Source: a virus (Duplodnaviria > Caudoviricetes). From it: DNA of 64,000 nucleotides. This document shows, one piece after another, positions 1 through 64,000 of this stretch; position 1 is the stretch's first letter; every line of letters begins with the position of its first letter. Where the stretch lies: positions 1 through 64,000 of IMG/VR virus record IMGVR_UViG_2932385599_000003, one strand, 5' to 3'. The position numbers and the translations under genes were made by a program. The notes under the pieces are model-generated. The model had not been told where the DNA came from. It saw only the letters and a list, made by a program, of their open reading frames with translations, and searched no databases.

Positions 1-17
1 GCATCGGCCTGGTCGGC

Positions 18-452
18 ATGTCCCGCCGGGCCACCCGCTTCCGGATCGCGTGGCGCAACGCCCGACAGCGCGCCGCCCGCTACCGGGCCCGGCTCGCCGC
101 CGCCGAGGCCCGCGTCACCGAGCTGGAGCAGGCCCTCGCCGACGCCGACGCCACCCAGCTCCACACCGACGGCGCCTGCGAGGCCGTCCAGCGAGCCGAG
201 ACCGCCGAGGCCGCCATCGACGGCGCCCTGCCCGATCTCCGCCGCGCCATCGACAGCATGCCCACCACCTGCCGCTACCACGGCGACCGGCTCGACCCCG
301 ACCAGTACGGCCGGATGGTCCGCTCCGAAGCGTGCTGCGACACCGGAGTGGCGCCCCGCCGCGCCCGTGAGGCTCGCCGAGCCATCGACCGCCTCGCCGC
401 CCTCGACGAGCCCACCCAGCAGCCCACCGACACCACCCAGGAGCAGCCGTGA
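18..452 (+). CDS. phage hypothetical protein (coiled coil, Cys motif); true start may lie upstream of the window
   Basis: Typical high-GC codon usage; stop overlaps next start (GTGA). Confidence 0.6.
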   Translation: MSRRATRFRIAWRNARQRAARYRARLAAAEARVTELEQALADADATQLHTDGACEAVQRAETAEAAIDGALPDLRRAIDSMPTTCRYHGDRLDPDQYGRMVRSEACCDTGVAPRRAREARRAIDRLAALDEPTQQPTDTTQEQP

Positions 453-1003
453 CCCGCATCTTCTACGACACCGAGTTCCTCGAGGACGGCCGCACCATCG
501 ACCTCATCAGCATCGGCATGGTCCGCGAGTCCGACGGAGCCGAGCTGTACCTCGTCAACCGCGACATGCCCGTGCGGAAGATCCGCAAGCACCCGTGGCT
601 GATGAAGAACGTCGTCCCCAGCCTGCCCCGGCCCCACGGTGACCGACGCAACCACATGCCCCAGTCGTGGCTGTTCGACTACTGCGACCCCCTGGTCAAG
701 CACCGCGACCACATCGCCGCGGAGGTCCGCCGCTTCATCACCGACACCCCCAACGCCGAGCTATGGGCCTGGTACGGCGCCTACGACCACGTCGCCCTCG
801 CCTGGCTGTACGGGCCGATGAGCGACCTCCCCGCCGGCATCCCGATGTGGACCAACGACATCCAGCAGGAAGCCCACCGACTTGGCAACCCGCAGTTGCC
901 CGAGCAGCCGGACGGCGTGCACAACGCGCTGGCCGACGCGCGCCACAACCTGGTGCGCGCCCAGTTCCTCGACCGGCTCGCCGCCCGGCAGACCAACGCC
1001 TGA
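449..1003 (+). CDS. DEDDh 3'-5' exoribonuclease (Rv2179c / RNase AS-like)
   Basis: RIFYDTEFLEDGRTIDLISIG, WAWYGAYDHV and HNALADARH motifs match this actinobacterial/phage family. Confidence 0.9.
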   Translation: MTRIFYDTEFLEDGRTIDLISIGMVRESDGAELYLVNRDMPVRKIRKHPWLMKNVVPSLPRPHGDRRNHMPQSWLFDYCDPLVKHRDHIAAEVRRFITDTPNAELWAWYGAYDHVALAWLYGPMSDLPAGIPMWTNDIQQEAHRLGNPQLPEQPDGVHNALADARHNLVRAQFLDRLAARQTNA

Positions 1004-1065
1004 CCCACCCCCGCCGGGGCACCCACCCGGCGCCCCGGCCCGCACCCGACCGCAAAGAGGCCCCC

Positions 1066-1185
1066 ATGACCGGGCCCGAGCCGGACAATGTCGCCGCCGA
1101 GCGGGAGCAGGCGCACCTCGACCTCCACCACCGCGTCGCCGTCCCGCCGACCGAGACCATCACCCCGCCCGAGGAGTACCTGTGA
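1066..1185 (+). CDS. small hypothetical protein (39 aa)
   Basis: AAAGAGG RBS before ATG; GTGA coupling to the next gene. Confidence 0.5.
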   Translation: MTGPEPDNVAAEREQAHLDLHHRVAVPPTETITPPEEYL

Positions 1186-1400
1186 GCATCGCCCCCACCC
1201 AGACCTACCGCAGCGCCGACCCCCGCGGCGGGCCCCGCATCCGCATCGAGAAGTACACCCCCGGCCACGCCCACGCCTGGGTGAGCGACGCCGACACCGG
1301 CAAGCGCGCCCGCTGGGTCCTCGTCCGGTCCCTGCACCAGACCCCCACCACCCGCACCGGGCAGCCCCGCCGTACCGGCTACATCCGGGAGGACGCGTGA
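1182..1400 (+). CDS. small phage protein (DUF6354-like)
   Basis: QTYRSADPRGGPRIRI...TTRTGQPRRTGY resembles a common Streptomyces phage small protein; coupled GTG start. Confidence 0.6.
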   Translation: MSIAPTQTYRSADPRGGPRIRIEKYTPGHAHAWVSDADTGKRARWVLVRSLHQTPTTRTGQPRRTGYIREDA

Positions 1401-1440
1401 CCGGCCCCACGTCGATGCCGACACCACTCAGGAGCACACC

Positions 1441-1635
1441 GTGATCGGACGTCTCGTCACCGTACTCACACGTCTCGCCTGCCGCATCGGCCACCACTAC
1501 TACCTGTCCACCGGCTGCCTCCACGACCAGCACGACTACTGCCAGAACACCCGAGGACAGGCCGGACCCAAACAGCCGGCCGCCTGCAAGTTCTGCGCTG
1601 CGCCCTGCATCTGCACCTGCCACCGAACCACCTGA
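1441..1635 (+). CDS. small Cys/His-rich (Zn-binding) protein
   Basis: AGGAG RBS; HYYLSTGCLHDQHDYC...CKFCAAPCICTCH. Confidence 0.7.
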   Translation: MIGRLVTVLTRLACRIGHHYYLSTGCLHDQHDYCQNTRGQAGPKQPAACKFCAAPCICTCHRTT

Positions 1636-1654
1636 CCGCCGGGAAGGGAGCCCC

Positions 1655-1966
1655 GTGACGCCGCGCACCCGCAGCCGCCTCCAGGCCGCAGCCCAGCAAC
1701 TCGCCGAACCGCCACCGGTGCACCTGCGCGGACAGACCGCCATCCCGCTCACGTGGCAGCAAGACGCGCTGTGGGGCGAACCAGCGCTTCCCGCCCGGCC
1801 CAGGGAGAGTCCCGTCCACCGGGCGCCGCAGCGGCAACCCACCGCCAGGCCGCGGCGGGCCATGCACTGGTACGACCTCGCCGCCCGCCCGGCGACCCGG
1901 CCCCGCGCCAGTTACACCCGCGGCCGGCACGTCACCGAAGTCTCCATCACCGGGCCGTACCTTTGA
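1655..1966 (+). CDS. hypothetical protein
   Basis: AAGGGAG RBS and GTG start; last gene of the rightward run. Confidence 0.55.
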   Translation: MTPRTRSRLQAAAQQLAEPPPVHLRGQTAIPLTWQQDALWGEPALPARPRESPVHRAPQRQPTARPRRAMHWYDLAARPATRPRASYTRGRHVTEVSITGPYL

Positions 1967-2023
1967 GCGCATCCCGGCAAGGGGCCCGGCAGTAGGATCA
2001 CCCGAACCACACGAGGGGGCCTC

Positions 2024-2710
2024 ATGGGCAAGCTACGGACACTCTGGGCGGAAGCCCCGTCGGCGACCAAGAAGGTCACCTACATCGCCATGCCCATCGG
2101 CCTGGTACTCGCCGGCATCGGCCTGATCGGCGACGCCTACGGCTGGTGGGAGGGACGCTCCTACCTCACCAACGTGCTCTCCAGCTTCACCGGCTTGTGC
2201 TTCGCCGTGCCGTTCGCCCTGCTGATACTCAACTACCTGGCGGAACCGCACGCCGAGGCCGCGCAGCGCCGGGCAGCTTGGCGCACGGCCACGGCAACCG
2301 TCGCCCTGTATGACCACGCACGGGCACGCCTGCACCTCATGTGCGAGGAACTGGAGTGGCTCCAGGGCCCTGACCGGCCGTCGGACCCCGTCGAGGCCCA
2401 TGCACGCGCCCAGCAGGTGATCCTGAACCACTGGAGGGACATCATGGCGTGGCGCAACTCGTGGATCCGCCTCCGCGACACGGTGCGCCCCCTTCTCCAA
2501 ACGAACGATGCCGACCTGTACGTCACGATGGACGCGGACGACTTCGACGGTCTGCTGCGTGGGGCGTACGAAACTGCCGACGGCCTGACGCGAACTTCAC
2601 CTGACAGCGCCGCTGCACCGACCGAAGCCGTTGCGTACTGGCACAACACGATGAAGTTCCTCATCGGGGTCCACGTGTACCCGGTCGAGGACCTCAAGCC
2701 GACGGGATAG
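2024..2710 (+). CDS. membrane protein with two N-terminal TM helices (moron-like)
   Basis: Hydrophobic segments IAMPIGLVLAGIGLIG and LSSFTGLCFAVPFALLILNYL; TAGGAT -10-like hexamer near 1993. Confidence 0.75.
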   Translation: MGKLRTLWAEAPSATKKVTYIAMPIGLVLAGIGLIGDAYGWWEGRSYLTNVLSSFTGLCFAVPFALLILNYLAEPHAEAAQRRAAWRTATATVALYDHARARLHLMCEELEWLQGPDRPSDPVEAHARAQQVILNHWRDIMAWRNSWIRLRDTVRPLLQTNDADLYVTMDADDFDGLLRGAYETADGLTRTSPDSAAAPTEAVAYWHNTMKFLIGVHVYPVEDLKPTG

Positions 2711-2950
2711 TCCCCGTCGGCTGGCACGCCGGATACACCAGGGCGGACTGCGGAACACCGAAGGGCCATTCCGGCCAGGCCTCTACCTTCATGGCTGGAT
2801 CGGGTGCATGATGCGGGTGTGGCCGCCTCCACCGGGCCCCCTTGGTGGGCGACCCTTCGGCCCCGCCCTTGTGCTGCCGCGCGGGCGGGGCCGCGCCGTC
2901 CCTCCCGGCCTCCCCACGGGAAGGCAGGCGCACGTCCGTACAGACGACGA

Positions 2951-2980
2951 CGCCCCCTGCCCTCGGGAGGGCAGGGGGCG
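2951..2980. terminator. bidirectional hairpin terminator
   Basis: 13-bp perfect stem CGCCCCCTGCCCT/AGGGCAGGGGGCG between convergent genes. Confidence 0.7.
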
Positions 2981-3021
2981 GTTCCGCCATGCCGTGCGGC
3001 CGTGGCGTCCTTGGCCCCTGC

Positions 3022-4389
3022 TCAGCGCCTGGCGCTCGCGGGCGTGGACTCGTCAGGCAGGCGAGGCGCCGGGACCCTCTGGACGTTGCCTCGCGCCGCT
3101 CTCTTCAGGTCCGCGTCCAGGTCGTACTCAGGGTGCAGAGCGGCGGCCGCGCGCAGCGCCTCCCGGAACCCATCGACCCTGTGGTACTCCCTCAGCACCC
3201 ACGCCGGCACGGTGCCGATCCGCGTGGCGGCTTGCTTCAGCGTGCCCCCGGACGCGACCGCGGCGACGACTTCCTGCCGCGCCCTGGCGTCCCGCACGGC
3301 CGGGCCCGACGAGGGCCGCACGACCGTGCTCGACGGTCGCTTCCCCCTACCAGCGGCGCACGCTGCCTTGACCTGCTGCTCCGCCTCGGGAACCCGCCGT
3401 CGAACCCGGCTCAGCCAGGAGGCGTTCGAGCCGACCGCGGCCAGAGCGTCGCCCACCGTCGCCCCCTCCTCCAGCAGAGGGAGCAGCCGGGCCAGGCGGG
3501 CCCGGTCCTGCTGGACGGTGTCGGCCTTCCTCTCCGCCCGCGCATCGGCCCGGGAGGACCGGCGCCGTTCTGAGCCTTTCCGGGCCGCCGCGCGTGCGGC
3601 GGCCCGCAGGTCCCTGCGGCGCTCCCGCGCCTCGGCCAGAGCGCGCGCCACCCATAGGTCACCCCTGGCCTGGTCGGTGAGCCACTGCCTGCCGACCCCT
3701 GCCGCGGCCAGGAACCCCTCCACGTCGCGGTCCTCGGCAATCTCCACGAGGGCCTGCTCGACCACCCGCCGCGTCGCGGCGGCCTGCGCCTGCACGGCGG
3801 CCTGCGCGAACTCGCCGTCGTCGAGCAGCACCCGCAGACGGGCCGCGGCGATCCCCGCCCGCGTCGACGCCGCCTTCAAGGTCGGGGCGCCCTGCGCGAG
3901 CGCTTCGAGCAGGCGCCGCTGCTCGACCACGCGGGCAAGGGCCTCCGGGCCCCGGCTGACGGCCAGCTCGACATCCGCGAGCCTGGGCGCCATCATCCGC
4001 CACGCCTCAGCCTGCGGGTCACCGCCCTCGCCGGTGGCGACGGCGACCAGGTGCGCGACGACCTGGCGTACCAGGCGCTTGTCGTCCGCCGCAGCGAGTA
4101 ACGCGGCCACGCGCGGGTTGATCGCTGCCATCGACCGAACGCGCTTGCTGGTGGTCCCGGCGCGGCGCGCTGCTTCCACGAGCGGGACACCGGCCCCGAG
4201 CTGCTCGATCACCACCTCCAGGGTTGCCGGGGGCAGCGGGTTGCGTCGCGCGCGCAGGACCCGCGATTCGGTGTTGTGCGCCTCGGTGCAGGCCGGGCAG
4301 CGGCCTTTGTTGCGCCAGCCGAGCGGGGTGCCGCACCCCCGGCCCGCCGCCACACACGCCAAGCCGGGCGCAGCAGCAGCCTCGGTCAC
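3022..4389 (-). CDS. multi-HTH DNA-binding protein with N-terminal Zn motif; contains a TTA codon
   Basis: CGTPLGWRNKGRCPAC, then repeated HTH-like units (GVPLVEAARRAG, GAPTLKAASTRAG, GATVGDALAAVG, GGTLKQAATRIG); in-frame TTA at 4101-4099. Confidence 0.7.
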   Translation of the reverse strand: MTEAAAAPGLACVAAGRGCGTPLGWRNKGRCPACTEAHNTESRVLRARRNPLPPATLEVVIEQLGAGVPLVEAARRAGTTSKRVRSMAAINPRVAALLAAADDKRLVRQVVAHLVAVATGEGGDPQAEAWRMMAPRLADVELAVSRGPEALARVVEQRRLLEALAQGAPTLKAASTRAGIAAARLRVLLDDGEFAQAAVQAQAAATRRVVEQALVEIAEDRDVEGFLAAAGVGRQWLTDQARGDLWVARALAEARERRRDLRAAARAAARKGSERRRSSRADARAERKADTVQQDRARLARLLPLLEEGATVGDALAAVGSNASWLSRVRRRVPEAEQQVKAACAAGRGKRPSSTVVRPSSGPAVRDARARQEVVAAVASGGTLKQAATRIGTVPAWVLREYHRVDGFREALRAAAALHPEYDLDADLKRAARGNVQRVPAPRLPDESTPASARR

Positions 4390-4865
4390 CGCTTCTTACC
4401 TCGTGTCGCGGGCCGGGGCTGTGCGGCCTGCCCGCGACACGAGGCGGCCGCAGCGTGGGCTGCCGCCTGGTCCGGGAACGCCATCGCCAGGCCCGGTACC
4501 TCCTGGGCGACCCGAGCCACGACGGCCCGGTGCCAGGAGGCCGGCCAGCCGGACTCGGGGTGCGCGGCGTGGTACTCGGCGTCGTCCCGGTAGGTGATGA
4601 CCCCGGGCTCGGGGAGGTCCAGCAGCTTCTCGATGAGCTGGGACACGTACTCGCCGGTGCGGGCCTCCAGGTCCTCGATGGCGAGGCGGACGCCGTCGGG
4701 GATGGCGTACTTGCCCGCCTCCCAGTGCCGGACGGTGCGCGGGGAGACCTCGAGGTGGTGGGCGAGCCAGTCGCCGGTCAGGCCCAGGAACTCGCGGACG
4801 ACCTTGAACTCGGCCGGGTTCATGCGCTCGTCCTCGGGCATGCCGGGCGGGTCGGTGTACTGCAT
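4386..4865 (-). CDS. DUF1870 / Aca2-YdiL-like XRE HTH regulator
   Basis: MNPAEFKVVREFLGLTGDWLAHHLEVSPRTVRHWEAGKYAIPDGV plus a C-terminal ITYRDDAEY...W..WHRAVVARV region; GAGAGG RBS. Confidence 0.75.
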   Translation of the reverse strand: MQYTDPPGMPEDERMNPAEFKVVREFLGLTGDWLAHHLEVSPRTVRHWEAGKYAIPDGVRLAIEDLEARTGEYVSQLIEKLLDLPEPGVITYRDDAEYHAAHPESGWPASWHRAVVARVAQEVPGLAMAFPDQAAAHAAAASCRGQAAQPRPATRGKKR

Positions 4866-4887
4866 GACGAGTCCTCTCAAAGGGGTA

Positions 4888-4918
4888 AGGCCCGCGCCCG
4901 GTGGAAGGGCGCGGGCCT
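4888..4918 (-). terminator. 12-bp stem-loop between the acidic gene and the HTH gene (attenuator or stabiliser)
   Basis: AGGCCCGCGCCC-N7-GGGCGCGGGCCT. Confidence 0.55.
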
Positions 4919-4930
4919 GGGGCGGCAGGG

Positions 4931-5404
4931 TCAGGCGCGGCGGACCTTGACGGTGTAGCCGGTGTCAACGTCGTCCCAGTCTCCGACGGTCTCCCAGCCG
5001 GCCGCCTGGAGGGCCGTCTCGGCGGCCTTGACCATCGCGTCGTGGTCGGCGTCCAGGGAAAGCGGCAGGGACGTCGACGGCATCACCTCGGAGGTGTAGC
5101 CGTCCTTCTCGTGGTTGAGGATCATGACCTCGGGGCCGTTGTCGTGGACGAGGATGCCAGCCTGCACGCCCAGCCACGCGATGTCCTCGGAACCGTCGTC
5201 GTTGGTCGCGTCGGCGTCGTGGGCCTGGGTGGTGTCGTGCTTCTCGACGGCCGCCCAGTAGGCGGTGTCCTCGATGTCGTCGATGCTGTTCAGCGGCCCG
5301 TCGTGGTTCTCGATCAGGTCCTCGACGATGGCGTCGATGTCGAAGTCGTCGATGTGGTCGCCGAGGGTGAGGGAGACCTGGTAGGCGAGGTCGGTGCGGT
5401 TCAT
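4931..5404 (-). CDS. highly acidic 157-aa protein (candidate anti-defence / DNA mimic)
   Basis: GGAAGGA RBS; about 36 D/E versus about 7 K/R by hand count. Confidence 0.8.
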   Translation of the reverse strand: MNRTDLAYQVSLTLGDHIDDFDIDAIVEDLIENHDGPLNSIDDIEDTAYWAAVEKHDTTQAHDADATNDDGSEDIAWLGVQAGILVHDNGPEVMILNHEKDGYTSEVMPSTSLPLSLDADHDAMVKAAETALQAAGWETVGDWDDVDTGYTVKVRRA

Positions 5405-5456
5405 GGCCGGGTCCTTCCGGTGGGGTCTGGGGCTGTTCCCCTGACCTCGTGACTCC

Positions 5457-5486
5457 ACTATAGCTTCCTACTTTAGGAAGGCGCAA
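5457..5486 (-). promoter_or_regulatory. strong HrdB-type promoter with an operator palindrome in the spacer
   Basis: TTGCGC (5486-5481)-18 bp-TATAGT (5462-5457); inverted repeat CTTCCTA-CTT-TAGGAAG at 5464-5480. Confidence 0.8.
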
Positions 5487-5550
5487 GGGTCTTTGCTGCA
5501 CCCCGCACACCCCTTGACAGCACCCGGCCCCCCGTGGCGACACGCCAGCG

Positions 5551-5883
5551 CTACCCCGCGTCGAGGATGCCGAGCTCCGCGTCCGGCCTGCACACCTCGC
5601 ACGCCGCGACACCCTCCACCAGCGCCTGCCGCGCCGTCGCCTCCGAGACGCCCGGCGCTTTCCGGGCGAGGCCGCAGTCGCCGAGGTGCACTTTGACAGG
5701 GGAGCGGCCGGCATCGAGGCCGCGCTGGATCCGGTAGTCCGGCTCGGGCGCCGGGACGGCGCGCTGCCGGGCGGCCTGCTCGGCACGGAGCTGGGTGATC
5801 CGCGCGTCGACCTGCGCGAGGGTGAGCTGCAGCCACGTGCGCAGCACCTCAAGACGGGGCAGATCGGGCGGAAGCTCGGACAT
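5551..5883 (-). CDS. DUF6233 family Zn-binding protein
   Basis: MSELPPDLPRLEVLRTWL...VHLGDC...ARQALVEGVAACEVCRPDAELG. Confidence 0.75.
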   Translation of the reverse strand: MSELPPDLPRLEVLRTWLQLTLAQVDARITQLRAEQAARQRAVPAPEPDYRIQRGLDAGRSPVKVHLGDCGLARKAPGVSEATARQALVEGVAACEVCRPDAELGILDAG

Positions 5884-5896
5884 GCGTTCGATTCTA
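5876..5896 (-). promoter_or_regulatory. LexA (SOS) box overlapping a leaderless promoter and start codon
   Basis: Minus strand TAGAAT followed by TCGAAC-GCAT-GTCCGA, one mismatch from the actinobacterial consensus TCGAAC-N4-GTTCGA. Confidence 0.75.
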
Positions 5897-5934
5897 GTGG
5901 CGCGGTCCGGCCCCAGCACGCGAGGGCCCACCCG

Positions 5935-6225
5935 TCAGGCGCCCGCCCCCGGCTCGGCGTGCCGGACGCGCCGTTTCAGCTCCGCCTCCACCAGCGACCG
6001 CGGCTCCCCCAGCTCGGCCGCGACCTCCGTGATGCGGTCCTGCACCGGATCGACCGCGCGCCGCCACTCCTCCCACGCCGACTGCCACACCGCGTGCTGC
6101 TCGGGCGTCCACCCTTCCCCGGCGGTCGGCCGGCCGTGGGCGGCGGACACCTCGGCGACGCGGGCGCGGAGGGCGTCGGCGCGCTGCTGCGCCTCGATGA
6201 GGTCGGCGGGGAGTTCGATGGCCAC
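5935..6225 (-). CDS. hypothetical protein, probably leaderless
   Basis: TAGGAT lies 6 nt before the GTG; helical AIELPADLIEAQQRAD sequence. Confidence 0.75.
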   Translation of the reverse strand: MAIELPADLIEAQQRADALRARVAEVSAAHGRPTAGEGWTPEQHAVWQSAWEEWRRAVDPVQDRITEVAAELGEPRSLVEAELKRRVRHAEPGAGA

Positions 6226-6484
6226 GACCGGATCCTAGGTCGGCGGTCTGGGCGGTCCGGGGCGGGGCGCGCCGGGGCGCAGAACGGCCCGGCGTCCGCA
6301 TCTGCGGTGCCGGGCCGGTTCATGCCCCCAGGTCGGGTCGGTACCACCCTGCCGGCGTGCCGGGAGGCGCGCATCGGAGTGATTCCAGCCGGGAGCAGCA
6401 GAGAGAGCCAAACGACCGGGGACCGTAGTGCCAACTGCCACAAGTCGAGAGCCGCTTGTGCCTAAGCGTTAGGAGTTGCACCCA

Positions 6485-6814
6485 GTGTCTAGTTACAGAT
6501 GGGTTGCGGAAGATGATCGGTTGGTCTGCTTCGAATCTCCGAATGGAGGCCAGAACCCTGCACACCTTGCGCGGGCGGACAAGACAACACGCCACCACGA
6601 CGACGTTCTCGCTCAGGCGACCTCGGACATCAACGAGATCCTGGACAGGGTGCGCCGCGAGAACCGCGACGATGAGGTCGAGCCCAGCTTCATCTCTCTA
6701 CCCGGTGGCTTGATGCTCGTGTGGGCCAGGGTCAAGCACCCGGTAAGCCCGGACAGCAGCCCGGAGGACATCGCCCGGGTTCTCGGATTGAAGGTGCAGG
6801 ACGTCTCAGGCTAA
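6485..6814 (+). CDS. hypothetical lower-GC moron protein
   Basis: AGGAG RBS 8 nt before GTG 6485; oriented against its neighbours. Confidence 0.5.
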   Translation: MSSYRWVAEDDRLVCFESPNGGQNPAHLARADKTTRHHDDVLAQATSDINEILDRVRRENRDDEVEPSFISLPGGLMLVWARVKHPVSPDSSPEDIARVLGLKVQDVSG

Positions 6815-6939
6815 GGCCACCGCCCGCGCCTGGCCGCTGCCGGCCCTGTCGGGGTTGCTGACAGTGACGACCGCCGGGGTTCTACCGGCCGGTAGGGGTC
6901 TCGGCCCCGCGCACGGAGCAACCCCAACCCCCTTGGCGG

Positions 6940-7290
6940 TCACAGAGCGTTCCGGTAGTCGGTGTTCGCGTCGTCCGGCACCACGATGTCGTCCACCGAC
7001 AGGACCCCGAGCCGGATCGCGACCGCGACCGCGTGCGTACGGTCGCTGGCCCGCAGCTTCCGCAGGATCGACTGCATCTGCGATTTCACCGCCTCATGGC
7101 TGACGCCGAGCGCGCGGGCGATGCTCTGGTTCGTCCGGCCGTTCGCGGCGAGCCGCAGCACCTGCACCTGCCGGCCTGTCAGGCCCGTACGGGGATCGTC
7201 GGTACGCCGCGGCAGGGCGCGCAGCCGGGCCACGCACGGGGCGGGCCCGCCACCAGCCGGTGACGGGCCCGCAGAACCACGCCTGGTCAC
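6940..7290 (-). CDS. LuxR-family HTH regulator
   Basis: LTGRQVQVLRLAANGRTNQSIARALGVSHEAVKSQMQSILRKLRASDRTHAV; start inferred from GTGA coupling. Confidence 0.85.
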   Translation of the reverse strand: MTRRGSAGPSPAGGGPAPCVARLRALPRRTDDPRTGLTGRQVQVLRLAANGRTNQSIARALGVSHEAVKSQMQSILRKLRASDRTHAVAVAIRLGVLSVDDIVVPDDANTDYRNAL

Positions 7291-7553
7291 GCGTCCTCCA
7301 GGACGTCCCCGGCGCGCCGGGGCTGGCCGGTGCGGGTGGCAGCGGGCTGGGCGGCGGCCGGGGCGGTCCGGACCGGGCTCAGGTGCCGCTCGGCCGGGGG
7401 GTCGGTCTGCGTCCACCCGTGGAGCTGGATGACGACCGCGAGTTGCTCGGCGGCCTGGGCGCGGGTGATGCGTGTCGGGTCGCCCTGCCACTGCTCAACG
7501 AGGGCGTGCGCGCGGGCGATGGCCCGGCGGTGAAGGTCGAGCTCGGCGGCCAT
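7287..7553 (-). CDS. hypothetical protein
   Basis: TGATG coupling with the upstream gene; MAAELDLHRRAIARAH. Confidence 0.6.
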   Translation of the reverse strand: MAAELDLHRRAIARAHALVEQWQGDPTRITRAQAAEQLAVVIQLHGWTQTDPPAERHLSPVRTAPAAAQPAATRTGQPRRAGDVLEDA

Positions 7554-8122
7554 CAGTGGGTCTCCTCGACGGTCTCGGCCACGGTCGTGGCGATGGTGAC
7601 CACGCGGTACTCGTACTGCGGGTAGAGCGCGCGCATCTCCACGAGCCGCTGGTCGGCCCTCTCGCGGTCCGCGTAGGTCCACCGGAGTCCGGTGAGCGGG
7701 TGCCCCTGCCGCCACGTGATCTCGCCCTTGCTGCGGTGCTCCAGGCGGTACGAGAGCCGGGCCGTCGGCGGCAGGACGACCTCGACGGGCCGGGCGGCGG
7801 TCGCGACGTTGCAGCCGGGGCAGTCGCCGACGTGCTCGGGGTCGTCGCTGCCGTCCGCGACCACGTGCGTCTCCACGGCCGGCCCGTCGGCGACCGAGGC
7901 GGTGGCGAGCTGGGCGTCGAAGCAGCCCTTGCAGTGCCGGTCTCCGCACGGCTGGCCCTGGCGGTGGGCGGCGGCGATGCGGTCCAGCTCAGCGCGGATC
8001 TCGGGGCTCTTGACGATGCCGTCGGCGATCCAGAAGGCGAGCTTCCAGGTGTCGACGCTGAGGTTGATCTCCTGGGCGAGGAGGTGCTTGAGGCGGTCGT
8101 CGGCGGGTGGGTAGCTGGGCAC
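7553..8122 (-). CDS. phage hypothetical protein with Cys motifs
   Basis: AAGGAG RBS; CGDRHCKGC and HVGDCPGC. Confidence 0.7.
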   Translation of the reverse strand: MPSYPPADDRLKHLLAQEINLSVDTWKLAFWIADGIVKSPEIRAELDRIAAAHRQGQPCGDRHCKGCFDAQLATASVADGPAVETHVVADGSDDPEHVGDCPGCNVATAARPVEVVLPPTARLSYRLEHRSKGEITWRQGHPLTGLRWTYADRERADQRLVEMRALYPQYEYRVVTIATTVAETVEETH

Positions 8123-8210
8123 GGTGTGTCTCCTTGGGGTGGTGGTGTGGTGGGGTGGGTGCCGGGCCGCCCCCCGATAGCGCCGGGGGGCGGCCCTTCG
8201 TGCGTGCGGG

Positions 8211-8579
8211 TCAGAACCGCCACCAGCCGTCGTAGCCGGGCGGGACGGCCGGGTACGCGGCGAGCATCGGCCGCAGCACCTCCAGGTGCTGCTCCATCAC
8301 CTCCGGGATCTGCGCGCCCCAGTAGCGGGCGCCGTCCCACCTGCCCTCGCACTCGCCGCCGAACCGGCCGTCGTCGTGCCGGGCCAGGAACTCGACCGCG
8401 CTGGTGGGGAGGGGGCGCTGGATGTCCCAGAGGTGGCCGATGCAGGCGACGGTGAGACCGTTGCGGCGCCGGTACCAGACGGCGTTGATGCGGGCTTGGG
8501 CTGGGTCCTGGGTGTGGAGGCTGGTGAGGTCGACGGCGTAGGGCCGGCGGGAGATCAGGAATCGGTCCTCGCGGATCAC
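8211..8579 (-). CDS. phage hypothetical protein
   Basis: GAAGGAG RBS; globular-looking sequence. Confidence 0.7.
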   Translation of the reverse strand: MIREDRFLISRRPYAVDLTSLHTQDPAQARINAVWYRRRNGLTVACIGHLWDIQRPLPTSAVEFLARHDDGRFGGECEGRWDGARYWGAQIPEVMEQHLEVLRPMLAAYPAVPPGYDGWWRF

Positions 8580-8625
8580 GGTGTGGGTCTCCTTCGAGCG
8601 CTGAACAGATGGGCGATGGCGAGGG

Positions 8626-9000
8626 TCAGAACGGCCGCGACTCGACGCCGCCCCAGCCCGCGCCGCTGCGGCGCTTGGGGTTGATGCCGGCGAGCTCCAT
8701 ACGTCGCTTCGTCAGCCGCGTGTCGGTCCGCATCCACTGGCGGCAGCCCTCCGTACCGCAGTCGGCGCAGTACGGGATGCCGTCCTCGCCGGTGTTGTCC
8801 GCCATCCACGCGGTGCGGGCGTGGTACTGCGTGGGCGCGGCGGCCTGGCGGGCGGCTCGGCGGGCGTACATGCGGTCCTTGATCTGCTGCTGCGTGGGCT
8901 GCTGCCAGGCGTGCCAGCCGGCGGTTTCGGTGTACTGGCGGCCGTGGCCGCGGCGGTTGATACCGCACAGGGCGCAGCCCATCGGGCTTGAGGAGGTCAT
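8626..9000 (-). CDS. Zn-finger-like hypothetical protein
   Basis: GCALCGINRRGHG and YCADCGTEGC; ATGA coupling. Confidence 0.7.
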   Translation of the reverse strand: MTSSSPMGCALCGINRRGHGRQYTETAGWHAWQQPTQQQIKDRMYARRAARQAAAPTQYHARTAWMADNTGEDGIPYCADCGTEGCRQWMRTDTRLTKRRMELAGINPKRRSGAGWGGVESRPF

Positions 9001-9173
9001 CGGCCGGTCGCCGTGCTTGTGGTCGGGTGGGTGGTGGCGCAGAGCTGGTTCTGGCTGGCGTGCCTGCATTCGCCGGACTCGCATCGGCGGGAGCGGTAGT
9101 GCATGCAATGCCCGATCTGGTGGCCGCAGCGGCTCTGTCGGCAAGCGGCGGGCAGGTACGGGTAGTCGTTCAA
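8997..9173 (-). CDS. small Cys/His-rich protein (58 aa, TTG start)
   Basis: GAAGGA RBS; first ORF after the promoter at 9214-9242; coupled to the next gene. Confidence 0.5.
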   Translation of the reverse strand: MNDYPYLPAACRQSRCGHQIGHCMHYRSRRCESGECRHASQNQLCATTHPTTSTATGR

Positions 9174-9213
9174 TGTGGGTCCTTCGAGTCGACGGGGCCG
9201 TGCAGTGATGCCA

Positions 9214-9245
9214 ACCTTATCTATAGCCTCTTGCGTATGCAAGAT
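9214..9245 (-). promoter_or_regulatory. promoter TTGCAT-17-TAAGGT with palindromic operator CTCTTGCGTATGCAAGAT
   Basis: 17/18 identical to the reverse complement of the palindrome at 60653-60670. Confidence 0.75.
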
Positions 9246-9474
9246 GCCATGAGGTTAGGGGGAGACAACTCAGCCCCGACCATGCGGCCGGGGCTGGTCA
9301 GCTGTTCCCCAACGAGCAGGGGGCGCTTCCTGGTGAACGGGGCACTCGGTACCCCGCCGTCATGGTGGCACCGAAGCGGCCGTCGCATTCCCCCGCTCGC
9401 CCCCTGCCGGCCAGGCCCCCCGGTTCGGGTTCACGGGTTTGGGCTCGCCTCCTGCCGGCGGGGCGGACATGGCA

Positions 9475-9499
9475 AAGCCCCGGCACACGGCCGGGGCTT
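9475..9499. terminator. hairpin terminator
   Basis: AAGCCCCGGC-N5-GCCGGGGCTT. Confidence 0.6.
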
Positions 9500-9564
9500 C
9501 GGGAGGGGTGACGCTGCGGCGGGGGCGAAGCGGCGAGGGCGGCGGCCCTGCGCGGGCGCCCGGC

Positions 9565-9608
9565 GCGGGCCCGGCGGTACGGGGCGGGCCCGGCGGTACG
9601 GGGCGGGC
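9565..9608. repeat. 19-bp tandem repeat, about 2.3 copies
   Basis: GCGGGCCCGGCGGTACGGG twice, then GCGGGC. Confidence 0.85.
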
Positions 9609-9842
9609 GCTGGTCACGGCCGGGCGCCAGGGGCGTACGCAGGTCGGCCGAGACGGAGGCAGGGGAGGGGGCGCGGGTCGGGGCCGGTCTGGCAGATCCA
9701 GCCCCGACCCGCAGAATGCGGGCCCCGGACATGGGGGATGTCCGGGGCGCGAGGGGTGCACGACGGCGCATCCGCCATGCTCAACGACCGTCACCCGCCC
9801 CCGGTTACGGGCCACCCCTCCCCGAGAAGGGCGGCCGGGGCG

Positions 9843-10250
9843 TCACGAGACGGCCGAGTCCTCCGGCTCCCCCAGGTAGCCGCCCATGGCTGACATCGGC
9901 GTACTCGCCGTCTGCAGTGCGTGCTCGGCGGCCTTGAACGCCTCCTCCGCGTTGAGCAGGGCCCGCAGCGCCGTCGATACCGCGTCCGCCGGGTCCTGCC
10001 CGTCCGCCATGCGGATCTCCTGCGCCTGCTCCAGCTCGGCGAGGCTGCGGCGGATCTGCTGCAGGGACTGCGGCAGGCGCTGGGTGAGGGCGAGGAGGCC
10101 CTGGACCGTGCCGGACAGGCGGGCGGGAGCGGCCCCGCGGAACCCGTCCTCCCCGTAGAACGCGTCGGCGTTGATGGTGCGGTGGTTCAGCTCCCTCACC
10201 TGCTCGGCGGCGGCGTCGGCGATCTGCTCGGGCGTGCGTGCGAGGTCCAT
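9843..10250 (-). CDS. hypothetical helical protein
   Basis: GGAG RBS; MDLARTPEQIADAAAEQVRELNHRT. Confidence 0.75.
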   Translation of the reverse strand: MDLARTPEQIADAAAEQVRELNHRTINADAFYGEDGFRGAAPARLSGTVQGLLALTQRLPQSLQQIRRSLAELEQAQEIRMADGQDPADAVSTALRALLNAEEAFKAAEHALQTASTPMSAMGGYLGEPEDSAVS

Positions 10251-10350
10251 ACGGCCACTCCAGGGCGAAGAGAGGGTGCGGGGTGGTGAGGGGCTGCTGC
10301 TCTCGAGTGTGCCAGCGGGCACCGACAGTCAGGGGCGGATCCGGTAGCGG

Positions 10351-11934
10351 TCACCCGCCGGTGCGTGGGCTGCGGAACCCGTCGATGCCGTCCGCGGCGG
10401 GGTCGGGCGCCGGGGACACGTACTCGGCCACGGCGCGCCGGCACCAGGCGGTCGCCTCCGGGGAGCGGGTGCTCTCGATCTCGCGGTCGAGCTGCTCGCC
10501 CGCGATGCGTTCGGCGTCGGCGGGGAGGAGATGCCGGTTCATGAGGTCGTCGAGGGCGTGCCGGATGGCGGTGCGCTCCGGGCCTTCGGGCAGGGCCCGG
10601 CGGGCGGTGTGCAGGGCGCGGGAGATGGTCGCCTGCCCGACGTCGAGGAGCCGGCGGTAGTCCTCGCCGCCCTGGGCCAGGCGGGCGGCGGCCTGCGTGC
10701 GGGTGAGGCGGCCCCGGTCGGCGAGCGCGTCCACCAGGGCGTCCTCGCGGGCGCGGCGGGCGGCGTCGATCAGCTTCGAGCGTTCCTGGTAGGTGGTCTC
10801 AGGGAACCGTTGCGTCAGCTCGCGGCCCTCCTGCGTCCAGTCGTGCAGGTCCCGGTCCGGGTGACGCGGCCCCCACTCCTCGGCCCACTCGTACGGGCCG
10901 CCGGCCCCGATGCCGAGCACGGCCGCGATGTTCGCCGACTGCCAGTCCGTCCACACCAGGGTGCGCCACCCGGTACCCATCCACACGATCAGCGACGAGT
11001 TCGGCGGGTGCGTGACCCCCTCGTACCAGGCGGGCTCGGGGACCTCGGACCGGTCCGGGGATGCCGGGCGGGGGCTGTCGGCGAGGGTGCCGCGCGGCTC
11101 GCCCAGGGCGGGCGGCCGGGGCCGGGGCGGGGCGTCCGGCGCGGGGAGGTACGTGTCGGTGGTGTAGGAGACGATCCCGTTGTCGGTGCCGTGCTCGATG
11201 ACGTCGGCGCGGGCGTAGTGCCCGCGGTGCGCGGTGTAGGCGCGGGCGATCAGCCGGGCGTCGTCCCGGCTCGTGCACCAGCCGACCGTCTGCCAGCCCG
11301 GCGCGCCGCCGCTGTAGTCCTCGCCCATCACCTCGCCCTCGTGCCCGAGGCCGTCGACCCAGACCGCGACTTGCCAGCGCAGGCCCGGCGCCGGCGAGAA
11401 CTCCTGCGGCGGGTCCACGATCCGGCCAGGGGCGTCGATCGGCCAGCCGGTGTGCACCCAGATCCACCGGCCCTCGTGCAGCCACGCCCACTCGGGCATT
11501 CCCACCACGACCACCGTGCCGTCCGCGGTACGGATCGGGACCGGCACGCGCGGGCCGCGGTTCGCCTGGGTGTAGCCGGAGCGGTTCGGCCCGTACTGGG
11601 TCTCGCGCAGCACGTACCCGTCGACTGCGGCCTCCACCGACGCCCACCGCTTCCACTGCGGGGCGATGCCCTTCTCCTCGGCCCGCATCCGGGCCTCCAC
11701 GACGTCCGGGTCCGGCTCGGCGGTGCGCACGGTCAGCGGCCGGCCCTCGGCCACGACCGCCCGCAGGCTCTCCACCACCAGACGCTTACCGTCGGGGAGC
11801 GTCTCCTCGTCGATGAGGTGCAGGCCGGGCGGGAGAGGGAAGGGGGCGGTGTGGCGGAGGGCGGTGGTGTACTTGGCGCCGGTCCGGGCGGCGGCGCGGG
11901 CCTTCTTCGCTGCGGTGGACTGCTTCTTCGGCAT
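10351..11934 (-). CDS. 527-aa hypothetical protein with a basic N-terminal peptide
   Basis: GGGAG RBS; MPKKQSTAAKKARAAARTGAKYTTALR followed by Trp-rich domains. Confidence 0.75.
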   Translation of the reverse strand: MPKKQSTAAKKARAAARTGAKYTTALRHTAPFPLPPGLHLIDEETLPDGKRLVVESLRAVVAEGRPLTVRTAEPDPDVVEARMRAEEKGIAPQWKRWASVEAAVDGYVLRETQYGPNRSGYTQANRGPRVPVPIRTADGTVVVVGMPEWAWLHEGRWIWVHTGWPIDAPGRIVDPPQEFSPAPGLRWQVAVWVDGLGHEGEVMGEDYSGGAPGWQTVGWCTSRDDARLIARAYTAHRGHYARADVIEHGTDNGIVSYTTDTYLPAPDAPPRPRPPALGEPRGTLADSPRPASPDRSEVPEPAWYEGVTHPPNSSLIVWMGTGWRTLVWTDWQSANIAAVLGIGAGGPYEWAEEWGPRHPDRDLHDWTQEGRELTQRFPETTYQERSKLIDAARRAREDALVDALADRGRLTRTQAAARLAQGGEDYRRLLDVGQATISRALHTARRALPEGPERTAIRHALDDLMNRHLLPADAERIAGEQLDREIESTRSPEATAWCRRAVAEYVSPAPDPAADGIDGFRSPRTGG

Positions 11935-12372
11935 GACGTCTCCCGGCCGGACAGCCCCACGCCCTCCCGGCCGCACGTCAGGGGCCACAGGAAGGGGACG
12001 GCACGCACAGCGCGCCGGAGGATCTTCTACGCGGGCCCCTGGAGACCTTGGCCGCCCCCTTTGCGGGGCTGCCCGCGGCGTGGGCGCGGACGTGAGCGGC
12101 GACCGGCGTACGCGGCTGGCCGGGTGGTGTACCACCACCGTAGCGGGTCGCGTTGGTATCGGGGCGCGGGAAGGCGTCACCCGAAGGTGCCCCCGGCCGG
12201 AGCAGGTTCGGGGGCGCCAGGGGGCGGCGGTGCTGCCAAGCGGTCACCGGACGGTGGCCGCCGCTGACCGGAACCGTACCGGAGGGGAAGCCGGCACAGA
12301 AGAATCGGTTAAGCCCCTGGTAGCAGAGGGATTCGGGTGGCAAGCTCTGCCTCCAACCGGAGGGAGATCACG

Positions 12373-12789
12373 ATGACCGACAAGCCGGACGTGGAACATG
12401 TCGACTGCGCGGACTGCTGCGCATCACCGGGTGGCGACAACACCCGCATCGTGATGATGAAGAAGAGCGGCAGGATCACGGAGACGTGGCACACGCCTGA
12501 CTGCCCCGCCGCGGCGATCCTGCAGATCCAGGTGGAGGAGAGCAACCGGCGGGCCGAGGAACGGGAGGCGTGGGCGCGGGGCGTGTTCCCCGCCGCGCAC
12601 GAGCGGCTCAAGCAGGCCGCTGCTGCGTTGCCCGCCGACGGGGCGGCTCAGCCGTTCGTGGACGCCCTCGTGGAGCTGGCTCAGGCGCAGGCCGACGCGA
12701 CCGGTTTCGTGGTGCTGCACGAGTGGGCGGAGATCCTGGAGCGGCACTTCCCGCCGGACCTTCCCAACCCCGACCACACCACCGAGTAG
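12373..12789 (+). CDS. hypothetical protein
   Basis: GGAGGGAG RBS; CADCC...WHTPDC. Confidence 0.7.
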   Translation: MTDKPDVEHVDCADCCASPGGDNTRIVMMKKSGRITETWHTPDCPAAAILQIQVEESNRRAEEREAWARGVFPAAHERLKQAAAALPADGAAQPFVDALVELAQAQADATGFVVLHEWAEILERHFPPDLPNPDHTTE

Positions 12790-12888
12790 CGCCCGCGCGA
12801 GGCCGTGCCCCCAGCAGGAAGCTTGGCCGGGGGCCGGGGGCCGGCGGCGCGAGCATGGAGGTGTTCTCCTGTTCAGATCGCTGGCTCG

Positions 12889-13893
12889 TCAGGTTGTCAT
12901 CATGCGGACGAAGCGCCCGTAGTGGCCTTGGAAGGCGATGGTCTCGGTGAACGTGGGTCCCTGTCGGTTCTTGGCCACGATCAGGTCGGCTTCCCCGGCG
13001 CGCGGGGAGTCCTTCTCGTACGCGTCCTCCCTGTGCAGCAGGATGATCGTGTCGGCTTCGTAGGTGACGGCTCCGGATTCGCGCAGGTCGTCGAGCATGG
13101 GGACCCTGTTGTAGCGCGTCTCAGCCGATCGGTTGAGGTGGCTGGTGACCACCACCGGGATGTCCAGCTCGCGGGCTAGTGTCTTCAGACCACGGGCCAC
13201 ATCACCAACCTCGCGCTCGCGAAGGTCGCTGTACCGGTGCGGCTTGATGGCCTGGAGACCGTCGATGGCGATGAGTCGGAGACCGTGTTCGCCAGCCAGC
13301 TTGTGGCACCGCTCCGACAGTTCCGCCATGGTGAGGCGGGCGGGGACGGACAGAATGAGTGGCGCGCCAACGACTTCGGGCATGCGGCGGGCCAGTCGGG
13401 TCCAGTCCTCGTCGGTCATCACCCCGCAGTGGATGTGGTGACGGGCGACGCGGGCCTCGGCAGACAGCAGGCGGGTGAAGAACCGGGTCTGGTCTTCCTC
13501 CAGGGAGAACACCGCGGTGGGCAGGTTGTTCTTGATGGCGGCGGCCCGGCAGAAGTCGGACATCAGTGTGGTGCGGCCCACCTGGGGACGGGAGGCGATG
13601 ATGGTGAGGCTACCCGGATGGAGGATGCCCACCGCGTCCAGCCCCTCGAAGCCGGTGGCTATGGCGTCGAGCCGGCCCCAGCCCTCTGAGCGCGGTGGCT
13701 GGGCGCTGGCGACTGCGAAGTTGCGCTGCCCGATGGCTTCGATGTCGTCGAGGGCTTCCTCCAGCCAGTCGGCCATGGCGGCGGTGTCCCCGGCGACGCG
13801 GAAGAAGGGGGCCGCTTCCGGTTGCGGGGAGGTTGGGGAAGCATCGGGGCCGTCCTCTGAGAGGGTGCCGTCGCCGGGGGTGTCGGTGGTCAT
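12889..13893 (-). CDS. DnaB-like helicase, C-terminal ATPase domain only
   Basis: TGFEGLD, IIASRPQVGRTT, FSLEE, IAIDGLQ, SHLNRSAE, DLRESGAVTYEAD, IVAKNRQGPT. Confidence 0.9.
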   Translation of the reverse strand: MTTDTPGDGTLSEDGPDASPTSPQPEAAPFFRVAGDTAAMADWLEEALDDIEAIGQRNFAVASAQPPRSEGWGRLDAIATGFEGLDAVGILHPGSLTIIASRPQVGRTTLMSDFCRAAAIKNNLPTAVFSLEEDQTRFFTRLLSAEARVARHHIHCGVMTDEDWTRLARRMPEVVGAPLILSVPARLTMAELSERCHKLAGEHGLRLIAIDGLQAIKPHRYSDLREREVGDVARGLKTLARELDIPVVVTSHLNRSAETRYNRVPMLDDLRESGAVTYEADTIILLHREDAYEKDSPRAGEADLIVAKNRQGPTFTETIAFQGHYGRFVRMMTT

Positions 13894-13904
13894 CGAGGGA
13901 CCTT

Positions 13905-14201
13905 TCATCGGGCGGGCGTCCAGCCCACGTCACGCTTGCGGAGTTCCTCAGCTCGACGGCGGTGCGTCTGACAGATCAGGCATCGGTCCGGGGCACTTTC
14001 GTCCACGGCCCCGAAGGGGTGCTGGCGGCAGTCGGTGAGCGTTCGGGGTCCGGTGAGCTTATCGACCAAGTTGAGGGCCCGGTCGATGTCGGAGCGAATC
14101 TCCTGAAGCTTCTCGCGGGGGGTGTCGCGGGTTAGCGCATCACCGTGCTCACCAAGGACGCGGAGAGCCCGTCCGAGGTGAAGAAGCTGCTCGTGGTCCA
14201 T
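13905..14201 (-). CDS. hypothetical protein with C-terminal Zn motif
   Basis: CRQHP...CLIC; GAAGGA RBS. Confidence 0.7.
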   Translation of the reverse strand: MDHEQLLHLGRALRVLGEHGDALTRDTPREKLQEIRSDIDRALNLVDKLTGPRTLTDCRQHPFGAVDESAPDRCLICQTHRRRAEELRKRDVGWTPAR

Positions 14202-14268
14202 GCCGTCGGTCCTTCCACGCAGGCGTCGTCAGCACAACGAGTGTGGCTGACGACGCGTCTGCTGCGGA

Positions 14269-15738
14269 TCAGAACGGCGGCTCGCCGCAGTAAGCGGCCA
14301 CCTGCTCCGGCGTCCCGTACTGCCGGGCGAGCTGCTCCCGGATCTGCCGGTCCTGCTCTGCCTCGTCGGCGGCCCGGCGGCAGGCCGGGCACAGGGTGTC
14401 GTCGCTGGTCTTCGGGATCGGCTCCCGGCAGGGGCACTCGCGGAACGGGCGGTGTTCGCGCGGTCCCGGCACGGTCGGCGTCGATGCCGTCGAGCCGGCC
14501 GCTTCCGCGCCGGGCGCTGCGGCGGCTTGCCGCCGGGCCGCCTTCCGCGCGGCGATCCGCTCCGGGCACACCAGGCACGGCCGCCCGGTGTCGACGTCCT
14601 TCCCGGCGTCGCACCGCGGGTTAGCGCACCCGTACCGGTCGGACCCCTTCAGCGGCCGCACCATGTCGATCGCCGCGCCGACCGGGCTGGTGATGGCGCC
14701 GGTGTAGAACTTGTCGGCCCAGCCGTGGTCCCGCCACCGCTGCTCGATGCGGGCGCCGAGCTGGGCGGTGGTCCGGTCGGCGGCCGGGACGTCCCCGTCG
14801 AGGGCGTCGAGGATGGCTTGCGACAGGGTCGGCACGTCCGGCAGCGGCCCGTACGACACGGTGCCGTCGGGGGAGGTCCAGCCGTGCAGCAGATGGGCGG
14901 GGTAGAGGGCGCGTACGGTCCGTACGCGGTCGAGCTGGGCGCGGGTGTGCTTCGCCTTGCTGCTGCTCTTGGTAGGCGGTTGGCGGGGCGTGTGAGAGGT
15001 CGGGGCGGGTTGGGTGTTGCTGGGCGCGGCGGAGCCGCCTTCCTCGCGCGCACGCCTACTACCGGTAGATGAAGGGCTACGCCCGTCCACGGGGCGTCGC
15101 CCCGAAGGGGCCTCACCGTCTTCCGAGTCTTGCGTGCGCGCGGAAGAAGTCTTCTTCCTTATATGAGCACCCCCCTGACCGACCCCCGGTGAGGGGGGTG
15201 TCGGTCGGACCTGCGGCTTTGCGTCGCTAGCGTCATCGTCGCTGGTCGGACCGACACCCCCCATCGGGGGTGTCGGTCGTGAGGCAGCTACCGCAGCTTG
15301 TGTGGCGGCGCGCTTGCGGGGGTCTAGGCGCTCCGGCTCGACTCGGATGGCCTTGACGTTGCCCTCGGCCAGGATCTCGTCGACCATCTCGGCCACATCG
15401 GCTGCGGTGAAGGCGATCGAGTCGACGCTGAAGGTCGTGTACCAGGAGCCGCCGCGCTTGGTCACCAGCTCGCCGTCCTCCTCGATGACCTCGCTGGCGG
15501 CGCGCTGGATCTTGAACTTCACCACGAAGGCGCCGTTCACCAACGCGCGCATGGCCTTGGACAGGGACTTCTCTCCCTCCTCGTAGTCGGCGGCCAGCCG
15601 CTCGACGTTGACGTCGTCACCGTCCTTAGAACGGATCAGGCGGGTGAGGAGACCGACGCTGAGGATTGACGGCAGGGTGTCGATGGCGTGGTTGTCGACC
15701 GAGGCGAACCGCTTCGGACGGGATGGGCGTTTCCTCAT
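14269..15738 (-). CDS. phage replication initiator (N-terminal wHTH, C-terminal Zn fingers)
   Basis: FASVDN...SVGLLTRLI...VERLAADYEEGEKSLSKAMRALVNGAFV wHTH; upstream of the DnaB-like gene; internal dyad repeats. Confidence 0.7.
   Translation of the reverse strand: MRKRPSRPKRFASVDNHAIDTLPSILSVGLLTRLIRSKDGDDVNVERLAADYEEGEKSLSKAMRALVNGAFVVKFKIQRAASEVIEEDGELVTKRGGSWYTTFSVDSIAFTAADVAEMVDEILAEGNVKAIRVEPERLDPRKRAATQAAVAASRPTPPMGGVGPTSDDDASDAKPQVRPTPPSPGVGQGGAHIRKKTSSARTQDSEDGEAPSGRRPVDGRSPSSTGSRRAREEGGSAAPSNTQPAPTSHTPRQPPTKSSSKAKHTRAQLDRVRTVRALYPAHLLHGWTSPDGTVSYGPLPDVPTLSQAILDALDGDVPAADRTTAQLGARIEQRWRDHGWADKFYTGAITSPVGAAIDMVRPLKGSDRYGCANPRCDAGKDVDTGRPCLVCPERIAARKAARRQAAAAPGAEAAGSTASTPTVPGPREHRPFRECPCREPIPKTSDDTLCPACRRAADEAEQDRQIREQLARQYGTPEQVAAYCGEPPF
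15142..15278. repeat. candidate replication origin: two 30-bp dyads plus a short AT-rich patch inside rep
   Basis: GACCGACACCCCC-CATC-GGGGGTGTCGGTC at 15249-15278 (perfect); imperfect copy at 15177-15206; GGAAGAAGTCTTCTTCCTTATAT from 15142. Confidence 0.65.
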
Positions 15739-15955
15739 CGGTTACCGCCCGGCGCGCGGGTGAGTGTGACTGGGGTGCTGCTTCGCGGAGCGCGTAGTGC
15801 GGGTACCCTCATGGCGAGGACCTCGTTCGTGAAGGGGCGGAGTTCTGTGACCAGCGGGGTTGCAGCCCGCTGTGGTGCTTGGACGGCCGGTAGAGCTTCT
15901 GCTCGCCGGCCGTTCGCGTGCCTCGGGGTTAGGTGTTCCGGAGCGAGAGTGCCCC

Positions 15956-16246
15956 TCACGAGCCCTTCTTGGCCCGCGGACGCTTGTCGGGGCCTCGGCC
16001 GTCGACCGGGTGCTTCTTGAAGAACCTCAGGAAGGGTTCGGTCTCCATCACGTCGGCGTTCGCCAGCTCCCAGTACGGGTACGGGCGGTCAGGGCCGAAA
16101 GGCCAGTCCGGGTGCTTGGACAGGCGGCGGACGCCTTCTCGGGTCATGCTCTTCGCCATGTTGAGGCGGACGAGCAGTTCGGCGCCGCTGGCGAAGGTGA
16201 CGACCGGGGGGATCCGGGTCAGCGTTCGAGGGTCCGGGGCCTTCAT
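15956..16246 (-). CDS. small DNA-binding (Xis/HTH-like) protein
   Basis: VTFASGAELLVRLNMAKSMTREGVRRLSKHPDWPFG; basic tail; upstream of rep. Confidence 0.65.
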   Translation of the reverse strand: MKAPDPRTLTRIPPVVTFASGAELLVRLNMAKSMTREGVRRLSKHPDWPFGPDRPYPYWELANADVMETEPFLRFFKKHPVDGRGPDKRPRAKKGS

Positions 16247-16436
16247 CCCAGCACCTGAACGTGTGCGGGAGTATCGCCAACAAGTAGCATCGTTAAAGGC
16301 GGCCTTCCTGGTGATGCGGGTGGGTTCGTCGTGCTACCGATTTCGCAGATCGGTGGTGCAAAGGACGGCCGGGCGGGGTCGGTAGCCCCTCTCGGCCGTT
16401 CGTGCGCTCAAGCTGGCTGCTGGAGCGCATCACGGG

Positions 16437-17189
16437 TCAGGCGTCATCACCCCCTTCCTGCACCTCGGCGCGCAGAGACGTCGTCCAGCGGAGGATCGTC
16501 GACCCCTCCGCGACCTTGACAGCAACCTCAACGACGCGGCCGTCCTCCAGCGTCACGGTGCGAACGACCTGCGTGACGACCACCTCGGCCGCGGTGAGGC
16601 CCAGGGCCTCCTTCTCGGCCGTCGTAGCGAGCCGGCTGGTGACCTCCTCGAGGACCTGGTCCTGAGCGACACCCAGACGCGACGCCGCCAACTCCCTCGA
16701 TGCCCCGGTGGAGACCGGCTCCTGCAACTCCGGGGCCACCGCGATCACGTAGGCGGGGTAGTAGCTGCTGCTCACGTGAACCGGTACACCCCCCCTGCTG
16801 ACGACCCGGCGACGCATCTGCACGGGCGTCCCCGGCGCGACCTCAAGCCGCGCCGCGACCAGCGCATCCGCGCCGACGGTGCCCACCTCGAGAATCCGCG
16901 AGGACTCGCTGCCGCCGAGAGCGCTGCCTGTAGCCGCGTGCAGCGCCACCCGGGTTCCGATGCCGGTGCTGGCCGGCGGGGCTACCAACGTGCCGACCCC
17001 CGGCTCGACGAGGGTCAGCCCCTCCATCTTGAGAACCCGGTATGCGCGGTTCACGGTCGTGTGTGCGACGCCGAACTGCTCGCTCGTCTTCTTGAAGCTC
17101 GGGAGCGAGTCACCGGGCCGAAGCGTTCCGTCCTGGATCTGCCGGCGAAAGTGCGCAGCGATCTCTGCATACCCAGGGGTCTCGGGCAT
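16437..17189 (-). CDS. GntR/HutC-family repressor with UTRA domain (KorA/KorSA/TraR-like)
   Basis: YAEIAAHFRRQIQDGTLRPGDSLPS...FGVAHTTVNRAYRVLKMEGL..EPGVGT; divergent from the transfer operon. Confidence 0.9.
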   Translation of the reverse strand: MPETPGYAEIAAHFRRQIQDGTLRPGDSLPSFKKTSEQFGVAHTTVNRAYRVLKMEGLTLVEPGVGTLVAPPASTGIGTRVALHAATGSALGGSESSRILEVGTVGADALVAARLEVAPGTPVQMRRRVVSRGGVPVHVSSSYYPAYVIAVAPELQEPVSTGASRELAASRLGVAQDQVLEEVTSRLATTAEKEALGLTAAEVVVTQVVRTVTLEDGRVVEVAVKVAEGSTILRWTTSLRAEVQEGGDDA

Positions 17190-17427
17190 GGCCTGCCTCC
17201 TCTCATAGTCGTGTACTGCTCACCTCATCGTGTGCAGTTGTGTCCTTCCGAGCCTAGTCTAGAGAAACATGTAGCGCTGAGGGCCGCGACGGGTCTACAT
17301 TGGTCTTGTCGGAACGGCGGGAGCCCGGAAACGCCGAGAGGCCCAGGTGCGCATTCACCTGGACCTCTCAGGGACCCCGAAGGATCCGACGAACCGTCCT
17401 ACCTGCGCATTCAGGAGGCAGATCCGC

Positions 17428-17796
17428 ATGAAGCAGGATCGCACACCCAGCACCACCCCCGCCGTCACGGCCGTCCTCTCCGAGGCGTTGCGTCGCGGCG
17501 CCAGCAACGAGCCGGTCACCGAGCCGCTGTCCCTCACCGCGGCCGCCGCCCTGGAGCGCCTGGAGTGGGCGTTCGCCCCCCGCGGCCCCCTCACCCCCAC
17601 CGTGCTCCGCCTGCGCACCGCGATGCGCGCCGCCCGCTACAACCCCGACCTGCCCCACCAGGTCGAGGCGTTCGCCACGATCGCCACCATCGACACCCCC
17701 TACCTGCGGGCCCTCCTCACCGGCCGCGCCCCCCTCGACCGGCGCCTCCCGCGCCACCGCGTCGCGCAGGCCCTCGGCATCAAGGCGGTGGCGTGA
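17428..17796 (+). CDS. hypothetical protein, possible C-terminal HTH
   Basis: AGGAGG RBS; FATIATIDTPYLRALLTGR...VAQALGI. Confidence 0.65.
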   Translation: MKQDRTPSTTPAVTAVLSEALRRGASNEPVTEPLSLTAAAALERLEWAFAPRGPLTPTVLRLRTAMRAARYNPDLPHQVEAFATIATIDTPYLRALLTGRAPLDRRLPRHRVAQALGIKAVA

Positions 17797-18287
17797 TGGA
17801 CAAGGTCGCCCTCGCGTTGACGTTCCTCTCCCAGCTCGCCCGCCTGGAGCAGCACACGGCCGAGCCCGGCACCCGCCTCACCCTGCGCACCCCGGACGGC
17901 GAGTTCGCCGGCGAGGTCGTGCTCCCCGAGTCCGTCGTGCAGGCCCTCACCACCGCCGCCAGCGCCATCGCCGACGCCCGCGACGAGCTGGCCGCTCCCG
18001 CGCCGGGCCCCGCGCCCGAGCCGGACGCGGACCTCGACGAGCTGATCGCCCACTACGCCACCCACCTCACCACCGACGCCACCCACCGGCGCAGCAGCAC
18101 CCCCGACCCGTCCGCCGCCGCCGTGTTCGCGGCAACCCACCCGCACCTCGCCGCCGACATCCTCGCCCTCTACAACGAGGTCGACCCGCGTACCTACCTC
18201 GACGACATCGTCGCCGCCGACTGCCCCGAGGCCGCGCAGGCCGCGTACGAGCAGATGGTCACCGGCGAGTGGGACGGCGAGCTGTGA
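17796..18287 (+). CDS. hypothetical protein
   Basis: TGATG coupling; typical codon usage. Confidence 0.7.
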   Translation: MDKVALALTFLSQLARLEQHTAEPGTRLTLRTPDGEFAGEVVLPESVVQALTTAASAIADARDELAAPAPGPAPEPDADLDELIAHYATHLTTDATHRRSSTPDPSAAAVFAATHPHLAADILALYNEVDPRTYLDDIVAADCPEAAQAAYEQMVTGEWDGEL

Positions 18288-18712
18288 CGACCATCCCCCA
18301 CCCCGCCGTTCCCCCGCTCGACGACGACCTCGCCGACCGCATCGCCGACCTGCGCGGCATCCACCGCGGCATCGACCTCATCCTCGACGGCGCCCGGCAC
18401 CTGGCCCTCAGCGAGCTGACCCTCGACCAGACCCAGACCCTGCTGTCCACCATCGCCGGGAACGGCGGCGTCGACGTCCTCGACGTCCTCGCCCAGCTCG
18501 TCCGCCGCCTCACCGACCCCGCCCAGAACCCGTCCTTGCGCGCCCTCGACCCGGACGTGCAGAAGGCCGTGCAGCGGCTGGGGGAGCGGCACGCGTACGA
18601 GACCGCCGCCTACACGCCCCGCGACTGCCCCCCGGAGGCCGCCGCTCTCATCGACGGCCTCCCGCCCGCCACCCACGCCGCCATCACGCCGACCCAGGAG
18701 CACACGTCATGA
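18284..18712 (+). CDS. hypothetical protein
   Basis: GTGA coupling; typical codon usage. Confidence 0.7.
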   Translation: MTTIPHPAVPPLDDDLADRIADLRGIHRGIDLILDGARHLALSELTLDQTQTLLSTIAGNGGVDVLDVLAQLVRRLTDPAQNPSLRALDPDVQKAVQRLGERHAYETAAYTPRDCPPEAAALIDGLPPATHAAITPTQEHTS

Positions 18713-18786
18713 CGGACGAGGAGCGCAAGGCCCTGTCGGACAAGGTCCGCGACGCCAACAAGCGCAGCGAGAACCGCCCCCGCTAG
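18709..18786 (+). CDS. 25-aa small protein MTDEERKALSDKVRDANKRSENRPR
   Basis: AGGAG RBS and ATGA coupling. Confidence 0.5.
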   Translation: MTDEERKALSDKVRDANKRSENRPR

Positions 18787-18870
18787 ACCACCTTCCCCGC
18801 GGGGTCCGGCCCGGGAGCCGACACCAGGCCGGACCCCGCACCACGACCACCCACCACCAAAGGACCAGCC

Positions 18871-19173
18871 ATGCAGAACACCACCACCATCACGTGGCCC
18901 GAGGGCGTCATCGCCCGCTACCTCACCGTCGCCGGGACGGCCCTCGCCCGCGAGGACCTCGCCGTCGACGTCGAGACCCTGACCACCGTCGACCACGACG
19001 AGCCCTACGCCACCCGCAGCACCTGCCGCGGCTGCGCGACCTGGGACGAGCGGGACTACGGCCTGTACCGCAACTACCACGGCGACGCCCGGACGCGGGC
19101 CTCGCAGGACGACGCCCGCAGCTGGGCCCAGCAGCACGCCGAGACCTGCCGCGCCCTGCCCCGCCCCGCCTGA
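18871..19173 (+). CDS. mobile-element Zn-binding protein
   Basis: CRGC...ARSWAQQHAETCRALPRP; AAAGGA RBS. Confidence 0.7.
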   Translation: MQNTTTITWPEGVIARYLTVAGTALAREDLAVDVETLTTVDHDEPYATRSTCRGCATWDERDYGLYRNYHGDARTRASQDDARSWAQQHAETCRALPRPA

Positions 19174-19250
19174 CCGCACCCCGCCACCCGGCCGGGCCCG
19201 CACACCACGGGCCCGGCCCCACCCCCAACCCAACCTGAAAGGACCCCACC

Positions 19251-19805
19251 ATGAACACCACCCCCACCCCGCCCGCCCCCATCTGGACCGACGCCCTCAC
19301 CCTCGCCGCCGCCGAACTCCACCACCAGACCTGGACCGGCCACTCCGGCGAGCAGGTCACCGGCGAGCAGACCGCCAGCCACCTCGACACGGTCGCCGCC
19401 CTCCTCACCCAGCACGGCTGGGCCGCCCCCCACACCACCCCCAGCGCGAGCAGCAGCATCGACATCCCCGACGACGAGTCGATGACCGTCAAGGACATGC
19501 TCCGCACCCTCCTCCGCTTCGCCCGCCACCTCACCGAACCGGGCGACCCGCGCCTCACCTTCACCGACGCGATGTGCAAGGCCACGGCCACCAGCGACTG
19601 CGACACCCGCGACGTCGCCGGGAGGGTCCTCAACGCCATCCTCCGCGCCCGCACCGGCGCCAGGTTCCCCCACTGCCACGCCTGGGCCAGCCGGGCCGAC
19701 CGCACCTGGGACGACATCACGGGCCTCCTCGCCACCGGCGCCCACCTCGCCCGCCAGCACGGCCCCACCACCACCGACGCCCCCGCCCCCCACCTCGCCG
19801 CCTGA
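19251..19805 (+). CDS. DUF6197-like hypothetical protein
   Basis: LDTVAALLTQHGW...AWASRADRTWDDITGLL. Confidence 0.6.
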   Translation: MNTTPTPPAPIWTDALTLAAAELHHQTWTGHSGEQVTGEQTASHLDTVAALLTQHGWAAPHTTPSASSSIDIPDDESMTVKDMLRTLLRFARHLTEPGDPRLTFTDAMCKATATSDCDTRDVAGRVLNAILRARTGARFPHCHAWASRADRTWDDITGLLATGAHLARQHGPTTTDAPAPHLAA

Positions 19806-19823
19806 CCGCAGGAAGGACCCGCC

Positions 19824-20291
19824 GTGAGCCTGCCCGACCAGCACCCGACCGCCCCCGTCGGGCAGCCCACCCCGACCACCACCCCGCACCCGTACACCCC
19901 CTACACCCCGACCCACCACGACGGCCCGCTCGTCTACATCCCCCACCCCACCCACCCCAACCTGTCCACCCCCGTCCCCCGCGAGGCCGTCCCCATGACC
20001 ACCCCCACCCCGGCCCGCGACCTCACCCCCCAGCCCCTCCTCGACCCCACCGCCCAACGCATGCTCGCCGCCGGCCTCGGCGCCGGCACCGCCGCCGCCG
20101 GAATCGGCTGGGGCGCCGCCCAACTCGTCTCCGCTCTCGCAGCCGGAGCCACCGGCCTCGTCGTCCTCGCGCTCCTCCTCCTCGCCACCCACCTCACCCG
20201 CCCCCGCACCACGCACATCGAGCAGCACGTCACCAACCACGTCCGCGGCTTCGCCCGCGCCACCACCCACATCGAAAGGACACCCCGATGA
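19824..20291 (+). CDS. Spd-like membrane protein
   Basis: Pro-rich N-terminus and hydrophobic Gly/Ala hairpin, within the transfer region. Confidence 0.6.
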   Translation: MSLPDQHPTAPVGQPTPTTTPHPYTPYTPTHHDGPLVYIPHPTHPNLSTPVPREAVPMTTPTPARDLTPQPLLDPTAQRMLAAGLGAGTAAAGIGWGAAQLVSALAAGATGLVVLALLLLATHLTRPRTTHIEQHVTNHVRGFARATTHIERTPR

Positions 20292-20542
20292 CCTGCTGGT
20301 TCTGCGGCGCCGACAACCCGCCCGGCGCCAACCGGTGCGGCTTCTGCAACCACCGCGCCGACGACGGCCCCAACGCCCTGGCCCCGCTCTACGGGCCCGA
20401 CGACCACGACGCCCTCAACCACACGATGCAGCTCCTCGGCGACGACCTCGCCCTCGACCACACCCTCACCGGCGACTGGCACACCGCCCTCCGCCAGGCC
20501 GCCGCCAAGTGGGCCAACGAGGGCACCACCCTCGCCGCCTGA
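20288..20542 (+). CDS. zinc-ribbon small protein
   Basis: MTCWFCGADNPPGANRCGFC; ATGA coupling. Confidence 0.65.
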   Translation: MTCWFCGADNPPGANRCGFCNHRADDGPNALAPLYGPDDHDALNHTMQLLGDDLALDHTLTGDWHTALRQAAAKWANEGTTLAA

Positions 20543-20583
20543 CACCCACCACCCGACACCCACACGAAAGGCCACCCACCACC

Positions 20584-20799
20584 ATGACCACCCACACCAA
20601 GCAGCCCACCCACCACTGGATCATCACCCTCGAGGTCCCCGGCCGCGCCTCCATCAGCCGCGACGGCACCTGCACCCTCCGCCCCGGCGACACCCGCGCC
20701 AGCGTCCTGCAGGCCATCCGCAACACGATCACCGAGGAGCACCCCGTCTTCCGCTCCGCGAACGTCCTCTTCTTCTCCATCGCCCCCAACCAGCTCTGA
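20584..20799 (+). CDS. small hypothetical protein
   Basis: GAAAGG RBS; HHWIITLE...NVLFFSIAPNQL. Confidence 0.7.
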   Translation: MTTHTKQPTHHWIITLEVPGRASISRDGTCTLRPGDTRASVLQAIRNTITEEHPVFRSANVLFFSIAPNQL

Positions 20800-20840
20800 C
20801 CCCCACCCGCACCACCCGCCCCCCTGAAAGGACCGTCATC

Positions 20841-22169
20841 GTGACCACCGCCCCGGCCGGCACCCAGCCGCCCCACACCCCCGCCTCCGGGGAGGAGCAG
20901 CCCCACACCGCCGGGGCCACCCCCCACACCCACCACGACGACCGGCCCAACCCCCTCTACGACCCGCTCGTCACCCCCGCCCACGACGTCAAGACGTGGA
21001 TCATCCGCGGCGTCCTCATCCTCGTCATGGCCGCCGCCCTCGGCGTCGGCACCTGGTCCATCTACACCCTCCTCACCGAGGTCTTCGGCACCCCCCGCCC
21101 CATCGCCATCCTCGGCTGCGGACTCTTCGACGTCGCCGGCATCTTCTTCGCCCTCCTCGCCCAGTCCTACGCCACCACCACCGACTCCGGCCTCGCCCCC
21201 CGCCTCGCCATGCTCGCCATGGTCACCACCTCCAGCTGGGTCAACTGGAAGCACGCCCACATGGAGAACTGGGGCACCGTCGGCGGGATCATCTTCGCCG
21301 CCGCCCCCGCCATCGCCGAGCTCGCCTTCGAGATGTGGCACCGCTACGAGCACCGCGAGACACTCCGCCGCCTCGGCCGCGTCGCCGACTCCCTCCCCGT
21401 CCTCGGCAAGTGGGCATGGATCGCCCACCCCATTCGCTCCCGCAAGGCCCTCGACGCCCACATCAAGGCCGCCCTCACCGAGCAGGAAGCCGTCGCCGCC
21501 TTCCGCGAGAAGGTCGCCGGAGCGCGCGCGGCCGCCATCGTCGGTGGCGCCCCCACCACCCCCCGTAGCGCCGACGCCACACCGCTCCGCCACGACGCCA
21601 CGACCAAGCCCTCCATCACCCTGGAGCGGATTCCGCTTCCCGCCACGGAGCGCCCCCAGAGCGCCAGCACCGCCACGCCCCCCACCCGCCGTAGCGCCTC
21701 CGCCGTGGCGCCCGCTCTCGTAGCGCCCGTAGCGGACGCCACGGAACCCGCCACGCCCCCGGCCCCCGCCCGTGGCGCCACCACCGCCCAGAGCGCCACG
21801 GCCCCCCGCCACGCCACCGCCCCCGACGCCACGACAACCGCCACACCCCCGGCCGGCCCCCGCCGCAGCACCCCCGCCACAAGCGACGCCACCATGGCGC
21901 CGCCCGCCAAGACCACCACCCAGCCCAACCGCACCAGCGGCACCACCATCGGCCGGCCCGCCGCCGAACTCGCCATCCGCGCCCTGTACGACACCCTCGG
22001 CCGCCGCCCCCTGGAGTCCGAGATGGTCGCCGAGCTCAAGCGGATCGGCAGCCCCTCCCAGTCCCGCCAGTTCGCCAACAAGCTCCGCCGCGAACTGGAG
22101 GAGAAGGACCCGGCGCTCGCCGCCCGCGGAGCGGACAACGTCCGCCCCCTCACCGGCACCGACGGATGA
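20841..22169 (+). CDS. DUF2637-like (SpdB-type) four-TM spread/transfer protein with repetitive linker
   Basis: Four hydrophobic helices (aa about 55-165), Ala/Thr/Pro linker, C-terminal helical domain. Confidence 0.75.
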   Translation: MTTAPAGTQPPHTPASGEEQPHTAGATPHTHHDDRPNPLYDPLVTPAHDVKTWIIRGVLILVMAAALGVGTWSIYTLLTEVFGTPRPIAILGCGLFDVAGIFFALLAQSYATTTDSGLAPRLAMLAMVTTSSWVNWKHAHMENWGTVGGIIFAAAPAIAELAFEMWHRYEHRETLRRLGRVADSLPVLGKWAWIAHPIRSRKALDAHIKAALTEQEAVAAFREKVAGARAAAIVGGAPTTPRSADATPLRHDATTKPSITLERIPLPATERPQSASTATPPTRRSASAVAPALVAPVADATEPATPPAPARGATTAQSATAPRHATAPDATTTATPPAGPRRSTPATSDATMAPPAKTTTQPNRTSGTTIGRPAAELAIRALYDTLGRRPLESEMVAELKRIGSPSQSRQFANKLRRELEEKDPALAARGADNVRPLTGTDG

Positions 22170-22221
22170 CCCCAGCCCGGACCGCGGCCGGGCCCGCCCA
22201 CCCCACCGGGCCGGCCCGGAA

Positions 22222-22333
22222 GTCCGACTCCGACTCCGACCGCGACTCCGACCCACCGCCCCGAACCCCCCTCCCAGCAGGCACAACCCCCCGCCCCGTC
22301 CGGTCGCAGTCGCGGTCGGAGTCGCAGTCGTAC
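22222..22333. repeat. 32-bp inverted repeat built from 6-bp (C/G)CGAC(T/C) units
   Basis: 22222-22253 versus the reverse complement of 22302-22333: 29/32 identical, 48-nt spacer. Confidence 0.9.
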
Positions 22334-22360
22334 TGACCACGCCACCACCAGGAGGACCCC

Positions 22361-23950
22361 GTGGCCCGCACCGCACCCCCCGCGGCACCGCCCGCCGCGA
22401 CCACCGACCCCACCCCGCCCACCGCGTACGCGGCGCCCGCGCCCGTCCCGGCTACCGCCGCATGGCCCTCCCCGCCACTGCCCCCCACCTTCGACCCCGC
22501 GCCCGCCACCCCACACGCCGACACCAGCACCACCCCGACCAAGGCCCGCCGTCCCGCCCGCGGCGGCCTCCCCGTCGGCCCCGCCCTCGCCACCGCCGGG
22601 AACGCCACCGCCCTCACCCTCACCACCGCCCTGCACTACGCCGGCCCCATCGGCGCCGCCACGACCGGCGCCATCATGGCGGCCGGGATCGCCGCCACCA
22701 CGCTCCGGCAGCACGCCACCGCCCGACGCGCCCAGGCCACCCGCTCCGCCCGCACCGGCGCCACCAACGGCGCCACACCCACCGGCCGTGGCGGGTACCG
22801 AGGCGCCACGAAAGGCGCCACGCCACGAGCCGGGAACGCCACCACGGCGGGCAGTGGAGCGCCACGCCGTGGCGCCACGGGGCGTGGGACGCTACGCCAC
22901 GGCGCCACACCTTCCGTTTCGGGAAAGCGTGGCGCCACGAACCAGCGCCACGGCGCCACCGGCTGGACGCTCCGCCCCAACGGGAAGACCAGCCGCCACG
23001 CCCCCGCCGCCGGGACCGTGGCGCCCGGCGCCACGAAGGCGCCCCGCCCCGCCACGCCCCGCCCCGGCGCGACCACGCCTCATGGCGCCCCCCACGGTCT
23101 TCGCAACAGCAACCGTTCTGCGGTGGCGGGTCATGGGCGCCACGGCACCATCAAGGCCGCCCTCGGGCGCGCCACCCGCGCCGCCGCCACCGGCACCCGC
23201 GCCACCGGCCGACTCGCAGCCCGCGGCGGCGCCCTGGCCGCCCGAGGCGCCACCACCGCGTGGAAAGCCACCGCCCTCCTCCGCGCGGCCGCCGCCCGGC
23301 AACTCGCCCTCGCCGCCACCACCACCGCCCGCCACGCCCGCCGCGCCCCCGCCGGCCTCCTCCACGCCGCCCTCGCCACCACCGCCGGCCTCCTCACCGC
23401 CCTGTGGAAGCGCAGCCCCAGCGCCGGATACCGACGCCTCATCGACGTGTGGAAGCGCCTCCGCGCCCGCAGCGCAGCCAAAGCCAAGACCCACACCCCC
23501 GACACCCCCGGCACCGTCGCCCCACCCGTCGCCGACTCCGTGCGACAGCCCACCCACCCCACCCCCACCACACACACCGGAGGAACCCACATGACCGGCG
23601 GCCACCACTTCCTCGCCCCCGCCATGGAGATGCACCGCCTCGCCACCACCTACGAGCCCACCGGCATGCTCCAGGTCGGCGCCGACTTCGCCACCCTCCC
23701 CGAGGCCCTGCAGCTCCACGCCGACGCCATGAAGGTCACCCTCGAGAAGGCCGACGCCTACTGGCCCGTCGACCCCGCCATCGTCGACCTCCTCGGCCAG
23801 ATCCACGCCCTGCAACTGCGCGCCGCCGAGATGGCCCGCGAACTCACCCCCGCCTTCGAGCAGCTCCACGACGTCGACCTCACCCGCCTGCACAACCCCC
23901 GCAAGAGCGCCCAGGCCGAAGCCATGTGGGACGTCTCCCGCAACCTGTAA
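22361..23950 (+). CDS. TraA-like transfer accessory protein (TM region, GAT repeats, helical C-terminal domain)
   Basis: AGGAGG RBS; directly upstream of traB. An internal GGAGG-ATG at 23591 could give a separate short product. Confidence 0.6.
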   Translation: MARTAPPAAPPAATTDPTPPTAYAAPAPVPATAAWPSPPLPPTFDPAPATPHADTSTTPTKARRPARGGLPVGPALATAGNATALTLTTALHYAGPIGAATTGAIMAAGIAATTLRQHATARRAQATRSARTGATNGATPTGRGGYRGATKGATPRAGNATTAGSGAPRRGATGRGTLRHGATPSVSGKRGATNQRHGATGWTLRPNGKTSRHAPAAGTVAPGATKAPRPATPRPGATTPHGAPHGLRNSNRSAVAGHGRHGTIKAALGRATRAAATGTRATGRLAARGGALAARGATTAWKATALLRAAAARQLALAATTTARHARRAPAGLLHAALATTAGLLTALWKRSPSAGYRRLIDVWKRLRARSAAKAKTHTPDTPGTVAPPVADSVRQPTHPTPTTHTGGTHMTGGHHFLAPAMEMHRLATTYEPTGMLQVGADFATLPEALQLHADAMKVTLEKADAYWPVDPAIVDLLGQIHALQLRAAEMARELTPAFEQLHDVDLTRLHNPRKSAQAEAMWDVSRNL

Positions 23951-24033
23951 CCCCCTGCCCGGCGGCGCCCCACCACGGGGCGCCGCCGCCCCCCCCAGCC
24001 CACCTCCCAACCGCCAGAAAGGCACCCCAACCC

Positions 24034-26451
24034 GTGAAGCTCGCCCTCGACTGGGACCGCGGCCACGGCCCCGTCACCGGCCCGATCAACGCCGCCGCCG
24101 CCACCCTCACCACCAGCTGGGCCGGACACCTCCTCGACACCCCCTGGCCCACCGCCGCCGCCATCGCCGGAGCCGGCCTCATCGGCTCCCACATCGCCGG
24201 CCGCCTCCGCCACGTCACGACCACCACCCTCCACATGCGCGCCGCCGCCTGGCTCGGCATCGGCGGCTGGTCGTCCTGGGCCATCGCCCACGGCCCCTGG
24301 AGCACCTGGTCCATCGGCACCCTCCTCGGCGGCGCCATCGGCCTCGGCGCCGCCATCAACGCCGCCCACCACGCCGAAGCCCAGGCCCCCGCCAAAGCCG
24401 CCGCAGCCGAAACCGCCGCCCGCGAGGAGCAGCGCGCCGCCCAGCGCGGCGTCCTCGCCGCCGAATGGAGCGAGCGCATCGCCCGCGTCTGCGCCATCCC
24501 CGGCGTCCAGATCGTCGGCATCGAGCACTGGCAGCAGGGCGGCTACACCCTCGACGCCGAACTCCCTCCCGGCGGCGCCTCCTGGAAGGACCTCGCCCGC
24601 CGCACCGACGCCTTCGCCGCCGACGCCAAGCTCCCCGAAGGCTGCGGCGTCGAGATCGGCCCCGGCACGCACCGCGGCGCCGCGATCCTCCGCATCGCCA
24701 CCGAGAACCACCTCCAGGCCGACGTCGACTACCCCGCCGACTACACCCCCCTCACCGTCAACCAGCCCGTACCCCTCGGCGTCCGCCGCGACGGCACCGT
24801 CTACGGCCCCGTCAACCGGCAGGCATCCATGCTCCTCGTCGGACAGCGCGGCTCCGGCAAGACCAACCTCATGCACGTCATGGTCGCCAACCAGTGCCGC
24901 ATGACCGACTCCATCACCTGGATCATCGACCTCAACGGCGGCGGCCTCGCCCTGAAGTGGCTGCGCGCCTGGGCCGCCGCCGGCCGCCCCGGACGCCCCC
25001 CGGTCGACTGGGTCGCCGACACCCCCGAGAAGGCCCTCGCCATGGCCGAAGCCCTCGTCCGCATCGCCAAGGCCCGCAAGGTCGGCTACCAGGACCGCGA
25101 GATCGCCGCCGACGACGACAAGCTCCCCGTCGACCACGAGGTCCCCGAGATCCGCGTCTTCAACGACGAAGGCGCCGAGATCTTCTCCTCCCGCAACCGC
25201 ACGGACGAGGTCCTCAAGGCCGTCGCCGGCGCACTCGTCCAGACCATCGAGATCGCCCGCGCCGCCGCCGTCAACATCACCACGTCCGGGCTGCGCGGCA
25301 CCCAGGACGTCATCGCCGACCCGCAGGTCCTCAAGCAGTCCACCTTCAAGGCCGCCATGAAGGTCGCCGACGACTCCGAGCTGAACTACTTCTTCGGCTA
25401 CAACCACGGCGCCAGCGCCGAGGACGCCCCCTACCCGGGCTGCGCGCTCGTCCGCGACGGCGGCGGCCCCGCCCACCCCCTGAAGATCTACCGCATCAAG
25501 CCGTCCCAGATCGCCGACATCGCCACCACCACCGCCGACCGCCGCCCGGTCCTCGACGCCCTCTCCCGCCGCGCCGCCGGAGAGGCGTACGAGCGGCGCT
25601 GGGACAACACCGACCACCTCTTCGGCAACGGCCAGCCCCCCGCCCCGGCCGCCGCCCTCACCAGCCCGCCCGCAACCACCACGCCCGCCACGCCGCCGAC
25701 CACACGCACCACCGGCATCACCGCGAACTGGGGCAAGGTCCGCCCCGAAGGCGTCAAGGACGAGCTCGCCGCCGCCGACGAAGCCGTCCAGCGCCTCCAC
25801 GACCGGCTGCGCAACGCCCGCCGCACCGAGGATGCCGACCTCGACGCCCAGTTCATGGGCATCGTCAAGGGCGGCGGCCTCACCTGGCAGCCCCCCAAGG
25901 ACCCCGCCACCGACAACCCCGCCCCCACCCGCGACGCCCGCTACGAGACCATCTACCGCATCGTCGACGGCGCCGGCCCCGACGGCATCGGCCGCGCCGC
26001 GATCCGAGACGCCTTCACCCAGCTCCAGCCCGACACCCCTGCCCCGAACCCCGACGTCATCGGCCGCTGGCTCGACGACGACGAGCGGATCTACAAGCCG
26101 AAGTACGGCCGGTACGCCGTCCGACCCGAGCCCGCCGACGAGCCCGCCAGCACCACGGAGGAGAACACCTCCACCAGCCCCACCGCGGGCCTCCCCCGAC
26201 CGGCCGCCGCGCCCGCCGTCGAGATGGGCCTGCTGCGCGACGCAGCCGAGCTGATCATCACCACCCAGTTCGCCTCCCGCCCCATGCTCCAGCGCAAACT
26301 CCGCATCACCTGGGACACCACCGCCACCCTCATGACCCACCTTGAGCAGCACCACATCGTCGGCCCCGACCAGGGCGACCACGAACCCCGGCAGGTCCTG
26401 GCCGCCCCCGACCAGCTCCAGACCATCCTCGCCAAGCTGACCGGAGAGTAG
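24034..26451 (+). CDS. traB: FtsK/SpoIIIE-family conjugative DNA translocase TraB
   Basis: N-terminal TM helices, Walker A GQRGSGKT, Walker B IRVFNDEGAE, wHTH, and a C-terminal FtsK-gamma-like domain (AAELIITTQFASRPMLQRKLRI...LEQHHIVGP); GAAAGG RBS. Confidence 0.9.
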   Translation: MKLALDWDRGHGPVTGPINAAAATLTTSWAGHLLDTPWPTAAAIAGAGLIGSHIAGRLRHVTTTTLHMRAAAWLGIGGWSSWAIAHGPWSTWSIGTLLGGAIGLGAAINAAHHAEAQAPAKAAAAETAAREEQRAAQRGVLAAEWSERIARVCAIPGVQIVGIEHWQQGGYTLDAELPPGGASWKDLARRTDAFAADAKLPEGCGVEIGPGTHRGAAILRIATENHLQADVDYPADYTPLTVNQPVPLGVRRDGTVYGPVNRQASMLLVGQRGSGKTNLMHVMVANQCRMTDSITWIIDLNGGGLALKWLRAWAAAGRPGRPPVDWVADTPEKALAMAEALVRIAKARKVGYQDREIAADDDKLPVDHEVPEIRVFNDEGAEIFSSRNRTDEVLKAVAGALVQTIEIARAAAVNITTSGLRGTQDVIADPQVLKQSTFKAAMKVADDSELNYFFGYNHGASAEDAPYPGCALVRDGGGPAHPLKIYRIKPSQIADIATTTADRRPVLDALSRRAAGEAYERRWDNTDHLFGNGQPPAPAAALTSPPATTTPATPPTTRTTGITANWGKVRPEGVKDELAAADEAVQRLHDRLRNARRTEDADLDAQFMGIVKGGGLTWQPPKDPATDNPAPTRDARYETIYRIVDGAGPDGIGRAAIRDAFTQLQPDTPAPNPDVIGRWLDDDERIYKPKYGRYAVRPEPADEPASTTEENTSTSPTAGLPRPAAAPAVEMGLLRDAAELIITTQFASRPMLQRKLRITWDTTATLMTHLEQHHIVGPDQGDHEPRQVLAAPDQLQTILAKLTGE

Positions 26452-26795
26452 GCGCCCTGGTGCCCCTACCACCGCCCCTGGGGTACACCGCCCGCCCACC
26501 CGGCGGGCGGTCCCTCACCGTCATCCCCGACCCCCACACCACCGAGCACACCAGCCCACTGCGCCGGGCCCTGCGCGCCGCCGGCCTCCCGTCGCTGCCG
26601 CCCGACGAGGACACGGCCCGGACCCGGACCGGGGGATAGCAGCCCGGACAACCAGCCGCCCATACGCCACCATCGAAGCAGCGCGGATCGGGCCGGGATC
26701 CCAGCGTCCCCGCGCCCAGGCCCAGCCCGATCCGTACAACCCCGTAGGCCCCGCTCCCACACCCCCCGTGGAGCGGGGCCCACGCACATCCCCGC

Positions 26796-27569
26796 CTACC
26801 TGACGGGCTTCCACACCGCGCAGTTCGTCGACGTGAACTGCCCGTCCGACGCCCGGATCGTCACCGTGATCTCCTGCGCCGACGTCGCGAACTGGTTGTC
26901 GATGATCTCCCCGTCCTTCGCCGTCCGCTCCCAGTAGCAATCCTTCACCCGGCCCCTCGCCCGGTACGTGCCCGGCGGGATCGTCTCCTCTACCTCCCCC
27001 TGGCCGTCCGGCAGCGCATCCACCCCGCCCGTGACGAAGTCGTCCGGGTCCGGCGCGCCGGTCGGGCTCGGCGACACCTTCGGCTGGTCGGCCGCAACCA
27101 CGTACGTGCCATCGGTGAACCACCGCTCGTACTTCCCCGACACCGCCTGCTTCACCGCGGCCGTCCACTTCGGGCACAGCTTCGGCACCCCCGCCTGCAG
27201 CACCGCCGCCCCGTCACCGTCCAGATAGCCGCCCTCCGCGAGCCACTGCGGCCGCGAGGCCCCCTCCACCGCGCTCACCGGCAACGAGTCACACATGTCC
27301 TGCACGAACGCGGACGCACTGGCATACAGATCGTCGACCACCCAGCCCCGCTCATCGGCGAGCTTGTCGATCTCCCCCTCAGCCGTCGGCGGATACTCCG
27401 GCCCCGTCGACGGCGCCTCCACCGGCCCGTCCGGCACCTCCACGCTCTCCGGCGGGCTCGCCGACTCACTCGGCGCCGCCCCGGCTCCGCCGCCCCCACC
27501 GCACCCCGCCACCAACACAGCCACGACCATGCCGGCCGCCCACGCCCCCACCCTGCGCACACGATTCAT
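26796..27569 (-). CDS. lipoprotein
   Basis: MNRVRRVGAWAAGMVVAVLVAG-C lipobox; C-terminal PPGTYRA...CYWER...IIDN domain. Confidence 0.85.
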   Translation of the reverse strand: MNRVRRVGAWAAGMVVAVLVAGCGGGGGAGAAPSESASPPESVEVPDGPVEAPSTGPEYPPTAEGEIDKLADERGWVVDDLYASASAFVQDMCDSLPVSAVEGASRPQWLAEGGYLDGDGAAVLQAGVPKLCPKWTAAVKQAVSGKYERWFTDGTYVVAADQPKVSPSPTGAPDPDDFVTGGVDALPDGQGEVEETIPPGTYRARGRVKDCYWERTAKDGEIIDNQFATSAQEITVTIRASDGQFTSTNCAVWKPVR

Positions 27570-27634
27570 CCGTGCAGGATCGCACCGCCACCGCCCAGGG
27601 GAATCCGAAACCGTTGAATCGGGGATCATCAAAG

Positions 27635-27649
27635 CAGGCGCGGGGCCTG
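27635..27649 (+). promoter_or_regulatory. late-gene motif CAGGCGCGGGGCCTG, copy 1
   Basis: Identical 15-mer at 30455 and 32440. Confidence 0.75.
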
Positions 27650-27675
27650 ACCACACGAGCGGGAGCCCCACCGCC

Positions 27676-28260
27676 ATGCCAGCCTCCAAGGCCAAGCAAG
27701 CCGAGACCGCCGAACGCCGCGCCGCCCTCATCCGCCTCCGCCGCGCCGGCGTGCCCTTCGACGACGACCGCATCCTCAACCTCGGCTACGCCAGCCGCGG
27801 CGCCGCCTCCAAGGACCTCATCCGCGCCCTGGAAGAACGCCGCGACGAGCAGGACGCCGAAGCGTCCGTGTACCGGCAGCAGGAGAACGAACGCCTCGAC
27901 GCCCTCCTCGAAGCCGTCTGGCCCAAGGCCACCCAACCCGGCCCCGTCTACGGCAAGGACGGCGAGTACATCGGCGAGGAGATCGACCTCAAGGCCGTCG
28001 ACACCGTCCTCAAGCTCATGGACCGCCGCGCCAAGCTCCTCGGCCTCGACATGCCCATCAAGACCGAGCTGGCCGGCCCCGGCGGCGGCGCGCTGCGCCT
28101 GAGCGCCGTCAGCCTCGCCGAGCTCAACGACCTCATCAACACCGCCGGCGACCCCGGCGCCCCGGACGGCACCAGCGACGACGACAGCGACCTGTACGAC
28201 CCGAACGACGACCCAGACGACGACCAGGCCGAGCCCGAGGACGAGGCCGATGGGGACTGA
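27676..28260 (+). CDS. terminase small subunit (putative)
   Basis: HTH-like N-terminus, DLKAVDTVLKLMDRRAKLLGLD; overlaps terL. Confidence 0.75.
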   Translation: MPASKAKQAETAERRAALIRLRRAGVPFDDDRILNLGYASRGAASKDLIRALEERRDEQDAEASVYRQQENERLDALLEAVWPKATQPGPVYGKDGEYIGEEIDLKAVDTVLKLMDRRAKLLGLDMPIKTELAGPGGGALRLSAVSLAELNDLINTAGDPGAPDGTSDDDSDLYDPNDDPDDDQAEPEDEADGD

Positions 28261-29845
28261 CCTGGCCGTCGACCACGACACCGCCACCGAAGCCGACGCC
28301 CTCAACCAGCTCACCGCCGCCTACCGGCGCCTCAACCGCACCGACCGCCGCCGCATCGCCCGCAACGCCGGCCCCGAGCTTCGCGCCGCCCTCGCCGAAG
28401 TCGAACGCACCATGGCCCTCCAGCGGTCACCCGGCTCCATGGCCGCGATCCTCACCGACGGCCGGGAGATGCAAGCCCCCCACCTCGCCCTCATCGACCG
28501 CCTCTTCCAGCGCATGGCCCGCGGCGAACGCGTCAAGGCCCTCATCACCATGCCCCCACGACACGGCAAGTCCCGCCGCGCCGCCCGCTGGGCCCCCCTG
28601 TGGTACCTCACCCAGCACCCCGACCACCGCATCATGATCGCCTCCTACGGCGCCGACCTCGCCGAGGAGCACTCCCGGTGGATCCGCGACGCGATCGCCA
28701 CCTACGGGCCCCGCATCGGCATCGCCCTCCACGCCGGATCCAAGGCCGCCAACCGCTTCGACCTCGCCGACCCCCGCACCGGCGACCGCCTCGAAGGCGG
28801 CCTCGTCGCCGCAGGCGTCGGCGGCGGCCTCACCGGCAAAGGCGCCCACCTCGCCATCGTCGACGACCCCATCAAGGACGCAGCGGACGCCGAGTCCCCC
28901 ACCATGCGGCGCCGCCTATGGGAGTGGTGGACCGCCGTCCTCAACACCCGCCTCGAACCCACCGGCTCCATCCTGGTCATCCAGACCCGATGGCACGAGC
29001 AGGACCTCGCCGGGAAGATCCTCGAAGGCCCCGACGCCGACGAATGGATCAGCCTCGACCTCCCCGCCATCTGCGACTCCGAAGATGACCCCCTCGGCCG
29101 GCCCCTCGGCGCCGCCCTGTGGCCCAAGCGGTACGGCCGCCGCGCCCTCGCCCAGTTCCGGCGCGCCGTCGGCGAACGTGTCTGGTGGGCCCTCTACCAG
29201 CAGAAACCCCGCCCCCTCGAAAGCGGCGTGTGGCAGTGGCCGTGGATCACCGACCACCGCATCACCGCCGCCCAGCTCCGCGGCGTCGACCTCACCCGCG
29301 TCGTCGTCGCCGTCGACACCGCCGGAGGCGCCGACGACACCAACGACGAGACCGGGCTCACCGCCGCCGGCCGCACCGCCGACGGCGACCTGTACGTCCT
29401 CGCCGACCGCTCCGGCCGCATGGGCGCCGACACCTGGGGCCACGAAACCTGCCGCCTCGCCGTCCAGGTCCAGGCCGACGCCATCGTCGTCGAGTCGAAC
29501 TTCGGCGGCGACATGGCCGCCCAGCTCGTCCGCCAGGCATGGCGCGAGCTCCAGCAGAACGGCGACACCGCGGGCCTGCTCATGCCGGCCATCGTCGAAG
29601 TCCACGCCAAGCAGGGCAAACGCCTACGCGCCGAGCCGATCGCCCAGCTCTACGCGCAGGGCCGCGTCCACCACGTCGGCGAGTACCCGCGCCTCGAAGG
29701 GCAGCTCGTCACGTGGATCCCCGGCATGGACTCCCCGGACCGCATGGACGCCCTCGTGCACGCCCTCACCGAACTCGCCGACCCGGCCACACAGGCCGTC
29801 GGCAGCACCTCGTACGCAGACCGGCGCCTGTCCGGACGGCGATGA
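28250..29845 (+). CDS. terL: terminase large subunit
   Basis: ITMPPRHGKS, IVDDPIKD, QTRWH, VVVAVD, IVVESNFGG, SPDRMDA. Confidence 0.95.
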   Translation: MGTDLAVDHDTATEADALNQLTAAYRRLNRTDRRRIARNAGPELRAALAEVERTMALQRSPGSMAAILTDGREMQAPHLALIDRLFQRMARGERVKALITMPPRHGKSRRAARWAPLWYLTQHPDHRIMIASYGADLAEEHSRWIRDAIATYGPRIGIALHAGSKAANRFDLADPRTGDRLEGGLVAAGVGGGLTGKGAHLAIVDDPIKDAADAESPTMRRRLWEWWTAVLNTRLEPTGSILVIQTRWHEQDLAGKILEGPDADEWISLDLPAICDSEDDPLGRPLGAALWPKRYGRRALAQFRRAVGERVWWALYQQKPRPLESGVWQWPWITDHRITAAQLRGVDLTRVVVAVDTAGGADDTNDETGLTAAGRTADGDLYVLADRSGRMGADTWGHETCRLAVQVQADAIVVESNFGGDMAAQLVRQAWRELQQNGDTAGLLMPAIVEVHAKQGKRLRAEPIAQLYAQGRVHHVGEYPRLEGQLVTWIPGMDSPDRMDALVHALTELADPATQAVGSTSYADRRLSGRR

Positions 29846-30050
29846 CCGCACAGAACAGGCCCGAGAAGGGCCCTAGACGGCGATCTGACGGAACCGGGGT
29901 ATCTCCGGCCGAAACTCGCCCAGGATTGGTGGTTAGTAGCGTCGATCTCTGGAGCGGAGAGATTGCAGAACTTCTGCAGATTCACGGATGGTGAACTCTT
30001 ACGTCGGATAGCTTGTGGCTAGCACGTCCCAAAAATTGGGTACGTACGAC

Positions 30051-30107
30051 GGAGGGGCACACCTGACGGTGCACCCCTCCACCTGTGATGGACCCCGGGC
30101 GGGGTCC
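30051..30107 (-). terminator. tandem hairpins downstream of the small minus-strand ORF
   Basis: GGACCCC/GGGGTCC at 30090-30107, and a 13-bp stem at 30051-30080 that pairs fully (with G-U) only on the minus strand. Confidence 0.65.
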
Positions 30108-30227
30108 TCAGCCGTGCCTGAGCAGCTCGAGGGCCAATCGAGCAGCGTTGATCACGCACGAGCATGCAGCGAGGACCCCGCTCGGGAGCCTGCGCCACCA
30201 CGGCGGCTTCTTACCGGCCTCTCCCAC
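30108..30227 (-). CDS. 39-aa peptide MGEAGKKPPWWRRLPSGVLAACSCVINAARLALELLRHG (type I toxin-like)
   Basis: AAGGAGG RBS 5 nt before GTG; RBS sequestered in hairpin 30233-30272; hairpins immediately after the stop. Confidence 0.6.
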   Translation of the reverse strand: MGEAGKKPPWWRRLPSGVLAACSCVINAARLALELLRHG

Positions 30228-30454
30228 AACAACCTCCTTGGTCCAATCCTTCAGTGAGCGCTGGACCGGAGGTTCGTCGAGGTGTGACGGTACGTCACCG
30301 CTCTCAGGGCTGAGCGTATTCGCCGCACTCTGTCCCTGTCCCGGAAACGGGGGACTTCACGCAACCTCACGAGATGTCTTTGGCATATGCGTGCAGCATG
30401 CGAGTCTCGGCCTGCGGGGCAACCCGAACGCCGCTCGCCCCGTACCCTGAAGAC

Positions 30455-30469
30455 CAGGCGCGGGGCCTG
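30455..30469 (+). promoter_or_regulatory. late-gene motif, copy 2, 6 nt after a TACCCT -10-like hexamer
   Basis: TACCCT at 30443-30448, then CAGGCGCGGGGCCTG. Confidence 0.75.
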
Positions 30470-30486
30470 TGTGCGGAGGGAACTTC

Positions 30487-32415
30487 GTGGGCCTCATCAG
30501 CGGCGCCCGGAACCTGGTCATCGACGCCTGGTCCTGGCTCAACTACAAGCCCGTCTTCAACGACACCCGCGGCATGCCCTACCGCCGCGCCTTCCCCGAA
30601 GCGACCGCCACCTGGGTCCCCGCCGACGACGAGCGGCGCCTGGCCGCCTACAAGCTCCTCGCCGCGTACGACAACAACCAGGCCGGCGAGCTCGCCGCCC
30701 TCCGCGACGGCGACACGGCCCGCGAACGCCGCGAGTTCGGCGACCCGTCCATGTTCGTCGACACCCTCACCGCGCACGTCATGGGCCGCGAGCAGCACAT
30801 CGTCGTCCCCGGCGCCGAGCACGCCCCCACTCCCACCCGGCCGGACGACGGCAACGACCCCGTCGCCGCGGCCGCCGCCCGCGTGCAAGCCCTGCTGCGC
30901 GAGTGGGCCGAGGCCGAGCTGCTCCCCATGCGGATGCTGCAGACCGAACGCACCACCGTCCTCCTCGGCGACGGCGTCTACCTGCTGTACTGGGACCCGG
31001 CCAAGGGCCGCGCCCGCATCAAGACGTTCGACCCCGGCTTCTACTTCCCCTACCTGTCCGAGGACGACGACGGCGCCGACTACCCCGACCGCGTCCACCT
31101 CGCCTGGGAACTCCCCGAGGACCGCCGCCGCGGACTCCCCGCCCGGCTGCGCCGCATCACCTACGAGCTCGACTGGATCCGGCCCGCCACCGCGTCCGGC
31201 ATGGACCCCTCCGGCCGGCCCGTACGCGCCCCCGTCATGTCCGACCCCGACCCGGACAGCGACACCCCGCCCACCCCCGTCCTCAGGCCCGGCGACCGCG
31301 CCGACCAGGACACCGGCGCGATCAGCCGCCTCTACCCGTGGAACGCCGAGCCCGCCTACCGCACCTGCTACCTCACCGACGCCACCTGGGACCTCTCCGA
31401 CCTCAAGGGGCCCCTGGACGTCGATGCCCTCCCCATGGACAAGGCCCAGTACGCGACCGGCCCCGACGGGGAAGTCCTCGACCGCCTCGACCTGTACCTG
31501 GACTTCGTGCCGATCGTCCACGTCCCGAACACCGTCCCCCCGGCCGGCGAGCACTGGGGACAGTCGTCCCTGGCCAAGGCCCTGCAGGTGTTCGACGAGC
31601 TGGCCGGCACCGACACCGACAGCAGCAAGGCGTCCGCGACGACCGGCTCCCCGATCGTCGCCCTGTCCGGCAAGACCACCGGCCGCACGCACATGGAGGT
31701 CGGGCCCGGCGTGCTGTTCGAGCTCGGCGAGGGCGGCCGCATGGACACCGTCAACACCGCCCCCCAGCTCGCCGAGCTCCGCAACCACCGGCACGACCTC
31801 GCCGACCTCGCCGCGAGCGTCGTACGCCTCCCCGCCGTGTCCCTGGGCACCATGGACCCCTCCCAGGTCCCCTCCGGGTACGCCCTGGAGCTGTCCCTCG
31901 GCCCCCTCGACTCCCTCATCGCCGGCATGCGCCTGGCCCGCGCCCACAAGTACGCGCTGCTGCTGAAGTTCGTGCAGCGCATCCACCTCGCCGGGCAGCA
32001 CCCCGACTGGGTGGGCGTCACCCCGCTCCCGGCCCGGCTGGAGTTCGGCCCGTACACGCCGACCGACCAGGCCGCCGTCCTCGGCCAGGTCGCCACCGCC
32101 TACGAGAAGCGCCTGATCTCCCTGGAGACCGCCGTACGCATGCTCACCTCCGCGGGCTGGCCCATCGACGACGCAGAGACGGAGATCGAGCTGATCGAGT
32201 CCCGCATGTTCGAGCAGGCCCGGTACCTCGCCGACGCGCTCGGCAACCCCGACGAGGTCGCCGCGTTCCTCCACCGCGAGCCGCCCACCCAACCAGTGCC
32301 GCCCGCCGTGCAGCTCCCTGGCGTCCCCGGCACGGGCGCCGCACTCCCGCCGGCCGACGACGAGAAGACCACTGACGAGACCGGCGGCGCGCAGGGGAGC
32401 GGGGGAACACGATGA
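30487..32415 (+). CDS. portal protein
   Basis: Follows terL; LGDGVYLLYWDP, FVPIVHVPN, WGQSSL, PSGYALELSL; GGAGG RBS. Confidence 0.85.
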   Translation: MGLISGARNLVIDAWSWLNYKPVFNDTRGMPYRRAFPEATATWVPADDERRLAAYKLLAAYDNNQAGELAALRDGDTARERREFGDPSMFVDTLTAHVMGREQHIVVPGAEHAPTPTRPDDGNDPVAAAAARVQALLREWAEAELLPMRMLQTERTTVLLGDGVYLLYWDPAKGRARIKTFDPGFYFPYLSEDDDGADYPDRVHLAWELPEDRRRGLPARLRRITYELDWIRPATASGMDPSGRPVRAPVMSDPDPDSDTPPTPVLRPGDRADQDTGAISRLYPWNAEPAYRTCYLTDATWDLSDLKGPLDVDALPMDKAQYATGPDGEVLDRLDLYLDFVPIVHVPNTVPPAGEHWGQSSLAKALQVFDELAGTDTDSSKASATTGSPIVALSGKTTGRTHMEVGPGVLFELGEGGRMDTVNTAPQLAELRNHRHDLADLAASVVRLPAVSLGTMDPSQVPSGYALELSLGPLDSLIAGMRLARAHKYALLLKFVQRIHLAGQHPDWVGVTPLPARLEFGPYTPTDQAAVLGQVATAYEKRLISLETAVRMLTSAGWPIDDAETEIELIESRMFEQARYLADALGNPDEVAAFLHREPPTQPVPPAVQLPGVPGTGAALPPADDEKTTDETGGAQGSGGTR

Positions 32416-32439
32416 CCGATCATGTGCTCTCCTTGATGC

Positions 32440-32454
32440 CAGGCGCGGGGCCTG
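32440..32454 (+). promoter_or_regulatory. late-gene motif, copy 3
   Basis: CAGGCGCGGGGCCTG upstream of the scaffold gene. Confidence 0.75.
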
Positions 32455-32480
32455 GAACCTCTCTGGGAGGACGTGCCCCC

Positions 32481-33227
32481 ATGCGCCGCCCCGCGCACCA
32501 CCGCCCCACCGCCTGGGCCCACCCCTACACCGGGGTCGCCGGGCTCGCCGTCTTCTACAACTCCGGCGGCGACCCGGAGCCGCAGCCCACCCCCGCTCCC
32601 GCCCCGAAGCCCACACCGCCCCCCGCCGCCCCGGCGCCGGCACGCGAGTTCACGCAGGAAGACCTCGACCGGATCGCCGCCCGGGAGAAGGCCCAGGGCA
32701 AGCGGTCCGCGCTGAAGGAGTTCGCCGAGGAGCAGGGCTTCTCCTCCGCCGAGGACGCCGCCGCGTTCATCGCCGCCGCCCGCCAGGCCCAGCAGGCCGC
32801 CCTGTCCGAGGAGGACAAGCGCCGCCAGGAACTCGACCGGCGCGAGCAGGAACTCGCCGCGAAGGAAGCCGCCGCCGTCGCCCGGGAGCGGGCCGCGGTC
32901 CGCCGCGCCGCGCTGATGAAGCTCGGCGCGCTCGGCGACGACCTCGAAGACGCCCTCGCCCTCCTCGACCGCGACCTCCACGACCAGCCGGACGCCGACG
33001 AGGCCACCGTCACCACCGCCGCCGAGGCCATCAAGGCCCGCCGCGCCGCCCTCTTCGGCGCCGACCCGGCCGCCACCAGGACCCCCGCCCCCGTGCTGCC
33101 GCCCGCGCCCGCCGGAGCCCCCGCCGGCGGCCCGCCGCGCACCCCCGCCGTGAAGGACGACATCAAGGCCCGCGCGCTGGAGCGCGCCCGCAAGATGGGC
33201 TACGCCAAGCCCGACGCCGCCGCCTGA
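32481..33227 (+). CDS. capsid scaffolding protein
   Basis: FTQEDLDRI motif, coiled coil, Pro-rich C-terminus; lies before the capsid genes. Confidence 0.8.
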   Translation: MRRPAHHRPTAWAHPYTGVAGLAVFYNSGGDPEPQPTPAPAPKPTPPPAAPAPAREFTQEDLDRIAAREKAQGKRSALKEFAEEQGFSSAEDAAAFIAAARQAQQAALSEEDKRRQELDRREQELAAKEAAAVARERAAVRRAALMKLGALGDDLEDALALLDRDLHDQPDADEATVTTAAEAIKARRAALFGADPAATRTPAPVLPPAPAGAPAGGPPRTPAVKDDIKARALERARKMGYAKPDAAA

Positions 33228-33336
33228 CCGGCCCGCCAGACCGAGGGACCACGCCCTCCCGCACTCCTCCCGTGGACGACACCACAGGTGTCCGCACCCC
33301 CTCTGAACACCCCCGCTCCATGGGAGGAGACTCGGC

Positions 33337-33753
33337 GTGGACATCCAGCCGATCACCACACAGGAGACCGTGACCGCCAGCCGCCCCTGGCTGCTGTCCC
33401 TCTACGGCTCCGAGACCAACAAGACCATCACCCTCGACCTGGCCCAGTTCACCGCCGACACCCACTACACCGCGGCGGCAAACGGCCTGCCCAACCGGAT
33501 CTTCTCCGGCCTGCCCCTCGGCAAGGTCACCGCGTCCGGGCTGTACGCCCCCTACGACTCCGCCGCGGCCGACGGCACCGAGGTGTTCGCCGGGCTCCTC
33601 GACACCGAGACCGCGTTCAACACCGGCTCCACCAAGTGCGGCGCCGCGCTGCGCATCGTCGGCGACGTCGACGTGTCCAAGCTCCCGGTCGACTTCACCC
33701 CGCCCGCCGCTGCGAACCGCAGCGACTCCATCCACTTCTCCGACCTGTCCTGA
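33337..33753 (+). CDS. head decoration protein
   Basis: SGLPLGKVTASGLYAPYD...DGTEVFAGLL. Confidence 0.85.
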   Translation: MDIQPITTQETVTASRPWLLSLYGSETNKTITLDLAQFTADTHYTAAANGLPNRIFSGLPLGKVTASGLYAPYDSAAADGTEVFAGLLDTETAFNTGSTKCGAALRIVGDVDVSKLPVDFTPPAAANRSDSIHFSDLS

Positions 33754-33769
33754 CAAGGGGTGACGACCG

Positions 33770-34819
33770 ATGCTTGAGGCCCTGCTCAGGGACATCACAC
33801 CGACCGAGATCATCGCGTTCGCGCGGGCCGTGCAGACCCCGGCCGACTACGCGCTCACGCAGTCGGTCATGCCGGAACGCCAGATCAACGGCGTGAAGTA
33901 CAAGACGCGCCGCACCAGCCGCCGCGTCAACGCCGCGAAGTACCGCGCCTACGACGCGCAGACCCCCGTCGCGTCCCGCGAGGTCAAGCGGATCGAGACC
34001 GAGGGCATGCTGCCCCCGCTCGGCCAGAAGTACCTCGTCGGCGAGCTGGAGACCATCCTCCTGGCCGCCCGCCGCGGCCAGGACGGCTCCGAGCTGGTGG
34101 AGTCCCTGTACGAGGACACCGCCGCCCACACCCTGTCCATCCGCTCCCGCCTGGAGCTCGCCGTCGGCGACCTCCTCACCGACGGCAAGTTCACCCTCTC
34201 CGGGGAGAACGGCCTGACCGTCGAGTACGACGCCGGCGTGCCCTCGGCGAACATGCCCACGGCCGCGACCGCGTGGACCGACCCGACCGCCGACGCCATC
34301 GCCGACGAACTGGCCTGGCTGGAGACGCTCCGGGCGTCCGGCGCGCCGATGCCGGAGCGGGTCATCACCAGCTACAAGGCCCGCGCCCTCCTCGCCGGGA
34401 ACGACGCCTACCGCGCCGCCTACTACGGCAGCGTGAACCCGTCCAACACCCCCACCGCGACCCTCGCCCCCAACGAGGTCGACACCGTCCGGGCCCGCTA
34501 CAACCTCCCCCCGATCGAGATCTACGACGTGCAGATCCCGAAGGACGACGGCACCATGGCCCGCCCCCTGCCCGAGGACCGGTGGGTGATGATCCCCCCG
34601 AACCGGGCGCAGTGGGGGGAGACGCAGTACGGCATCACCGCCGAGTCCATCGCCCTCACGACCGGCGACAACCCGGCCATCGAGCTGGAGGAGGCGCCCG
34701 GCATCATCGTCACCCACGGCTGGCAGGACGACCCCGTCCAGGTGTGGACGAAGGCCGCCGCCGTCGCGATGCCGGTGCTGTACGTGCCGGACATCCACAT
34801 CACCGCGAAGGTGTTCTGA
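33770..34819 (+). CDS. major capsid protein (lambda gpE-like family)
   Basis: 349 aa; AKYRAYDAQTP, AWTDPTADAIADELAW, DPVQVWTKAAAVAMPV. Confidence 0.9.
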   Translation: MLEALLRDITPTEIIAFARAVQTPADYALTQSVMPERQINGVKYKTRRTSRRVNAAKYRAYDAQTPVASREVKRIETEGMLPPLGQKYLVGELETILLAARRGQDGSELVESLYEDTAAHTLSIRSRLELAVGDLLTDGKFTLSGENGLTVEYDAGVPSANMPTAATAWTDPTADAIADELAWLETLRASGAPMPERVITSYKARALLAGNDAYRAAYYGSVNPSNTPTATLAPNEVDTVRARYNLPPIEIYDVQIPKDDGTMARPLPEDRWVMIPPNRAQWGETQYGITAESIALTTGDNPAIELEEAPGIIVTHGWQDDPVQVWTKAAAVAMPVLYVPDIHITAKVF

Positions 34820-34821
34820 CC

Positions 34822-35094
34822 ATGGCCCGCCTCGTCACCGACGTCCACGTCAAGGACCCGCACACGCGCCTCATGGTGCACCTGCAGGCCGGTGAGGAAC
34901 CCGCGCCCGAGTACGCGGCCCTGGTCAAGAACCCCGACGCCTGGGAAGGCGGCAAGCCCCCCACCGCCGCGCAGGACGCGCCCGACCCTGACGAGGGCCA
35001 GGACGCGGACACCAAGCAGGCCGCCAAGAAGACGGCGGCCAAGAAGCCGGCTCGGGGCCGGACGACCGCCGGCGAGGGCACCGGCGGTCAGTAG
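34822..35094 (+). CDS. small head-associated protein
   Basis: Directly after the capsid gene; LQAGEEPAPEYAALVKNPDAW. Confidence 0.75.
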   Translation: MARLVTDVHVKDPHTRLMVHLQAGEEPAPEYAALVKNPDAWEGGKPPTAAQDAPDPDEGQDADTKQAAKKTAAKKPARGRTTAGEGTGGQ

Positions 35095-35097
35095 AAA

Positions 35098-35144
35098 GGG
35101 TGCGGGCCCGCCCCGGTGGGGGCGCCCACGGCGGGCCCGCACCC
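35098..35144 (+). terminator. 15-bp stem hairpin after the capsid genes
   Basis: GGGTGCGGGCCCGCC/GGCGGGCCCGCACCC. Confidence 0.7.
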
Positions 35145-35192
35145 CTGCACACTCCCTTCCCGCCCTTGTCCGCAGCACCCCCAAGGAGCCCG

Positions 35193-35534
35193 ATGAACAC
35201 CGCCGTACGGGCATGGCTCATCGGCCAGCTCGGCCCCAACAGCGACCCCGCGGACCTCGACGCCCGCTACACCCGTCTCGGCACCGCCCGCGCCGTCGCC
35301 CTCGAAGTGCTCTCCGAACGGCACGCCGCGCTTCTCGCCCAGCCGGCCACCGTGAACGTGTCCGCCGTCGTGTCCATCTCCACCGCCGAGAACATCAAGG
35401 CCCTGGAGCGGAAGATCACCGAACTGCGGGCCGGGATCCCCCTCGCCCCCGACGAGGACGACCCCGACGGCGACGGCACCGCCCTCAACAGCGGCCCGCG
35501 CATCGTGCAGCTCACCGCCCGGCCCCGCCGATGA
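35193..35534 (+). CDS. head-tail connector (putative)
   Basis: AAGGAG RBS; synteny and size. Confidence 0.65.
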   Translation: MNTAVRAWLIGQLGPNSDPADLDARYTRLGTARAVALEVLSERHAALLAQPATVNVSAVVSISTAENIKALERKITELRAGIPLAPDEDDPDGDGTALNSGPRIVQLTARPRR

Positions 35535-36352
35535 CCACCCCCGTACAACCGCGGCGGCGCACCCTGCGGGCCCGGCTCCTGGCGTTCATCACCGACGCCA
35601 CCAGCCGGCTCACTGCGATCTGGCGGCTCCTCACCGGCGCCCAGACCACCCTGCTGCGCGCGCTCGCCGCGATCCGGCCCGGCCGCAACGCCGCCGCCCG
35701 CATCCGCGCCGCCGAGCAGACCTTCCGCCGCGCCCTCGCCCAGTACGCCCGCGACACGACCGCGTTCATCGAACGCTGGGCCGCCGTCGACCTGCCCCTC
35801 GCCTACCGCGAAGGCGCCCTCACCACCCTCGGCTACGCCCGCCGCCTCACCCGCCCATGGGCCTGGACCACTCGCCACCAGGGCGCCATCACCACCCTGT
35901 CCGCCCAGTTCTACGCCGACCTCACCGCCCGCCTCACCGAGACCGTCCGCCGCGCCGAAGCGTTCCTGCGCGCCGCGCTCACCGCGGCCCGCGCCCGCCT
36001 CACCCACGCGACCGGCACCGTGTTCAGCCCGGCCCGGCTCCGCCGCGACCACCCCCTGGACACCGTCATCTACGCCGGCCAGCACCGCCACCCCGTCGCA
36101 TCCTGGGCCCGCGCCGCGCTCGCCTGGCAGGCCGTCACCACCGCCAACACCGGCAGCATCCTCACCGCCGCCGAGCAGCTCGCCTGCACCCACGTCGAAG
36201 TCCGCGACGGCGCCGACTGCGGCTGGACCTCCCACCAGGACCCCGACAAGGCCCACGACACCCTGCGCACCATCACCGACGCCCTCGCCCACCCCCTCGC
36301 GCACCCGAACTGCGTCCGCGAGATCCGCCCCCACCTCACCAGGAGTTCGTGA
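35531..36352 (+). CDS. minor capsid / head morphogenesis protein (Mu gpF-like)
   Basis: C-terminal VEVRDGADCGW...HPLAHPNCVR. Confidence 0.7.
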   Translation: MTTPVQPRRRTLRARLLAFITDATSRLTAIWRLLTGAQTTLLRALAAIRPGRNAAARIRAAEQTFRRALAQYARDTTAFIERWAAVDLPLAYREGALTTLGYARRLTRPWAWTTRHQGAITTLSAQFYADLTARLTETVRRAEAFLRAALTAARARLTHATGTVFSPARLRRDHPLDTVIYAGQHRHPVASWARAALAWQAVTTANTGSILTAAEQLACTHVEVRDGADCGWTSHQDPDKAHDTLRTITDALAHPLAHPNCVREIRPHLTRSS

Positions 36353-36600
36353 TGCGCCTGACTGTCTCCTGCGGCGCCCGCCGCGTCGACCTGCGCATCG
36401 CCGGGGACGACGCCCGCACCCTGAAGGCGGCCAAGCGCGCAGCCCTGTCCCTGCTCGCCGCCCTTCCCGAGCCGGACACCGACCCGGCCGAGGACCGCGA
36501 GGCTGAGCCGTTCGGGTTCGTCGCGCTGTCCTCCGACACCGAGATCGCCGCCGACCAGACCCAGCTCGACGACGAAGACGAAGAGGAGTGCCGCGCATGA
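36352..36600 (+). CDS. hypothetical protein
   Basis: AGGAG RBS; TGATG coupling. Confidence 0.6.
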   Translation: MRLTVSCGARRVDLRIAGDDARTLKAAKRAALSLLAALPEPDTDPAEDREAEPFGFVALSSDTEIAADQTQLDDEDEEECRA

Positions 36601-36977
36601 CCGGCCACCTCGGCATGGACGCCGCCCCCCGCCCGGTCACCATCACCACCGACGGCCCCACCGCCCACGTCACCGTCGACGGCCACGACCTGTCCCGGCA
36701 GGTCCGCGCCTACACCGTCCAGCACGAAGCCGGCCAGCACCCGCAGCTCCTCCTCTACGCCAAGCCCGGCGCCGACATCGCCCTGGACGGGCTGGCGTAT
36801 GTCGCGGTCGCCGCCGAAGACCCCGCCCCCGCCGTCATCGACTTCCTCCGCGGCATCGACCCGGCCGCCCTGGAGCAGGCCGCCCTCGAACGCGACGACC
36901 TCGACGACACCCGCAACGCCCTCACCCGCGCGATGCTCACCCAGCTCATCGAATGGGCTACCGGAGGCCCGCAATGA
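36597..36977 (+). CDS. phage hypothetical protein
   Basis: VTVDGHDLSRQVRAYTV; ATGA coupling. Confidence 0.7.
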   Translation: MTGHLGMDAAPRPVTITTDGPTAHVTVDGHDLSRQVRAYTVQHEAGQHPQLLLYAKPGADIALDGLAYVAVAAEDPAPAVIDFLRGIDPAALEQAALERDDLDDTRNALTRAMLTQLIEWATGGPQ

Positions 36978-37411
36978 CCGGCCTGGACGACGCGCTGGCA
37001 GGCGTCACCACGTGGATCAACACCACCCTCCTCGTCGACACCGTCCGCATCACCCGCCCCGGCAGCGGAGAGCCCGTCCTCGACGAGGACACCGGCCAAC
37101 TCACCTACCCCACCGGCACCCTCCTCTATGAAGGCGCCGGTGCGGTCCTGCCCGTCAACACCCAGCCGACCATCGTCATCCCGGACGCCCAGCTCCCGTG
37201 GCCCGACGAGACCCGCTCCAGCTACCGGCTGCTGACCCCGCTCGACGCACCCGTCCCACCCAAGGACGCCCTCGTCACGGTCACCGCCGCGCACTCCCCG
37301 GCCAGCGCCGCCCTCGTCGGCCGCGCATGGCGCTGCCTGGACCCCGGCCTCGCCGGAACCGTTGCCGTCGTCCGCGTCACCCTCCTCGACCAGATCCGGG
37401 AGGACGGATGA
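36974..37411 (+). CDS. head-to-tail stopper (DUF6093-like)
   Basis: DTVRITRPG...DEDTG...LYEG. Confidence 0.75.
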   Translation: MTGLDDALAGVTTWINTTLLVDTVRITRPGSGEPVLDEDTGQLTYPTGTLLYEGAGAVLPVNTQPTIVIPDAQLPWPDETRSSYRLLTPLDAPVPPKDALVTVTAAHSPASAALVGRAWRCLDPGLAGTVAVVRVTLLDQIREDG

Positions 37412-37797
37412 CCCCCGACGACCTCGCCGACCGGCTCGACCAGGCCGCCGACCGCATCGGCCCGACCGTCGAGCGCCGCATCCGACATGTCGGCACCCTC
37501 GGTATCGCCAGCATCCGCGCCAACGCCTCCGGCCGGCCCGGCCCCAACGTCATCACCGGCGCCTACCGCGCCTCCTGGCAGTCGACCACCCGCCGCATCC
37601 CGTACGGCGCCCAGTGCACCCTCGGCAGCGACGCCCCCCAAGCCCGCCGCCTGGAGTTCGGGTTCTTCGACATGACCGACTCCCTCGGCCGGCACTACAT
37701 GCAGCCGCCCTTCCCCCACGTGCAGCCCGCGCTCCCACGACTCGGCGCCACCCTGCGCACGCAGATCCGCCACGCGGTCGAGGAGGTCTTCGCGTGA
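37408..37797 (+). CDS. HK97 gp10-like neck protein
   Basis: PGPNVITGAYRASW, RRLEFG, QPPFPHVQPA. Confidence 0.85.
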   Translation: MTPDDLADRLDQAADRIGPTVERRIRHVGTLGIASIRANASGRPGPNVITGAYRASWQSTTRRIPYGAQCTLGSDAPQARRLEFGFFDMTDSLGRHYMQPPFPHVQPALPRLGATLRTQIRHAVEEVFA

Positions 37798-38261
37798 TCG
37801 CCCGCCGCCCCGTGTCCCTCGCCGTCCAAGCCCTCCTCGCCACCGCCACAGGGCTCCCCGTAGGCCGCGGCCGCATCCCCGCCGGACCCACCGCAGGCAG
37901 TCAGGCCGCCCCGCCGTACTACCTGCTCTACCTGCTCGGCACCACACTCCACGGCCCCCCGCTCGCCGACGAGAACCCCGACGCCACCTTCGTCTACCAG
38001 GTCACCTCCGTCAGCGGGCCCAAGCCGGGCGTCACCGGCTCCGCAGGCAGCATCGACCAGGCGGAGTGGATGGCGGACAAGGCCCGCGAGGCGCTGCTGG
38101 CCCGCGACCCGGCCACCGGCCTGTGGCTGCGCCCCCTCACCGTGCCGGGCGTGAAGAACACCGGCCGCGGCCTCGACACCGAACCAGGGGAATCATCCGC
38201 GCCGGACGATGCCATCATCACCTACGTACAGCGGTACAGGTTCGACCTGACCCCCGCCTGA
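37794..38261 (+). CDS. tail terminator (putative)
   Basis: PPYYLLY, YQVTSV, QAEWMADKAR; lies before the major tail gene. Confidence 0.7.
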   Translation: MIARRPVSLAVQALLATATGLPVGRGRIPAGPTAGSQAAPPYYLLYLLGTTLHGPPLADENPDATFVYQVTSVSGPKPGVTGSAGSIDQAEWMADKAREALLARDPATGLWLRPLTVPGVKNTGRGLDTEPGESSAPDDAIITYVQRYRFDLTPA

Positions 38262-38363
38262 CCCCACGTCGGGCGCGCACGACCGCACCGCGGCGGGACC
38301 CCACGCGGACGCCACCCCACTGGTGGCCGACACATCCGCACCAACCAGCAAGGGGTCCCCACC

Positions 38364-38840
38364 ATGCCGAGGTTTTCCCGCAAGGGCGTCACCAAGGTCT
38401 TCTTCATCGACACGATCGCCGACGCCTCCTACATCCCCACCCGCGAAGAGCTGACCGGCGCCACCAACCTCACCAAGGCCATCGCCTCCATCGACGGGTT
38501 CAGCCTGGAGAACCAGGAGATCACCACCCCGGACCTCGAGTCCACGTTCAACAGCAAGATCCCCGGCGACGACGAGGCCGCCGACTCCAGCATCACCTTC
38601 TACGAGGACGACACCAGCAGCGTGATGGAGGAAGCCCTCGCCAAGGGCACCACCGGTTTCATCGTCTTCCTCCGCAAGGGCGACGTCCCGGCCTCCAAGA
38701 GCCTCGACAGCTTCCCCGTCCGCGTGGCCTCCCGCTCCCCGCAGATCACCGTGGAGAACGAAGCCGCCAAGTGGGTCGCCCGCTTCTCCATCACCGACAC
38801 CCCGGCGCTCGACGCCGCCGTGCCGGCCGCCACGCCCTGA
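38364..38840 (+). CDS. major tail tube protein
   Basis: TKVFFIDTIA..PTREEL, TPDLESTF..KIPG, GTTGFIV. Confidence 0.85.
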   Translation: MPRFSRKGVTKVFFIDTIADASYIPTREELTGATNLTKAIASIDGFSLENQEITTPDLESTFNSKIPGDDEAADSSITFYEDDTSSVMEEALAKGTTGFIVFLRKGDVPASKSLDSFPVRVASRSPQITVENEAAKWVARFSITDTPALDAAVPAATP

Positions 38841-38948
38841 CCCACACCCGCCCCCCTTTGAGCTCCTGGCCGGGCCCGACGGTGTTCGGGAAGGGGCGCC
38901 GTCCGGCGCCCGGCCAGGTCCCCCCTTCCCCGACGGAGGACCACCCCC

Positions 38949-39506
38949 ATGCCCAGCAAGACCACCACCAAGCCGGCCCCGCCCGCGCAGGCCGTCGCCA
39001 AGGACGCCCACTGGGCGGCCAAGCTCGAACGGCTCCGCACCCGGCAACGCCCGACCGCAACCCTCACCATCTGCGACGACCACACCGCCCGCAAGGCCCT
39101 CGAGGACGCCCGCCGTACGCACCTCCTCGCCTCCGTCAAGGCCGACGGCGCCCCGGACGACACCGACGCGCAGCAGTCGCTCCGCGACGCCAAGCAGCGT
39201 CTCGACCAGGCGCAGGCCGCATTCGACCAGGCCGCGATCGTCCTCACGTTCCAGGCGCTGGAGCGGCCCGCGTTCGAGGCGCTGCGCCGCGCGCACCCCC
39301 CGACCGAGGAGCAGGCCGAGGACGGGCAGATCGTCAACGTCGAGACCCTCGCGCCGGAGCTGATCGCCGCAGCCAGCCTCGACGGCCTCACCCCCGACCT
39401 GGCGCGCGAGTTCCTCGACACCTGGGCCGAAGCCGAAGCGAGCCAGCTGTTCCAGACCGCGTGGGACGTGCAGTCCACCGTGCGAGCTGACGTGGGAAAA
39501 GGCTGA
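38949..39506 (+). CDS. tail assembly chaperone (gpG-like)
   Basis: Between major tail and tape measure; ends at a slippery site (…DVGKG*). Confidence 0.85.
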   Translation: MPSKTTTKPAPPAQAVAKDAHWAAKLERLRTRQRPTATLTICDDHTARKALEDARRTHLLASVKADGAPDDTDAQQSLRDAKQRLDQAQAAFDQAAIVLTFQALERPAFEALRRAHPPTEEQAEDGQIVNVETLAPELIAAASLDGLTPDLAREFLDTWAEAEASQLFQTAWDVQSTVRADVGKG

Positions 39507-39916
39507 TCCAGGATGAGCGGTTCCGCGCCGAGCTTGAGCTGTGCGACCGGTGGGGCATCCCCCACAGCCACTTCCTCGGCGCCGGCGACGGCCGCTGGAC
39601 ACCCCGCGACCGGGACAAGGCCCTCGCCTACCGCGCCTACCAGCGCACGGTGTGTCCGCAGTGCGGCACCCGTCACGACGAATGGGATCACGGCGGCCCC
39701 GACGAAGAGGACCAGTACGTCGCGGTCGGGCAGCGCTGCGTCGGCTGCCAGACCATCGCCGACAAGCAGCAGCAACTCGAGCAGCAGGGCATCGACCTGC
39801 ACGGCATGAAGATCGGCCTCCTCCCCGTCGCGGTCCACGCGGCGATGGAAGCCGAGCGGGACCTCCGCAAGGCCCAGCGCGGGCGCCGCGCCTGGGACGA
39901 CGAAGACGACGAGTAG
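39494..39916 (+). CDS. -1 frameshift extension of the tail chaperone (gpGT-like)
   Basis: G GGA AAA heptamer at 39494-39500; -1 frame open to 39916 (RLIQDERFRAELELCDRWGIPHS...CPQCGT). Confidence 0.85.
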   Translation, partial: GKRLIQDERFRAELELCDRWGIPHSHFLGAGDGRWTPRDRDKALAYRAYQRTVCPQCGTRHDEWDHGGPDEEDQYVAVGQRCVGCQTIADKQQQLEQQGIDLHGMKIGLLPVAVHAAMEAERDLRKAQRGRRAWDDEDDE

Positions 39917-39928
39917 AAGGGAGGGCCG

Positions 39929-42900
39929 GTGGCCAACTGGACCCTGTCGGTCGACCTGCGCGGGCAGGGCACCGACCTGGCACGCACACTCCGCCAGACC
40001 GCTGCCCAGGCCCGCACCCTCGGCACAGCCGTCCGCGGCGCCCAGCAGGAGGTACGCAGCCTCGGCGCCGCCTCCCGCACCGCCGGCGGACACGTCCGCG
40101 GCCTCGGCCGGGACACCAACACCACCCGCGCCAACCTCGCTCGGCTCGACACCCAGGCCGCCCGAACCGAGCGGCACCTGCGGAGCCTGGCCGCTCAGGC
40201 CCGCGCCCTGCAAGCACAGCTCGCCCGGATCGACACCGACATCCGGATCGCCGTCCGCCTCGACGATGCCACCGGTGCCGGCACCGCGGCGATCCGCGCC
40301 ACCCTCGACAGGCTGCGCTCCGAGAGCGCGTCCATCGGTGTGCGGCTGGAGGACGACACCGCCGCCACGGCCGCCGCCGTCCGCACCACCCTGGACGAGC
40401 TGCGGGCCAGCGCCACCAGCATCGCCGTCCGCCTCGACAACGAGACCGGACCCGGAGCGGCCGCGATCCGCGCCGCCCTCGACGAGCTGAGCACCCACAG
40501 CGCCAGCATCGCCGTCCGCCTCGACGACGACACCAGCACCGGCATCGCCGCCGTACGAGCGAGCCTGGCGGCTCTGCGCTCCGAGAGCCCCCTCAACCTC
40601 GTCATCAACGTGCGGCTCCGCGGCGCTGCCGCCGCCCAGCGCGCCCTGCAGCAGCTCCAGGACGCCGCTCAGGACGCCTACCGGCGCCTGGCCATCCTCG
40701 AACGCCGGGCCCGCCTCACCGCCGAGGCTCTCAACGAGCTCCGTACGGCCGCCCGCGCCGCCGCCACCGACATCCGGCGCCTGGACCGTGCAGGGGACCG
40801 GGCCGCCACACGGATGGGAGACCTCACCGGGAGCACCCGCACCCTGCGCATGAACATGGACGAGCTCGACACGTCCGTCACCCGCGTCGCCGGCCACATG
40901 GGCGGGCTGCGAGGCAGCCTGGGCACCATCAACCAGTCGACGAACCAGGCCAGCAAGAACTCGCGGCTCCTCATCACCGCGGCCGTGGCGCTGGCCACGG
41001 CCCTGATCCCCATCGCCGCCGCAACCGTCCCGATCGCCACCGGCCTCGTCGCGGCTGCCGCCGGGGCCGGCGCGTTCGGCGCGGCGATCGGCGGGCAGAT
41101 GAAGCACCTCGCCGACGCCACCGAAGCGGAAACGAAGTACCTGGAGGCCGTCGAGGAGCACGGCAAGGCATCAGAACAGGCCGCCGAAGCAGAGATGGCC
41201 ATGTTCCGGCAGCTCTCGAAGCTGCCACCGGCCACCCGCCGCGCCGCCGCCGCGTTCGAGAACTTCAAGGACGAGTACGTCGCATGGTCCAACTCGCTGG
41301 CCGGCACCACCATGCCGGTCGTCGAGAAGACGTTCGGCATCCTCACCGACCTCTTCCCCCGCCTCAACCCGATGATCAGCGGCGCGAGCCGGGAGCTGCA
41401 ACGCTTCCAGGCGATCGTCGCCGGCGGGATGCAGACAGGCGCCTTCGACGGGTTCATGAGCCGCGCCGAGGAGTTCTCCACCACCACCCTCGCCCGGATG
41501 AACAGCGGCCTGATCCGCCTGGCCATGCGCCTGGACAGCGGCGAGGTCGGCGGGAACCTCCGCGAGTTCTTCGAATGGGCCCGCCAGCACGGCCCGCTCG
41601 TCGGAGAGACCCTGGGCGAGATCGCCGACATGGCGCTGCACCTCCTCGTCGCCGCGTCGGACACCGGCGTCGGCGTGCTGACCCTCGTCAACGCGCTCGC
41701 CAGCCTGGTCACCGCCATCCCCACCGACGTGCTGTCCACGATGCTGCAGCTGTACACGGTGATGAAGCTCGTCAGCCTCGCGGCGACCGGGCTCAGTGCG
41801 GCGATGGGCCCGGCCGTGGCGGGCCGGATCGCCGCGTACTTCGCCGTCATGCGGGCGGCCGGCGTCGCCACCACACTGCAGGCGACCGCCGCTTCCATGT
41901 CGGCCGTGACGAAAGCGACGATCGGCCTGGGGGCCCTGGCCGTCGCCGCCATCGGCATCGGCAAGCTCGCCGACAAGGCCCGCGGCGCCCCGCCGGACAT
42001 CGACCGGCTGACCACGAGCCTGAAGGAGCTCGCCGAGACCGGAAAGTTCACCGGCGAGCTGAAGGACACCTTCGGCGACATCGACGGGGTCATCGACAAG
42101 CTCGAACAGCTCGGGCAGGCAACGAAGGACCAGCAGGAGTACGTCGACGGGTTCAACACCAGCGGCATGGTCGGCCCCCTCGACGACCTGCGGCGCAGCG
42201 CGAACGACCTGTGGCAGGACCTCACCCGCGGGGAGGAGTCCCTCACCGCGCTGGAGGACGACTTCAAGGGCCTGGACGGGGCCCTCGCCGGGATGGCCAA
42301 GTCCGGCTACGGCGAGCAGGCCGCCGAGGACTACGCGCTGATCGTGGCCGCCGCGAACAAGGCCGGGCACTCCACGAAGGACCTCGCCGCGGTCTTCCCG
42401 CAGTACAACGCGGCGCTCAAGGCGGCCGCCGCCGAGCAGCGGCTCGTCGCCGCCGGCATGGGCCTGTTCGGTGAGCAGGCCCTGGCCACCAAGGCCAAGC
42501 TCGACAGCCAGAAAGCCTCCGCGGACGGCCTGCGCGGCGCCATCCAGGCCCTCAACGACGTCAACCGGGCCGCCCTCGGCGGGATGATCGCGTTCGAGCA
42601 GGCCATCGACGACGCCGCGAAGGCCGCCAAGGAGAACGCCGGCGCTCTCACCATGTCGGGCGGGAAACTCAACCTCAACAGCGAGAAGGCCCGCGAGGCG
42701 GCCTCCGGACTGCAGGACCTCGCCACAAAGACTGAGGAGGCTGCTGCCGCCGCACGCGAGTCCGGCGCCTCGTGGGCCGAGGTGCAGGGCATCTACGACC
42801 GCGGCCGCGACTCGTTCCTCGCCTCCGCCAAGGCTGCCGGTCTGACCGCCCAGCAGGCCGAGCTCCTGCGGCAGCGGATGCTTGAGCTCCCCGACAAGCG

Positions 42901-44593
42901 TTCCACTCGTATCGAGATGCAGACCGAAGACGCCGTCATGGGCCTCGACGCCGTCATCTCGAAGATCAAGGCCACGCCCAACGCCAAGTCGGTGACGGTC
43001 AACGCCCTGACCAAGGGCGCCACCGAGATGCTCAACGACCTCGGCTACAAGACCAAGACCCTGCCCGACGGACGAGTCCAGGTCACCGCGAAGACGGGGC
43101 AAGCGATCGACGGCCTGGCCGCAGTCCGGGCCGCCCGCGACGCGCTGCAGGACAAGACCATCACCATCACGACCCGCCGGGTCGTCACCGAGGAACGCAT
43201 CGTCTACCCGGCTACCGGAGAGGTGAAGCCCCGCAACAAGCCCGGCCTCGGCGGGTACGCGGACGGCGGCATCGTCCATGCAGCGAACGGCATGTTCGTC
43301 CCCGGCTACGCGCCGCGGCAGGACACCGTGCTGTCGCTGCTCTCCCCGGGCGAGGGCGTCCTCGTCCCCGAGACCGTCCGGAAGCTCGGCGCGGTGACGG
43401 GCATGGGCAGCGAGGGCGTCGTGAAGGCCCTCAACGCGTGGGGCCGCTACGGCACCGCCATGGCCGCGTTCGCCGACGGCGGCCTCGTCGCCCCGCAGCG
43501 TTTCGCCGACGGCGGGATCAGTACGTCCTACGACCCCACCGAGCTGTACAGCCTGTCCTCGATCGCCTCGTCGTCCCGCGACGACAAGCAGAAGTTCTCC
43601 CCGGCGATCTTCGGGCGGCGCCTCACCTCGTCCATCCGCGTCGCCCGCGCCTGGCGCAAGGACCTCGCCACAGTCGCCGCCCGCGCCGGGCAGGACGTCG
43701 CCGACGCGCTGGAGGCGATGGGCGAGGAGGGCATCGAGCTCACCCGGAAGATGGCCAACGGCTCCGCGAAGTACACCCGCCAGATGGCCGCCAGCCTCAA
43801 GGCGCTGGCCGACGCGTCGAAGGCCACCCTCGGCGACTACACCGGGCAGCTCACCAAGACCGTCAAGGACCAGACCGCGTTCCAGAACAACCTGCTCAAG
43901 CTCGCCGCGCAGGGGAACACCGACCTCGCCAAGGCCCTCGCCGCGCAAGGCGACCAGGCCGCCGCCGACCTTGCCGCCGCCGCGGTGAAAGACCCGCGCC
44001 GGGCTCGCCACGCCAACACCGCCGCCCGCGAAGCCGCCAACGCGCTCTCCCCGGACCAGGTCGAACAGCTCGTTGCGATCATCGCCGCGATCACCACCGC
44101 CAAGACCGGTATCCACGACGTCGCCGCGACGACCGGGCTGGGGGAGGACGACATCATCGCCGTCGCCACGAAGGCGTCCACCCGCATCAAGTCCGCGCTC
44201 GGCGCCCGCGCCACGCGGTTCCTCGCCGACCTGGCCCGAGCCAACAAGGGCCTGTCCTACGCCGACGGCGGTATCCGCGAGGGCATCTACTCCACCGTCG
44301 GCGGCGCCGTCACCTTCGCGGAACCTCAGACGGGCGGGGAGGCGTTCATCCCGCTCGGCGCGAACAAGCGCCGCGCCGCCACGCGCGTGCTCGCCGACGT
44401 GGCCGGCCGGTTCGGTATCGGCCTGACCGACATCAGCGCGGCCCGGCAGGTCGTCGTCGTGAAGGAGGGCGGCGACACCTACGTCACCGTCCCCGCCGTC
44501 CGTACCGGCGCCACCGCGTCCGACATCGGCGCCCACGTCGGCCGGCAGGTCCGCCGCGCACGCAGGGGAGGGGTGGCAGCCCGTGGCTACTGA
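39929..44593 (+). CDS. tape measure protein (1554 aa)
   Basis: Long Ala-rich helical protein; N-terminal I(A/G)VRL(D/E)(D/N) repeats; YADGG/FADGG and EPQTGGEAFIPL motifs. Confidence 0.95.
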   Translation: MANWTLSVDLRGQGTDLARTLRQTAAQARTLGTAVRGAQQEVRSLGAASRTAGGHVRGLGRDTNTTRANLARLDTQAARTERHLRSLAAQARALQAQLARIDTDIRIAVRLDDATGAGTAAIRATLDRLRSESASIGVRLEDDTAATAAAVRTTLDELRASATSIAVRLDNETGPGAAAIRAALDELSTHSASIAVRLDDDTSTGIAAVRASLAALRSESPLNLVINVRLRGAAAAQRALQQLQDAAQDAYRRLAILERRARLTAEALNELRTAARAAATDIRRLDRAGDRAATRMGDLTGSTRTLRMNMDELDTSVTRVAGHMGGLRGSLGTINQSTNQASKNSRLLITAAVALATALIPIAAATVPIATGLVAAAAGAGAFGAAIGGQMKHLADATEAETKYLEAVEEHGKASEQAAEAEMAMFRQLSKLPPATRRAAAAFENFKDEYVAWSNSLAGTTMPVVEKTFGILTDLFPRLNPMISGASRELQRFQAIVAGGMQTGAFDGFMSRAEEFSTTTLARMNSGLIRLAMRLDSGEVGGNLREFFEWARQHGPLVGETLGEIADMALHLLVAASDTGVGVLTLVNALASLVTAIPTDVLSTMLQLYTVMKLVSLAATGLSAAMGPAVAGRIAAYFAVMRAAGVATTLQATAASMSAVTKATIGLGALAVAAIGIGKLADKARGAPPDIDRLTTSLKELAETGKFTGELKDTFGDIDGVIDKLEQLGQATKDQQEYVDGFNTSGMVGPLDDLRRSANDLWQDLTRGEESLTALEDDFKGLDGALAGMAKSGYGEQAAEDYALIVAAANKAGHSTKDLAAVFPQYNAALKAAAAEQRLVAAGMGLFGEQALATKAKLDSQKASADGLRGAIQALNDVNRAALGGMIAFEQAIDDAAKAAKENAGALTMSGGKLNLNSEKAREAASGLQDLATKTEEAAAAARESGASWAEVQGIYDRGRDSFLASAKAAGLTAQQAELLRQRMLELPDKRSTRIEMQTEDAVMGLDAVISKIKATPNAKSVTVNALTKGATEMLNDLGYKTKTLPDGRVQVTAKTGQAIDGLAAVRAARDALQDKTITITTRRVVTEERIVYPATGEVKPRNKPGLGGYADGGIVHAANGMFVPGYAPRQDTVLSLLSPGEGVLVPETVRKLGAVTGMGSEGVVKALNAWGRYGTAMAAFADGGLVAPQRFADGGISTSYDPTELYSLSSIASSSRDDKQKFSPAIFGRRLTSSIRVARAWRKDLATVAARAGQDVADALEAMGEEGIELTRKMANGSAKYTRQMAASLKALADASKATLGDYTGQLTKTVKDQTAFQNNLLKLAAQGNTDLAKALAAQGDQAAADLAAAAVKDPRRARHANTAAREAANALSPDQVEQLVAIIAAITTAKTGIHDVAATTGLGEDDIIAVATKASTRIKSALGARATRFLADLARANKGLSYADGGIREGIYSTVGGAVTFAEPQTGGEAFIPLGANKRRAATRVLADVAGRFGIGLTDISAARQVVVVKEGGDTYVTVPAVRTGATASDIGAHVGRQVRRARRGGVAARGY

Positions 44594-45488
44594 GCCCGTA
44601 CTGTCCGACGGACAGATCGACCTGTGCGGCACCGTCATCGGGGCCGGCACCACCGTCAACCTGATCGAGATCACCGGCCTGGGCCGGCCCCCGGTCCGGG
44701 ACAACGACCACGACCAGCCCTCCATGGACGGCTCCTGGCCCGGCCCGGACTACTTCGCGCCCCGCTCCGTGCAGATCGACGCCGCCATCAAGACCCCCGG
44801 CGACCCGACCGCGTGCGAGGCCATGCTCGCCGCGCTCCAGCAGCCCGCATGGGACCCGACTGTTCGCCTCACCGGCGGCGCCACCACCCACCTGCGCATC
44901 AAGCGGCCCGGCCGCCCCACCAAGCGCCTCGAAGGCCGCCTGCGCCGCCTCGATGCCGAGTACGCGCAGGTCAAGCACGGCTACATGCCCCTCGACATCG
45001 AGTTCCTGGCCACCGACCCCACCTGGTACGCCGACACCGCCACCACCACCGAGATCCCCCTCGGCTGGCTCACCGGCGGCGGGTTCGCCGCGCCCGTGAC
45101 CGCCCCCCTCTACGTGCAGGACGGCGCCACGGCCGCCGACCGGCCCGGCTGGGCCACCAACGCCGGCACCGCCGACGCCTGGCCGATCATCCGCATCACC
45201 GGGCCCTGCTCCAACGTGACGATCATCCACGCCGACACCGGCCGCACCCTCGCCATGCCCGCCCTCACCCTCACCGCGGGGCAGTGGCTGGAGATCGACA
45301 CCCGGCCCGGCCACCGCACCGTCACCCGCGAGACCGGCGGCAACGCCACGGCCCTCCTCACCCCCGCCTCCCGCATCGACCTGTTCTCTCTGCCGCCCGG
45401 CACCAGCGAGATGCGGTGGACCGCCTACGACCACACCAACACCGCCCGCATGCGCCTGACCTGGCGCGACGCCTACACCGCCCTCTGA
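44583..45488 (+). CDS. distal tail (Dit-like) protein
   Basis: DGSWPGPDY, FLATDPTWY, NAGTADAWP, LPPG. Confidence 0.85.
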   Translation: MATEPVLSDGQIDLCGTVIGAGTTVNLIEITGLGRPPVRDNDHDQPSMDGSWPGPDYFAPRSVQIDAAIKTPGDPTACEAMLAALQQPAWDPTVRLTGGATTHLRIKRPGRPTKRLEGRLRRLDAEYAQVKHGYMPLDIEFLATDPTWYADTATTTEIPLGWLTGGGFAAPVTAPLYVQDGATAADRPGWATNAGTADAWPIIRITGPCSNVTIIHADTGRTLAMPALTLTAGQWLEIDTRPGHRTVTRETGGNATALLTPASRIDLFSLPPGTSEMRWTAYDHTNTARMRLTWRDAYTAL

Positions 45489-45499
45489 GGGAGACCGCC

Positions 45500-46438
45500 G
45501 TGCCCCTGATTCCGCAGCCGATCCTCGTCAACGGCGCCACCCACTCCGCGCAGCAGTTCCGGCTCCTCGTCGAGGACCTCTCCCGCGGCAACGAGGGCGT
45601 CACCCACGGAACCGACCTGAAGGTCACCGAGCTCGGCACACCAGGCGGCAGCGTGCAGGTCGCCTCCGGCACCGGCGTCATCCGCGGCCGCGCCGCCGCG
45701 TTCCAGGGCACCTACGCCGCAGCGAACGTCGGCTCCACCACCGTCGACATCGCCCCCACCGGGGGCACCGGCCGCTCCGACCTGCTCATCCTGCGCGTCG
45801 AGGACCCCGAGTACGAAGGCAGCCTCGACCCGGCCGTCGACCCGATCGCCTACTTCCAGGTCATCTCCAACGTGTCGTCCAGCGCCACGACGATCCCCGA
45901 CGGCCGCACCGGCATCCCCCTCGCCCGGATCGACATCCCCGCCTCCACCTCCACCATCACCAACGCGATGATCACCGACGTGCGAAAGATCGCCAACCCG
46001 CGCCGGGAACGCACCCTCCTGCCGCCGCAGTCACCCACCTCGCTCAGCGCAGAGCTCGGCGCCAGCACCACCTACAGCTACTTCTCCACCGCCGCCGGCT
46101 GGAACATCCCCGTCCCCGACTGGGCGAGCATCGCCCGCGTCCGCGTCGACGGGTCCGCGCTGCGCCTGACCACCGCCGACTTCTACGGCGGGTTCCGCGC
46201 CACGTTCGGGGCCTCCCTGGTCGTGCAGAACGTCACCATCGACGACAACGGCGGCGCCACCACCCGCCGCATCCAGTCCGTGGCGGCGGACACCCTCACC
46301 ATCCCCGACGCCTACCGCGGCACCACCCAGCTCCTGCGCGCCCAGGCGGCCGGCTACACCGGCAACGCGGGCCGGATCGCCGTCGACCCCTCCTCCACCC
46401 TCATCGGCGACATCGAGTTCATCGAGGCGCCCCGATGA
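45500..46438 (+). CDS. minor tail protein
   Basis: GATHSAQQFR, RSDLLILRVEDPEY, IPLARIDIPA. Confidence 0.8.
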   Translation: MPLIPQPILVNGATHSAQQFRLLVEDLSRGNEGVTHGTDLKVTELGTPGGSVQVASGTGVIRGRAAAFQGTYAAANVGSTTVDIAPTGGTGRSDLLILRVEDPEYEGSLDPAVDPIAYFQVISNVSSSATTIPDGRTGIPLARIDIPASTSTITNAMITDVRKIANPRRERTLLPPQSPTSLSAELGASTTYSYFSTAAGWNIPVPDWASIARVRVDGSALRLTTADFYGGFRATFGASLVVQNVTIDDNGGATTRRIQSVAADTLTIPDAYRGTTQLLRAQAAGYTGNAGRIAVDPSSTLIGDIEFIEAPR

Positions 46439-47538
46439 CGCCCAGCCCCATGCGGGTCCTCACCCAGCACGCCCTGACCGGAGCCTGGCAGTCCCTGTCC
46501 CTGCCCCTGCGCGACCTGGAGTACGGGCCGGAGCTGAACGGGCCCGGCACCCTGTCGGGCACCCTGGAACCCCGCCTCCTCGCCCAGCACCCCACCCTCG
46601 TCGACCCCGGTACCACCTGCATCTACGTCGAAGCCGACGGGAACATCCGGTGGGGCGGACTCGTCTGGGACGTCCGCACCCAAGGCGACCGCCTCACCGT
46701 CGAAGCCGCCTCGTGGTCGTCGTACGCGCAGCGCCGCCACGACCTCGACGGAGAACTCGGCGGACGCGGCCCCTACACCTACGCCGACCCCTGCACGGTC
46801 ATCCGCGACATGTGGGCCTACCTGCAGTCGGTGCCGGACGGGAACCTCGGCGTGCTCGTCGACCCCACCACGACCACCGCGAAGGTCGGCACCCCCGCAG
46901 ACCCCTACAGCTTTCCGTTCTGGGAGCACCCCAACCTCGGGGACCGGATGGACGACCTCGTCTCCGGTGACGCCACCCCGGACTACACCTGCACCACCGC
47001 GTGGAACGAGGACCGCACGGCGGTGGTGAAACGGATCCGGCTCGGCTGGCCCCGCCTCGGCGCCCGCCGCACCGACATCAGCTTCGCGTCCGGCGTGAAC
47101 ATCCTCGAAGACCCCGAGATCCAGCTCGCGGGCGACGACTACGCCCAGGTCGTCGTCGCCGCGGGCGCGGGGGACGGCCGCGCCAAGCGCCGGCAGGTCT
47201 CCGCCGTCCGCAACGGCCGGCTCCGCCTGGAGCACATCCTCGACCTGCCCGAGGTGAAAGCCAACGACGTCCTCGCCGCCCGCGCGGCCGCCGAACGCGC
47301 GATCCGGCAGACCCTCGGCACCGTCGAGCAGATCACCATCCGCGACACCCCCGCCGCCCCCTTCGGCAGCTTCCAGGTCGGCGACGACGTGTACACCCGC
47401 GTCCACAACGCCTGGACCGACTACACCGGCTGGTGCCGCGTCACCGGCTGGACCATCCGCCCCCACGCCACCGGCGGCCCCCAGGCCACCATCAGCCTGC
47501 GCCCGGCCGACACCTACCAGTACGGAGGAACCCCGTGA
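46435..47538 (+). CDS. minor tail / baseplate hub protein
   Basis: ELNGPGTLSG, IRWGGLVW, RLGWPRLG. Confidence 0.8.
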   Translation: MTPSPMRVLTQHALTGAWQSLSLPLRDLEYGPELNGPGTLSGTLEPRLLAQHPTLVDPGTTCIYVEADGNIRWGGLVWDVRTQGDRLTVEAASWSSYAQRRHDLDGELGGRGPYTYADPCTVIRDMWAYLQSVPDGNLGVLVDPTTTTAKVGTPADPYSFPFWEHPNLGDRMDDLVSGDATPDYTCTTAWNEDRTAVVKRIRLGWPRLGARRTDISFASGVNILEDPEIQLAGDDYAQVVVAAGAGDGRAKRRQVSAVRNGRLRLEHILDLPEVKANDVLAARAAAERAIRQTLGTVEQITIRDTPAAPFGSFQVGDDVYTRVHNAWTDYTGWCRVTGWTIRPHATGGPQATISLRPADTYQYGGTP

Positions 47539-49166
47539 CCGACATCGGCCGTAAGCTCGCCCAGCTTGAGAGGCGGCTCGCCGCCGTCGAGCGGCAGTCC
47601 CGCCTCGGGTCCGCCAGCGTCGACAACACCGCCCTGGAGATCCGCGACCAGGCCGGGTCCCTGCGCGGCCTGATCGGGCAGCAGGCCGACGGCACCACCG
47701 CCGTCAACATCACCAACGGGCCCACCCCGCCCGCGCCGTCCACCCCGAGCGTCGCCCCGGCCCTCGGCGGTCTCGCCGTCACCTGGGACGGCACCTTCAC
47801 CGACAGCACCCCGACGCCGCTGGACTGGGCCCGCGTCGAGGTCCACACCGGCGCCACCATCGACTTCACCCCGACCCCCGACACCCTCCAGGCCACCATC
47901 GAGACCCCGCAGGGCGCCGTCGCCTACGTCCCGACCAGCACACCGCTGTACGTGCTCCTGCTGGCCCGGAACACCTCCGGCACCGCCTCCGCACCCACCA
48001 CGACCGTCGGCCCGTACGAGCCGCGCCCGGTCGCCGACGACATCGGCCCCGGCGGCATCACCACCACCCACATCGCCGACGACGCCATCACCACCCCCAA
48101 GATCCTCGCCAACGCCATCGTCACCGCGCACCTCGCCGCCGGCAGCGTCGACGCCACCGCCCTCAAGGCCGACGCGATCACCGGCAAGACCATCACCGGC
48201 GGCACCGTCACCGGCAGCACCGTCCAGACCAGCGGCACCGGGCAGCGCCTCGTCCTCAACCCCAACGCCGCCGACCCCGGCGACCCCCTCAACACCGTCC
48301 CCGCCGTCGAACTCCACTCCGGCGCCGTCAGCCAGGTCACCCCCGGCTTCCTCTCCGCGAAGATCTCCGACGACACCCCGGCCCGCCCCTACGTGTCCCT
48401 GCGCTCCCCGGCCGTCGACACCGAAGGCCCCGGCGACACCGCCGACCTGCCCATCGACTCCGAGCTGCGCCTCTACTCCAGCCAGCCCGGCGTCCGCGGC
48501 GGCAGCTTCCTGCTGGACGCCAACCCCAACCCCTACGCCGACCAGTACGGCCTCTCCCGCGTCCGCGGCTACGTCGCCGACAGCACCACCGACACCAGCC
48601 TCCTCGAACTCAGCTGCTTCGACGCCGACAGCGCCCCCGGCGGCTCCGGAACCCTGGGGCCCGGCACCACCGTCGAGATGACGGGCAGCCAGATCCGGCT
48701 GCGCGCCCAACGCTCCGGCGCCGACTTCTCCACCTACATCACCCCCGACGGCTTGACCGTGTCCGGCACCAACTGGACGACGTACACCCCGACCGTCGCG
48801 GGCGGCGGCACCGCCACCTACACCACCCGCACCGGCTACTACTGGAAGCTCGGCAAGGTCGTCTTCGTCACCATCGACATCACCGTCGGCGCGGCCGGCT
48901 CCGGCGCCAGCCTCGTCACCATCACCGCCCCCAGCAACATCGACCGCAGCGCCCGGCAGATCCTGCCCATCCAAGGCCGCGGCGTGTACCTGTCCGGGAT
49001 GGCCGCCACCGGCAGCGCCCTGGCCATGGAGACCGGCTCCGGCGCCGTCATCGACCAGCTCGTCATGTCCAACGACTCCGCCACCAACCGCGACGGCGTC
49101 CTCACCGGCGCCAACCTCATCGGCGGCGCCCGCCTCACCATCACCGGCTGGTACCGCGAAGCCTGA
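47535..49166 (+). CDS. tail fiber / central spike protein
   Basis: Coiled-coil N-terminus, fibronectin-like region, ITxxxI repeats, WTTYTPT...GYYWKLG. Confidence 0.8.
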   Translation: MTDIGRKLAQLERRLAAVERQSRLGSASVDNTALEIRDQAGSLRGLIGQQADGTTAVNITNGPTPPAPSTPSVAPALGGLAVTWDGTFTDSTPTPLDWARVEVHTGATIDFTPTPDTLQATIETPQGAVAYVPTSTPLYVLLLARNTSGTASAPTTTVGPYEPRPVADDIGPGGITTTHIADDAITTPKILANAIVTAHLAAGSVDATALKADAITGKTITGGTVTGSTVQTSGTGQRLVLNPNAADPGDPLNTVPAVELHSGAVSQVTPGFLSAKISDDTPARPYVSLRSPAVDTEGPGDTADLPIDSELRLYSSQPGVRGGSFLLDANPNPYADQYGLSRVRGYVADSTTDTSLLELSCFDADSAPGGSGTLGPGTTVEMTGSQIRLRAQRSGADFSTYITPDGLTVSGTNWTTYTPTVAGGGTATYTTRTGYYWKLGKVVFVTIDITVGAAGSGASLVTITAPSNIDRSARQILPIQGRGVYLSGMAATGSALAMETGSGAVIDQLVMSNDSATNRDGVLTGANLIGGARLTITGWYREA

Positions 49167-49343
49167 CCAGCACCACCAGGGGCGGGAGCAGGGCAGTACG
49201 CTCCCGCCCCTCCGCATACGCTGGGCCCACGGCGACCCTCCGCCACCGCTCCACCCCCGAGGGACTGCACGCCCAGCCCCCTGGCCGCGCGCAGCACACC
49301 AGCCACCAGCTCTGGGCGCGGGGAGATCCAGGAGCTCGGGCGG

Positions 49344-50165
49344 ATGCCCACCCACCCCACCATCGACGCGTACGCGTACCCGGTCCAGCCGTCCCTCGGC
49401 CGCCACCACGTCCTGGACGGACGCAGCCTCGCCTACCGGCGCCCCTACGACGGCCACCGGCTGCGCACCGCCGCGTGGGAACCGCGCATCCCCGTCCTCG
49501 ACCAGCGCAACCTGATCGCCCAGGGCATCCACACCAGCACGATGGGCCTGGACACCGACATCGACGCGCTCGCCTCGTGCACCGGCAACGCCGCCACGAC
49601 CCTGCTGTCCGTCATCGCGCCGGACCGCGCCACCGCCGACGGCCTCGACCTCGCCGACACCGCGGCCGCCCAGCGGTACGCGATCAGCCTGTACGCCGAC
49701 GCCACCCGGCAAGACCGCTGGCACACTTCCTGCTGGCCCACCGACGACTGCGGCTCCTCCGGCCTCGGCGCCGCCAAGGCCTTGCGCGCACGCGGCCTGA
49801 TCGACCAGTACGGGCACGCCACCACCGCCGAGGAACTCTGCGCCCTCCTGCAGACCGGTCCCGTCCTCCTCGGCATGCCCTGGTACGCCGCGTTCTCCGA
49901 GCCGGACGGCGACGGCTTCATCGACAACGTCGCCTGGTCCGCGTCCCCCCTCGAAGGCGGCCACGAGGTGTGCGTCACCGCCCTCGAACGCGTCCCGAAC
50001 TGGGACGGGACCGTCGACTACGACCACACCATCCTCCGCTTCCGGAACTCCTGGGGCCCCTCCTGGGGCGACCACGGCGACGCCCGGATGCGCCTGTCCA
50101 CCTACCTCGCCCTGCGCGACCACTGCGACGTCATCCAGCCCCGACTCGACGGAGTGACCCCGTGA
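49344..50165 (+). CDS. papain-like (C1) cysteine peptidase
   Basis: VLDQ, SCTGNA (Cys), GGHEV (His), RNSWG (Asn). Confidence 0.8.
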   Translation: MPTHPTIDAYAYPVQPSLGRHHVLDGRSLAYRRPYDGHRLRTAAWEPRIPVLDQRNLIAQGIHTSTMGLDTDIDALASCTGNAATTLLSVIAPDRATADGLDLADTAAAQRYAISLYADATRQDRWHTSCWPTDDCGSSGLGAAKALRARGLIDQYGHATTAEELCALLQTGPVLLGMPWYAAFSEPDGDGFIDNVAWSASPLEGGHEVCVTALERVPNWDGTVDYDHTILRFRNSWGPSWGDHGDARMRLSTYLALRDHCDVIQPRLDGVTP

Positions 50166-51535
50166 CCACCAGCACCGGCGCCTACCACGTGGCGGTCGAC
50201 CACCTCGACCCCGACACCCTCACCCCCACCACCACCTACCTGGGCACCTGCGACCAGGCCCACGTCGACGAGGTCCGCGCCATCGCCGCCCTCGACACCA
50301 GCCCCCACCACCTCCTCGACCACCCCCGCCAGCCGGGCGCGTTCCTCGTGCTCCGTGCGGACGGCGACCTCGACGTGTACGTCCCGGTCGACGCGCCCGA
50401 CTACACCGTCCGCACCCCCGACCCGGACCCGCAGGACCCGGCCGCGGGCGGCAGCATCGACACCCCGGCGCCGGGCGCGGCGGATCGGCCCGTCGAGCCG
50501 GACCGGCCGCGCGGCGCCGCCGGGCCCGCCTACATCGCCGGCGCCGTCCGCTTCGGCGCGCAGCGCATCGGCGGCGCCATGGACACCCCCACCGCCCCGC
50601 CCCGCGCCGTCTGGCACACCACCGAGTCCCCGGCCGGCAGCGCCTACTTCTACTCCATCGCCGCCTACCTCATACGGGTCGGCGCCGAACCCCAGGTCAT
50701 CTACGACCCCGAGTCGGACCGGCTCGGCCAGTTCGGGCCGCTCACCTCCTCCGGCCGCGCCCTGCGCAACGACGGCGCCCGCCGCACCAACCGCGAAGGC
50801 CGAGTGTGCATCCAGGTCGAGGTCCTCGGCCGCGCCCGCTCCCCGTGGACGAACGGCTTCGACCCGGCGGCGAAGCCGAACTACCGCAAGCTGATCGCCG
50901 CGATGCGCGCCCACGGCATCCCCGACACCTGGCCAGCCGGGCCGCCGCCGGCGACCGCCGCCGCCGCGACCCGCCGCGACCGCACCACCTGGCAGACCAA
51001 GGGCGGCCACTACGGGCACTCCCAGGTCCCCGGCAACGACCACTGGGACCCCGGCGCCATCGACACCAGCCTCGTGCCCGGACCGCGCCCCGGCACCGGC
51101 GACGACACCCCCGCCGCCGGCAGCGGCGTGTACGTGGTGAAGAAGGGCGACACCCTCTCCGCCATCGCCGTCCGCCACAGCACCACCACCGCGGCCCTGG
51201 CCAAGCTCAACGACATCAAGGACCCCGACCGCATCCGCGCCGGGCAGCGGCTCCGCCTCCCCGGAGTCGCTGCGGCCAAGCCGCAGTACGAGCCGTTCCC
51301 CGGCGCCGCGTTCTTCCACACCGGCCGACGCAGCCCCCTCGTCACCGCGATGGGCCGCCGCCTGGTCGCCGAGGGCTGCGGCCGCTACAACCACGGCCCC
51401 GGCCCGCAGTGGACCAACGCCGACCGCGCCTCCTACGCCGCGTGGCAGCGCAAGCTCGGCTACTCCGGCACGGACGCGGACGGCATCCCCGGCAAGGCGT
51501 CCTGGGACGCCCTCAAGGTCCCCAAGCAGCTCTGA
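50162..51535 (+). CDS. endolysin: N-terminal domain, Zn amidase, LysM, peptidoglycan-binding domain
   Basis: VWHTTES, IQVEV, GHSQVPGNDHWDPG, YVVKKGDTLSAIA, ADGIPGKASW. Confidence 0.9.
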   Translation: MTTSTGAYHVAVDHLDPDTLTPTTTYLGTCDQAHVDEVRAIAALDTSPHHLLDHPRQPGAFLVLRADGDLDVYVPVDAPDYTVRTPDPDPQDPAAGGSIDTPAPGAADRPVEPDRPRGAAGPAYIAGAVRFGAQRIGGAMDTPTAPPRAVWHTTESPAGSAYFYSIAAYLIRVGAEPQVIYDPESDRLGQFGPLTSSGRALRNDGARRTNREGRVCIQVEVLGRARSPWTNGFDPAAKPNYRKLIAAMRAHGIPDTWPAGPPPATAAAATRRDRTTWQTKGGHYGHSQVPGNDHWDPGAIDTSLVPGPRPGTGDDTPAAGSGVYVVKKGDTLSAIAVRHSTTTAALAKLNDIKDPDRIRAGQRLRLPGVAAAKPQYEPFPGAAFFHTGRRSPLVTAMGRRLVAEGCGRYNHGPGPQWTNADRASYAAWQRKLGYSGTDADGIPGKASWDALKVPKQL

Positions 51536-51578
51536 CCCCCTGGTACCGCCCACCCCTCTCACCCCTATGGAGACACCT

Positions 51579-51938
51579 GTGTCCACCCCGAAGTTCCTCG
51601 GCCGCGAACCCGCCGCCTGGCTCGCCCTGGTCGCCGTCCTCGTCAAGCTCGCCGCCGCGTTCGGCTGGGACGCCAGCCCCGCCGTGCAGGCCGCCGTCAA
51701 CGGCTTCGCCGCCGCGGGCATGGGCGTCCTCATCGCCGTCGTCGCCAAGGACGGGCTCGGCGCAGCCCTCGTCGGCTTCGCCCAGGGCGCCCTCGCCCTC
51801 GCGCTCGGCCTCGGCCTCGACTGGTCCAGCGAGCGACAGGCCGTCGTCATGGCCTTCGTGACCGTCGCCGTCGGCATGTGGGACCGCACCCAGGTCACCG
51901 CCCCCGTCCCGCCCACCCGCCCGCTCACCACCACCTGA
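51579..51938 (+). CDS. holin (putative)
   Basis: FLGREPAAWLAL; four TM segments; RTQVT; follows the lysin. Confidence 0.8.
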   Translation: MSTPKFLGREPAAWLALVAVLVKLAAAFGWDASPAVQAAVNGFAAAGMGVLIAVVAKDGLGAALVGFAQGALALALGLGLDWSSERQAVVMAFVTVAVGMWDRTQVTAPVPPTRPLTTT

Positions 51939-51975
51939 CCATCCGCACTACGCCACCCCCCACCTGGAGCACGCC

Positions 51976-52269
51976 GTGACGGACGACCCGACCCCCGGAG
52001 AGATGGTCCGACGCCTGGAAGACCGCCTCACCGACGTCCGCGACGACATCCAGCAACTCGAGCGGCGCCTCGACGGCAAGGTCGACCAGCGCATCTACGA
52101 CCTCCGCCACGAAGCGCTGGCCTCTCGGGTGTCGACGCTGGAGACGCACCGGGAGAAGGACACCGAGAAGCTCGTCGCGACCCGACGCTGGCTGATCGGC
52201 GCGGTGATCGTGCCGCTGGTCGGGATCCTCCTCCCGGTCATCATCCTGCTGAGCAGGGGGACATCATGA
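51976..52269 (+). CDS. coiled-coil plus TM membrane protein (lysis cassette)
   Basis: [11 protein letters not shown]...[17 protein letters not shown]. Confidence 0.75.
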
Positions 52270-52952
52270 GGTCGACGATCCGAGCCGAGGAGCGGCGCTG
52301 GCGACGAGGGGACGTCCTGGCCATCGCCGCGGCGCTCGCCCTCGGGACCGCGTTCGCGTGGATCATCCTGTCGGTGCAGGCGCTCCGCGAAGACCTGCAC
52401 ACGGCGAACGCCGCCCGCGACGCTCTCGCCGAGCAGGTCCTGCAGCTGGGGGAGAAGCCGGTGGCGGGGGAACCCGGCGACCGGGGCGCCCCCGGCCGGA
52501 CCGTCGTCGGCCCGGCCGGAGCACAGGGTCCTCCCGGCCCAGTCGGCCCGCCGGGCCTGCCGGGCGCCTCCATCACGGGCCCGCCCGGCCCGGTCGGCCC
52601 GTCCTCGACCGTGCCGGGCCCGGCCGGGCAGGACGCCGTGGGCGAGGCCGGCCCGCCCGGCCCCGCCGGGTCCCCCGGCCCGGCGGGACCTCCAGGGCCG
52701 GCCGGACAGGACGGCACCGACGGCACCGACGGCCAGGCCGGGGCGGACGGCCGCGACGGGCAACCCCCCACGGGCTGGACCTACACCGACCCCCAGGGCA
52801 CCACCTACACCTGCACCCGCGCGCCCGACTTCGACCCGACAGCCCCCCGCTACACCTGCACCACAACCGCCCCGGCGCCCGGCCCCGGCCCGGCCCCCAG
52901 CCCCAGCGCACCCAACACCATCGCGCTCGCGCCTGAGCGCCGCCGTCTCTAG
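52266..52952 (+). CDS. membrane-anchored collagen-like protein
   Basis: N-terminal TM, Gly-X-Y repeats, C-terminal YTC...YTC. Confidence 0.8.
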
Positions 52953-52961
52953 GAGCACGCC

Positions 52962-54971
52962 GTGCCGTTCCCCGAGGGCCTGCCGACCACCCTGCTCACC
53001 TACACCGCGGTGAACCCCGCCGGCGGCGGCCCGGCCACCGGCACCGTCGAGTTCGCGCCGACCGTCCCCGCCATCACCCTCCCCGGCCACGAGACGGTGT
53101 TCACCGGCCGCGGCACCTACGCCTTCGACGCCCTCGGCCGGCTCGTCGACGGCGACCAGATCGGCGTACGGCTCCTGCCCAACGACGTGCCCGACGCCAA
53201 CCCGACCACGTGGGCGTGGCTGGTGACCGTACGCGTCACCGGCGCGCCCGCCCGCTCCTTCTACATCCGCCTGTCCACCAGCCAGCCCACCGTCGACCTG
53301 GCCGCCCTGGACCACGCCGACCCGGCCCGCGCCCAGTACGTCCTCGTGCCCGGCCCCCAGGGAGAACCCGGGCCCGCAGGCCCCGCCGGGGCTGACGGGG
53401 CGCCGGGGGAGCAGGGGCCCAAGGGCGACACCGGCGAGATGGGCCCGCAGCCGCCCCTCGGCGCGGCCGGCGCCGGCCCGACCATCGCCCTGCGCTCCGA
53501 CGACCCCACCACCACCAACCCCCGGACCCCCCTGGCCCACGCCGGCTCCCACGCCCCGGGCGGCACCGACCCGCTCACCGCAGCAGCGATCGGCGCCGAG
53601 ACCCCCGACGGCGCGCAGGCCAAGGCCGACGCCGCCCAGCAGGCCGCCATCACCGCAGCGGCGGCGGACGCCACCACCAAGGCCCAGGCCGCGCAGACCG
53701 CCGCCGTCCAAGCCGCAGCCACCGACACGACAAGCCAAGTCGCCTCCCACACCGCGGGCACCGACCCGCACAGCGACCGCGCCTGGGCCCGCGCCCGCTT
53801 CCTGCCCACGGCCACCTCGCGCCGCCGTGACCTTCCCGACCCGGCCCTCGCCGACGGCCTCCACACCGGCACCGCACCGACCATCACCACCACCCAGACC
53901 ACCACCCCCACCAGCGGCTACATCAAGTACGCGCCGCCCGGAGTCGCCCTGACCGGCACCGACGTGACCGGCCCGTTCACCTACGCCGGCGCGGGCGGCT
54001 TCCAGATCGGCACCTCCGGGGCGAACCTCTCCTACGTCAAGCCGACGTCCCGCTACCCCAACACCTACGACTCCGGCCAGTCCGTGTGGGCCCTGGAGTT
54101 CTCCACCGACGCCGCCGTCTTCCAGCTGCGCTTCCAGCACCAGACCGCCGCGATGTACCGCCTGTCCATCGACGGCCGCAAGGCCACCGAACTGATGCAA
54201 CCCGTCGGCGGCACCACGGCCGGCTCCGGGCACATGATGACCGTCGACCTCGGCAGCAGCGCCCCGCGCCGGATCCGTTTCGACTTCTCCACCGTCCCGT
54301 TCGGCGGCATCTACCTCCCCCCGTCGGCCACCATGTGGTCCTCCCCCCTGCAGGGAGGCCGCTTCATGGTCCTCGGCGACAGCATCAGCGACGGCTCCGC
54401 GCAGAACACCGGCGGCGGCGCCGGAACCTGGTTCGCGCGCGCCGCCCGGCTCCTCGGCGCGCCGGACGCCTGGGAGCAGGGCCGGGGCGGCACCGGCTAC
54501 ACCGCCGCCGGGTCCTTCGCCACGTTCGGAACGCGGGCCGCGGCCGACGTCATCGCCTGGGCCCCGACCCGGCTGGTCATCTGGGGCGGCTACAACGACA
54601 ACACCGGCTCCCAGTCGGCCATCGCGACGGCCGCCGCCGACCTGTACGTGCAGATCCGGGCCGGGCTGCCGGACTGCGAGGTGTACGTGATCGGCTGCTG
54701 GGCCCCGACCGGCTCACCGGGCGCCTCCATCACGAACACCGACACCACGCTACGCACCGCGGCGGCCGCCGCCGGGTACCCATTCATCTCCCCGGTGACG
54801 GGCTCGGTGTACGACGCGACGGGCGCCCTGGTCGTGACGCACGGGCCGTGGATCACCGCGGGGAACGCGGCCGCGTACATCGGCGGCGACGGTGTCCATC
54901 CGACGGACGCCGGCCACGTGTACCTGTCGCGCCGGATCGTCGCCGCGGTCCGGGAGCTGATGCCTGCGTGA
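52962..54971 (+). CDS. tail spike-like protein with SGNH/GDSL hydrolase domain
   Basis: Virion-anchor-like N-terminus, short collagen segment, LGDSIS, GGTGY, GGYND, DGVHP. Confidence 0.85.
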   Translation: MPFPEGLPTTLLTYTAVNPAGGGPATGTVEFAPTVPAITLPGHETVFTGRGTYAFDALGRLVDGDQIGVRLLPNDVPDANPTTWAWLVTVRVTGAPARSFYIRLSTSQPTVDLAALDHADPARAQYVLVPGPQGEPGPAGPAGADGAPGEQGPKGDTGEMGPQPPLGAAGAGPTIALRSDDPTTTNPRTPLAHAGSHAPGGTDPLTAAAIGAETPDGAQAKADAAQQAAITAAAADATTKAQAAQTAAVQAAATDTTSQVASHTAGTDPHSDRAWARARFLPTATSRRRDLPDPALADGLHTGTAPTITTTQTTTPTSGYIKYAPPGVALTGTDVTGPFTYAGAGGFQIGTSGANLSYVKPTSRYPNTYDSGQSVWALEFSTDAAVFQLRFQHQTAAMYRLSIDGRKATELMQPVGGTTAGSGHMMTVDLGSSAPRRIRFDFSTVPFGGIYLPPSATMWSSPLQGGRFMVLGDSISDGSAQNTGGGAGTWFARAARLLGAPDAWEQGRGGTGYTAAGSFATFGTRAAADVIAWAPTRLVIWGGYNDNTGSQSAIATAAADLYVQIRAGLPDCEVYVIGCWAPTGSPGASITNTDTTLRTAAAAAGYPFISPVTGSVYDATGALVVTHGPWITAGNAAAYIGGDGVHPTDAGHVYLSRRIVAAVRELMPA

Positions 54972-55203
54972 CCGCCACCCGTGTCCTATAGGAATGGGTC
55001 ACAAATAAGGGATGCAAGCAGACCTGATCAGTCACTTCCTGCATGAGGCGAGCGGCTGATCTGGCACGCGTGCGTTGCCGCCGGGCTCCCGCCGCTGCAG
55101 GGACGCCGGAACTGCCAGGATCACCTGCGGCACTTCATGAGGGGCCGGATCCCGCAGCGCTGATGAGCAGCGGGGGCGGCCGGGCTACGGCGAAGAAAGT
55201 CCC

Positions 55204-55626
55204 TCACCAGTCCTGTGAGGGCTTGTCGGCGGCGTGCTTGAAGACCTCGACGAGGTGCTCGGGGATCTGGTAGCCGAGGACCTTGCCGAAGCCGGGACCC
55301 TGGGGGATGACGACGGTCTCCATCCCGGCGGGCCACCATCCACTGGCGACGCCGCGTTCGATGGCTCGCTTGATGGGGGCGATGTGTCCGCGCAGGCTGC
55401 TGTTCTCATCGTCACGGAGGTCGTTGGCACTGACGTAGCCGCCGTTGGCGGCGGCCTCCTTGATGATGCGGCGGGCGCGGGTGGGCAGGGCGAGGTAGAG
55501 GCGTTCGGCTCGTTCCTTGGTCCAGGTGGCGTCGATCTGTACGTGGGCGGCGTGTTCGGCGAGGAGTGCGAGGAGTCGGTCCTGGAACTCAGGCGTGGCC
55601 TGCTCGACAGTGACGGTGATCTTCAT
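55204..55626 (-). CDS. hypothetical protein, possible wHTH
   Basis: WTKERAERLYLALPTRARRIIKEAAANGGYVS. Confidence 0.7.
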   Translation of the reverse strand: MKITVTVEQATPEFQDRLLALLAEHAAHVQIDATWTKERAERLYLALPTRARRIIKEAAANGGYVSANDLRDDENSSLRGHIAPIKRAIERGVASGWWPAGMETVVIPQGPGFGKVLGYQIPEHLVEVFKHAADKPSQDW

Positions 55627-55763
55627 GAGGGGCCCGTTTCAACTGACCTGGATAGAGGTGCTTCTGACGTGACGAAGGTAGCGCGCCACCACTCGTCTGT
55701 CTAGCGTCTATTCGCTTCTAGTAAACGAGTGAATGGGGTCCCGCGTGTCGGGGTCATGGGGCC

Positions 55764-55795
55764 TGGTTCACGATAAGCTCACATATCGTGAACCA
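55764..55795. other. lox-like recombination site (12-8-12)
   Basis: TGGTTCACGATA-AGCTCACA-TATCGTGAACCA; perfect arms, asymmetric 8-bp spacer, upstream of the recombinase operon. Confidence 0.8.
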
Positions 55796-55819
55796 CTCTG
55801 CTTCTACGGAAGGTGTCTC

Positions 55820-56374
55820 GTGAGCGACTTCGACGCCCGTGCGGCAGCCATCTTCGGCGTCAGTGAAGGGGCGGTGCGGTGGCCCTACGACGTCAGCGGC
55901 ATCGACCGCACCCTGCGCCACCGCGACCCTGAGGCGTTCCGATACGAACTGGCGGTGCTGACCACTAAGCGGTACACCATCGTGGAATGGGCAGAGGTGC
56001 ATGGTCTCAAGGCCAGCCGGGTCAAGTGCTGCCCCCTCTGGCTCACCCGAAAGACGTCCCGTCGTTGCCGCTTCGACAGTCCCTGCCAGTGCCGAACGGA
56101 CCCGGACCGATCCTGGCTCGATCACGACATCTACTGGCTCCGCAACGGCCATCCTGCAGTGATCACCTCAGCCCCCTATGACATCAGCCCGCAGTCCGTT
56201 CAGCGTCTCAAGTGGTGGCACGCGACGCACCGGCACTTGAAGGTAGCCACGGGGGAAGGGTGGTACGGGCACGGAACCTCACAGATCGTCATGTGGAGTA
56301 CCACCCGCATCAAGTACGTGTCGCCGGCCAAGAACATCGACCAGCCCAGCACCTTCATGCGGAGCCATGACTGA
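55820..56374 (+). CDS. hypothetical Cys/Trp-rich protein
   Basis: GGAAGG RBS and GTG; overlaps the recombinase start. Confidence 0.65.
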   Translation: MSDFDARAAAIFGVSEGAVRWPYDVSGIDRTLRHRDPEAFRYELAVLTTKRYTIVEWAEVHGLKASRVKCCPLWLTRKTSRRCRFDSPCQCRTDPDRSWLDHDIYWLRNGHPAVITSAPYDISPQSVQRLKWWHATHRHLKVATGEGWYGHGTSQIVMWSTTRIKYVSPAKNIDQPSTFMRSHD

Positions 56375-57395
56375 TCGCCTCCCAGCAGTCCGGGGCCCCC
56401 TCCTGCCGGTGGAGTTCGACCACGATCTGCAGGCCCGCCTTGCCGCGCTCGACGCCGCGTCCGACACCCACGCCCAGGAGCAGCGGCCCGACAACACGAC
56501 CCGCTCCTACGCCTCGGACTGGAAGACGTGGGCCGCGTTCTGCGCGCAGCTGCGGATCCCGCCGACGGCCGCGACGCCGGGCACGCTTCGGGCATTCGTC
56601 GACTTCCTGTGGAACCGGGAGAAGCGCGCGTACGCCACCGTCGACCGGAAGCTCGCCGGGGTGACTGTGACGCTGCGGCAGCGGTACGGCGTCGTCGTCG
56701 ACCCGGAGGCGACGAAGGCCGCGCGCGAGCTGTTGAAGGACTACCGCCGCCAGGCCGCCGAGCGGGAGGAACCGGTGCGGGGCCGCGGGAAGGCGCCAGC
56801 CATGCGCGTGGACGCCCTGCGGCGGATCGTGGAGAAGTGCTCGGACGACATCTTCGGCGTCCGGGACCGGGCGATGCTGCTGCTGGGCTTCTCGATCGCG
56901 TCCCGCCGCGCGGAGCTGGCCGGGCTGCGCCTGCGGAACGTCGTCGAGGACCCGGACGGGAACGGGCTCGTGGTGGACGTGGTGGTGTCGAAGACGGACC
57001 CGCGTACCGTGCCGGTCCCGTACGGGGCGAACCCGGCGACCTGCCCGGTGCGGGCCTGGAAGGCGTGGGTCGAGCTCTCGGGGATCAGCGACCCGGACCG
57101 GCACGCCTTCCGCCGGATCCACCACACCGGCACGGTGCAGCCGCAGGGGCTGACGCCTCAGCGGGTCGGGGACATCATCACGGCGGCCGGCGCGCGGGCC
57201 CGAGTGCCCGTGCTGTTCACGGGGCACTCGGTACGCTCCGGCATGGCGACCGAGGCGCGGCGGGCGGGTAAGGACCCGAAGGCCATCGCGCAGATTACGG
57301 GGCACAAGCCGAACAGCAGTGTGCTGCATGGGTACATGCAGATCGTCGACCGGTGGGGCGAGGACGACAATGCCCTCGTGGGGATCGGGCTGTGA
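56367..57395 (+). CDS. Cre-like tyrosine recombinase (342 aa)
   Basis: NTTRSYASDW SAM-like domain; RDRAMLLLGF..SRRAEL (R), SKTD (K), GHSVR (HxxR), TGH (H), LHGY (Y); no arm-binding domain. Confidence 0.92.
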   Translation: MTDRLPAVRGPLLPVEFDHDLQARLAALDAASDTHAQEQRPDNTTRSYASDWKTWAAFCAQLRIPPTAATPGTLRAFVDFLWNREKRAYATVDRKLAGVTVTLRQRYGVVVDPEATKAARELLKDYRRQAAEREEPVRGRGKAPAMRVDALRRIVEKCSDDIFGVRDRAMLLLGFSIASRRAELAGLRLRNVVEDPDGNGLVVDVVVSKTDPRTVPVPYGANPATCPVRAWKAWVELSGISDPDRHAFRRIHHTGTVQPQGLTPQRVGDIITAAGARARVPVLFTGHSVRSGMATEARRAGKDPKAIAQITGHKPNSSVLHGYMQIVDRWGEDDNALVGIGL

Positions 57396-57406
57396 GGATG
57401 GGCGGG

Positions 57407-58108
57407 TCACTCGTCCGGCGATCGCTGTGCCTGGAGCCTCTCCTCCATCTCCTCGCGGCGTCGCCGTAGCGCGTCCATGCGTTCTTGGCGTGTCTGAGTG
57501 ATGGACGTGTGGTTGGCGTCGGCGTAGGACTTGGCGATCTCCTTGAGGGGTTTCTCGATCTTGGTGAGAACGGCTTCGATCCGCTTCGTCGGCCGCTCAC
57601 CGATCAGCGTCTCCGACAAGACTTCGATGTCCACCGTGTAGTGCAACGGCTCCACGTCGCCTGCGGGTCCCTTGGCCTGCACGGTGAAGTTGTACGTCAT
57701 GGGCAGGCCGCTGTTCAGGCGTGCGTTCGTATCGAAGAAGAACTCCAGCTTCCGGCCGGGCGGGAGCATCGGGATGGTGCGACTCAGCGCGGTACGAAGC
57801 GCCTCCGTGGCCTGCTCGTAAGTGGATTCGATCGGAGGGTCGACGCTGATCCGCACGTCCCGAGCAAGAGTGGGGCCGACGTTCTGGATGGTCAGGTAGA
57901 GCGCGAAGGAGCCTGGTCCACCGAAGTGGATGTCTACGATGACGTACGGCTCGTTCTTCTCCCTCTCGATCTTGCGGTTCAGTTCGAGCTGCTCCTGCGC
58001 AGCCTGCGCCTGCTTGCGGGCGTACCGCAGCGCGAGGCCGGCGGTCGTCGTGGACGCGACCACGGCCAACGCCGCAAGGGAGAACGAAACCCACTGCTCC
58101 AGATCCAT
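57407..58108 (-). CDS. membrane-anchored moron protein, probably leaderless
   Basis: N-terminal TM; EPYVIVD...IQNVGPTLARDV...LPPG; TATCCT 6 nt before ATG; lower GC3. Confidence 0.8.
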   Translation of the reverse strand: MDLEQWVSFSLAALAVVASTTTAGLALRYARKQAQAAQEQLELNRKIEREKNEPYVIVDIHFGGPGSFALYLTIQNVGPTLARDVRISVDPPIESTYEQATEALRTALSRTIPMLPPGRKLEFFFDTNARLNSGLPMTYNFTVQAKGPAGDVEPLHYTVDIEVLSETLIGERPTKRIEAVLTKIEKPLKEIAKSYADANHTSITQTRQERMDALRRRREEMEERLQAQRSPDE

Positions 58109-58158
58109 CAGGGCAGGATAGGCGCCGAGGGTGGCAGGGGCGCGGGAAAGGCGAACTT

Positions 58159-59316
58159 GTGATGGCAGAGCGGTACGCCGCGGCGTCGGTGCGGCAGCTC
58201 GCCGCGGTGGTGGAGCGGATCGCGCCGCGGGACCGGGCCCGCTGGGAGGCGCGGGAGAAGGTGCCGGGCGCCGGTGGGGTGCTGATTCAGGTGTCGCGGT
58301 CGCGGGCGGACCAGCTTTGGATGGTGGTCGGCATGTTCGACCGGGCGGTGGGCCGGGAGGAGCTGCCGGGCCGGGCTGCCAGGTCGGCGGCGCAGTTGTT
58401 CACGTGGACGACGTTGCGGCCGTTCTGGGAGCTGGCGGCGGCGGGGATGCTGCGGTCGCGGGAGCAGGAGGTGGGGCGGCCGTTGCCGGTGGCTTCGCTG
58501 CGGATCGTGCGGGACTGCTTGGACATGCTGGCGCGGGTGGTGGTGCCGGGGAAGCGGGTGCGGTTGCCGGTGGTGGAGCAGCCGGCGCCGAAGCAGGTGG
58601 TGCCGGCGAGGGCTCGGACGGCGTTGTATCGGGAGTTGGTGGACATGGCGGGGGCCGGGCGGTGGGAGCGGCAGGCGGGGTTGGGGTTGTCGGTGGAGGA
58701 GCGGGCCCGGCTGCTGGCGATGGTCGCGGTGGTGCTGGATACGGGGGCGCGGTCGGGGGAGTTGGCGGCGTTGCGGATGCCGGACCTGGCGGTGGGGGAG
58801 GAGGCGGTGGCCGTGCGGCGGCGGGTGCAGCGGGGGGCGTCGCGGGTGGAGGAGATCGCCGCGGTGGCGGAGGTGCGTCCGGCGTCGGTGCACCGGGTGC
58901 TGGGGGGTCGGTGGGAGAGCGTGTCGTACGCGACGCGGCAGCGTGTTCTGGCGGCGGTTGAGCGGCTGGAGCCGGCCCGGGAGGTGGAGTGGTATCGGTT
59001 GCGGGAGGGGACGCGGGTGGCGGTGCGGCGGTGGCTGGAGGTGCGGGAGCGGGTCATCGGGGCGTTGCCGTTGGAGGGGGGTCGGCCGGGGGTGTGGGTG
59101 ACGTTGTCGGCGACGACGGCGGGCCCGCCGGGGATCACGCTGGGGCCGCGGGGGTTGCGGATGTCGTACGGGCGGGGGATGGCGGCGTTGAATCTGGCGA
59201 TGGGGGGCCGGTGGGGGTGGGAGCCGTTGCCGACGACGATGGAGCAGCTGCGGCGTGCGGTGGATGCCGAGCCGTTGGAGGAAGGGGAGGTCGCGCGGTT
59301 GCGGTTGCGTGAGTAG
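58159..59316 (+). CDS. tyrosine-recombinase-fold protein with inserted LacI-type HTH, probably catalytically inactive
   Basis: VVLDTGARSGELAAL (box I); RVEEIAAVAEVRPASVHRVLGG...ATRQRVLAAVERL; QLRR in place of HxxR; ends before any catalytic Tyr. Confidence 0.75.
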   Translation: MMAERYAAASVRQLAAVVERIAPRDRARWEAREKVPGAGGVLIQVSRSRADQLWMVVGMFDRAVGREELPGRAARSAAQLFTWTTLRPFWELAAAGMLRSREQEVGRPLPVASLRIVRDCLDMLARVVVPGKRVRLPVVEQPAPKQVVPARARTALYRELVDMAGAGRWERQAGLGLSVEERARLLAMVAVVLDTGARSGELAALRMPDLAVGEEAVAVRRRVQRGASRVEEIAAVAEVRPASVHRVLGGRWESVSYATRQRVLAAVERLEPAREVEWYRLREGTRVAVRRWLEVRERVIGALPLEGGRPGVWVTLSATTAGPPGITLGPRGLRMSYGRGMAALNLAMGGRWGWEPLPTTMEQLRRAVDAEPLEEGEVARLRLRE

Positions 59317-59476
59317 GTGTCGCTCGGGTGCGCGTCGGGGGAGGCGGTGCCTGGGGTGGGGTCGTACGGTCGGCTGGTGGGCGCGGTGACAGGACGGCGT
59401 CCGCGTGGGGCGGCTCCGTGTCTCTTTCGCACGTGCGCGGGGCCGCCACCCTGCCGGCCGGGAGGGCTCGCTGGCC

Positions 59477-59671
59477 CTATAGGCCGGGTATGGGGTCTTG
59501 GTCGACGTGGTGGCGGTCGTGGGGGATGCGGGTGTCGGGGTCGCATTCGGGGCCGAGTCGGCGGCGGCGGGATTCGGGGTCGGTCAGCTCGCGCTTGCAC
59601 TTGCGGCACCAGACGCGGGCGGGCAGGCCGGGCGGCGGTGCGGTGAGGGGCTGCTGCTCCGGGTGGGCCAT
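59477..59671 (-). CDS. DUF6011 Zn-finger small protein
   Basis: CRKCKRELTDPESRRRRLGPEC; CAGACT 6 nt before ATG. Confidence 0.8.
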   Translation of the reverse strand: MAHPEQQPLTAPPPGLPARVWCRKCKRELTDPESRRRRLGPECDPDTRIPHDRHHVDQDPIPGL

Positions 59672-59795
59672 GTGCCCAGTCTGGCGGAGGGGGTGGCGGT
59701 GTGACATGAGGTTTCGCTACGCTGCGCGTGCGCGATGCGTGTGCATGCGTGAGGCCACCACCCGGTTCGGGGCGGTGGCCTTCGTTGTCTGCTGG

Positions 59796-60173
59796 TCAGG
59801 TGAGCGCCACTCGGTGGCGTTCGATGTACCAGCGGTGGGACTGCATGAGATCGCCGACCACGGCTGAGAGCGGCCCGTGGGCGCCGTGACTGCCGCCGAA
59901 TCCGTCCTTGTCGGCGTACGTGACCCACCACCGCTGGACGCCGCTGGCGTCCCGTCCCATGTAGGTGATCCGGGGCTTGATGGGCTTTCGGACCATGATG
60001 ACGGCATCATCTTCAAGAAGACGCTGCCAGTACGTCCTGTTCGGATACGGGCGGCCGTCGAAGGTGTTGGTGGCCGCTCGCGCCCGGTCGCGATCCTCGG
60101 TTTCCAGAATCGTCGTCCAGTCACCGAGCTGCGGGAAGGTCTTCAGGGTGGCTTGCACGCGGTAGAGCGGCAT
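59796..60173 (-). CDS. hypothetical protein
   Basis: GAAGGA RBS; MPLYRVQATLKTFPQLGDW. Confidence 0.65.
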   Translation of the reverse strand: MPLYRVQATLKTFPQLGDWTTILETEDRDRARAATNTFDGRPYPNRTYWQRLLEDDAVIMVRKPIKPRITYMGRDASGVQRWWVTYADKDGFGGSHGAHGPLSAVVGDLMQSHRWYIERHRVALT

Positions 60174-60190
60174 GAGGTGGTTCCTTCGGG

Positions 60191-60607
60191 TCAGGCGGCG
60201 AGGTGGGTGTCGGTCTGGGTGAGCTTCACGCGGGGGCGGTAGTCGGCGTCGTCCTTGTCGCGGGCCAGCTCGTAGAAGAACAGGGCCTGGGCGTCGTCGG
60301 TGGGCTGGGGCTCGGGGCGCTCGTAGGTGGTGGGCTCGGGCCGATCCAGGGTGAACGGGATGCGGTGCAGGGTGTAGGAGCGTACGCGGCTGATGCGGAA
60401 GTTGCGCTCGTCGCCGCGGAGCCGGCACATGGCGACGATGACGATGTCGCCGTCGTCGGTGGTGCGGATGTCGTGGGGCTCGATGGTGCGGACGGTGTCG
60501 GTGCCGTCGCGGTCGGTGTAGGTGATGGTGACGGCGTGGCGGCGGTCGAGGGCGCGGTAGAGGTCGGTGAGGGTCTTGGTGGTGGTCTGGCGGTTGGTGT
60601 GCTTCAC
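60191..60607 (-). CDS. stand-alone WYL-domain protein
   Basis: VTITYTDRDG..TVRTIEPHDI...AMCRLRGDERNFRISRV. Confidence 0.85.
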   Translation of the reverse strand: MKHTNRQTTTKTLTDLYRALDRRHAVTITYTDRDGTDTVRTIEPHDIRTTDDGDIVIVAMCRLRGDERNFRISRVRSYTLHRIPFTLDRPEPTTYERPEPQPTDDAQALFFYELARDKDDADYRPRVKLTQTDTHLAA

Positions 60608-60638
60608 AGCGTCCCCCGGTGGTGTGTTGGTGTGTCCC

Positions 60639-60684
60639 ACCCTACTCATATTCTCTTGCATACGCAAGAGGTTATGGTTAGGGT
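60639..60684. promoter_or_regulatory. symmetric divergent promoter pair around an operator palindrome
   Basis: Plus strand TTGCAT-17-TAGGGT; minus strand TTGCGT-17-TAGGGT; central CTCTTGC-ATAC-GCAAGAG. Confidence 0.85.
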
Positions 60685-60753
60685 GGACCCACCAGAACCG
60701 GACGCGCACACCCTCCCCGATGGCGTGCGCAAGAGAATATGGAGGAAACTGGC

Positions 60754-61344
60754 GTGGCCAACGCCCGCACGCGCCCCCCGACCACCCACCGGTCCCGGCG
60801 GCGCCCGCCGAGAGGACCCCGCCCCGTGCCCACCAAGAGCGACGCCGACCGCCGCCTGCACCACAACCTGACCGCCGCCTCCGCCAAGCTCCGCGAAACC
60901 GGCGCCCCCGACCTGGCCGAAGCCGTCGACCAGGTCCTCGCCCCCGGCGGCTGGCACGCCCTGCGCCGGCTGGAGAACGCCGCCACCGCGGCACCGAACT
61001 TCTCCATCCCCATGCGCACCGCCGACCGCGACACCGCCAAGCGCCTGTCCGAGAAGGCCGGCGAGTCCCTCACCGCCATCGTCGAGAAGCGCCTGACGGA
61101 CTTCGTCGCTGGCACCTTCGACCCGCGCGTCGCCCGCGCCACCCGCAACTCCGGCGCCGCCCAGGCCACCTCGAACCTGAACATGCGGCCCAACCCCGAC
61201 CTCGTCCAGCAGGTCCGCGCCCGCGTCGACGAGCTCAACGCCTCCGGCCGCTCCCCGAAGCTCAGCGCCGCCGGCGTGGCCCGCGCGGCGATCGAGGAGC
61301 ACTACCAGCTCGGCCAGTACAAGCCCGCGGACAAGGCGCAGTAG
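60754..61344 (+). CDS. putative DNA-binding protein with two ribbon-helix-helix-like units
   Basis: NFSIPMRTADRDTAKRLSEKAGESLTAIVEKRLTDF and NLNMRPNPDLVQQVRA...SAAGVARAAIEEH; GGAGG RBS before GTG. Confidence 0.6.
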   Translation: MANARTRPPTTHRSRRRPPRGPRPVPTKSDADRRLHHNLTAASAKLRETGAPDLAEAVDQVLAPGGWHALRRLENAATAAPNFSIPMRTADRDTAKRLSEKAGESLTAIVEKRLTDFVAGTFDPRVARATRNSGAAQATSNLNMRPNPDLVQQVRARVDELNASGRSPKLSAAGVARAAIEEHYQLGQYKPADKAQ

Positions 61345-61433
61345 CACTCCGGCACGACGGGCCCAGGGGCCGGACGCCGACAACCAGCCCCTTCGCCCCG
61401 TACCGCGCGTGACAACCCCATAGGAGAGACCTC

Positions 61434-62594
61434 ATGGCCACCGCCATCCAGGCTGCCGCACACGCGGGCGGCCCGACTTCGCACACCCTGAACCAGCCCG
61501 ACGGACTCGACTTCGAGGACGCGGTACGCGCCGCAGAGAAGGCCCGCATCGCTCTCACCGGCCCGTCCGGTTCGGGCAAGACCTACACCGCGCTCAGCAT
61601 CGGCACGGGCCTCCTGCCCGACGGCGGTACCCTCGGCGTCATCGACACCGAGCGGGGCTCCGCGTCGAAGTATGCGGGCCTGTTCACCTTCAAGACGATG
61701 AAGCTGCCCAGCTTCGAGCCGCAGGCCCTCATCCGCGCCCTCGCCGTCGCAGCGGCACGTGGCATCGACGTCGTCGTCATCGACTCGCTCACGCACTTCT
61801 GGTCCGGCCGCGGTGGCGCTCTCGCCCAGGTCGACCAGAAGACCCGGGCCGCCAACTCGAAGAACGCGTTCACCAGCGGGTGGAAGGACGTCACCCCGCT
61901 CCTGCACGACATGCTGGACGCGATCCTCGCCTACCCCGGCCACGTCATCTGCACGATGCGGGTGAAGACCGAGTGGGTGCTGCAGGAGAACCAGAACGGG
62001 AAGAAGGAGCCCACCAAGGTCGGCATGAAGCTCGACCAGCGCGACGGCATCGACTACGAGTTCGACCTCGTCGGCGCCCTCGATCAGAACCACGTCATGG
62101 TCGTGGACAAGTCCCGCTACCCGACCATTGAGGTCGGCTCCCAGCACGACAAGCCGGACTTCGCCTTCGGGCAGATGATCGCCGGCTGGCTCGACGACGG
62201 CGAGGGCAGCGCACTGGGCGTCATGGACTTCGCCCGCCTCGCCGTCGACCCGGCGATGACCCCGCAGCAGCTGCTGGACCTGCTCTCCGACGTGGAGAAC
62301 CGCGGTCTGCTTGGAGCGGCCGTCCTCGACCTGGGCAAGCAAGCTACGTCGCTGGGCTCCCTGATCCGGCTGATGGGCTCGGCGGCCCGAGCGAAGGACC
62401 CGGCCACCACCCCCGACGACCTGCGAGCCCTGCGCATCCGCATGGAGCAGGCCGGACGGATCGGCGCACTCGTCCCTGGCATGGACGGCGAGCCGACGCC
62501 TCTCGGCGACCTCATCAACTTCGTCCAGACCACCCGTCACAACAGCTCGGAGCAGGGGCGACGCGACGACGCCGGAAGGACGGCGGCCGCATGA
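61434..62594 (+). CDS. AAA_24 / Sak4-like ATPase (recombination)
   Basis: RIALTGPSGSGKTYTAL, VIDTERGSA, VIDSLTHFW, QRDGIDYEFD. Confidence 0.85.
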   Translation: MATAIQAAAHAGGPTSHTLNQPDGLDFEDAVRAAEKARIALTGPSGSGKTYTALSIGTGLLPDGGTLGVIDTERGSASKYAGLFTFKTMKLPSFEPQALIRALAVAAARGIDVVVIDSLTHFWSGRGGALAQVDQKTRAANSKNAFTSGWKDVTPLLHDMLDAILAYPGHVICTMRVKTEWVLQENQNGKKEPTKVGMKLDQRDGIDYEFDLVGALDQNHVMVVDKSRYPTIEVGSQHDKPDFAFGQMIAGWLDDGEGSALGVMDFARLAVDPAMTPQQLLDLLSDVENRGLLGAAVLDLGKQATSLGSLIRLMGSAARAKDPATTPDDLRALRIRMEQAGRIGALVPGMDGEPTPLGDLINFVQTTRHNSSEQGRRDDAGRTAAA

Positions 62595-63397
62595 CGGAGA
62601 CCCCGGATGGACGGCCCCACGGGTACGCCCGGTACAAGCTGGACGGCTGCCGCTGCAACATCTGCGGCTGGGCCGTCGCCTCCTACAACGACGCGCGCGA
62701 GCACGCCATCCGCAAGGGCCAGTGGCAGCCGTTCGTCGACGCCAGCCCTGTGCGCGAGCACCTGCTGAGCTTGCGGCAGTGCGGCATCGGGCTCCGCACC
62801 GTCGCACGCGCCTCGGGAATCGACCGCAAGCGCCTCCAGGCCATCGTGACCGGGCGGCCCGAGCGGGGGACAGGCCCCCAGCGGCAGGTCCGGCCCGACC
62901 TGGCCGCCGCCGTCTTGGCGGTCCAGCCGTCCTTCGACCTGCTGGCCCCTTCCACCCAGGTCGACTCCACCGGCACCCACCGCCGCCTCCAGGCGCTGGT
63001 GGCGGCCGGGTGGCCACAGCACCACCTGGCCGTCGCGCTCAACATGACGGACGCCAACTTCGGAAGCATGCTCCGCCAGAAGCAGGTGCTGGCTCGCCGG
63101 GCCCGGCAGGTCAACGCCCTGTACGACGACCGCTGGCACCTGGATCCCCGCGACCACGGCGTGAACGTCCAGGCGTACTCCCGAGCCCGCAACCACGCGG
63201 CCACCCGCCGCTGGGCACCGGTCGGCGCCTGGGACGACGACGACATCGACGACCCCAACGCGCTCCCCGACTGGACGGGCCAGTGCGGCACCCCCCAGGG
63301 CTACCACGCCCACCGAACCCTGAAGATCCCCGCGTGCCCGCCCTGCACCGCCGCCCACGCCGCTCGGCACCGCCAGACGAAGCAGAACGCCGCCTGA
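62591..63397 (+). CDS. actinophage Zn/HTH DNA-binding protein
   Basis: HGYARYKLDGCRCNIC, HTH segments, GTHRRLQALVAAGW, CGTPQGYHAH...CPPC. Confidence 0.8.
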   Translation: MTETPDGRPHGYARYKLDGCRCNICGWAVASYNDAREHAIRKGQWQPFVDASPVREHLLSLRQCGIGLRTVARASGIDRKRLQAIVTGRPERGTGPQRQVRPDLAAAVLAVQPSFDLLAPSTQVDSTGTHRRLQALVAAGWPQHHLAVALNMTDANFGSMLRQKQVLARRARQVNALYDDRWHLDPRDHGVNVQAYSRARNHAATRRWAPVGAWDDDDIDDPNALPDWTGQCGTPQGYHAHRTLKIPACPPCTAAHAARHRQTKQNAA

Positions 63398-63481
63398 CCC
63401 GCCCGGGTCAGGGCCGGCCGATACGCAGACCTGATCCGGGCCCCGGCGGGGCCCACTCCACTCACCCGAGGAGGCCCCGCC

Positions 63482-63754
63482 ATGGGGACCATGCTGCTCG
63501 CCTTGTCCTACCTGTCCGCCGCCGCCGTGCTGCTGCTGTACGCGGCGGCGGTCGTCGTCTACTCGCGGCACGTCCGCGACCGGCTGCGCGCGGAGCGCCG
63601 CGCCACCGTCACCGCCCGCCTCACGGCCGCCGTCGACCAGCGCGACGCCGCGGCCGCCCGCCGGGCCCGCACCGCGCACAGCGCGGTCCTCGCCGAGGCC
63701 GAGCACATCGTCGACACCGCCTACGCCACCCAGCAGGAAGGGGGACACCCGTGA
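63482..63754 (+). CDS. small membrane protein
   Basis: GAGGAGG RBS; N-terminal TM. Confidence 0.65.
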   Translation: MGTMLLALSYLSAAAVLLLYAAAVVVYSRHVRDRLRAERRATVTARLTAAVDQRDAAAARRARTAHSAVLAEAEHIVDTAYATQQEGGHP

Positions 63755-64000
63755 CCGCCACCAGCCCGGCCGCCGCCTGGCGGACCCTGACCGACCACCC
63801 CCACTACCGCTACCGCGGCTGCCAGCCGGACCCGGAGCAGCCGGCCCGCGCCGCGGGCGACCCGGACCTCAGCATCAACGCGTGGCTGCCGTACACCGGC
63901 GACGGGCAGGAGAACCAGGCCGACCGGCACGCCCGTGAGCGGGCCGCGATCGTCGTGTGCGGGTTCTGCCCCGTCAAGGCCGCGTGCCTCGCGTACGCGA
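63751..64000 (+). CDS. WhiB-family Fe-S regulator (cut off by the window end)
   Basis: GTGA coupling; YRGC...ERAAIVVCGFCPVKAACLAYA. Confidence 0.75.
   Translation, partial: MTATSPAAAWRTLTDHPHYRYRGCQPDPEQPARAAGDPDLSINAWLPYTGDGQENQADRHARERAAIVVCGFCPVKAACLAYA

Follow-up and report, generated by a model that had tools for sequence, protein, structure and literature searches.

The element represented by IMGVR_UViG_2932385599_000003 in all likelihood belongs to the already described pZL12 family, whose members are plasmid, tailed phage and conjugative element in one. This combination has been known in Streptomyces since pZL12; what is new here is the lineage of the cassette. Judging from alignments, the segment at about 19.0-26.45 kb appears to be replaced relative to pZL12 and pSLE1, the slot being fixed and the translocase cassette interchangeable. 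A plasmid-phage state, transfer by TraB, a second route through virions and a swapped cassette together form the reading that we regard as very probable. The window, i.e., the whole stretch of DNA that was analyzed, is 64 kb of one contig, and the whole assembly is 83,377 bp long (Table 1).

Table 1. Features of the element, with positions counted from the first nucleotide of the window
Feature	Position	Strand	Basis or description
DnaB-type replicative helicase g21	12889..13908	-	Pfam DnaB_C, E 5e-68
GntR/UTRA regulator g24	16437..17189	-	Pfam GntR E 4e-15, UTRA E 1e-15
Divergent promoter/operator region	17190..17346		4-way alignment, 72% mean column identity
Eight small genes g25-g32	17347..20799	+	GC3-based gene call, Pfam, tblastn
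DUF2637 membrane protein g33	20841..22169	+	Pfam DUF2637, 27.2 bits (cut-off 22.8)
33-nt inverted repeat of GACTCC-type hexamers	22221..22334		g33-g34 spacer; arms 91% complementary
g34, conserved traB partner gene	22361..23950	+	529 aa
GGCGCCAC 8-mer array inside g34	22757..23253	+	11 plus-strand and 3 minus-strand copies
TraB-type dsDNA translocase g35	24034..26451	+	Walker A, predicted fold, FtsK-gamma
Weak small ORF g36	26460..26639	+	pZL12 DNA similarity restarts here
Lipoprotein g37	26796..27569	-	Lipobox LVAGC; NCBIfam Rv1352/Rv1906c domain
Small-terminase candidate g38 (assigned by position) and large terminase g39	27676..29845	+	g39 Terminase_6N, Terminase_6C
Portal, scaffold, head decoration, major capsid (capsid E), head-tail connector/neck genes	30469..38261	+	Pfam, PHROGs, tblastn
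Major tail, chaperone-position genes, tape measure, Dit, minor tail, fibre	38364..49166	+	PHROGs, tblastn
Lysis/late region g60-g65	49344..54971	+	g60, LysM g61, membrane g62-g63, collagen-like g64, collagen/GDSL lipase g65
Tyrosine recombinase g68	56409..57395	+	Pfam Phage_integrase; 328 aa; 74% identity to pZL12 gp036
g70, candidate for multimer resolution together with g68	58159..59316	+	60% identity to pZL12 gp034
Divergent pair of WYL-domain regulator g73 (-) and g74 (+)	60191..61344		Pfam WYL

Results

The regulator and the small genes

The GntR/UTRA gene g24 faces a 9.3-kb run of twelve plus-strand genes that extends from 17347 to 26639 (GC3-based gene call). Its product shares 84% identity with pZL12 gp080, 82% with the pSLE1 protein (tblastn) and 70-77% with proteins of ordinary 22-55 kb Streptomyces plasmids, and is a candidate Kor/TraR-type repressor of the transfer operon. 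A GntR gene was found 15.6-19.6 kb from the capsid gene in 13 of the 34 plasmids that carry the capsid. The g24-g25 intergenic region is conserved in four family members. In the present element it lacks 12 nt that its relatives have, which are one copy of the palindrome GTAGCGCTAC; the insert is located behind 17270 in sequencing run X13. This deletion in an operator-like region may alter regulation.

Among the small genes, g26-g28 are common to the element, pZL12 and pSLE1, while g29 gave a weak match to DUF6197, g30 encodes a DUF6251 protein with one transmembrane segment, and g31 a zinc ribbon. The DUF2637 protein g33 (442 aa, three hydrophobic segments in a crude hydropathy scan) shares 53% identity over 95% of its length with the DUF2637 protein in the same slot of NZ_CP108353.1, and is a candidate spread or pore protein. 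Within g25-g33 the predicted membrane segments were restricted to g30 and g33, most small genes having none, and none of the genes of the run matched a Spd family.

g34 and the TraB-type translocase

Four of the seven copies of GACTCCGA in the window fall in the inverted repeat that occupies the g33-g34 spacer. The following gene, g34, encodes a protein whose N-terminal half is of low complexity and whose C-terminal domain is helical, with no known fold. It matched no Pfam or NCBIfam family, Foldseek returned no match to its predicted fold at E<=0.001, and hhalign showed no relationship to the TraA annotated in pCQ4 (probability 0.1%). At 38 of the 39 related loci, which stem from genomes and IMG/VR contigs, g34 adjoins traB, and at 37 of 38 its reading frame stays open over 470-612 codons. 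Besides the copies in the array inside g34, GGCGCCAC occurs three times on the plus strand and four times on the minus strand in the other 38.4 kb examined. Ten of the 11 plus-strand copies of the array are in frame and encode Gly-Ala-Thr. The array is either a candidate for a clt/TRS array or a mere Gly-Ala-Thr peptide repeat.

The g35 protein starts with N-terminal helices, followed by an FtsK-fold motor, with the Walker A motif GQRGSGKT at residue 270, and by two C-terminal helical domains, the last of which is FtsK-gamma. In Foldseek, the predicted fold matched those of the FtsK motor and TcpA at E 6e-11 to 4e-10 (TM by target 0.55-0.68), and the gamma domain was matched with a TM of 0.76. 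FtsK_gamma was the only Pfam family reported at E<=0.01, the FtsK_SpoIIIE motor model being unmatched at that threshold, and NCBIfam returned nothing. Identity was 23% over 451 aa with the annotated pCQ4 TraB (E 1e-10) and 27% with pZL12 gp071 (tblastn), and no match was found in pSLE1. The protein has the three parts by which a TraB is recognized, namely an FtsK-like motor, a membrane part at the N terminus and a winged-helix domain for DNA recognition at the C terminus. Two further marks of a TraB system are a clt with direct 8-bp repeats and an SpdB2-type protein with four membrane helices. Noted in relation to the first are the GGCGCCAC array and the hexamer inverted repeat at 22,221-22,334, and in relation to the second g33 with its three hydrophobic segments. 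The features of the TraB/clt/Spd/TraR conjugation system of pSVH1 and pIJ101 are described in PMC4447253. The present element resembles that system in that a GntR-type regulator gene is divergent to an operon with the gene for an FtsK-like pump at its end, and resembles its pump in the N-terminal membrane helices and C-terminal DNA-recognition domain of g35. It differs in that no Spd family was matched, the Pfam motor model was unmatched, and the clt is a candidate only.

The sequence-only reading had described most of this module correctly: a GntR/UTRA repressor divergent from a rightward run of about 9 kb, a DUF2637-like protein and an FtsK/SpoIIIE TraB were all recovered, as was a single lipoprotein gene leading into an unbroken terminase-to-lysis region. 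Its "TraA-like" gene is g34, for which neither a family nor kinship with the pCQ4 TraA could be found, its "Spd-like membrane proteins" do not agree with the distribution of membrane segments given above, and the "toxin-like cassette" that it mentioned was not located.

The virion block

The lipoprotein gene g37 (60% identity to pZL12 gp069) is the single minus-strand gene between the transfer run and the virion block, in which 28 plus-strand genes run from terminase to lysis with no gene interrupting them. The module is homologous to and collinear with that of pZL12, and the functions assigned by PHROGs and Pfam agree. In gene-by-gene tblastn comparisons, and counting the genes with a homologue, the structural genes g38-g62 share 42-73% identity with those of pZL12, in the same order, and 37-91% with those of pSLE1; no pZL12 homologue of g47 was found by this search. 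The terminase genes are 58-63% identical to the pZL12 and pSLE1 proteins, and the membrane proteins g62-g63 are holin-like.

In sequencing runs X6 and X11, near-identical sequence departs from the window at 28,960, inside terL, which indicates recombination within the packaging genes. This recombination, and the fact that particles are deduced from genes alone, would suit a cryptic virion block left in an element that is now solely a conjugative plasmid. We consider such a remnant improbable, since, for most of g38-g58, the match to the pZL12 or pSLE1 homologue covers 88-100% of its length and showed no break, the region 27676-54971 is uninterrupted, and pZL12 itself is filed as a phage (phage ZL12, NC_013420, 90,435 bp, circular).

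Plasmid functions and family membership

The contig is collinear with pZL12, pSLE1 and pCQ3/pCQ4. Region 16000-40000 of the window matched 44 plasmid records at 72-77% DNA identity, and phage ZL12 also matched. Genes for ParA, ParB, DciA and a Rep-like HTH protein lie at 66,457-71,371 of the contig, beyond the window, so parAB is present on the same contig, outside the window, where the sequence-only reading had suggested looking for it. A Pfam scan of 60 proteins revealed no relaxase. Downstream of the virion block, the tyrosine recombinase gene g68 and g70, with g69 between them on the minus strand, are candidates for multimer resolution, and g73/g74, which have homologues in pZL12 and pSLE1, for an immunity switch.

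The family is defined by circular, extrachromosomal molecules of about 85-94 kb, and the contig measures 83,377 bp. Neither a terminal overlap nor an inverted terminal repeat was found at its ends. The gene order runs across them as in circular pZL12, and a hypothetical join would interrupt no gene; circularity is therefore suggested solely by this continuity. As expected of a family member, a GntR regulator is present, and the FtsK-like tra locus lies between it and the terminase genes.

According to PMC4487206, pZL12 is well characterized and syntenic with pSLE1. Like pZL12, the element has a GntR gene, divergent small genes, a membrane protein and a large uncharacterized protein and, further along, an FtsK-like tra gene, one reverse gene and the genes from terminase through lysis; pZL12 also has ParAB, SSB, a tyrosine recombinase and a WYL-type regulator pair. 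Unlike in pZL12, where they have no homologue, g29-g34 are present, and the TraB proteins are just 27% identical. An FtsK-gamma domain was recognized at the end of the present TraB. Plasmid pSLE1 (S. leeuwenhoekii, NZ_LN831788, 86,370 bp) has the closest capsid protein (91% identity), the same slot, synteny, ParAB and DciA, but its slot holds a 774-aa translocase of another type, which is also common on plasmids of 100-490 kb. Plasmids pCQ3 and pCQ4 (NC_013449 and NC_019307) share the GntR-slot-terminase architecture and the capsid family, whereas their slot is occupied by annotated TraA (180 aa) and TraB (676 aa), the former unrelated to g34. These comparisons bear out the proposal of a plasmid-phage with a conjugation module, for which partition and replication genes were also found on the contig. 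They do not agree with the view that the concept is rare, because the arrangement of virion and transfer genes is the norm in the pZL12 family.

A conserved slot with a probably exchanged cassette

Among 34 related plasmids, the slot, which lies upstream of the capsid gene, holds a translocase gene in at least 29; relatives lacking the module, which had been named as evidence against a single element, were thus not what was seen. Eighteen of the 34 plasmids with the capsid gene have a pSLE1-type translocase on the same strand as that gene and 6.2-9.2 kb upstream of it, and three have the pZL12 type. Six others have a weak match to g35 (five at 9-11 kb and one at 20.5 kb), and pCQ3 and pCQ4 have their annotated TraA/TraB in the slot. 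Together with the NBC_01353 type and the cassette of the present element, at least five cassette types (pZL12, pSLE1, pCQ3/4 TraA-TraB, NBC_01353 and the present one) were distinguished. The family backbone comprises a left part (GntR and g26-g28) and a right edge from 26,470. By blastn, the element shows no similarity to pZL12 or pSLE1 from 18,972 up to 26,470, a position directly after the traB stop, and g29-g34 had no match in either by tblastn. Thus, the transfer genes appear, from these comparisons, to descend from a lineage other than that of the described relatives.

The lack of relationship of the 19.0-26.45 kb segment to pZL12 and pSLE1, together with a higher GC content (0.74-0.77) and a more negative GC skew over 19-25 kb than in the flanks, could also be explained if an independent AICE or small conjugative plasmid had inserted in a prophage or plasmid, giving two adjacent elements. 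This explanation is extremely improbable. No integrase or Rep family matched in g25-g37, all of which were scanned, the 64-kb window contains no tRNA, and the direct repeats in 11000-30500 are codon-composition matches of 63-78%, not att sites. In addition, the slot is occupied in most relatives, and both sides of the segment are family backbone. An AICE identity of 12.9-26.5 kb was therefore rejected, as these searches, with integrase and Rep families sought in g25-g37, revealed none of the marks of an AICE, including the att repeats that the sequence-only reading had named as a sign of such an insertion.

Relatives of g34 and traB

The closest relative of g34 and TraB in the plasmid collection is NZ_CP108596.1, a 51.7-kb circular phage-like plasmid of Streptomyces sp. 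NBC_01177. Identity over g34-g35 is 65-70% at the nucleotide level and 47-49% at the amino acid level (g34, 49% over the C-terminal 202 aa; TraB, 47%). It has a DUF2637 gene, a g34-like gene and traB directly upstream of HNH, terS and terL genes. In contrast to the present element, its virion genes are unrelated (HK97-type capsid and protease, P27-family terS), and it has a serine recombinase, a TraB without the gamma domain, and no GntR homologue.

In many prophages and viral contigs, the g34-traB pair precedes the packaging genes. When 49 large downstream ORFs from 26 of the 39 loci were scanned, 18 were portals (two Pfam families) and 13 were large terminases (two families). The order in locus L010 is DUF2637, g34, TraB, lipoprotein, terS, terL, portal, and contig 18 of run X14 spans traB to portal at about 94-95% identity. 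A near-identical transfer region was detected in 12 of the 18 sequencing runs listed, with 16 holders from 12 studies. Full-length g35 homologues (33-35% identity), annotated as FtsK-like translocases, are present in the isolated phages Galactica, Spocter, Hiyaa and Keanu.

Since integrated prophages and viral contigs often carry this TraB lineage, its main role may be a phage function rather than plasmid conjugation. Genes g33-g35 could distribute the DNA of the phage or prophage among the compartments of a single mycelium or could serve replication or segregation, with transfer between strains being marginal. The association of the pair across genomes and IMG/VR contigs, the portals and terminases downstream of it, and the homologues in isolated phages speak for this alternative, which we nonetheless regard as rather unlikely. 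The gene in the same slot of pZL12 is reported in PMC3583192 as a tra gene required for conjugal transfer, and the Kor-type GntR over the cassette shares 70-77% identity with its counterparts on ordinary small conjugative plasmids. Moreover, both roles use one pump and are mutually compatible.

Discussion

The reading that we favor remains that of a plasmid-phage of the pZL12 family that transfers by TraB. Its prophage state would be a low-copy plasmid replicated and kept by the Rep-like HTH protein, DciA, the DnaB-type helicase and ParAB. The GntR/UTRA repressor would silence the divergent operon that ends in the DUF2637 membrane protein, the partner g34 and TraB. By analogy with pSVH1 and pIJ101, TraB, a putative membrane-anchored FtsK-fold pump, would recognize a repeat-bearing clt of the element through its C-terminal winged-helix domains and then drive double-stranded DNA into a neighboring hypha or across septa. 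Virions would provide the second route, produced from the complete siphovirus packaging, head, tail and lysis block directly downstream. That both routes, virion and mating, work in this element we infer from pZL12.

A broader interpretation, made of three parts that we advance jointly and tentatively, goes further. The GntR-terminase slot might be a docking site for the exchange of dsDNA-translocase cassettes; the g34-TraB lineage might be mainly phage-borne and directly precede the packaging genes of temperate Streptomyces phages of several unrelated lineages; and clt might consist of lineage-specific 7-8-mer arrays in the low-complexity N-terminal coding half of g34.

Conjugating plasmid-phages blur three textbook routes of gene flow, and the pZL12-type family is large, its capsid type being shared by 34 Streptomyces and Kitasatospora plasmids of 85-152 kb in the collection. 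MOB-suite typing in the plasmid database classified 46 of 50 capsid-match records as non-mobilizable. This typing depends on relaxase and T4SS markers, which TraB systems do not have; therefore, surveys likely undercount the mobility of TraB elements. Plasmid-phages, plain plasmids and integrated phages appear to exchange the translocase cassette while its slot remains fixed, which provides a natural set of variants for mapping how TraB recognizes its own DNA. If the g34-TraB lineage is indeed mainly phage-borne and sits upstream of packaging genes in unrelated phages, virion-free movement from cell to cell driven by TraB would be a general second route for phages of mycelial hosts.

Results

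The assembly consists of a single contig of 83,377 bp, on which a GC3-based gene call placed 110 genes (g1, g2 and so on, in contig order). The window is its initial 64,000 bases, contains no N and has a G+C content of about 72%. The main features are listed in the table. The virion block, which lies downstream of the lipoprotein gene g37, encodes head and packaging proteins (large terminase, portal, scaffold, lambda-D-like decoration protein, capsid E and neck), tail proteins (major tail protein, tape measure, Dit, minor tail proteins and fibre), a LysM protein, small membrane proteins, and collagen-like and GDSL proteins. No sheath protein was found among the tail proteins scanned in this block, and none is expected in a siphovirus tail. 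The window also includes genes for a DnaB-type helicase, a 328-amino-acid tyrosine recombinase and the WYL regulator of a divergent pair, while a Rep-like HTH protein, DciA, ParA, ParB, RusA and SSB are encoded in the part of the contig beyond it. Only one TTA codon is present in the 110 called genes (codon 88 of g7), and a search of the window with Rfam at gathering thresholds gave zero matches.

Features of the element (positions in the window)
Feature	Position	Strand	Description
g2	449-1003		Rv2179c-like 3'-5' exoribonuclease domain
g7	3022-4362		446-aa HTH protein
g8-g9	4386-5458		g8, Aca2/YdiL-like HTH domain, E 2e-6; g9, 175 aa
g24	16437-17189	minus	GntR+UTRA regulator, opposite-facing to g25-g36
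Regulator intergenic element	17262-17285		between the GntR gene and the operon, within 17,190-17,346
g25-g36	17347-26639	plus	twelve genes; g33, g34 and g35 are the final large genes among them
g33			DUF2637 protein; three hydrophobic segments
g34	22361-23950	plus	529 aa; no known family
GGCGCCAC array	22,757-23,253		inside g34
g35 (traB)	24034-26451	plus	805 aa; TraB
g37		minus	single lipoprotein gene after g25-g36; lipobox LVAGC
Virion block	27676-54971	plus	28 genes
terL-portal interval	29846-30468		623 bp; no called gene; 63% G+C; no Rfam match

The DNA between positions 16000 and 40000 matched 44 plasmid records (43 from Streptomyces) at 72-77% identity, as well as phage ZL12. A common gene order (GntR, divergent small genes, translocase, reverse gene, terminase, portal, capsid) is found in pZL12, pSLE1, pCQ3, pCQ4 and NZ_CP108353.1. 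The regulator g24 is 84% identical to its counterpart in pZL12 and 82% to that in pSLE1, and the structural genes, where a homologue is present, share 42-73% identity with pZL12 and 37-91% with pSLE1. The comparison with these two plasmids also found counterparts of the replication, partition and regulator genes, arranged as expected, in an order that continues across the contig ends. The join between a GntR-divergent transfer run and a virion block, which the sequence-only reading had described, is real, and some of the labels given there to individual genes did not hold. Its interpretation as a single element that spreads both by virions and by conjugation and is kept as a plasmid is supported by homology and synteny, with all functions being predicted ones.

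The g2 product is 58% identical to pZL12 gp059, the gene for which (47257-47859) sits within the head-tail connector block of pZL12; the equivalent place here is occupied by the unrelated 83-amino-acid g47, and g2 looks like a relocated accessory gene. The g8 gene adjoins g9, which codes for a 175-amino-acid protein of no family. The g8-g9 pair may be what had been read as a toxin-like cassette, or it may be an anti-defence regulator pair.

The region between the GntR gene and the terminase genes, referred to here as the slot, was inspected in the 34 Streptomyces and Kitasatospora plasmids matched by the capsid protein, each of which was checked for a same-strand translocase upstream of the capsid gene. 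Among the 60 of 79 matches listed for it, a pSLE1-type translocase was present in 18 plasmids, 6.2-9.2 kb from the capsid gene, and a pZL12-type translocase in three, at 7.6-8.5 kb. Six plasmids had a weak match to g35 (25-29% identity; five at 9-11 kb and one at 20.5 kb), and the slots of pCQ3 and pCQ4 carry annotated TraA/TraB. The slot is therefore occupied by a translocase in at least 29 of the 34, with no match among those listed for the remaining five. The GntR gene (E<=1e-30) was found in 13 of the 34, always with the capsid gene 15.6-19.6 kb away; it also occurs on ordinary 22-55 kb plasmids at 70-77% identity. Given these frequencies, the absence of the module from close relatives, which had been named as an observation that would refute the single-element interpretation, does not hold. 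MOB-suite typing in the plasmid database is non-mobilizable for 38 of the 44 DNA matches and 46 of the 50 capsid matches, in contrast with the slot translocase gene of most of the 34 plasmids. Three plasmids of 88-102 kb (NZ_CP109332.1, NZ_CP108705.1 and NZ_CP109440.1) have a pZL12-type translocase (78-88% identity) and gave no match to the capsid protein of the element; in these, the transfer cassette may be combined with a different virion module or stand without one.

An alternative explanation for the arrangement was the insertion of an independent AICE, for which att-like repeats flanking 12.9-26.5 kb had been proposed as the sign. Every direct repeat found in 11000-30500 is a 63-78% match of the kind usual in GC-rich coding DNA. 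A scan of the window found no tRNA genes, and g25-g37 include no integrase or Rep gene. AICE insertion was therefore rejected. Similarity to pZL12 and pSLE1 by blastn covers 16,342-17,436, with short pieces up to 18,972, and resumes at 26,470, 19 bases beyond the traB stop. Neither pZL12 nor pSLE1 gave a tblastn match to g29-g34, and the identity between g35 and pZL12 gp071 is 27%. The slot content is unlike that of the described relatives. A homologue of g33 (53%) is located in the slot of NZ_CP108353.1, whose translocase is only 27% identical to g35, and g34 plus traB share 65-70% nucleotide identity with the circular 51.7-kb NZ_CP108596.1. The annotation of the latter describes an entire temperate siphovirus from a different lineage. 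It encodes a serine recombinase, a capsid and protease of HK97 type, and a small terminase of the P27 family, and DUF2637, a g34-like gene and TraB are directly upstream of HNH, terS and terL. Together, the unlike slot content and the match in NZ_CP108596.1 argue that the slot is fixed and its cassette is exchanged by recombination. A literature search at the level of listings and selected passages found no published account of translocase-cassette exchange in the pZL12 family.

The public sequencing runs agree with a fixed slot and an exchanged cassette. One 8.7-kb contig from run X14 spans traB, the lipoprotein gene, terS, terL and portal at approximately 94-95% identity. Runs X6 and X11 are near-identical to the window from 15,001 and diverge at 28,960, inside terL, where both share the same 30 unlike letters; their almost complete lack of cover at 85% likeness beyond 29,008, like the thinning of X13 cover past about 25.7 kb, is a hole and not evidence of absence. 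Many joints with 20-25-letter sides were ignored as apparent chance similarities in repetitive, GC-rich DNA. No RNA run was among the runs listed with matching sequence. The terL gene is uninterrupted in the window, and the X6/X11 breakpoint falls within it; in several relatives, homing-endonuclease sequences break up or lengthen terL (a LAGLIDADG domain in the gene at 14376-16916 of the related locus L010, and HNH genes in NZ_CP108353.1 and pCQ3). After terL, DNA similarity to relatives picks up only at about 30,410-30,440. The terL-portal interval, whose place in pZL12, pSLE1 and pCQ4 is taken by gaps of 543-730 bp, could be a packaging site or hold an unrecognised small gene.

At the other end of the slot, the regulator intergenic element lacks 12 nt that are present in the near-identical X13 relative and in three family members. 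These nucleotides make up one copy of a 10-bp palindrome, GTAGCGCTAC, which otherwise stands twice in tandem and is possibly an operator. With one copy lost, the transfer operon may therefore be regulated differently in this element.

The g35 protein carries a Walker A motif (residue 270) and a C-terminal FtsK_gamma domain by Pfam, with no match to the Pfam motor family itself. Foldseek matched the core of its AlphaFold model (28 sequences as input, mean pLDDT 75) to the FtsK motor and to TcpA, a conjugation coupling protein (E 6e-11 to 4e-10), and its last 70 residues to the FtsK gamma domain (TM by target 0.76, rmsd 1.6). Its two C-terminal domains span approximately residues 575-700 and 730-805. 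Identity to the annotated TraB of pCQ4 is 23% across 451 residues (E 1e-10), and a PDB sequence search gave only E>=0.4 at best. A search of 5.8 billion proteins returned 243 matches at E<=1e-10. Forms of 776-805 amino acids, most with the gamma domain, are found mostly on contigs of 86-100 kb (best identity, 83%), and forms of about 695 amino acids, lacking this domain, are found on contigs of every size, including 9-11 Mb chromosomes.

Thirty-nine traB loci were examined, 15 usable genome and 24 IMG/VR loci, of which L014 and L028 are apparently one sequence filed twice. In 38 of them, a g34-like gene immediately precedes traB, and the other begins at traB. The 49 downstream plus-strand ORFs of at least 400 amino acids came from 26 loci, the fetched stretches of the other 13 having none, and included 18 portals (11 SPP1-type and seven HK97-type) and 13 large terminases (seven Terminase_6N and six Terminase_3). 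Four isolated Streptomyces phages of about 82 kb encode full-length TraB homologues, 33-35% identical and annotated as FtsK-like translocase. These neighbors and homologues point to a TraB lineage that is largely phage-borne.

Pfam, NCBIfam and the ESM Atlas (best matches, unnamed clusters) assigned no function to g34, its model (pLDDT 80) had no Foldseek match at E<=0.001, and hhalign against pCQ4 TraA was negative. The window was scanned for clt, the cis DNA site read by TraB, with the 8-bp pSVH1 TraB recognition motif; its 15 copies (7.25 expected) are scattered with no array, and it was dropped as a clt candidate. In clt regions, according to PMC4447253, TraB recognises direct repeats of 8 bp that are specific to it. 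The unit GGCGCCAC has 11 plus-strand and three minus-strand copies inside g34 (23 and eight, respectively, in the whole 83-kb contig), and ten of the 11 are in frame, reading Gly-Ala-Thr. In 37 of 38 loci, g34 reads through 470-612 codons with no stop, which makes the array coding sequence, and a GC2 of about 0.75-0.8 marks the N-terminal half of g34 as low-complexity.

Arrays of exact, lineage-specific 7-8-mers occupy this low-complexity half in the gene upstream of traB across L010-L049. For example, the unit is GGCGCCAC in this element, CGGGGCG in the clade of NZ_CP108596 and GTAGCGG in a further clade, and L045/L046 have a 13-mer that includes CCGGATCT. At the same g34 position, 29 of 36 loci have at least five copies of one of seven 7-8-mers differing between TraB clades, classes that were chosen after inspecting the same data, without a shuffle control. 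Since they also track TraB clades only roughly (classes A and C are both found at two tiers of identity), no claim of motif-TraB co-evolution is made. Among the 49 Arg codons of g34, CGT accounts for six and CGA for seven, compared with 4.5% CGT in all other genes, a bias that is at most suggestive of DNA-level selection on the array. The g33-g34 spacer contains, at 22,221-22,334, a 33-nt inverted repeat of GACTCC-type hexamers. Either the 8-mer array or this inverted repeat may be clt. The GGCGCCAC array may also be only a peptide repeat, and a role for it at the DNA level is less likely than not.

Discussion

Elements of this type have been on record since 2010 and form a populous family. 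The largely phage-borne distribution of the TraB lineage feeds a different reading of the cassette, in which the first role of these proteins would be to move phage DNA within one mycelium; Thoma et al. (2015, PMC4447253) raise such a possibility for the SpdB2 homologues that actinophages carry. Read as a plasmid-phage that would spread both by virions and by conjugation, this element is set apart by a feature of its own, a non-orthologous translocase cassette, carried in a slot that appears to be fixed in the family while its content is exchanged.

Follow-up and report, generated by a model that had tools for sequence, protein, structure and literature searches.

A candidate Cre-type recombinase and lox-like site pair on a pZL12-like Streptomyces phage-plasmid

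Introduction

Cre, the recombinase of the phage-plasmid P1, resolves head-to-tail multimers (PMC7969092). Two plasmid-borne Cre homologues, SCre with SloxP on Shewanella sp. ANA-3 plasmid 1 and VCre with VloxP on Vibrio plasmid p0908, are described in PMC3082901. As far as the available text of that paper goes, their 13-8-13 sites were predicted by proximity and palindromy and then validated, and SloxM1 has the sequence CTCGTGTCCGATA ACTGTAAT TATCGGACACGAG. Eight new Cre-type Y-SSRs were added by Jelicic et al. 2023 (PMC10250229). In the accessible sections of that study, active Cre-type targets are reported to have the motif G(T)-A-T(G)-A in common beside the spacer and to be located near the gene. 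Its methods required palindromes of at least 13-15 bp and searched within 1 kb, its Figure 1 legend gives half-sites of 11-15 bp, and the words 'Streptomyces' and 'Actinobacteria' have 0 occurrences in its main text.

The locus reported here lies in a stretch of 64,000 nucleotides, called the window throughout, which belongs to a viral record of 83,377 bp. We put the probability at roughly 0.65 that this pZL12-like Streptomyces phage-plasmid encodes a Cre-type recombinase for which the dyad at 55764-55795 is the cognate lox-like site.

A second group of systems has to be considered beside Cre. In the single-recombinase Xer systems (XerS/difSL, XerH/difH and archaeal XerA/dif) the site also adjoins the gene, occurs once per replicon and serves dimer resolution.

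Results

A perfect dyad upstream of the recombinase gene

The original prediction was a perfect 12-8-12 inverted repeat with an asymmetric 8-bp spacer, and the repeat is exact (Table 1). The dyad, TGGTTCACGATA-AGCTCACA-TATCGTGAACCA, is 32 bp long and its 12-bp arms are 100% complementary. Position 13 of the window's site is C on both sides and thus non-complementary, which sets the geometry at 12-8-12; most relatives are 13-8-13. The window has no other perfect 12-8-12 dyad. Chance would supply a mean of 0.035 per window in 200 first-order Markov simulations, 7 of which contained at least one. The dyad is unique in the window at up to 3 mismatches and is also unique in the whole record. The site, described as AT-rich, has 56% A+T, against 72.5% G+C in the window; the enclosing 193-bp intergenic gap has 56% G+C.

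The dyad was also said to lie just upstream of a two-gene unit ending in a 342-aa recombinase, and it ends 24 bp before the GTG at 55820, which is preceded by GGAAGG. We take this start to be right, and the dyad to be non-coding, because the database homologues of the 184-aa protein run 175-201 aa. These 24 homologues are all 'hypothetical' except one 'C3H1-type domain-containing protein', and the 184-aa protein has no match in Pfam, NCBIfam or PHROG. The TGA of its reading frame overlaps the recombinase ATG (56367).

Contigs or reads of four runs were mapped to 54000-59500, and at the dyad there was neither a joint nor a loose end. This result is neutral, since a single-site resolution system would leave no joint. 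The lone listed joint runs from 56579 back to 54440 (21-nt side); having no relation to the dyad, it was rejected as site-related.

Table 1. Features of the predicted lox-like site and the adjoining genes (window coordinates)
Feature	Position	Strand	Remarks
Lox-like core site, 12-8-12	55764..55795	+	Where the recombinase is predicted to bind and exchange strands
Left arm TGGTTCACGATA	55764..55775	+	Inner GATA invariant in 69 aligned sites
Asymmetric 8-bp spacer AGCTCACA	55776..55783	+	Predicted crossover region; first and last A invariant
Right arm TATCGTGAACCA	55784..55795	+	Exact complement of the left arm
184-aa Cys-rich protein, variable cargo gene between site and recombinase	55820..56374	+	Translationally coupled to the recombinase
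342-aa Cre-type tyrosine recombinase	56367..57395	+	PF00589, E 2e-10; catalytic R180, K209, H287, R290, H313, Y323

The recombinase

The recombinase is Cre-type by sequence, by modelled fold and by predicted catalytic residues. All 17 phmmer matches among PDB sequences are Cre or Tre, the best (E 3.2e-13) aligning residues 11-328 with Cre 12-329, and tblastn against P1 cre gives 23% identity at E 2e-7. The R-K-H-R-H-Y set had been called intact, and the six residues do align, in the order of Table 1, with Cre R173, K201, H289, R292, W315 and Y324. Relatives L005 and L019 have W at the Cre W315 position, where the window's recombinase has H313. Across 31 homologues, down to 29% identity, R180, H287 and R290 never vary; conservation is at least 90% for K209 and Y323.

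The AlphaFold2 model (pLDDT 85.5) has five N-terminal helices at residues 19-132. Foldseek ranks 1-31, among those listed, are all Cre or Tre (TM 0.65-0.78, 305-343 aligned columns), and XerA, IntI and lambda Int come after them at E 7e-9 or weaker. The expectation that the enzyme would have no arm-binding domain agrees with both analyses: the fold is two-domain and Cre-like, the Cre alignment spans 11-328, and the superposition of the model takes in whole Cre chains, with no extra N-terminal arm-binding domain. The protein does not fall within XerC or XerD (41.5 bits against a cut-off of 335, and 30.5 against 330). Nor does it fall with the lambda-type integrases, as the arm-binding domain is absent and neither 401 Streptomyces genomes nor 7 site-bearing genomes searched whole hold a second copy of the core, as a chromosomal attB would supply.

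The host element

The window is part of a Streptomyces phage-plasmid record that is syntenic with the plasmid-phage pZL12. By tblastn, 10 of 23 pZL12 proteins were found in the 83,377-bp record, with their order kept. The shared genes tested for synteny were the tail genes, the recombinase, gp034, the regulator, and the Tra3-like, ParB and SSB genes, and they place the record with pZL12; the pZL12 ParA query was not found in the record by the same method. The recombinase is 73% identical to pZL12 gp036. Contigs of 85-100 kb carry 10 of the 15 close Streptomyces loci, and a recombinase homologue is present in 78 plasmid records.

Conservation of the site beside recombinase homologues

The check set beforehand was whether a conserved dyad occurs near homologues, and it came out in favor of the prediction. 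We collected 80 genome loci with a recombinase homologue (41-84% identity) and fetched ~6 kb on each side. Exactly one GATA-N8-TATC was present in 55 of them, and a variant with 1-2 mismatches in 4 more. The site was upstream of the recombinase gene in all 59 and downstream in none, and the spacer had the same orientation in 59 of 59. Measured to the first aligned codon, the distance from site to gene ranged from overlapping or abutting up to 5.4 kb. The other 21 loci, some of them upstream-incomplete, had no recognisable site within ~6 kb on each side. A generic dyad search of these 21 together with L005 and L037 gave one family-like candidate, at the Nocardia locus L054, with TATA replacing GATA; the other dyads were G+C-rich terminator-like hairpins only. 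Two plasmid homologues with 42-46% identity (L107 and L108) had no site within 4 kb.

The recombinase is the sole neighbor linked to the site in the 59 site-bearing loci. Other neighbors co-occurred in 2 (orf140), 0 (orf184), 1 (orf233), 5 (orf385) and 8 (the regulator) of them. The 184-aa gene is thus missing from every other site-bearing locus. The same slot holds a 79-aa gene, an 80-aa gene or none in other elements, and a KAP-family NTPase fills it in 15 Amycolatopsis loci. In pZL12 the recombinase gene is directly 3′ of the site. The neighboring 140-aa gene was considered as a dyad binder and rejected, given its presence in 2 of the 59 loci.

The converse search started from the site. A scan for just the 16-bp core, made up of the spacer and the inner GATA/TATC, returned 19 viral stretches. 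All 10 of the G+C-rich ones were in contigs of 34-95 kb, pZL12-like elements were recovered, and in all 7 loci with enough sequence on the downstream side a Cre-type recombinase was encoded there. Two new exact core matches in Streptomyces genomes abut recombinases of 78-82% identity.

These positions are also what one would expect of a dyad that is an operator or promoter only, controlling the operon that ends in the recombinase and binding the recombinase or a host regulator with no strand exchange. A site that is always upstream and co-oriented, never downstream, would suit an operator or promoter equally, and every gene between site and recombinase points the same way. An invariant spacer would suit a promoter element, and in pZL12 the sequence TAAAAT, with the spacer ~18-19 bp upstream, immediately precedes the recombinase ATG. 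However, a consensus scan of 55150-57500 found 0 sigma-70-like promoters, and so none over the dyad, and the bases to the right of the site hold no consistent -10 element. No other regulator co-occurs with the site in the 59 site-bearing loci. A pure repressor would need none of the catalytic residues, yet these are invariant or nearly so in the 31 homologues. The sites of the family have the hallmarks of a Cre-type target: 13-8-13 geometry, half-site centers about two helical turns apart, GATA, and the likeness to SloxM1 (available text of PMC3082901) that is detailed below. We therefore regard a purely regulatory dyad as unlikely.

One site per replicon

In pZL12, as in NZ_CP058980, a complete circular plasmid, the site is present once. 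The plasmid record CP109187 has two cores, but they are 28,588 bp apart in 57,176 bp, exactly half. This record is a head-to-tail dimer, most simply explained as an assembly product, and it was rejected as evidence.

Copy number also bears on whether the dyad is the attP of an integrating prophage, with the recombinase as its integrase and a chromosomal attB sharing the 8-bp core. Source annotations call the gene 'site-specific integrase', some homologues are in large chromosomal contigs, and a conserved attB would impose an ultra-conserved core. The core (at most 1 mismatch) is nevertheless present in only 6 of 401 Streptomyces genomes, once in each and beside the recombinase where checked, against 0 of 401 for a reversed-pattern control. 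Searching the 401 genomes and the 7 site-bearing genomes whole gave no second copy of the core. Amycolatopsis genomes have one copy and no attL/attR pair, and 44 Amycolatopsis-type loci have no second site or half site. Close relatives are complete circular plasmids or stand on their own contigs of ~90 kb, and the present record carries ParB and Tra3-like genes beside a recombinase that has no lambda-type arm-binding domain. An attP function is improbable on these grounds.

In Amycolatopsis the site-recombinase pair is at one conserved chromosomal locus. Plasmid multimer resolution therefore cannot be its role there.

Streptomyces elements differ in how the sequences flanking the site on either side are combined. 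The mosaic junctions were considered as a recombination scar and rejected, as homology breaks near the spacer and not exactly at it.

Arm and spacer variation

Covariation was assessed in 69 aligned sites with 13 arm pairs, or 897 cells. Arm cells were paired in 86.4% of cases, against 21-36% with the partner slid. Changes on both sides occurred in 7 of the 13 arm pairs. Doubly changed cells numbered 107; shuffling gave 56.5 ± 5.1, and none of 500 shuffles reached 107. Judged by this alignment, the dyad is under selection.

The 13-8-13 geometry is fixed across genera, and the arms differ by clade with mutual complementarity kept. The arm reads TGrTTCnCGATA in Streptomyces, TGACCCAyGATA in Actinocrinis/Streptosporangiaceae, TGACTCAyGATA in Lentzea and TGrGTTnGGATA in Amycolatopsis. 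In several Streptomyces elements (pZL12, L030, L031, L034, L038, L016 and L019) the right arm complements the left only poorly. GATA (G13 A14 T15 A16) is invariant, and GATA and TATC together are invariant or nearly so. The 16 bp made up of these and the spacer are far more conserved than the outer arms, and they are identical even beside recombinases that are 29-36% identical to that of the window (L016, L019 and G309).

Another reading takes the dyad as a hairpin in RNA or single-stranded DNA (for example a 5′-leader element, or a single-strand recombination or nicking site), with intrastrand pairing of the arms around a recognised 8-nt loop. Such a hairpin would show the same covarying stem, conserved loop and closing pairs, and G.T does slightly outnumber A.C (54 to 38). 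This reading is very improbable, as A.C nearly equals G.T, mismatches that a hairpin would not tolerate occur just as often (the 84 cells of 897 scored 'other'), one arm position varies almost freely (33 of 69 unpaired), and the architecture fits the double-stranded targets of the enzyme family encoded alongside, as the consulted literature describes them.

Discussion

The pair described here is a credible relative of Cre/loxP, judged by its sequences, and recombination itself is predicted. Many actinobacteria share this arrangement of gene and site. It was put forward as a 'new Cre/lox-like pair'. The likeness to Cre/lox stands, on the conservation of the site, the Cre-type enzyme and the kinship with pZL12. 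The word 'new' holds only in part and is qualified here, as the pZL12 recombinase gene has been annotated since its record was deposited. The site was not described in the literature searched, a body that excludes the pZL12 paper (PMC2897331) and the supplementary list of PMC10250229, with its ~500 predicted Cre-type pairs.

By analogy with Cre/loxP, one recombinase monomer would bind each arm and recognise there both the invariant GATA and the outer bases that differ by clade. Synapsis of two occupied sites would then give a tetramer, and strands would be exchanged across the asymmetric 8-bp spacer via a Holliday intermediate, with Y323 as the nucleophile. On our best reading, which leans on the same analogy, the site would serve multimer resolution, cyclisation or both. 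With one site per replicon, head-to-tail plasmid multimers would be resolved before partition, and terminally redundant DNA could be cyclised after infection. Bound recombinase probably also limits its own transcription, because the site always lies 5′ of a co-directional set of genes in which the recombinase gene comes last.

Conservation of 16 bp beyond that of the outer arms is not what self-recombination alone would predict. Cre-type recombinases of an actinobacterial clade may share the site as a docking point, which would make it a lox-based platform for gene exchange that goes beyond a dimer resolver. We entertain this idea because the 8-bp spacer is nearly frozen across genera and beside recombinases as low as 29% identical, because the site marks the 5′ edge of a slot that varies from nothing to 5.4 kb, and because the site is found both on phage-plasmids and at one conserved Amycolatopsis chromosomal locus. 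Identical spacers would let different elements, or an element and the chromosome, recombine; flanks would reassort and genes would be captured beside the recombinase. That the spacer is frozen, and that Amycolatopsis has a single chromosomal copy, could point to such exchange between elements. We nonetheless hold the docking-point role to be rather doubtful.

Cre-type recombinases are wanted as orthogonal tools, including for Streptomyces engineering. If the pair is active, the few Cre-type systems whose targets are known would gain a high-G+C actinobacterial branch, and the arm variants of Streptomyces, Actinocrinis, Lentzea and Amycolatopsis would offer natural material for studying how arms are read. 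An active pair would also mean that pZL12-like plasmid-phages share P1's solution to multimer resolution, and possibly to cyclisation too.

Comparison with the known systems favors Cre over Xer. The NCBIfam Xer models score 29-42 bits against cut-offs of 220-371, and XerA structures match far worse than Cre. The geometry of the window's site and its relatives, 12/13-8-12/13, is not the 11-6-11 of dif. Nor does the site keep to the terminus as a terminus dif would: in Amycolatopsis nalaikhensis it is at 8.2 of 10.7 Mb, assuming an origin near position 1.

Among the characterised Cre homologues, SCre and VCre come from Proteobacteria and their activity is experimental, while that of the present pair is predicted (comparison with the available text of PMC3082901). 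The original prediction noted a likeness to the SCre target, and the published site bears this out. The SloxM1 arm and the window's C+TGGTTCACGATA share 9 of 13 positions, including the CGATA next to the spacer; the spacers are unrelated, with 2 of 8 positions matching. The systems of PMC10250229, as presented in the accessible sections, resemble ours in the logic of their discovery, in the G(T)-A-T(G)-A motif beside the spacer and in a site near the gene. By the figure given in its methods, arms of 12 bp like those in the window, and Amycolatopsis sites 1.7-5.4 kb upstream, would escape that search.

A further comparison is with P1 itself. The window's recombinase is 23% identical to Cre and comes from an actinobacterial host of ~72% G+C. 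The arms of the window's site are 12 bp and, apart from a purine-A-T-A beside the spacer, are unrelated in sequence to those of loxP. Unlike in Cre/loxP, a variable cargo gene separates site and recombinase, and the spacer is nearly frozen across genera. Like P1 Cre, the enzyme is two-domain in fold and lacks an arm-binding domain; it also shares the catalytic set, H replacing Cre W315. As in Cre/loxP of P1 and its P7 and D6 relatives, inverted arms surround an asymmetric 8-bp spacer, with a family consensus of 13-8-13. There is likewise one site per replicon, close upstream of the gene, and the host is a plasmid-prophage.

Results

The inverted repeat ahead of the recombinase gene reads TGGTTCACGATA-AGCTCACA-TATCGTGAACCA in the window sequence, and the sequence and position given for it in the original prediction were confirmed exactly. 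With up to 3 mismatches allowed, it is the single match in the window and in the full 83,377-bp virus record, and the window has no other perfect 12-8-12 dyad. First-order Markov simulations of the window yielded a mean of 0.035 such dyads, with at least one in 7 of 200 simulations. The dyad is 56% A+T, compared with a window G+C of 72.5%. A start at ATG-55733 would lengthen the 184-aa ORF and place the dyad inside a gene; this start was set aside in favor of the GTG because the 184-aa protein has 24 database homologues, all 175-201 aa in length. The window also has a stretch to the left of the dyad, GGTAGCGC...CGTCTGTC...GTCTATTCGC, in common with three fetched loci (L020, L031 and L016). The right-hand genes differ among the four despite this stretch, which is probably part of the 5′ region of the divergent 140-aa gene.

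Features of the recombinase region and of the compared loci
Feature	Coordinates	Strand	Remarks
Two tail-fibre-like genes	52266-54971	+	directly ahead of recombinase region
140-aa ORF	55204-55626	-	left of dyad
Shared stretch	55670-55740		~30-100 bp left of dyad
Intergenic gap holding dyad			193 bp, between the 140-aa and 184-aa ORFs
Candidate lox-like dyad	55764-55795
184-aa ORF	GTG start 55820		GGAAGG ahead; right of dyad
342-aa recombinase	56367-57395	+	ATG overlapped by stop of 184-aa ORF
233-aa ORF	57407-58108	-	between recombinase and gp034-like gene
385-aa protein	58159-59316	+	gp034-like
Core, 83-kb viral contig	L016:2580-2595		identical 16-bp core
Core, 34-kb viral contig	L019:6932-6947		identical 16-bp core
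Region with core, Streptomyces genome G309	G309:C4:2493-4457		core with one mismatch
Amycolatopsis loci	L058-L102, e.g. L080:1453-6993		lox-like site; recombinase 41-44% identity

The recombinase matches Pfam PF00589 (E 2e-10) and scores far under the cut-offs of the NCBIfam Xer models. When all PDB sequences were searched with it, every one of the 17 matches was Cre or the engineered variant Tre (best E 3.2e-13; residues 11-328 against Cre 12-329), and the alignment places R180, K209, H287, R290, H313 and Y323 opposite Cre R173, K201, H289, R292, W315 and Y324. R180, H287 and R290 are invariant in 31 homologues with identity down to 29%, and K209 and Y323 are conserved in at least 90% of the same set. 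An alignment-based AlphaFold2 model (mean pLDDT 85.5) was compared with the PDB using Foldseek; ranks 1-31 were all Cre or Tre chains (TM 0.65-0.78), with XerA, integron integrase and lambda integrase far behind. By its PDB sequence matches, catalytic residues and Foldseek ranking, the protein is a "simple" tyrosine recombinase of the Cre type that lacks an arm-binding domain.

The top phage match of the recombinase is gp036 ("integrase/recombinase", 73% identity) of Streptomyces phage ZL12, the plasmid-phage pZL12, followed by two cyanophages at ~30% and then P1 Cre at 23%. Counterparts of 10 of 23 pZL12 proteins are present in the virus record with their order kept: tape measure, tail protein, recombinase, gp034, regulator, gp030, gp020, Tra3-like, ParB and SSB. 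With pZL12 ParA as query, no match was found in the record. Homologues of the recombinase occur in 78 plasmid records (69 from Streptomyces), among them complete circular ones (87,893 and 86,882 bp). Of the 15 close genome loci from Streptomyces, 10 are on 85-100 kb contigs. The DNA of pZL12 phage is reportedly packaged with largely random ends, like that of P1. One of the two tail-fibre-like genes in the window encodes 228 aa with Gly-X-Y repeats of the collagen type; the product of the other (669 aa) combines a collagen repeat with a GDSL lipase/acylhydrolase domain at its C terminus (E 2e-13).

The site accompanies the recombinase gene across elements. In pZL12, the site TGGTTCGCGATA-AGCTCACA-TATCGCCAGGCA lies ~20 bp ahead of the recombinase ATG with no intervening gene, and nucleotide similarity to the window begins only within the recombinase gene. 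Two further viral contigs carry the site, then an unrelated 79-aa or 80-aa ORF, then the recombinase. Searching the viral collection with only the 16-bp core (the spacer with its flanking GATA and TATC) returned 19 stretches. In nine of these, G+C is at most 0.55 and neither dyad nor recombinase is present; they look like chance matches. The other ten are G+C-rich, on contigs of 34-95 kb; all seven that reach far enough have a Cre-type recombinase downstream, and three end too early.

Starting from the protein, we collected 80 genome loci with a recombinase homologue (41-84% identity) from Streptomyces, Actinocrinis, Catenulispora, Streptosporangiaceae, Lentzea, Saccharothrix, Nonomuraea, Nocardia and Amycolatopsis. 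Counting up to about 6 kb to either side of the gene, 55 loci contain exactly one GATA-N8-TATC, and 4 more a variant with 1-2 mismatches. All 59 sites are upstream of the recombinase gene, none downstream, with identical spacer orientation. No recognisable site was seen within the ~6 kb fetched for the remaining 21 loci, some of which are truncated upstream; one, from Nocardia, carries a variant of TATA type 2.9 kb upstream. The window's other neighbors are seldom present in the 59 site-bearing loci (140-aa ORF 2, 184-aa ORF 0, 233-aa ORF 1, 385-aa protein 5, regulator 8). The recombinase is the sole constant neighbor, and in several elements the sole gene behind the site. The comparative test proposed with the original prediction, a conserved dyad near homologues, thus supports the Cre/lox-like interpretation in 59 of 80 loci.

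Two of the window's neighbors have features of their own. The 385-aa protein is 61% identical to pZL12 gp034 and matches PHROG 6657 (E 3e-21). Its residues 182-230 weakly match the first part of a tyrosine-recombinase catalytic domain (E 0.005), directly followed by a LacI-type helix-turn-helix at residues 231-270 (E 6e-5). Because the H-x-x-R and terminal Tyr motifs are absent by eye, it may be a DNA-binding protein derived from a recombinase and no longer active. For the 233-aa ORF, inserted on the opposite strand, the only matches are weak ones with PHROGs whose function is unknown.

Alignment of 69 sites gave a 13-8-13 consensus, C-TGAGTTnGGATA-AGGTCACA-TATCCnAACTCA-G, although position 13 of the window's own site is not complementary. 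No variation is seen in the inner GATA/TATC or in the spacer's first and last A. Arms differ by clade while the geometry is constant. With the two arms read as a "helix", pairing occurs in 86.4% of cells, compared with 21-36% for slid partners, and 7 of 13 arm pairs change on both sides; Actinocrinis (TGACCCACGATA/TATCGTGGGTCA) and a Streptosporangiaceae genome (TGACCCATGATA/TATCATGGGTCA) provide examples. Double-changed cells number 107, compared with 56.5 +/- 5.1 in shuffles, a count reached by 0 of 500. Relatedness raises counts of this kind, but the slid-partner controls, which preserve it, do not reproduce the pairing. Of 897 arm cells, 721 are strictly Watson-Crick complementary, and the remainder (G.T 54, A.C 38, other mismatches 84) gives no clear RNA-type signature.

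Some observations fit less well. The core is conserved above the outer arms, and it is identical, or in G309 one mismatch away, beside recombinases only 29-36% identical to the window's. Such recombinases, of Cre type, accompany the three Streptomyces cores in the table (L016, L019, G309), where the right arms are not complementary to the left; at the position of Cre W315, the L019 enzyme likewise has W. Several Streptomyces right arms have poor symmetry, and a promoter consensus scan found nothing to account for the spacer. In Amycolatopsis, the pair occupies one conserved chromosomal locus, one site per genome; all 39 site-bearing loci share the upstream gene, and 38 loci have a downstream CGNR gene. 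Between site and recombinase is a slot of varying length (0.2-5.4 kb), in which a protein of 460 aa from no known family is encoded; 15 loci also have a KAP-family P-loop NTPase of 924 aa there. This chromosomal setting excludes the resolution of plasmid multimers as the role of the pair at that locus. Together, the observations in this paragraph leave room for a broader role of the site in exchange between elements, which we consider unlikely.

The site is single in the window's record, in pZL12 and in complete plasmid NZ_CP058980, and whole-genome searches found one per genome in 3 Amycolatopsis and 4 Streptomyces genomes. With up to 1 mismatch, the core occurs in 6 of 401 Streptomyces genomes, once each (reversed control, 0 of 401), so its conservation does not come from a conserved chromosomal attB. 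Five of the six genomes are new. Two exact matches in these adjoin recombinases of 78-82% identity. Of the three matches with one mismatch, one lies ahead of a homologue of 36% identity; for the other two, no recombinase homologue was found at E 1e-20, and they may be chance. Two cores, separated by exactly 28,588 bp, and two places for a recombinase occur in the 57,176-bp "complete" record of plasmid CP109187.1 (L106). This plasmid was rejected as a two-site plasmid, as its record repeats a 28.6-kb plasmid head to tail as a perfect dimer, for which an assembly product is the simplest explanation.

Discussion

We predict, with a probability of roughly 65%, that the dyad is the recombination target of the recombinase. 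A Cre/lox-type pair serving the plasmid-prophage is the most economical reading of its predicted function; the exact biological role is less certain. Two recombinase monomers would bind the dyad arms, and strand exchange would proceed across the 8-bp spacer. With a single site per replicon, the outcome would be multimer resolution, the role stated for P1 Cre (PMC7969092), and perhaps also cyclisation of incoming DNA. The constant 5′ position of the site suggests that the recombinase may, in addition, be autoregulated.

The proposed pair resembles validated Cre-type systems. According to Jelicic et al. (PMC10250229), active Cre-type targets have a G(T)-A-T(G)-A motif beside the spacer and usually lie near the recombinase gene. 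The methods of that article set a palindrome minimum of 13-15 bp and a range of 1 kb, its Figure 1 legend gives half-sites of 11-15 bp, and the words "Streptomyces" and "Actinobacteria" are absent from its main text. SloxM1 is printed by Suzuki and Nakayama (PMC3082901) as CTCGTGTCCGATA ACTGTAAT TATCGGACACGAG. Its arm equals the window arm at 9 of 13 positions, including the CGATA beside the spacer, and the resemblance to the SCre target suggested in the original prediction is borne out by this comparison.
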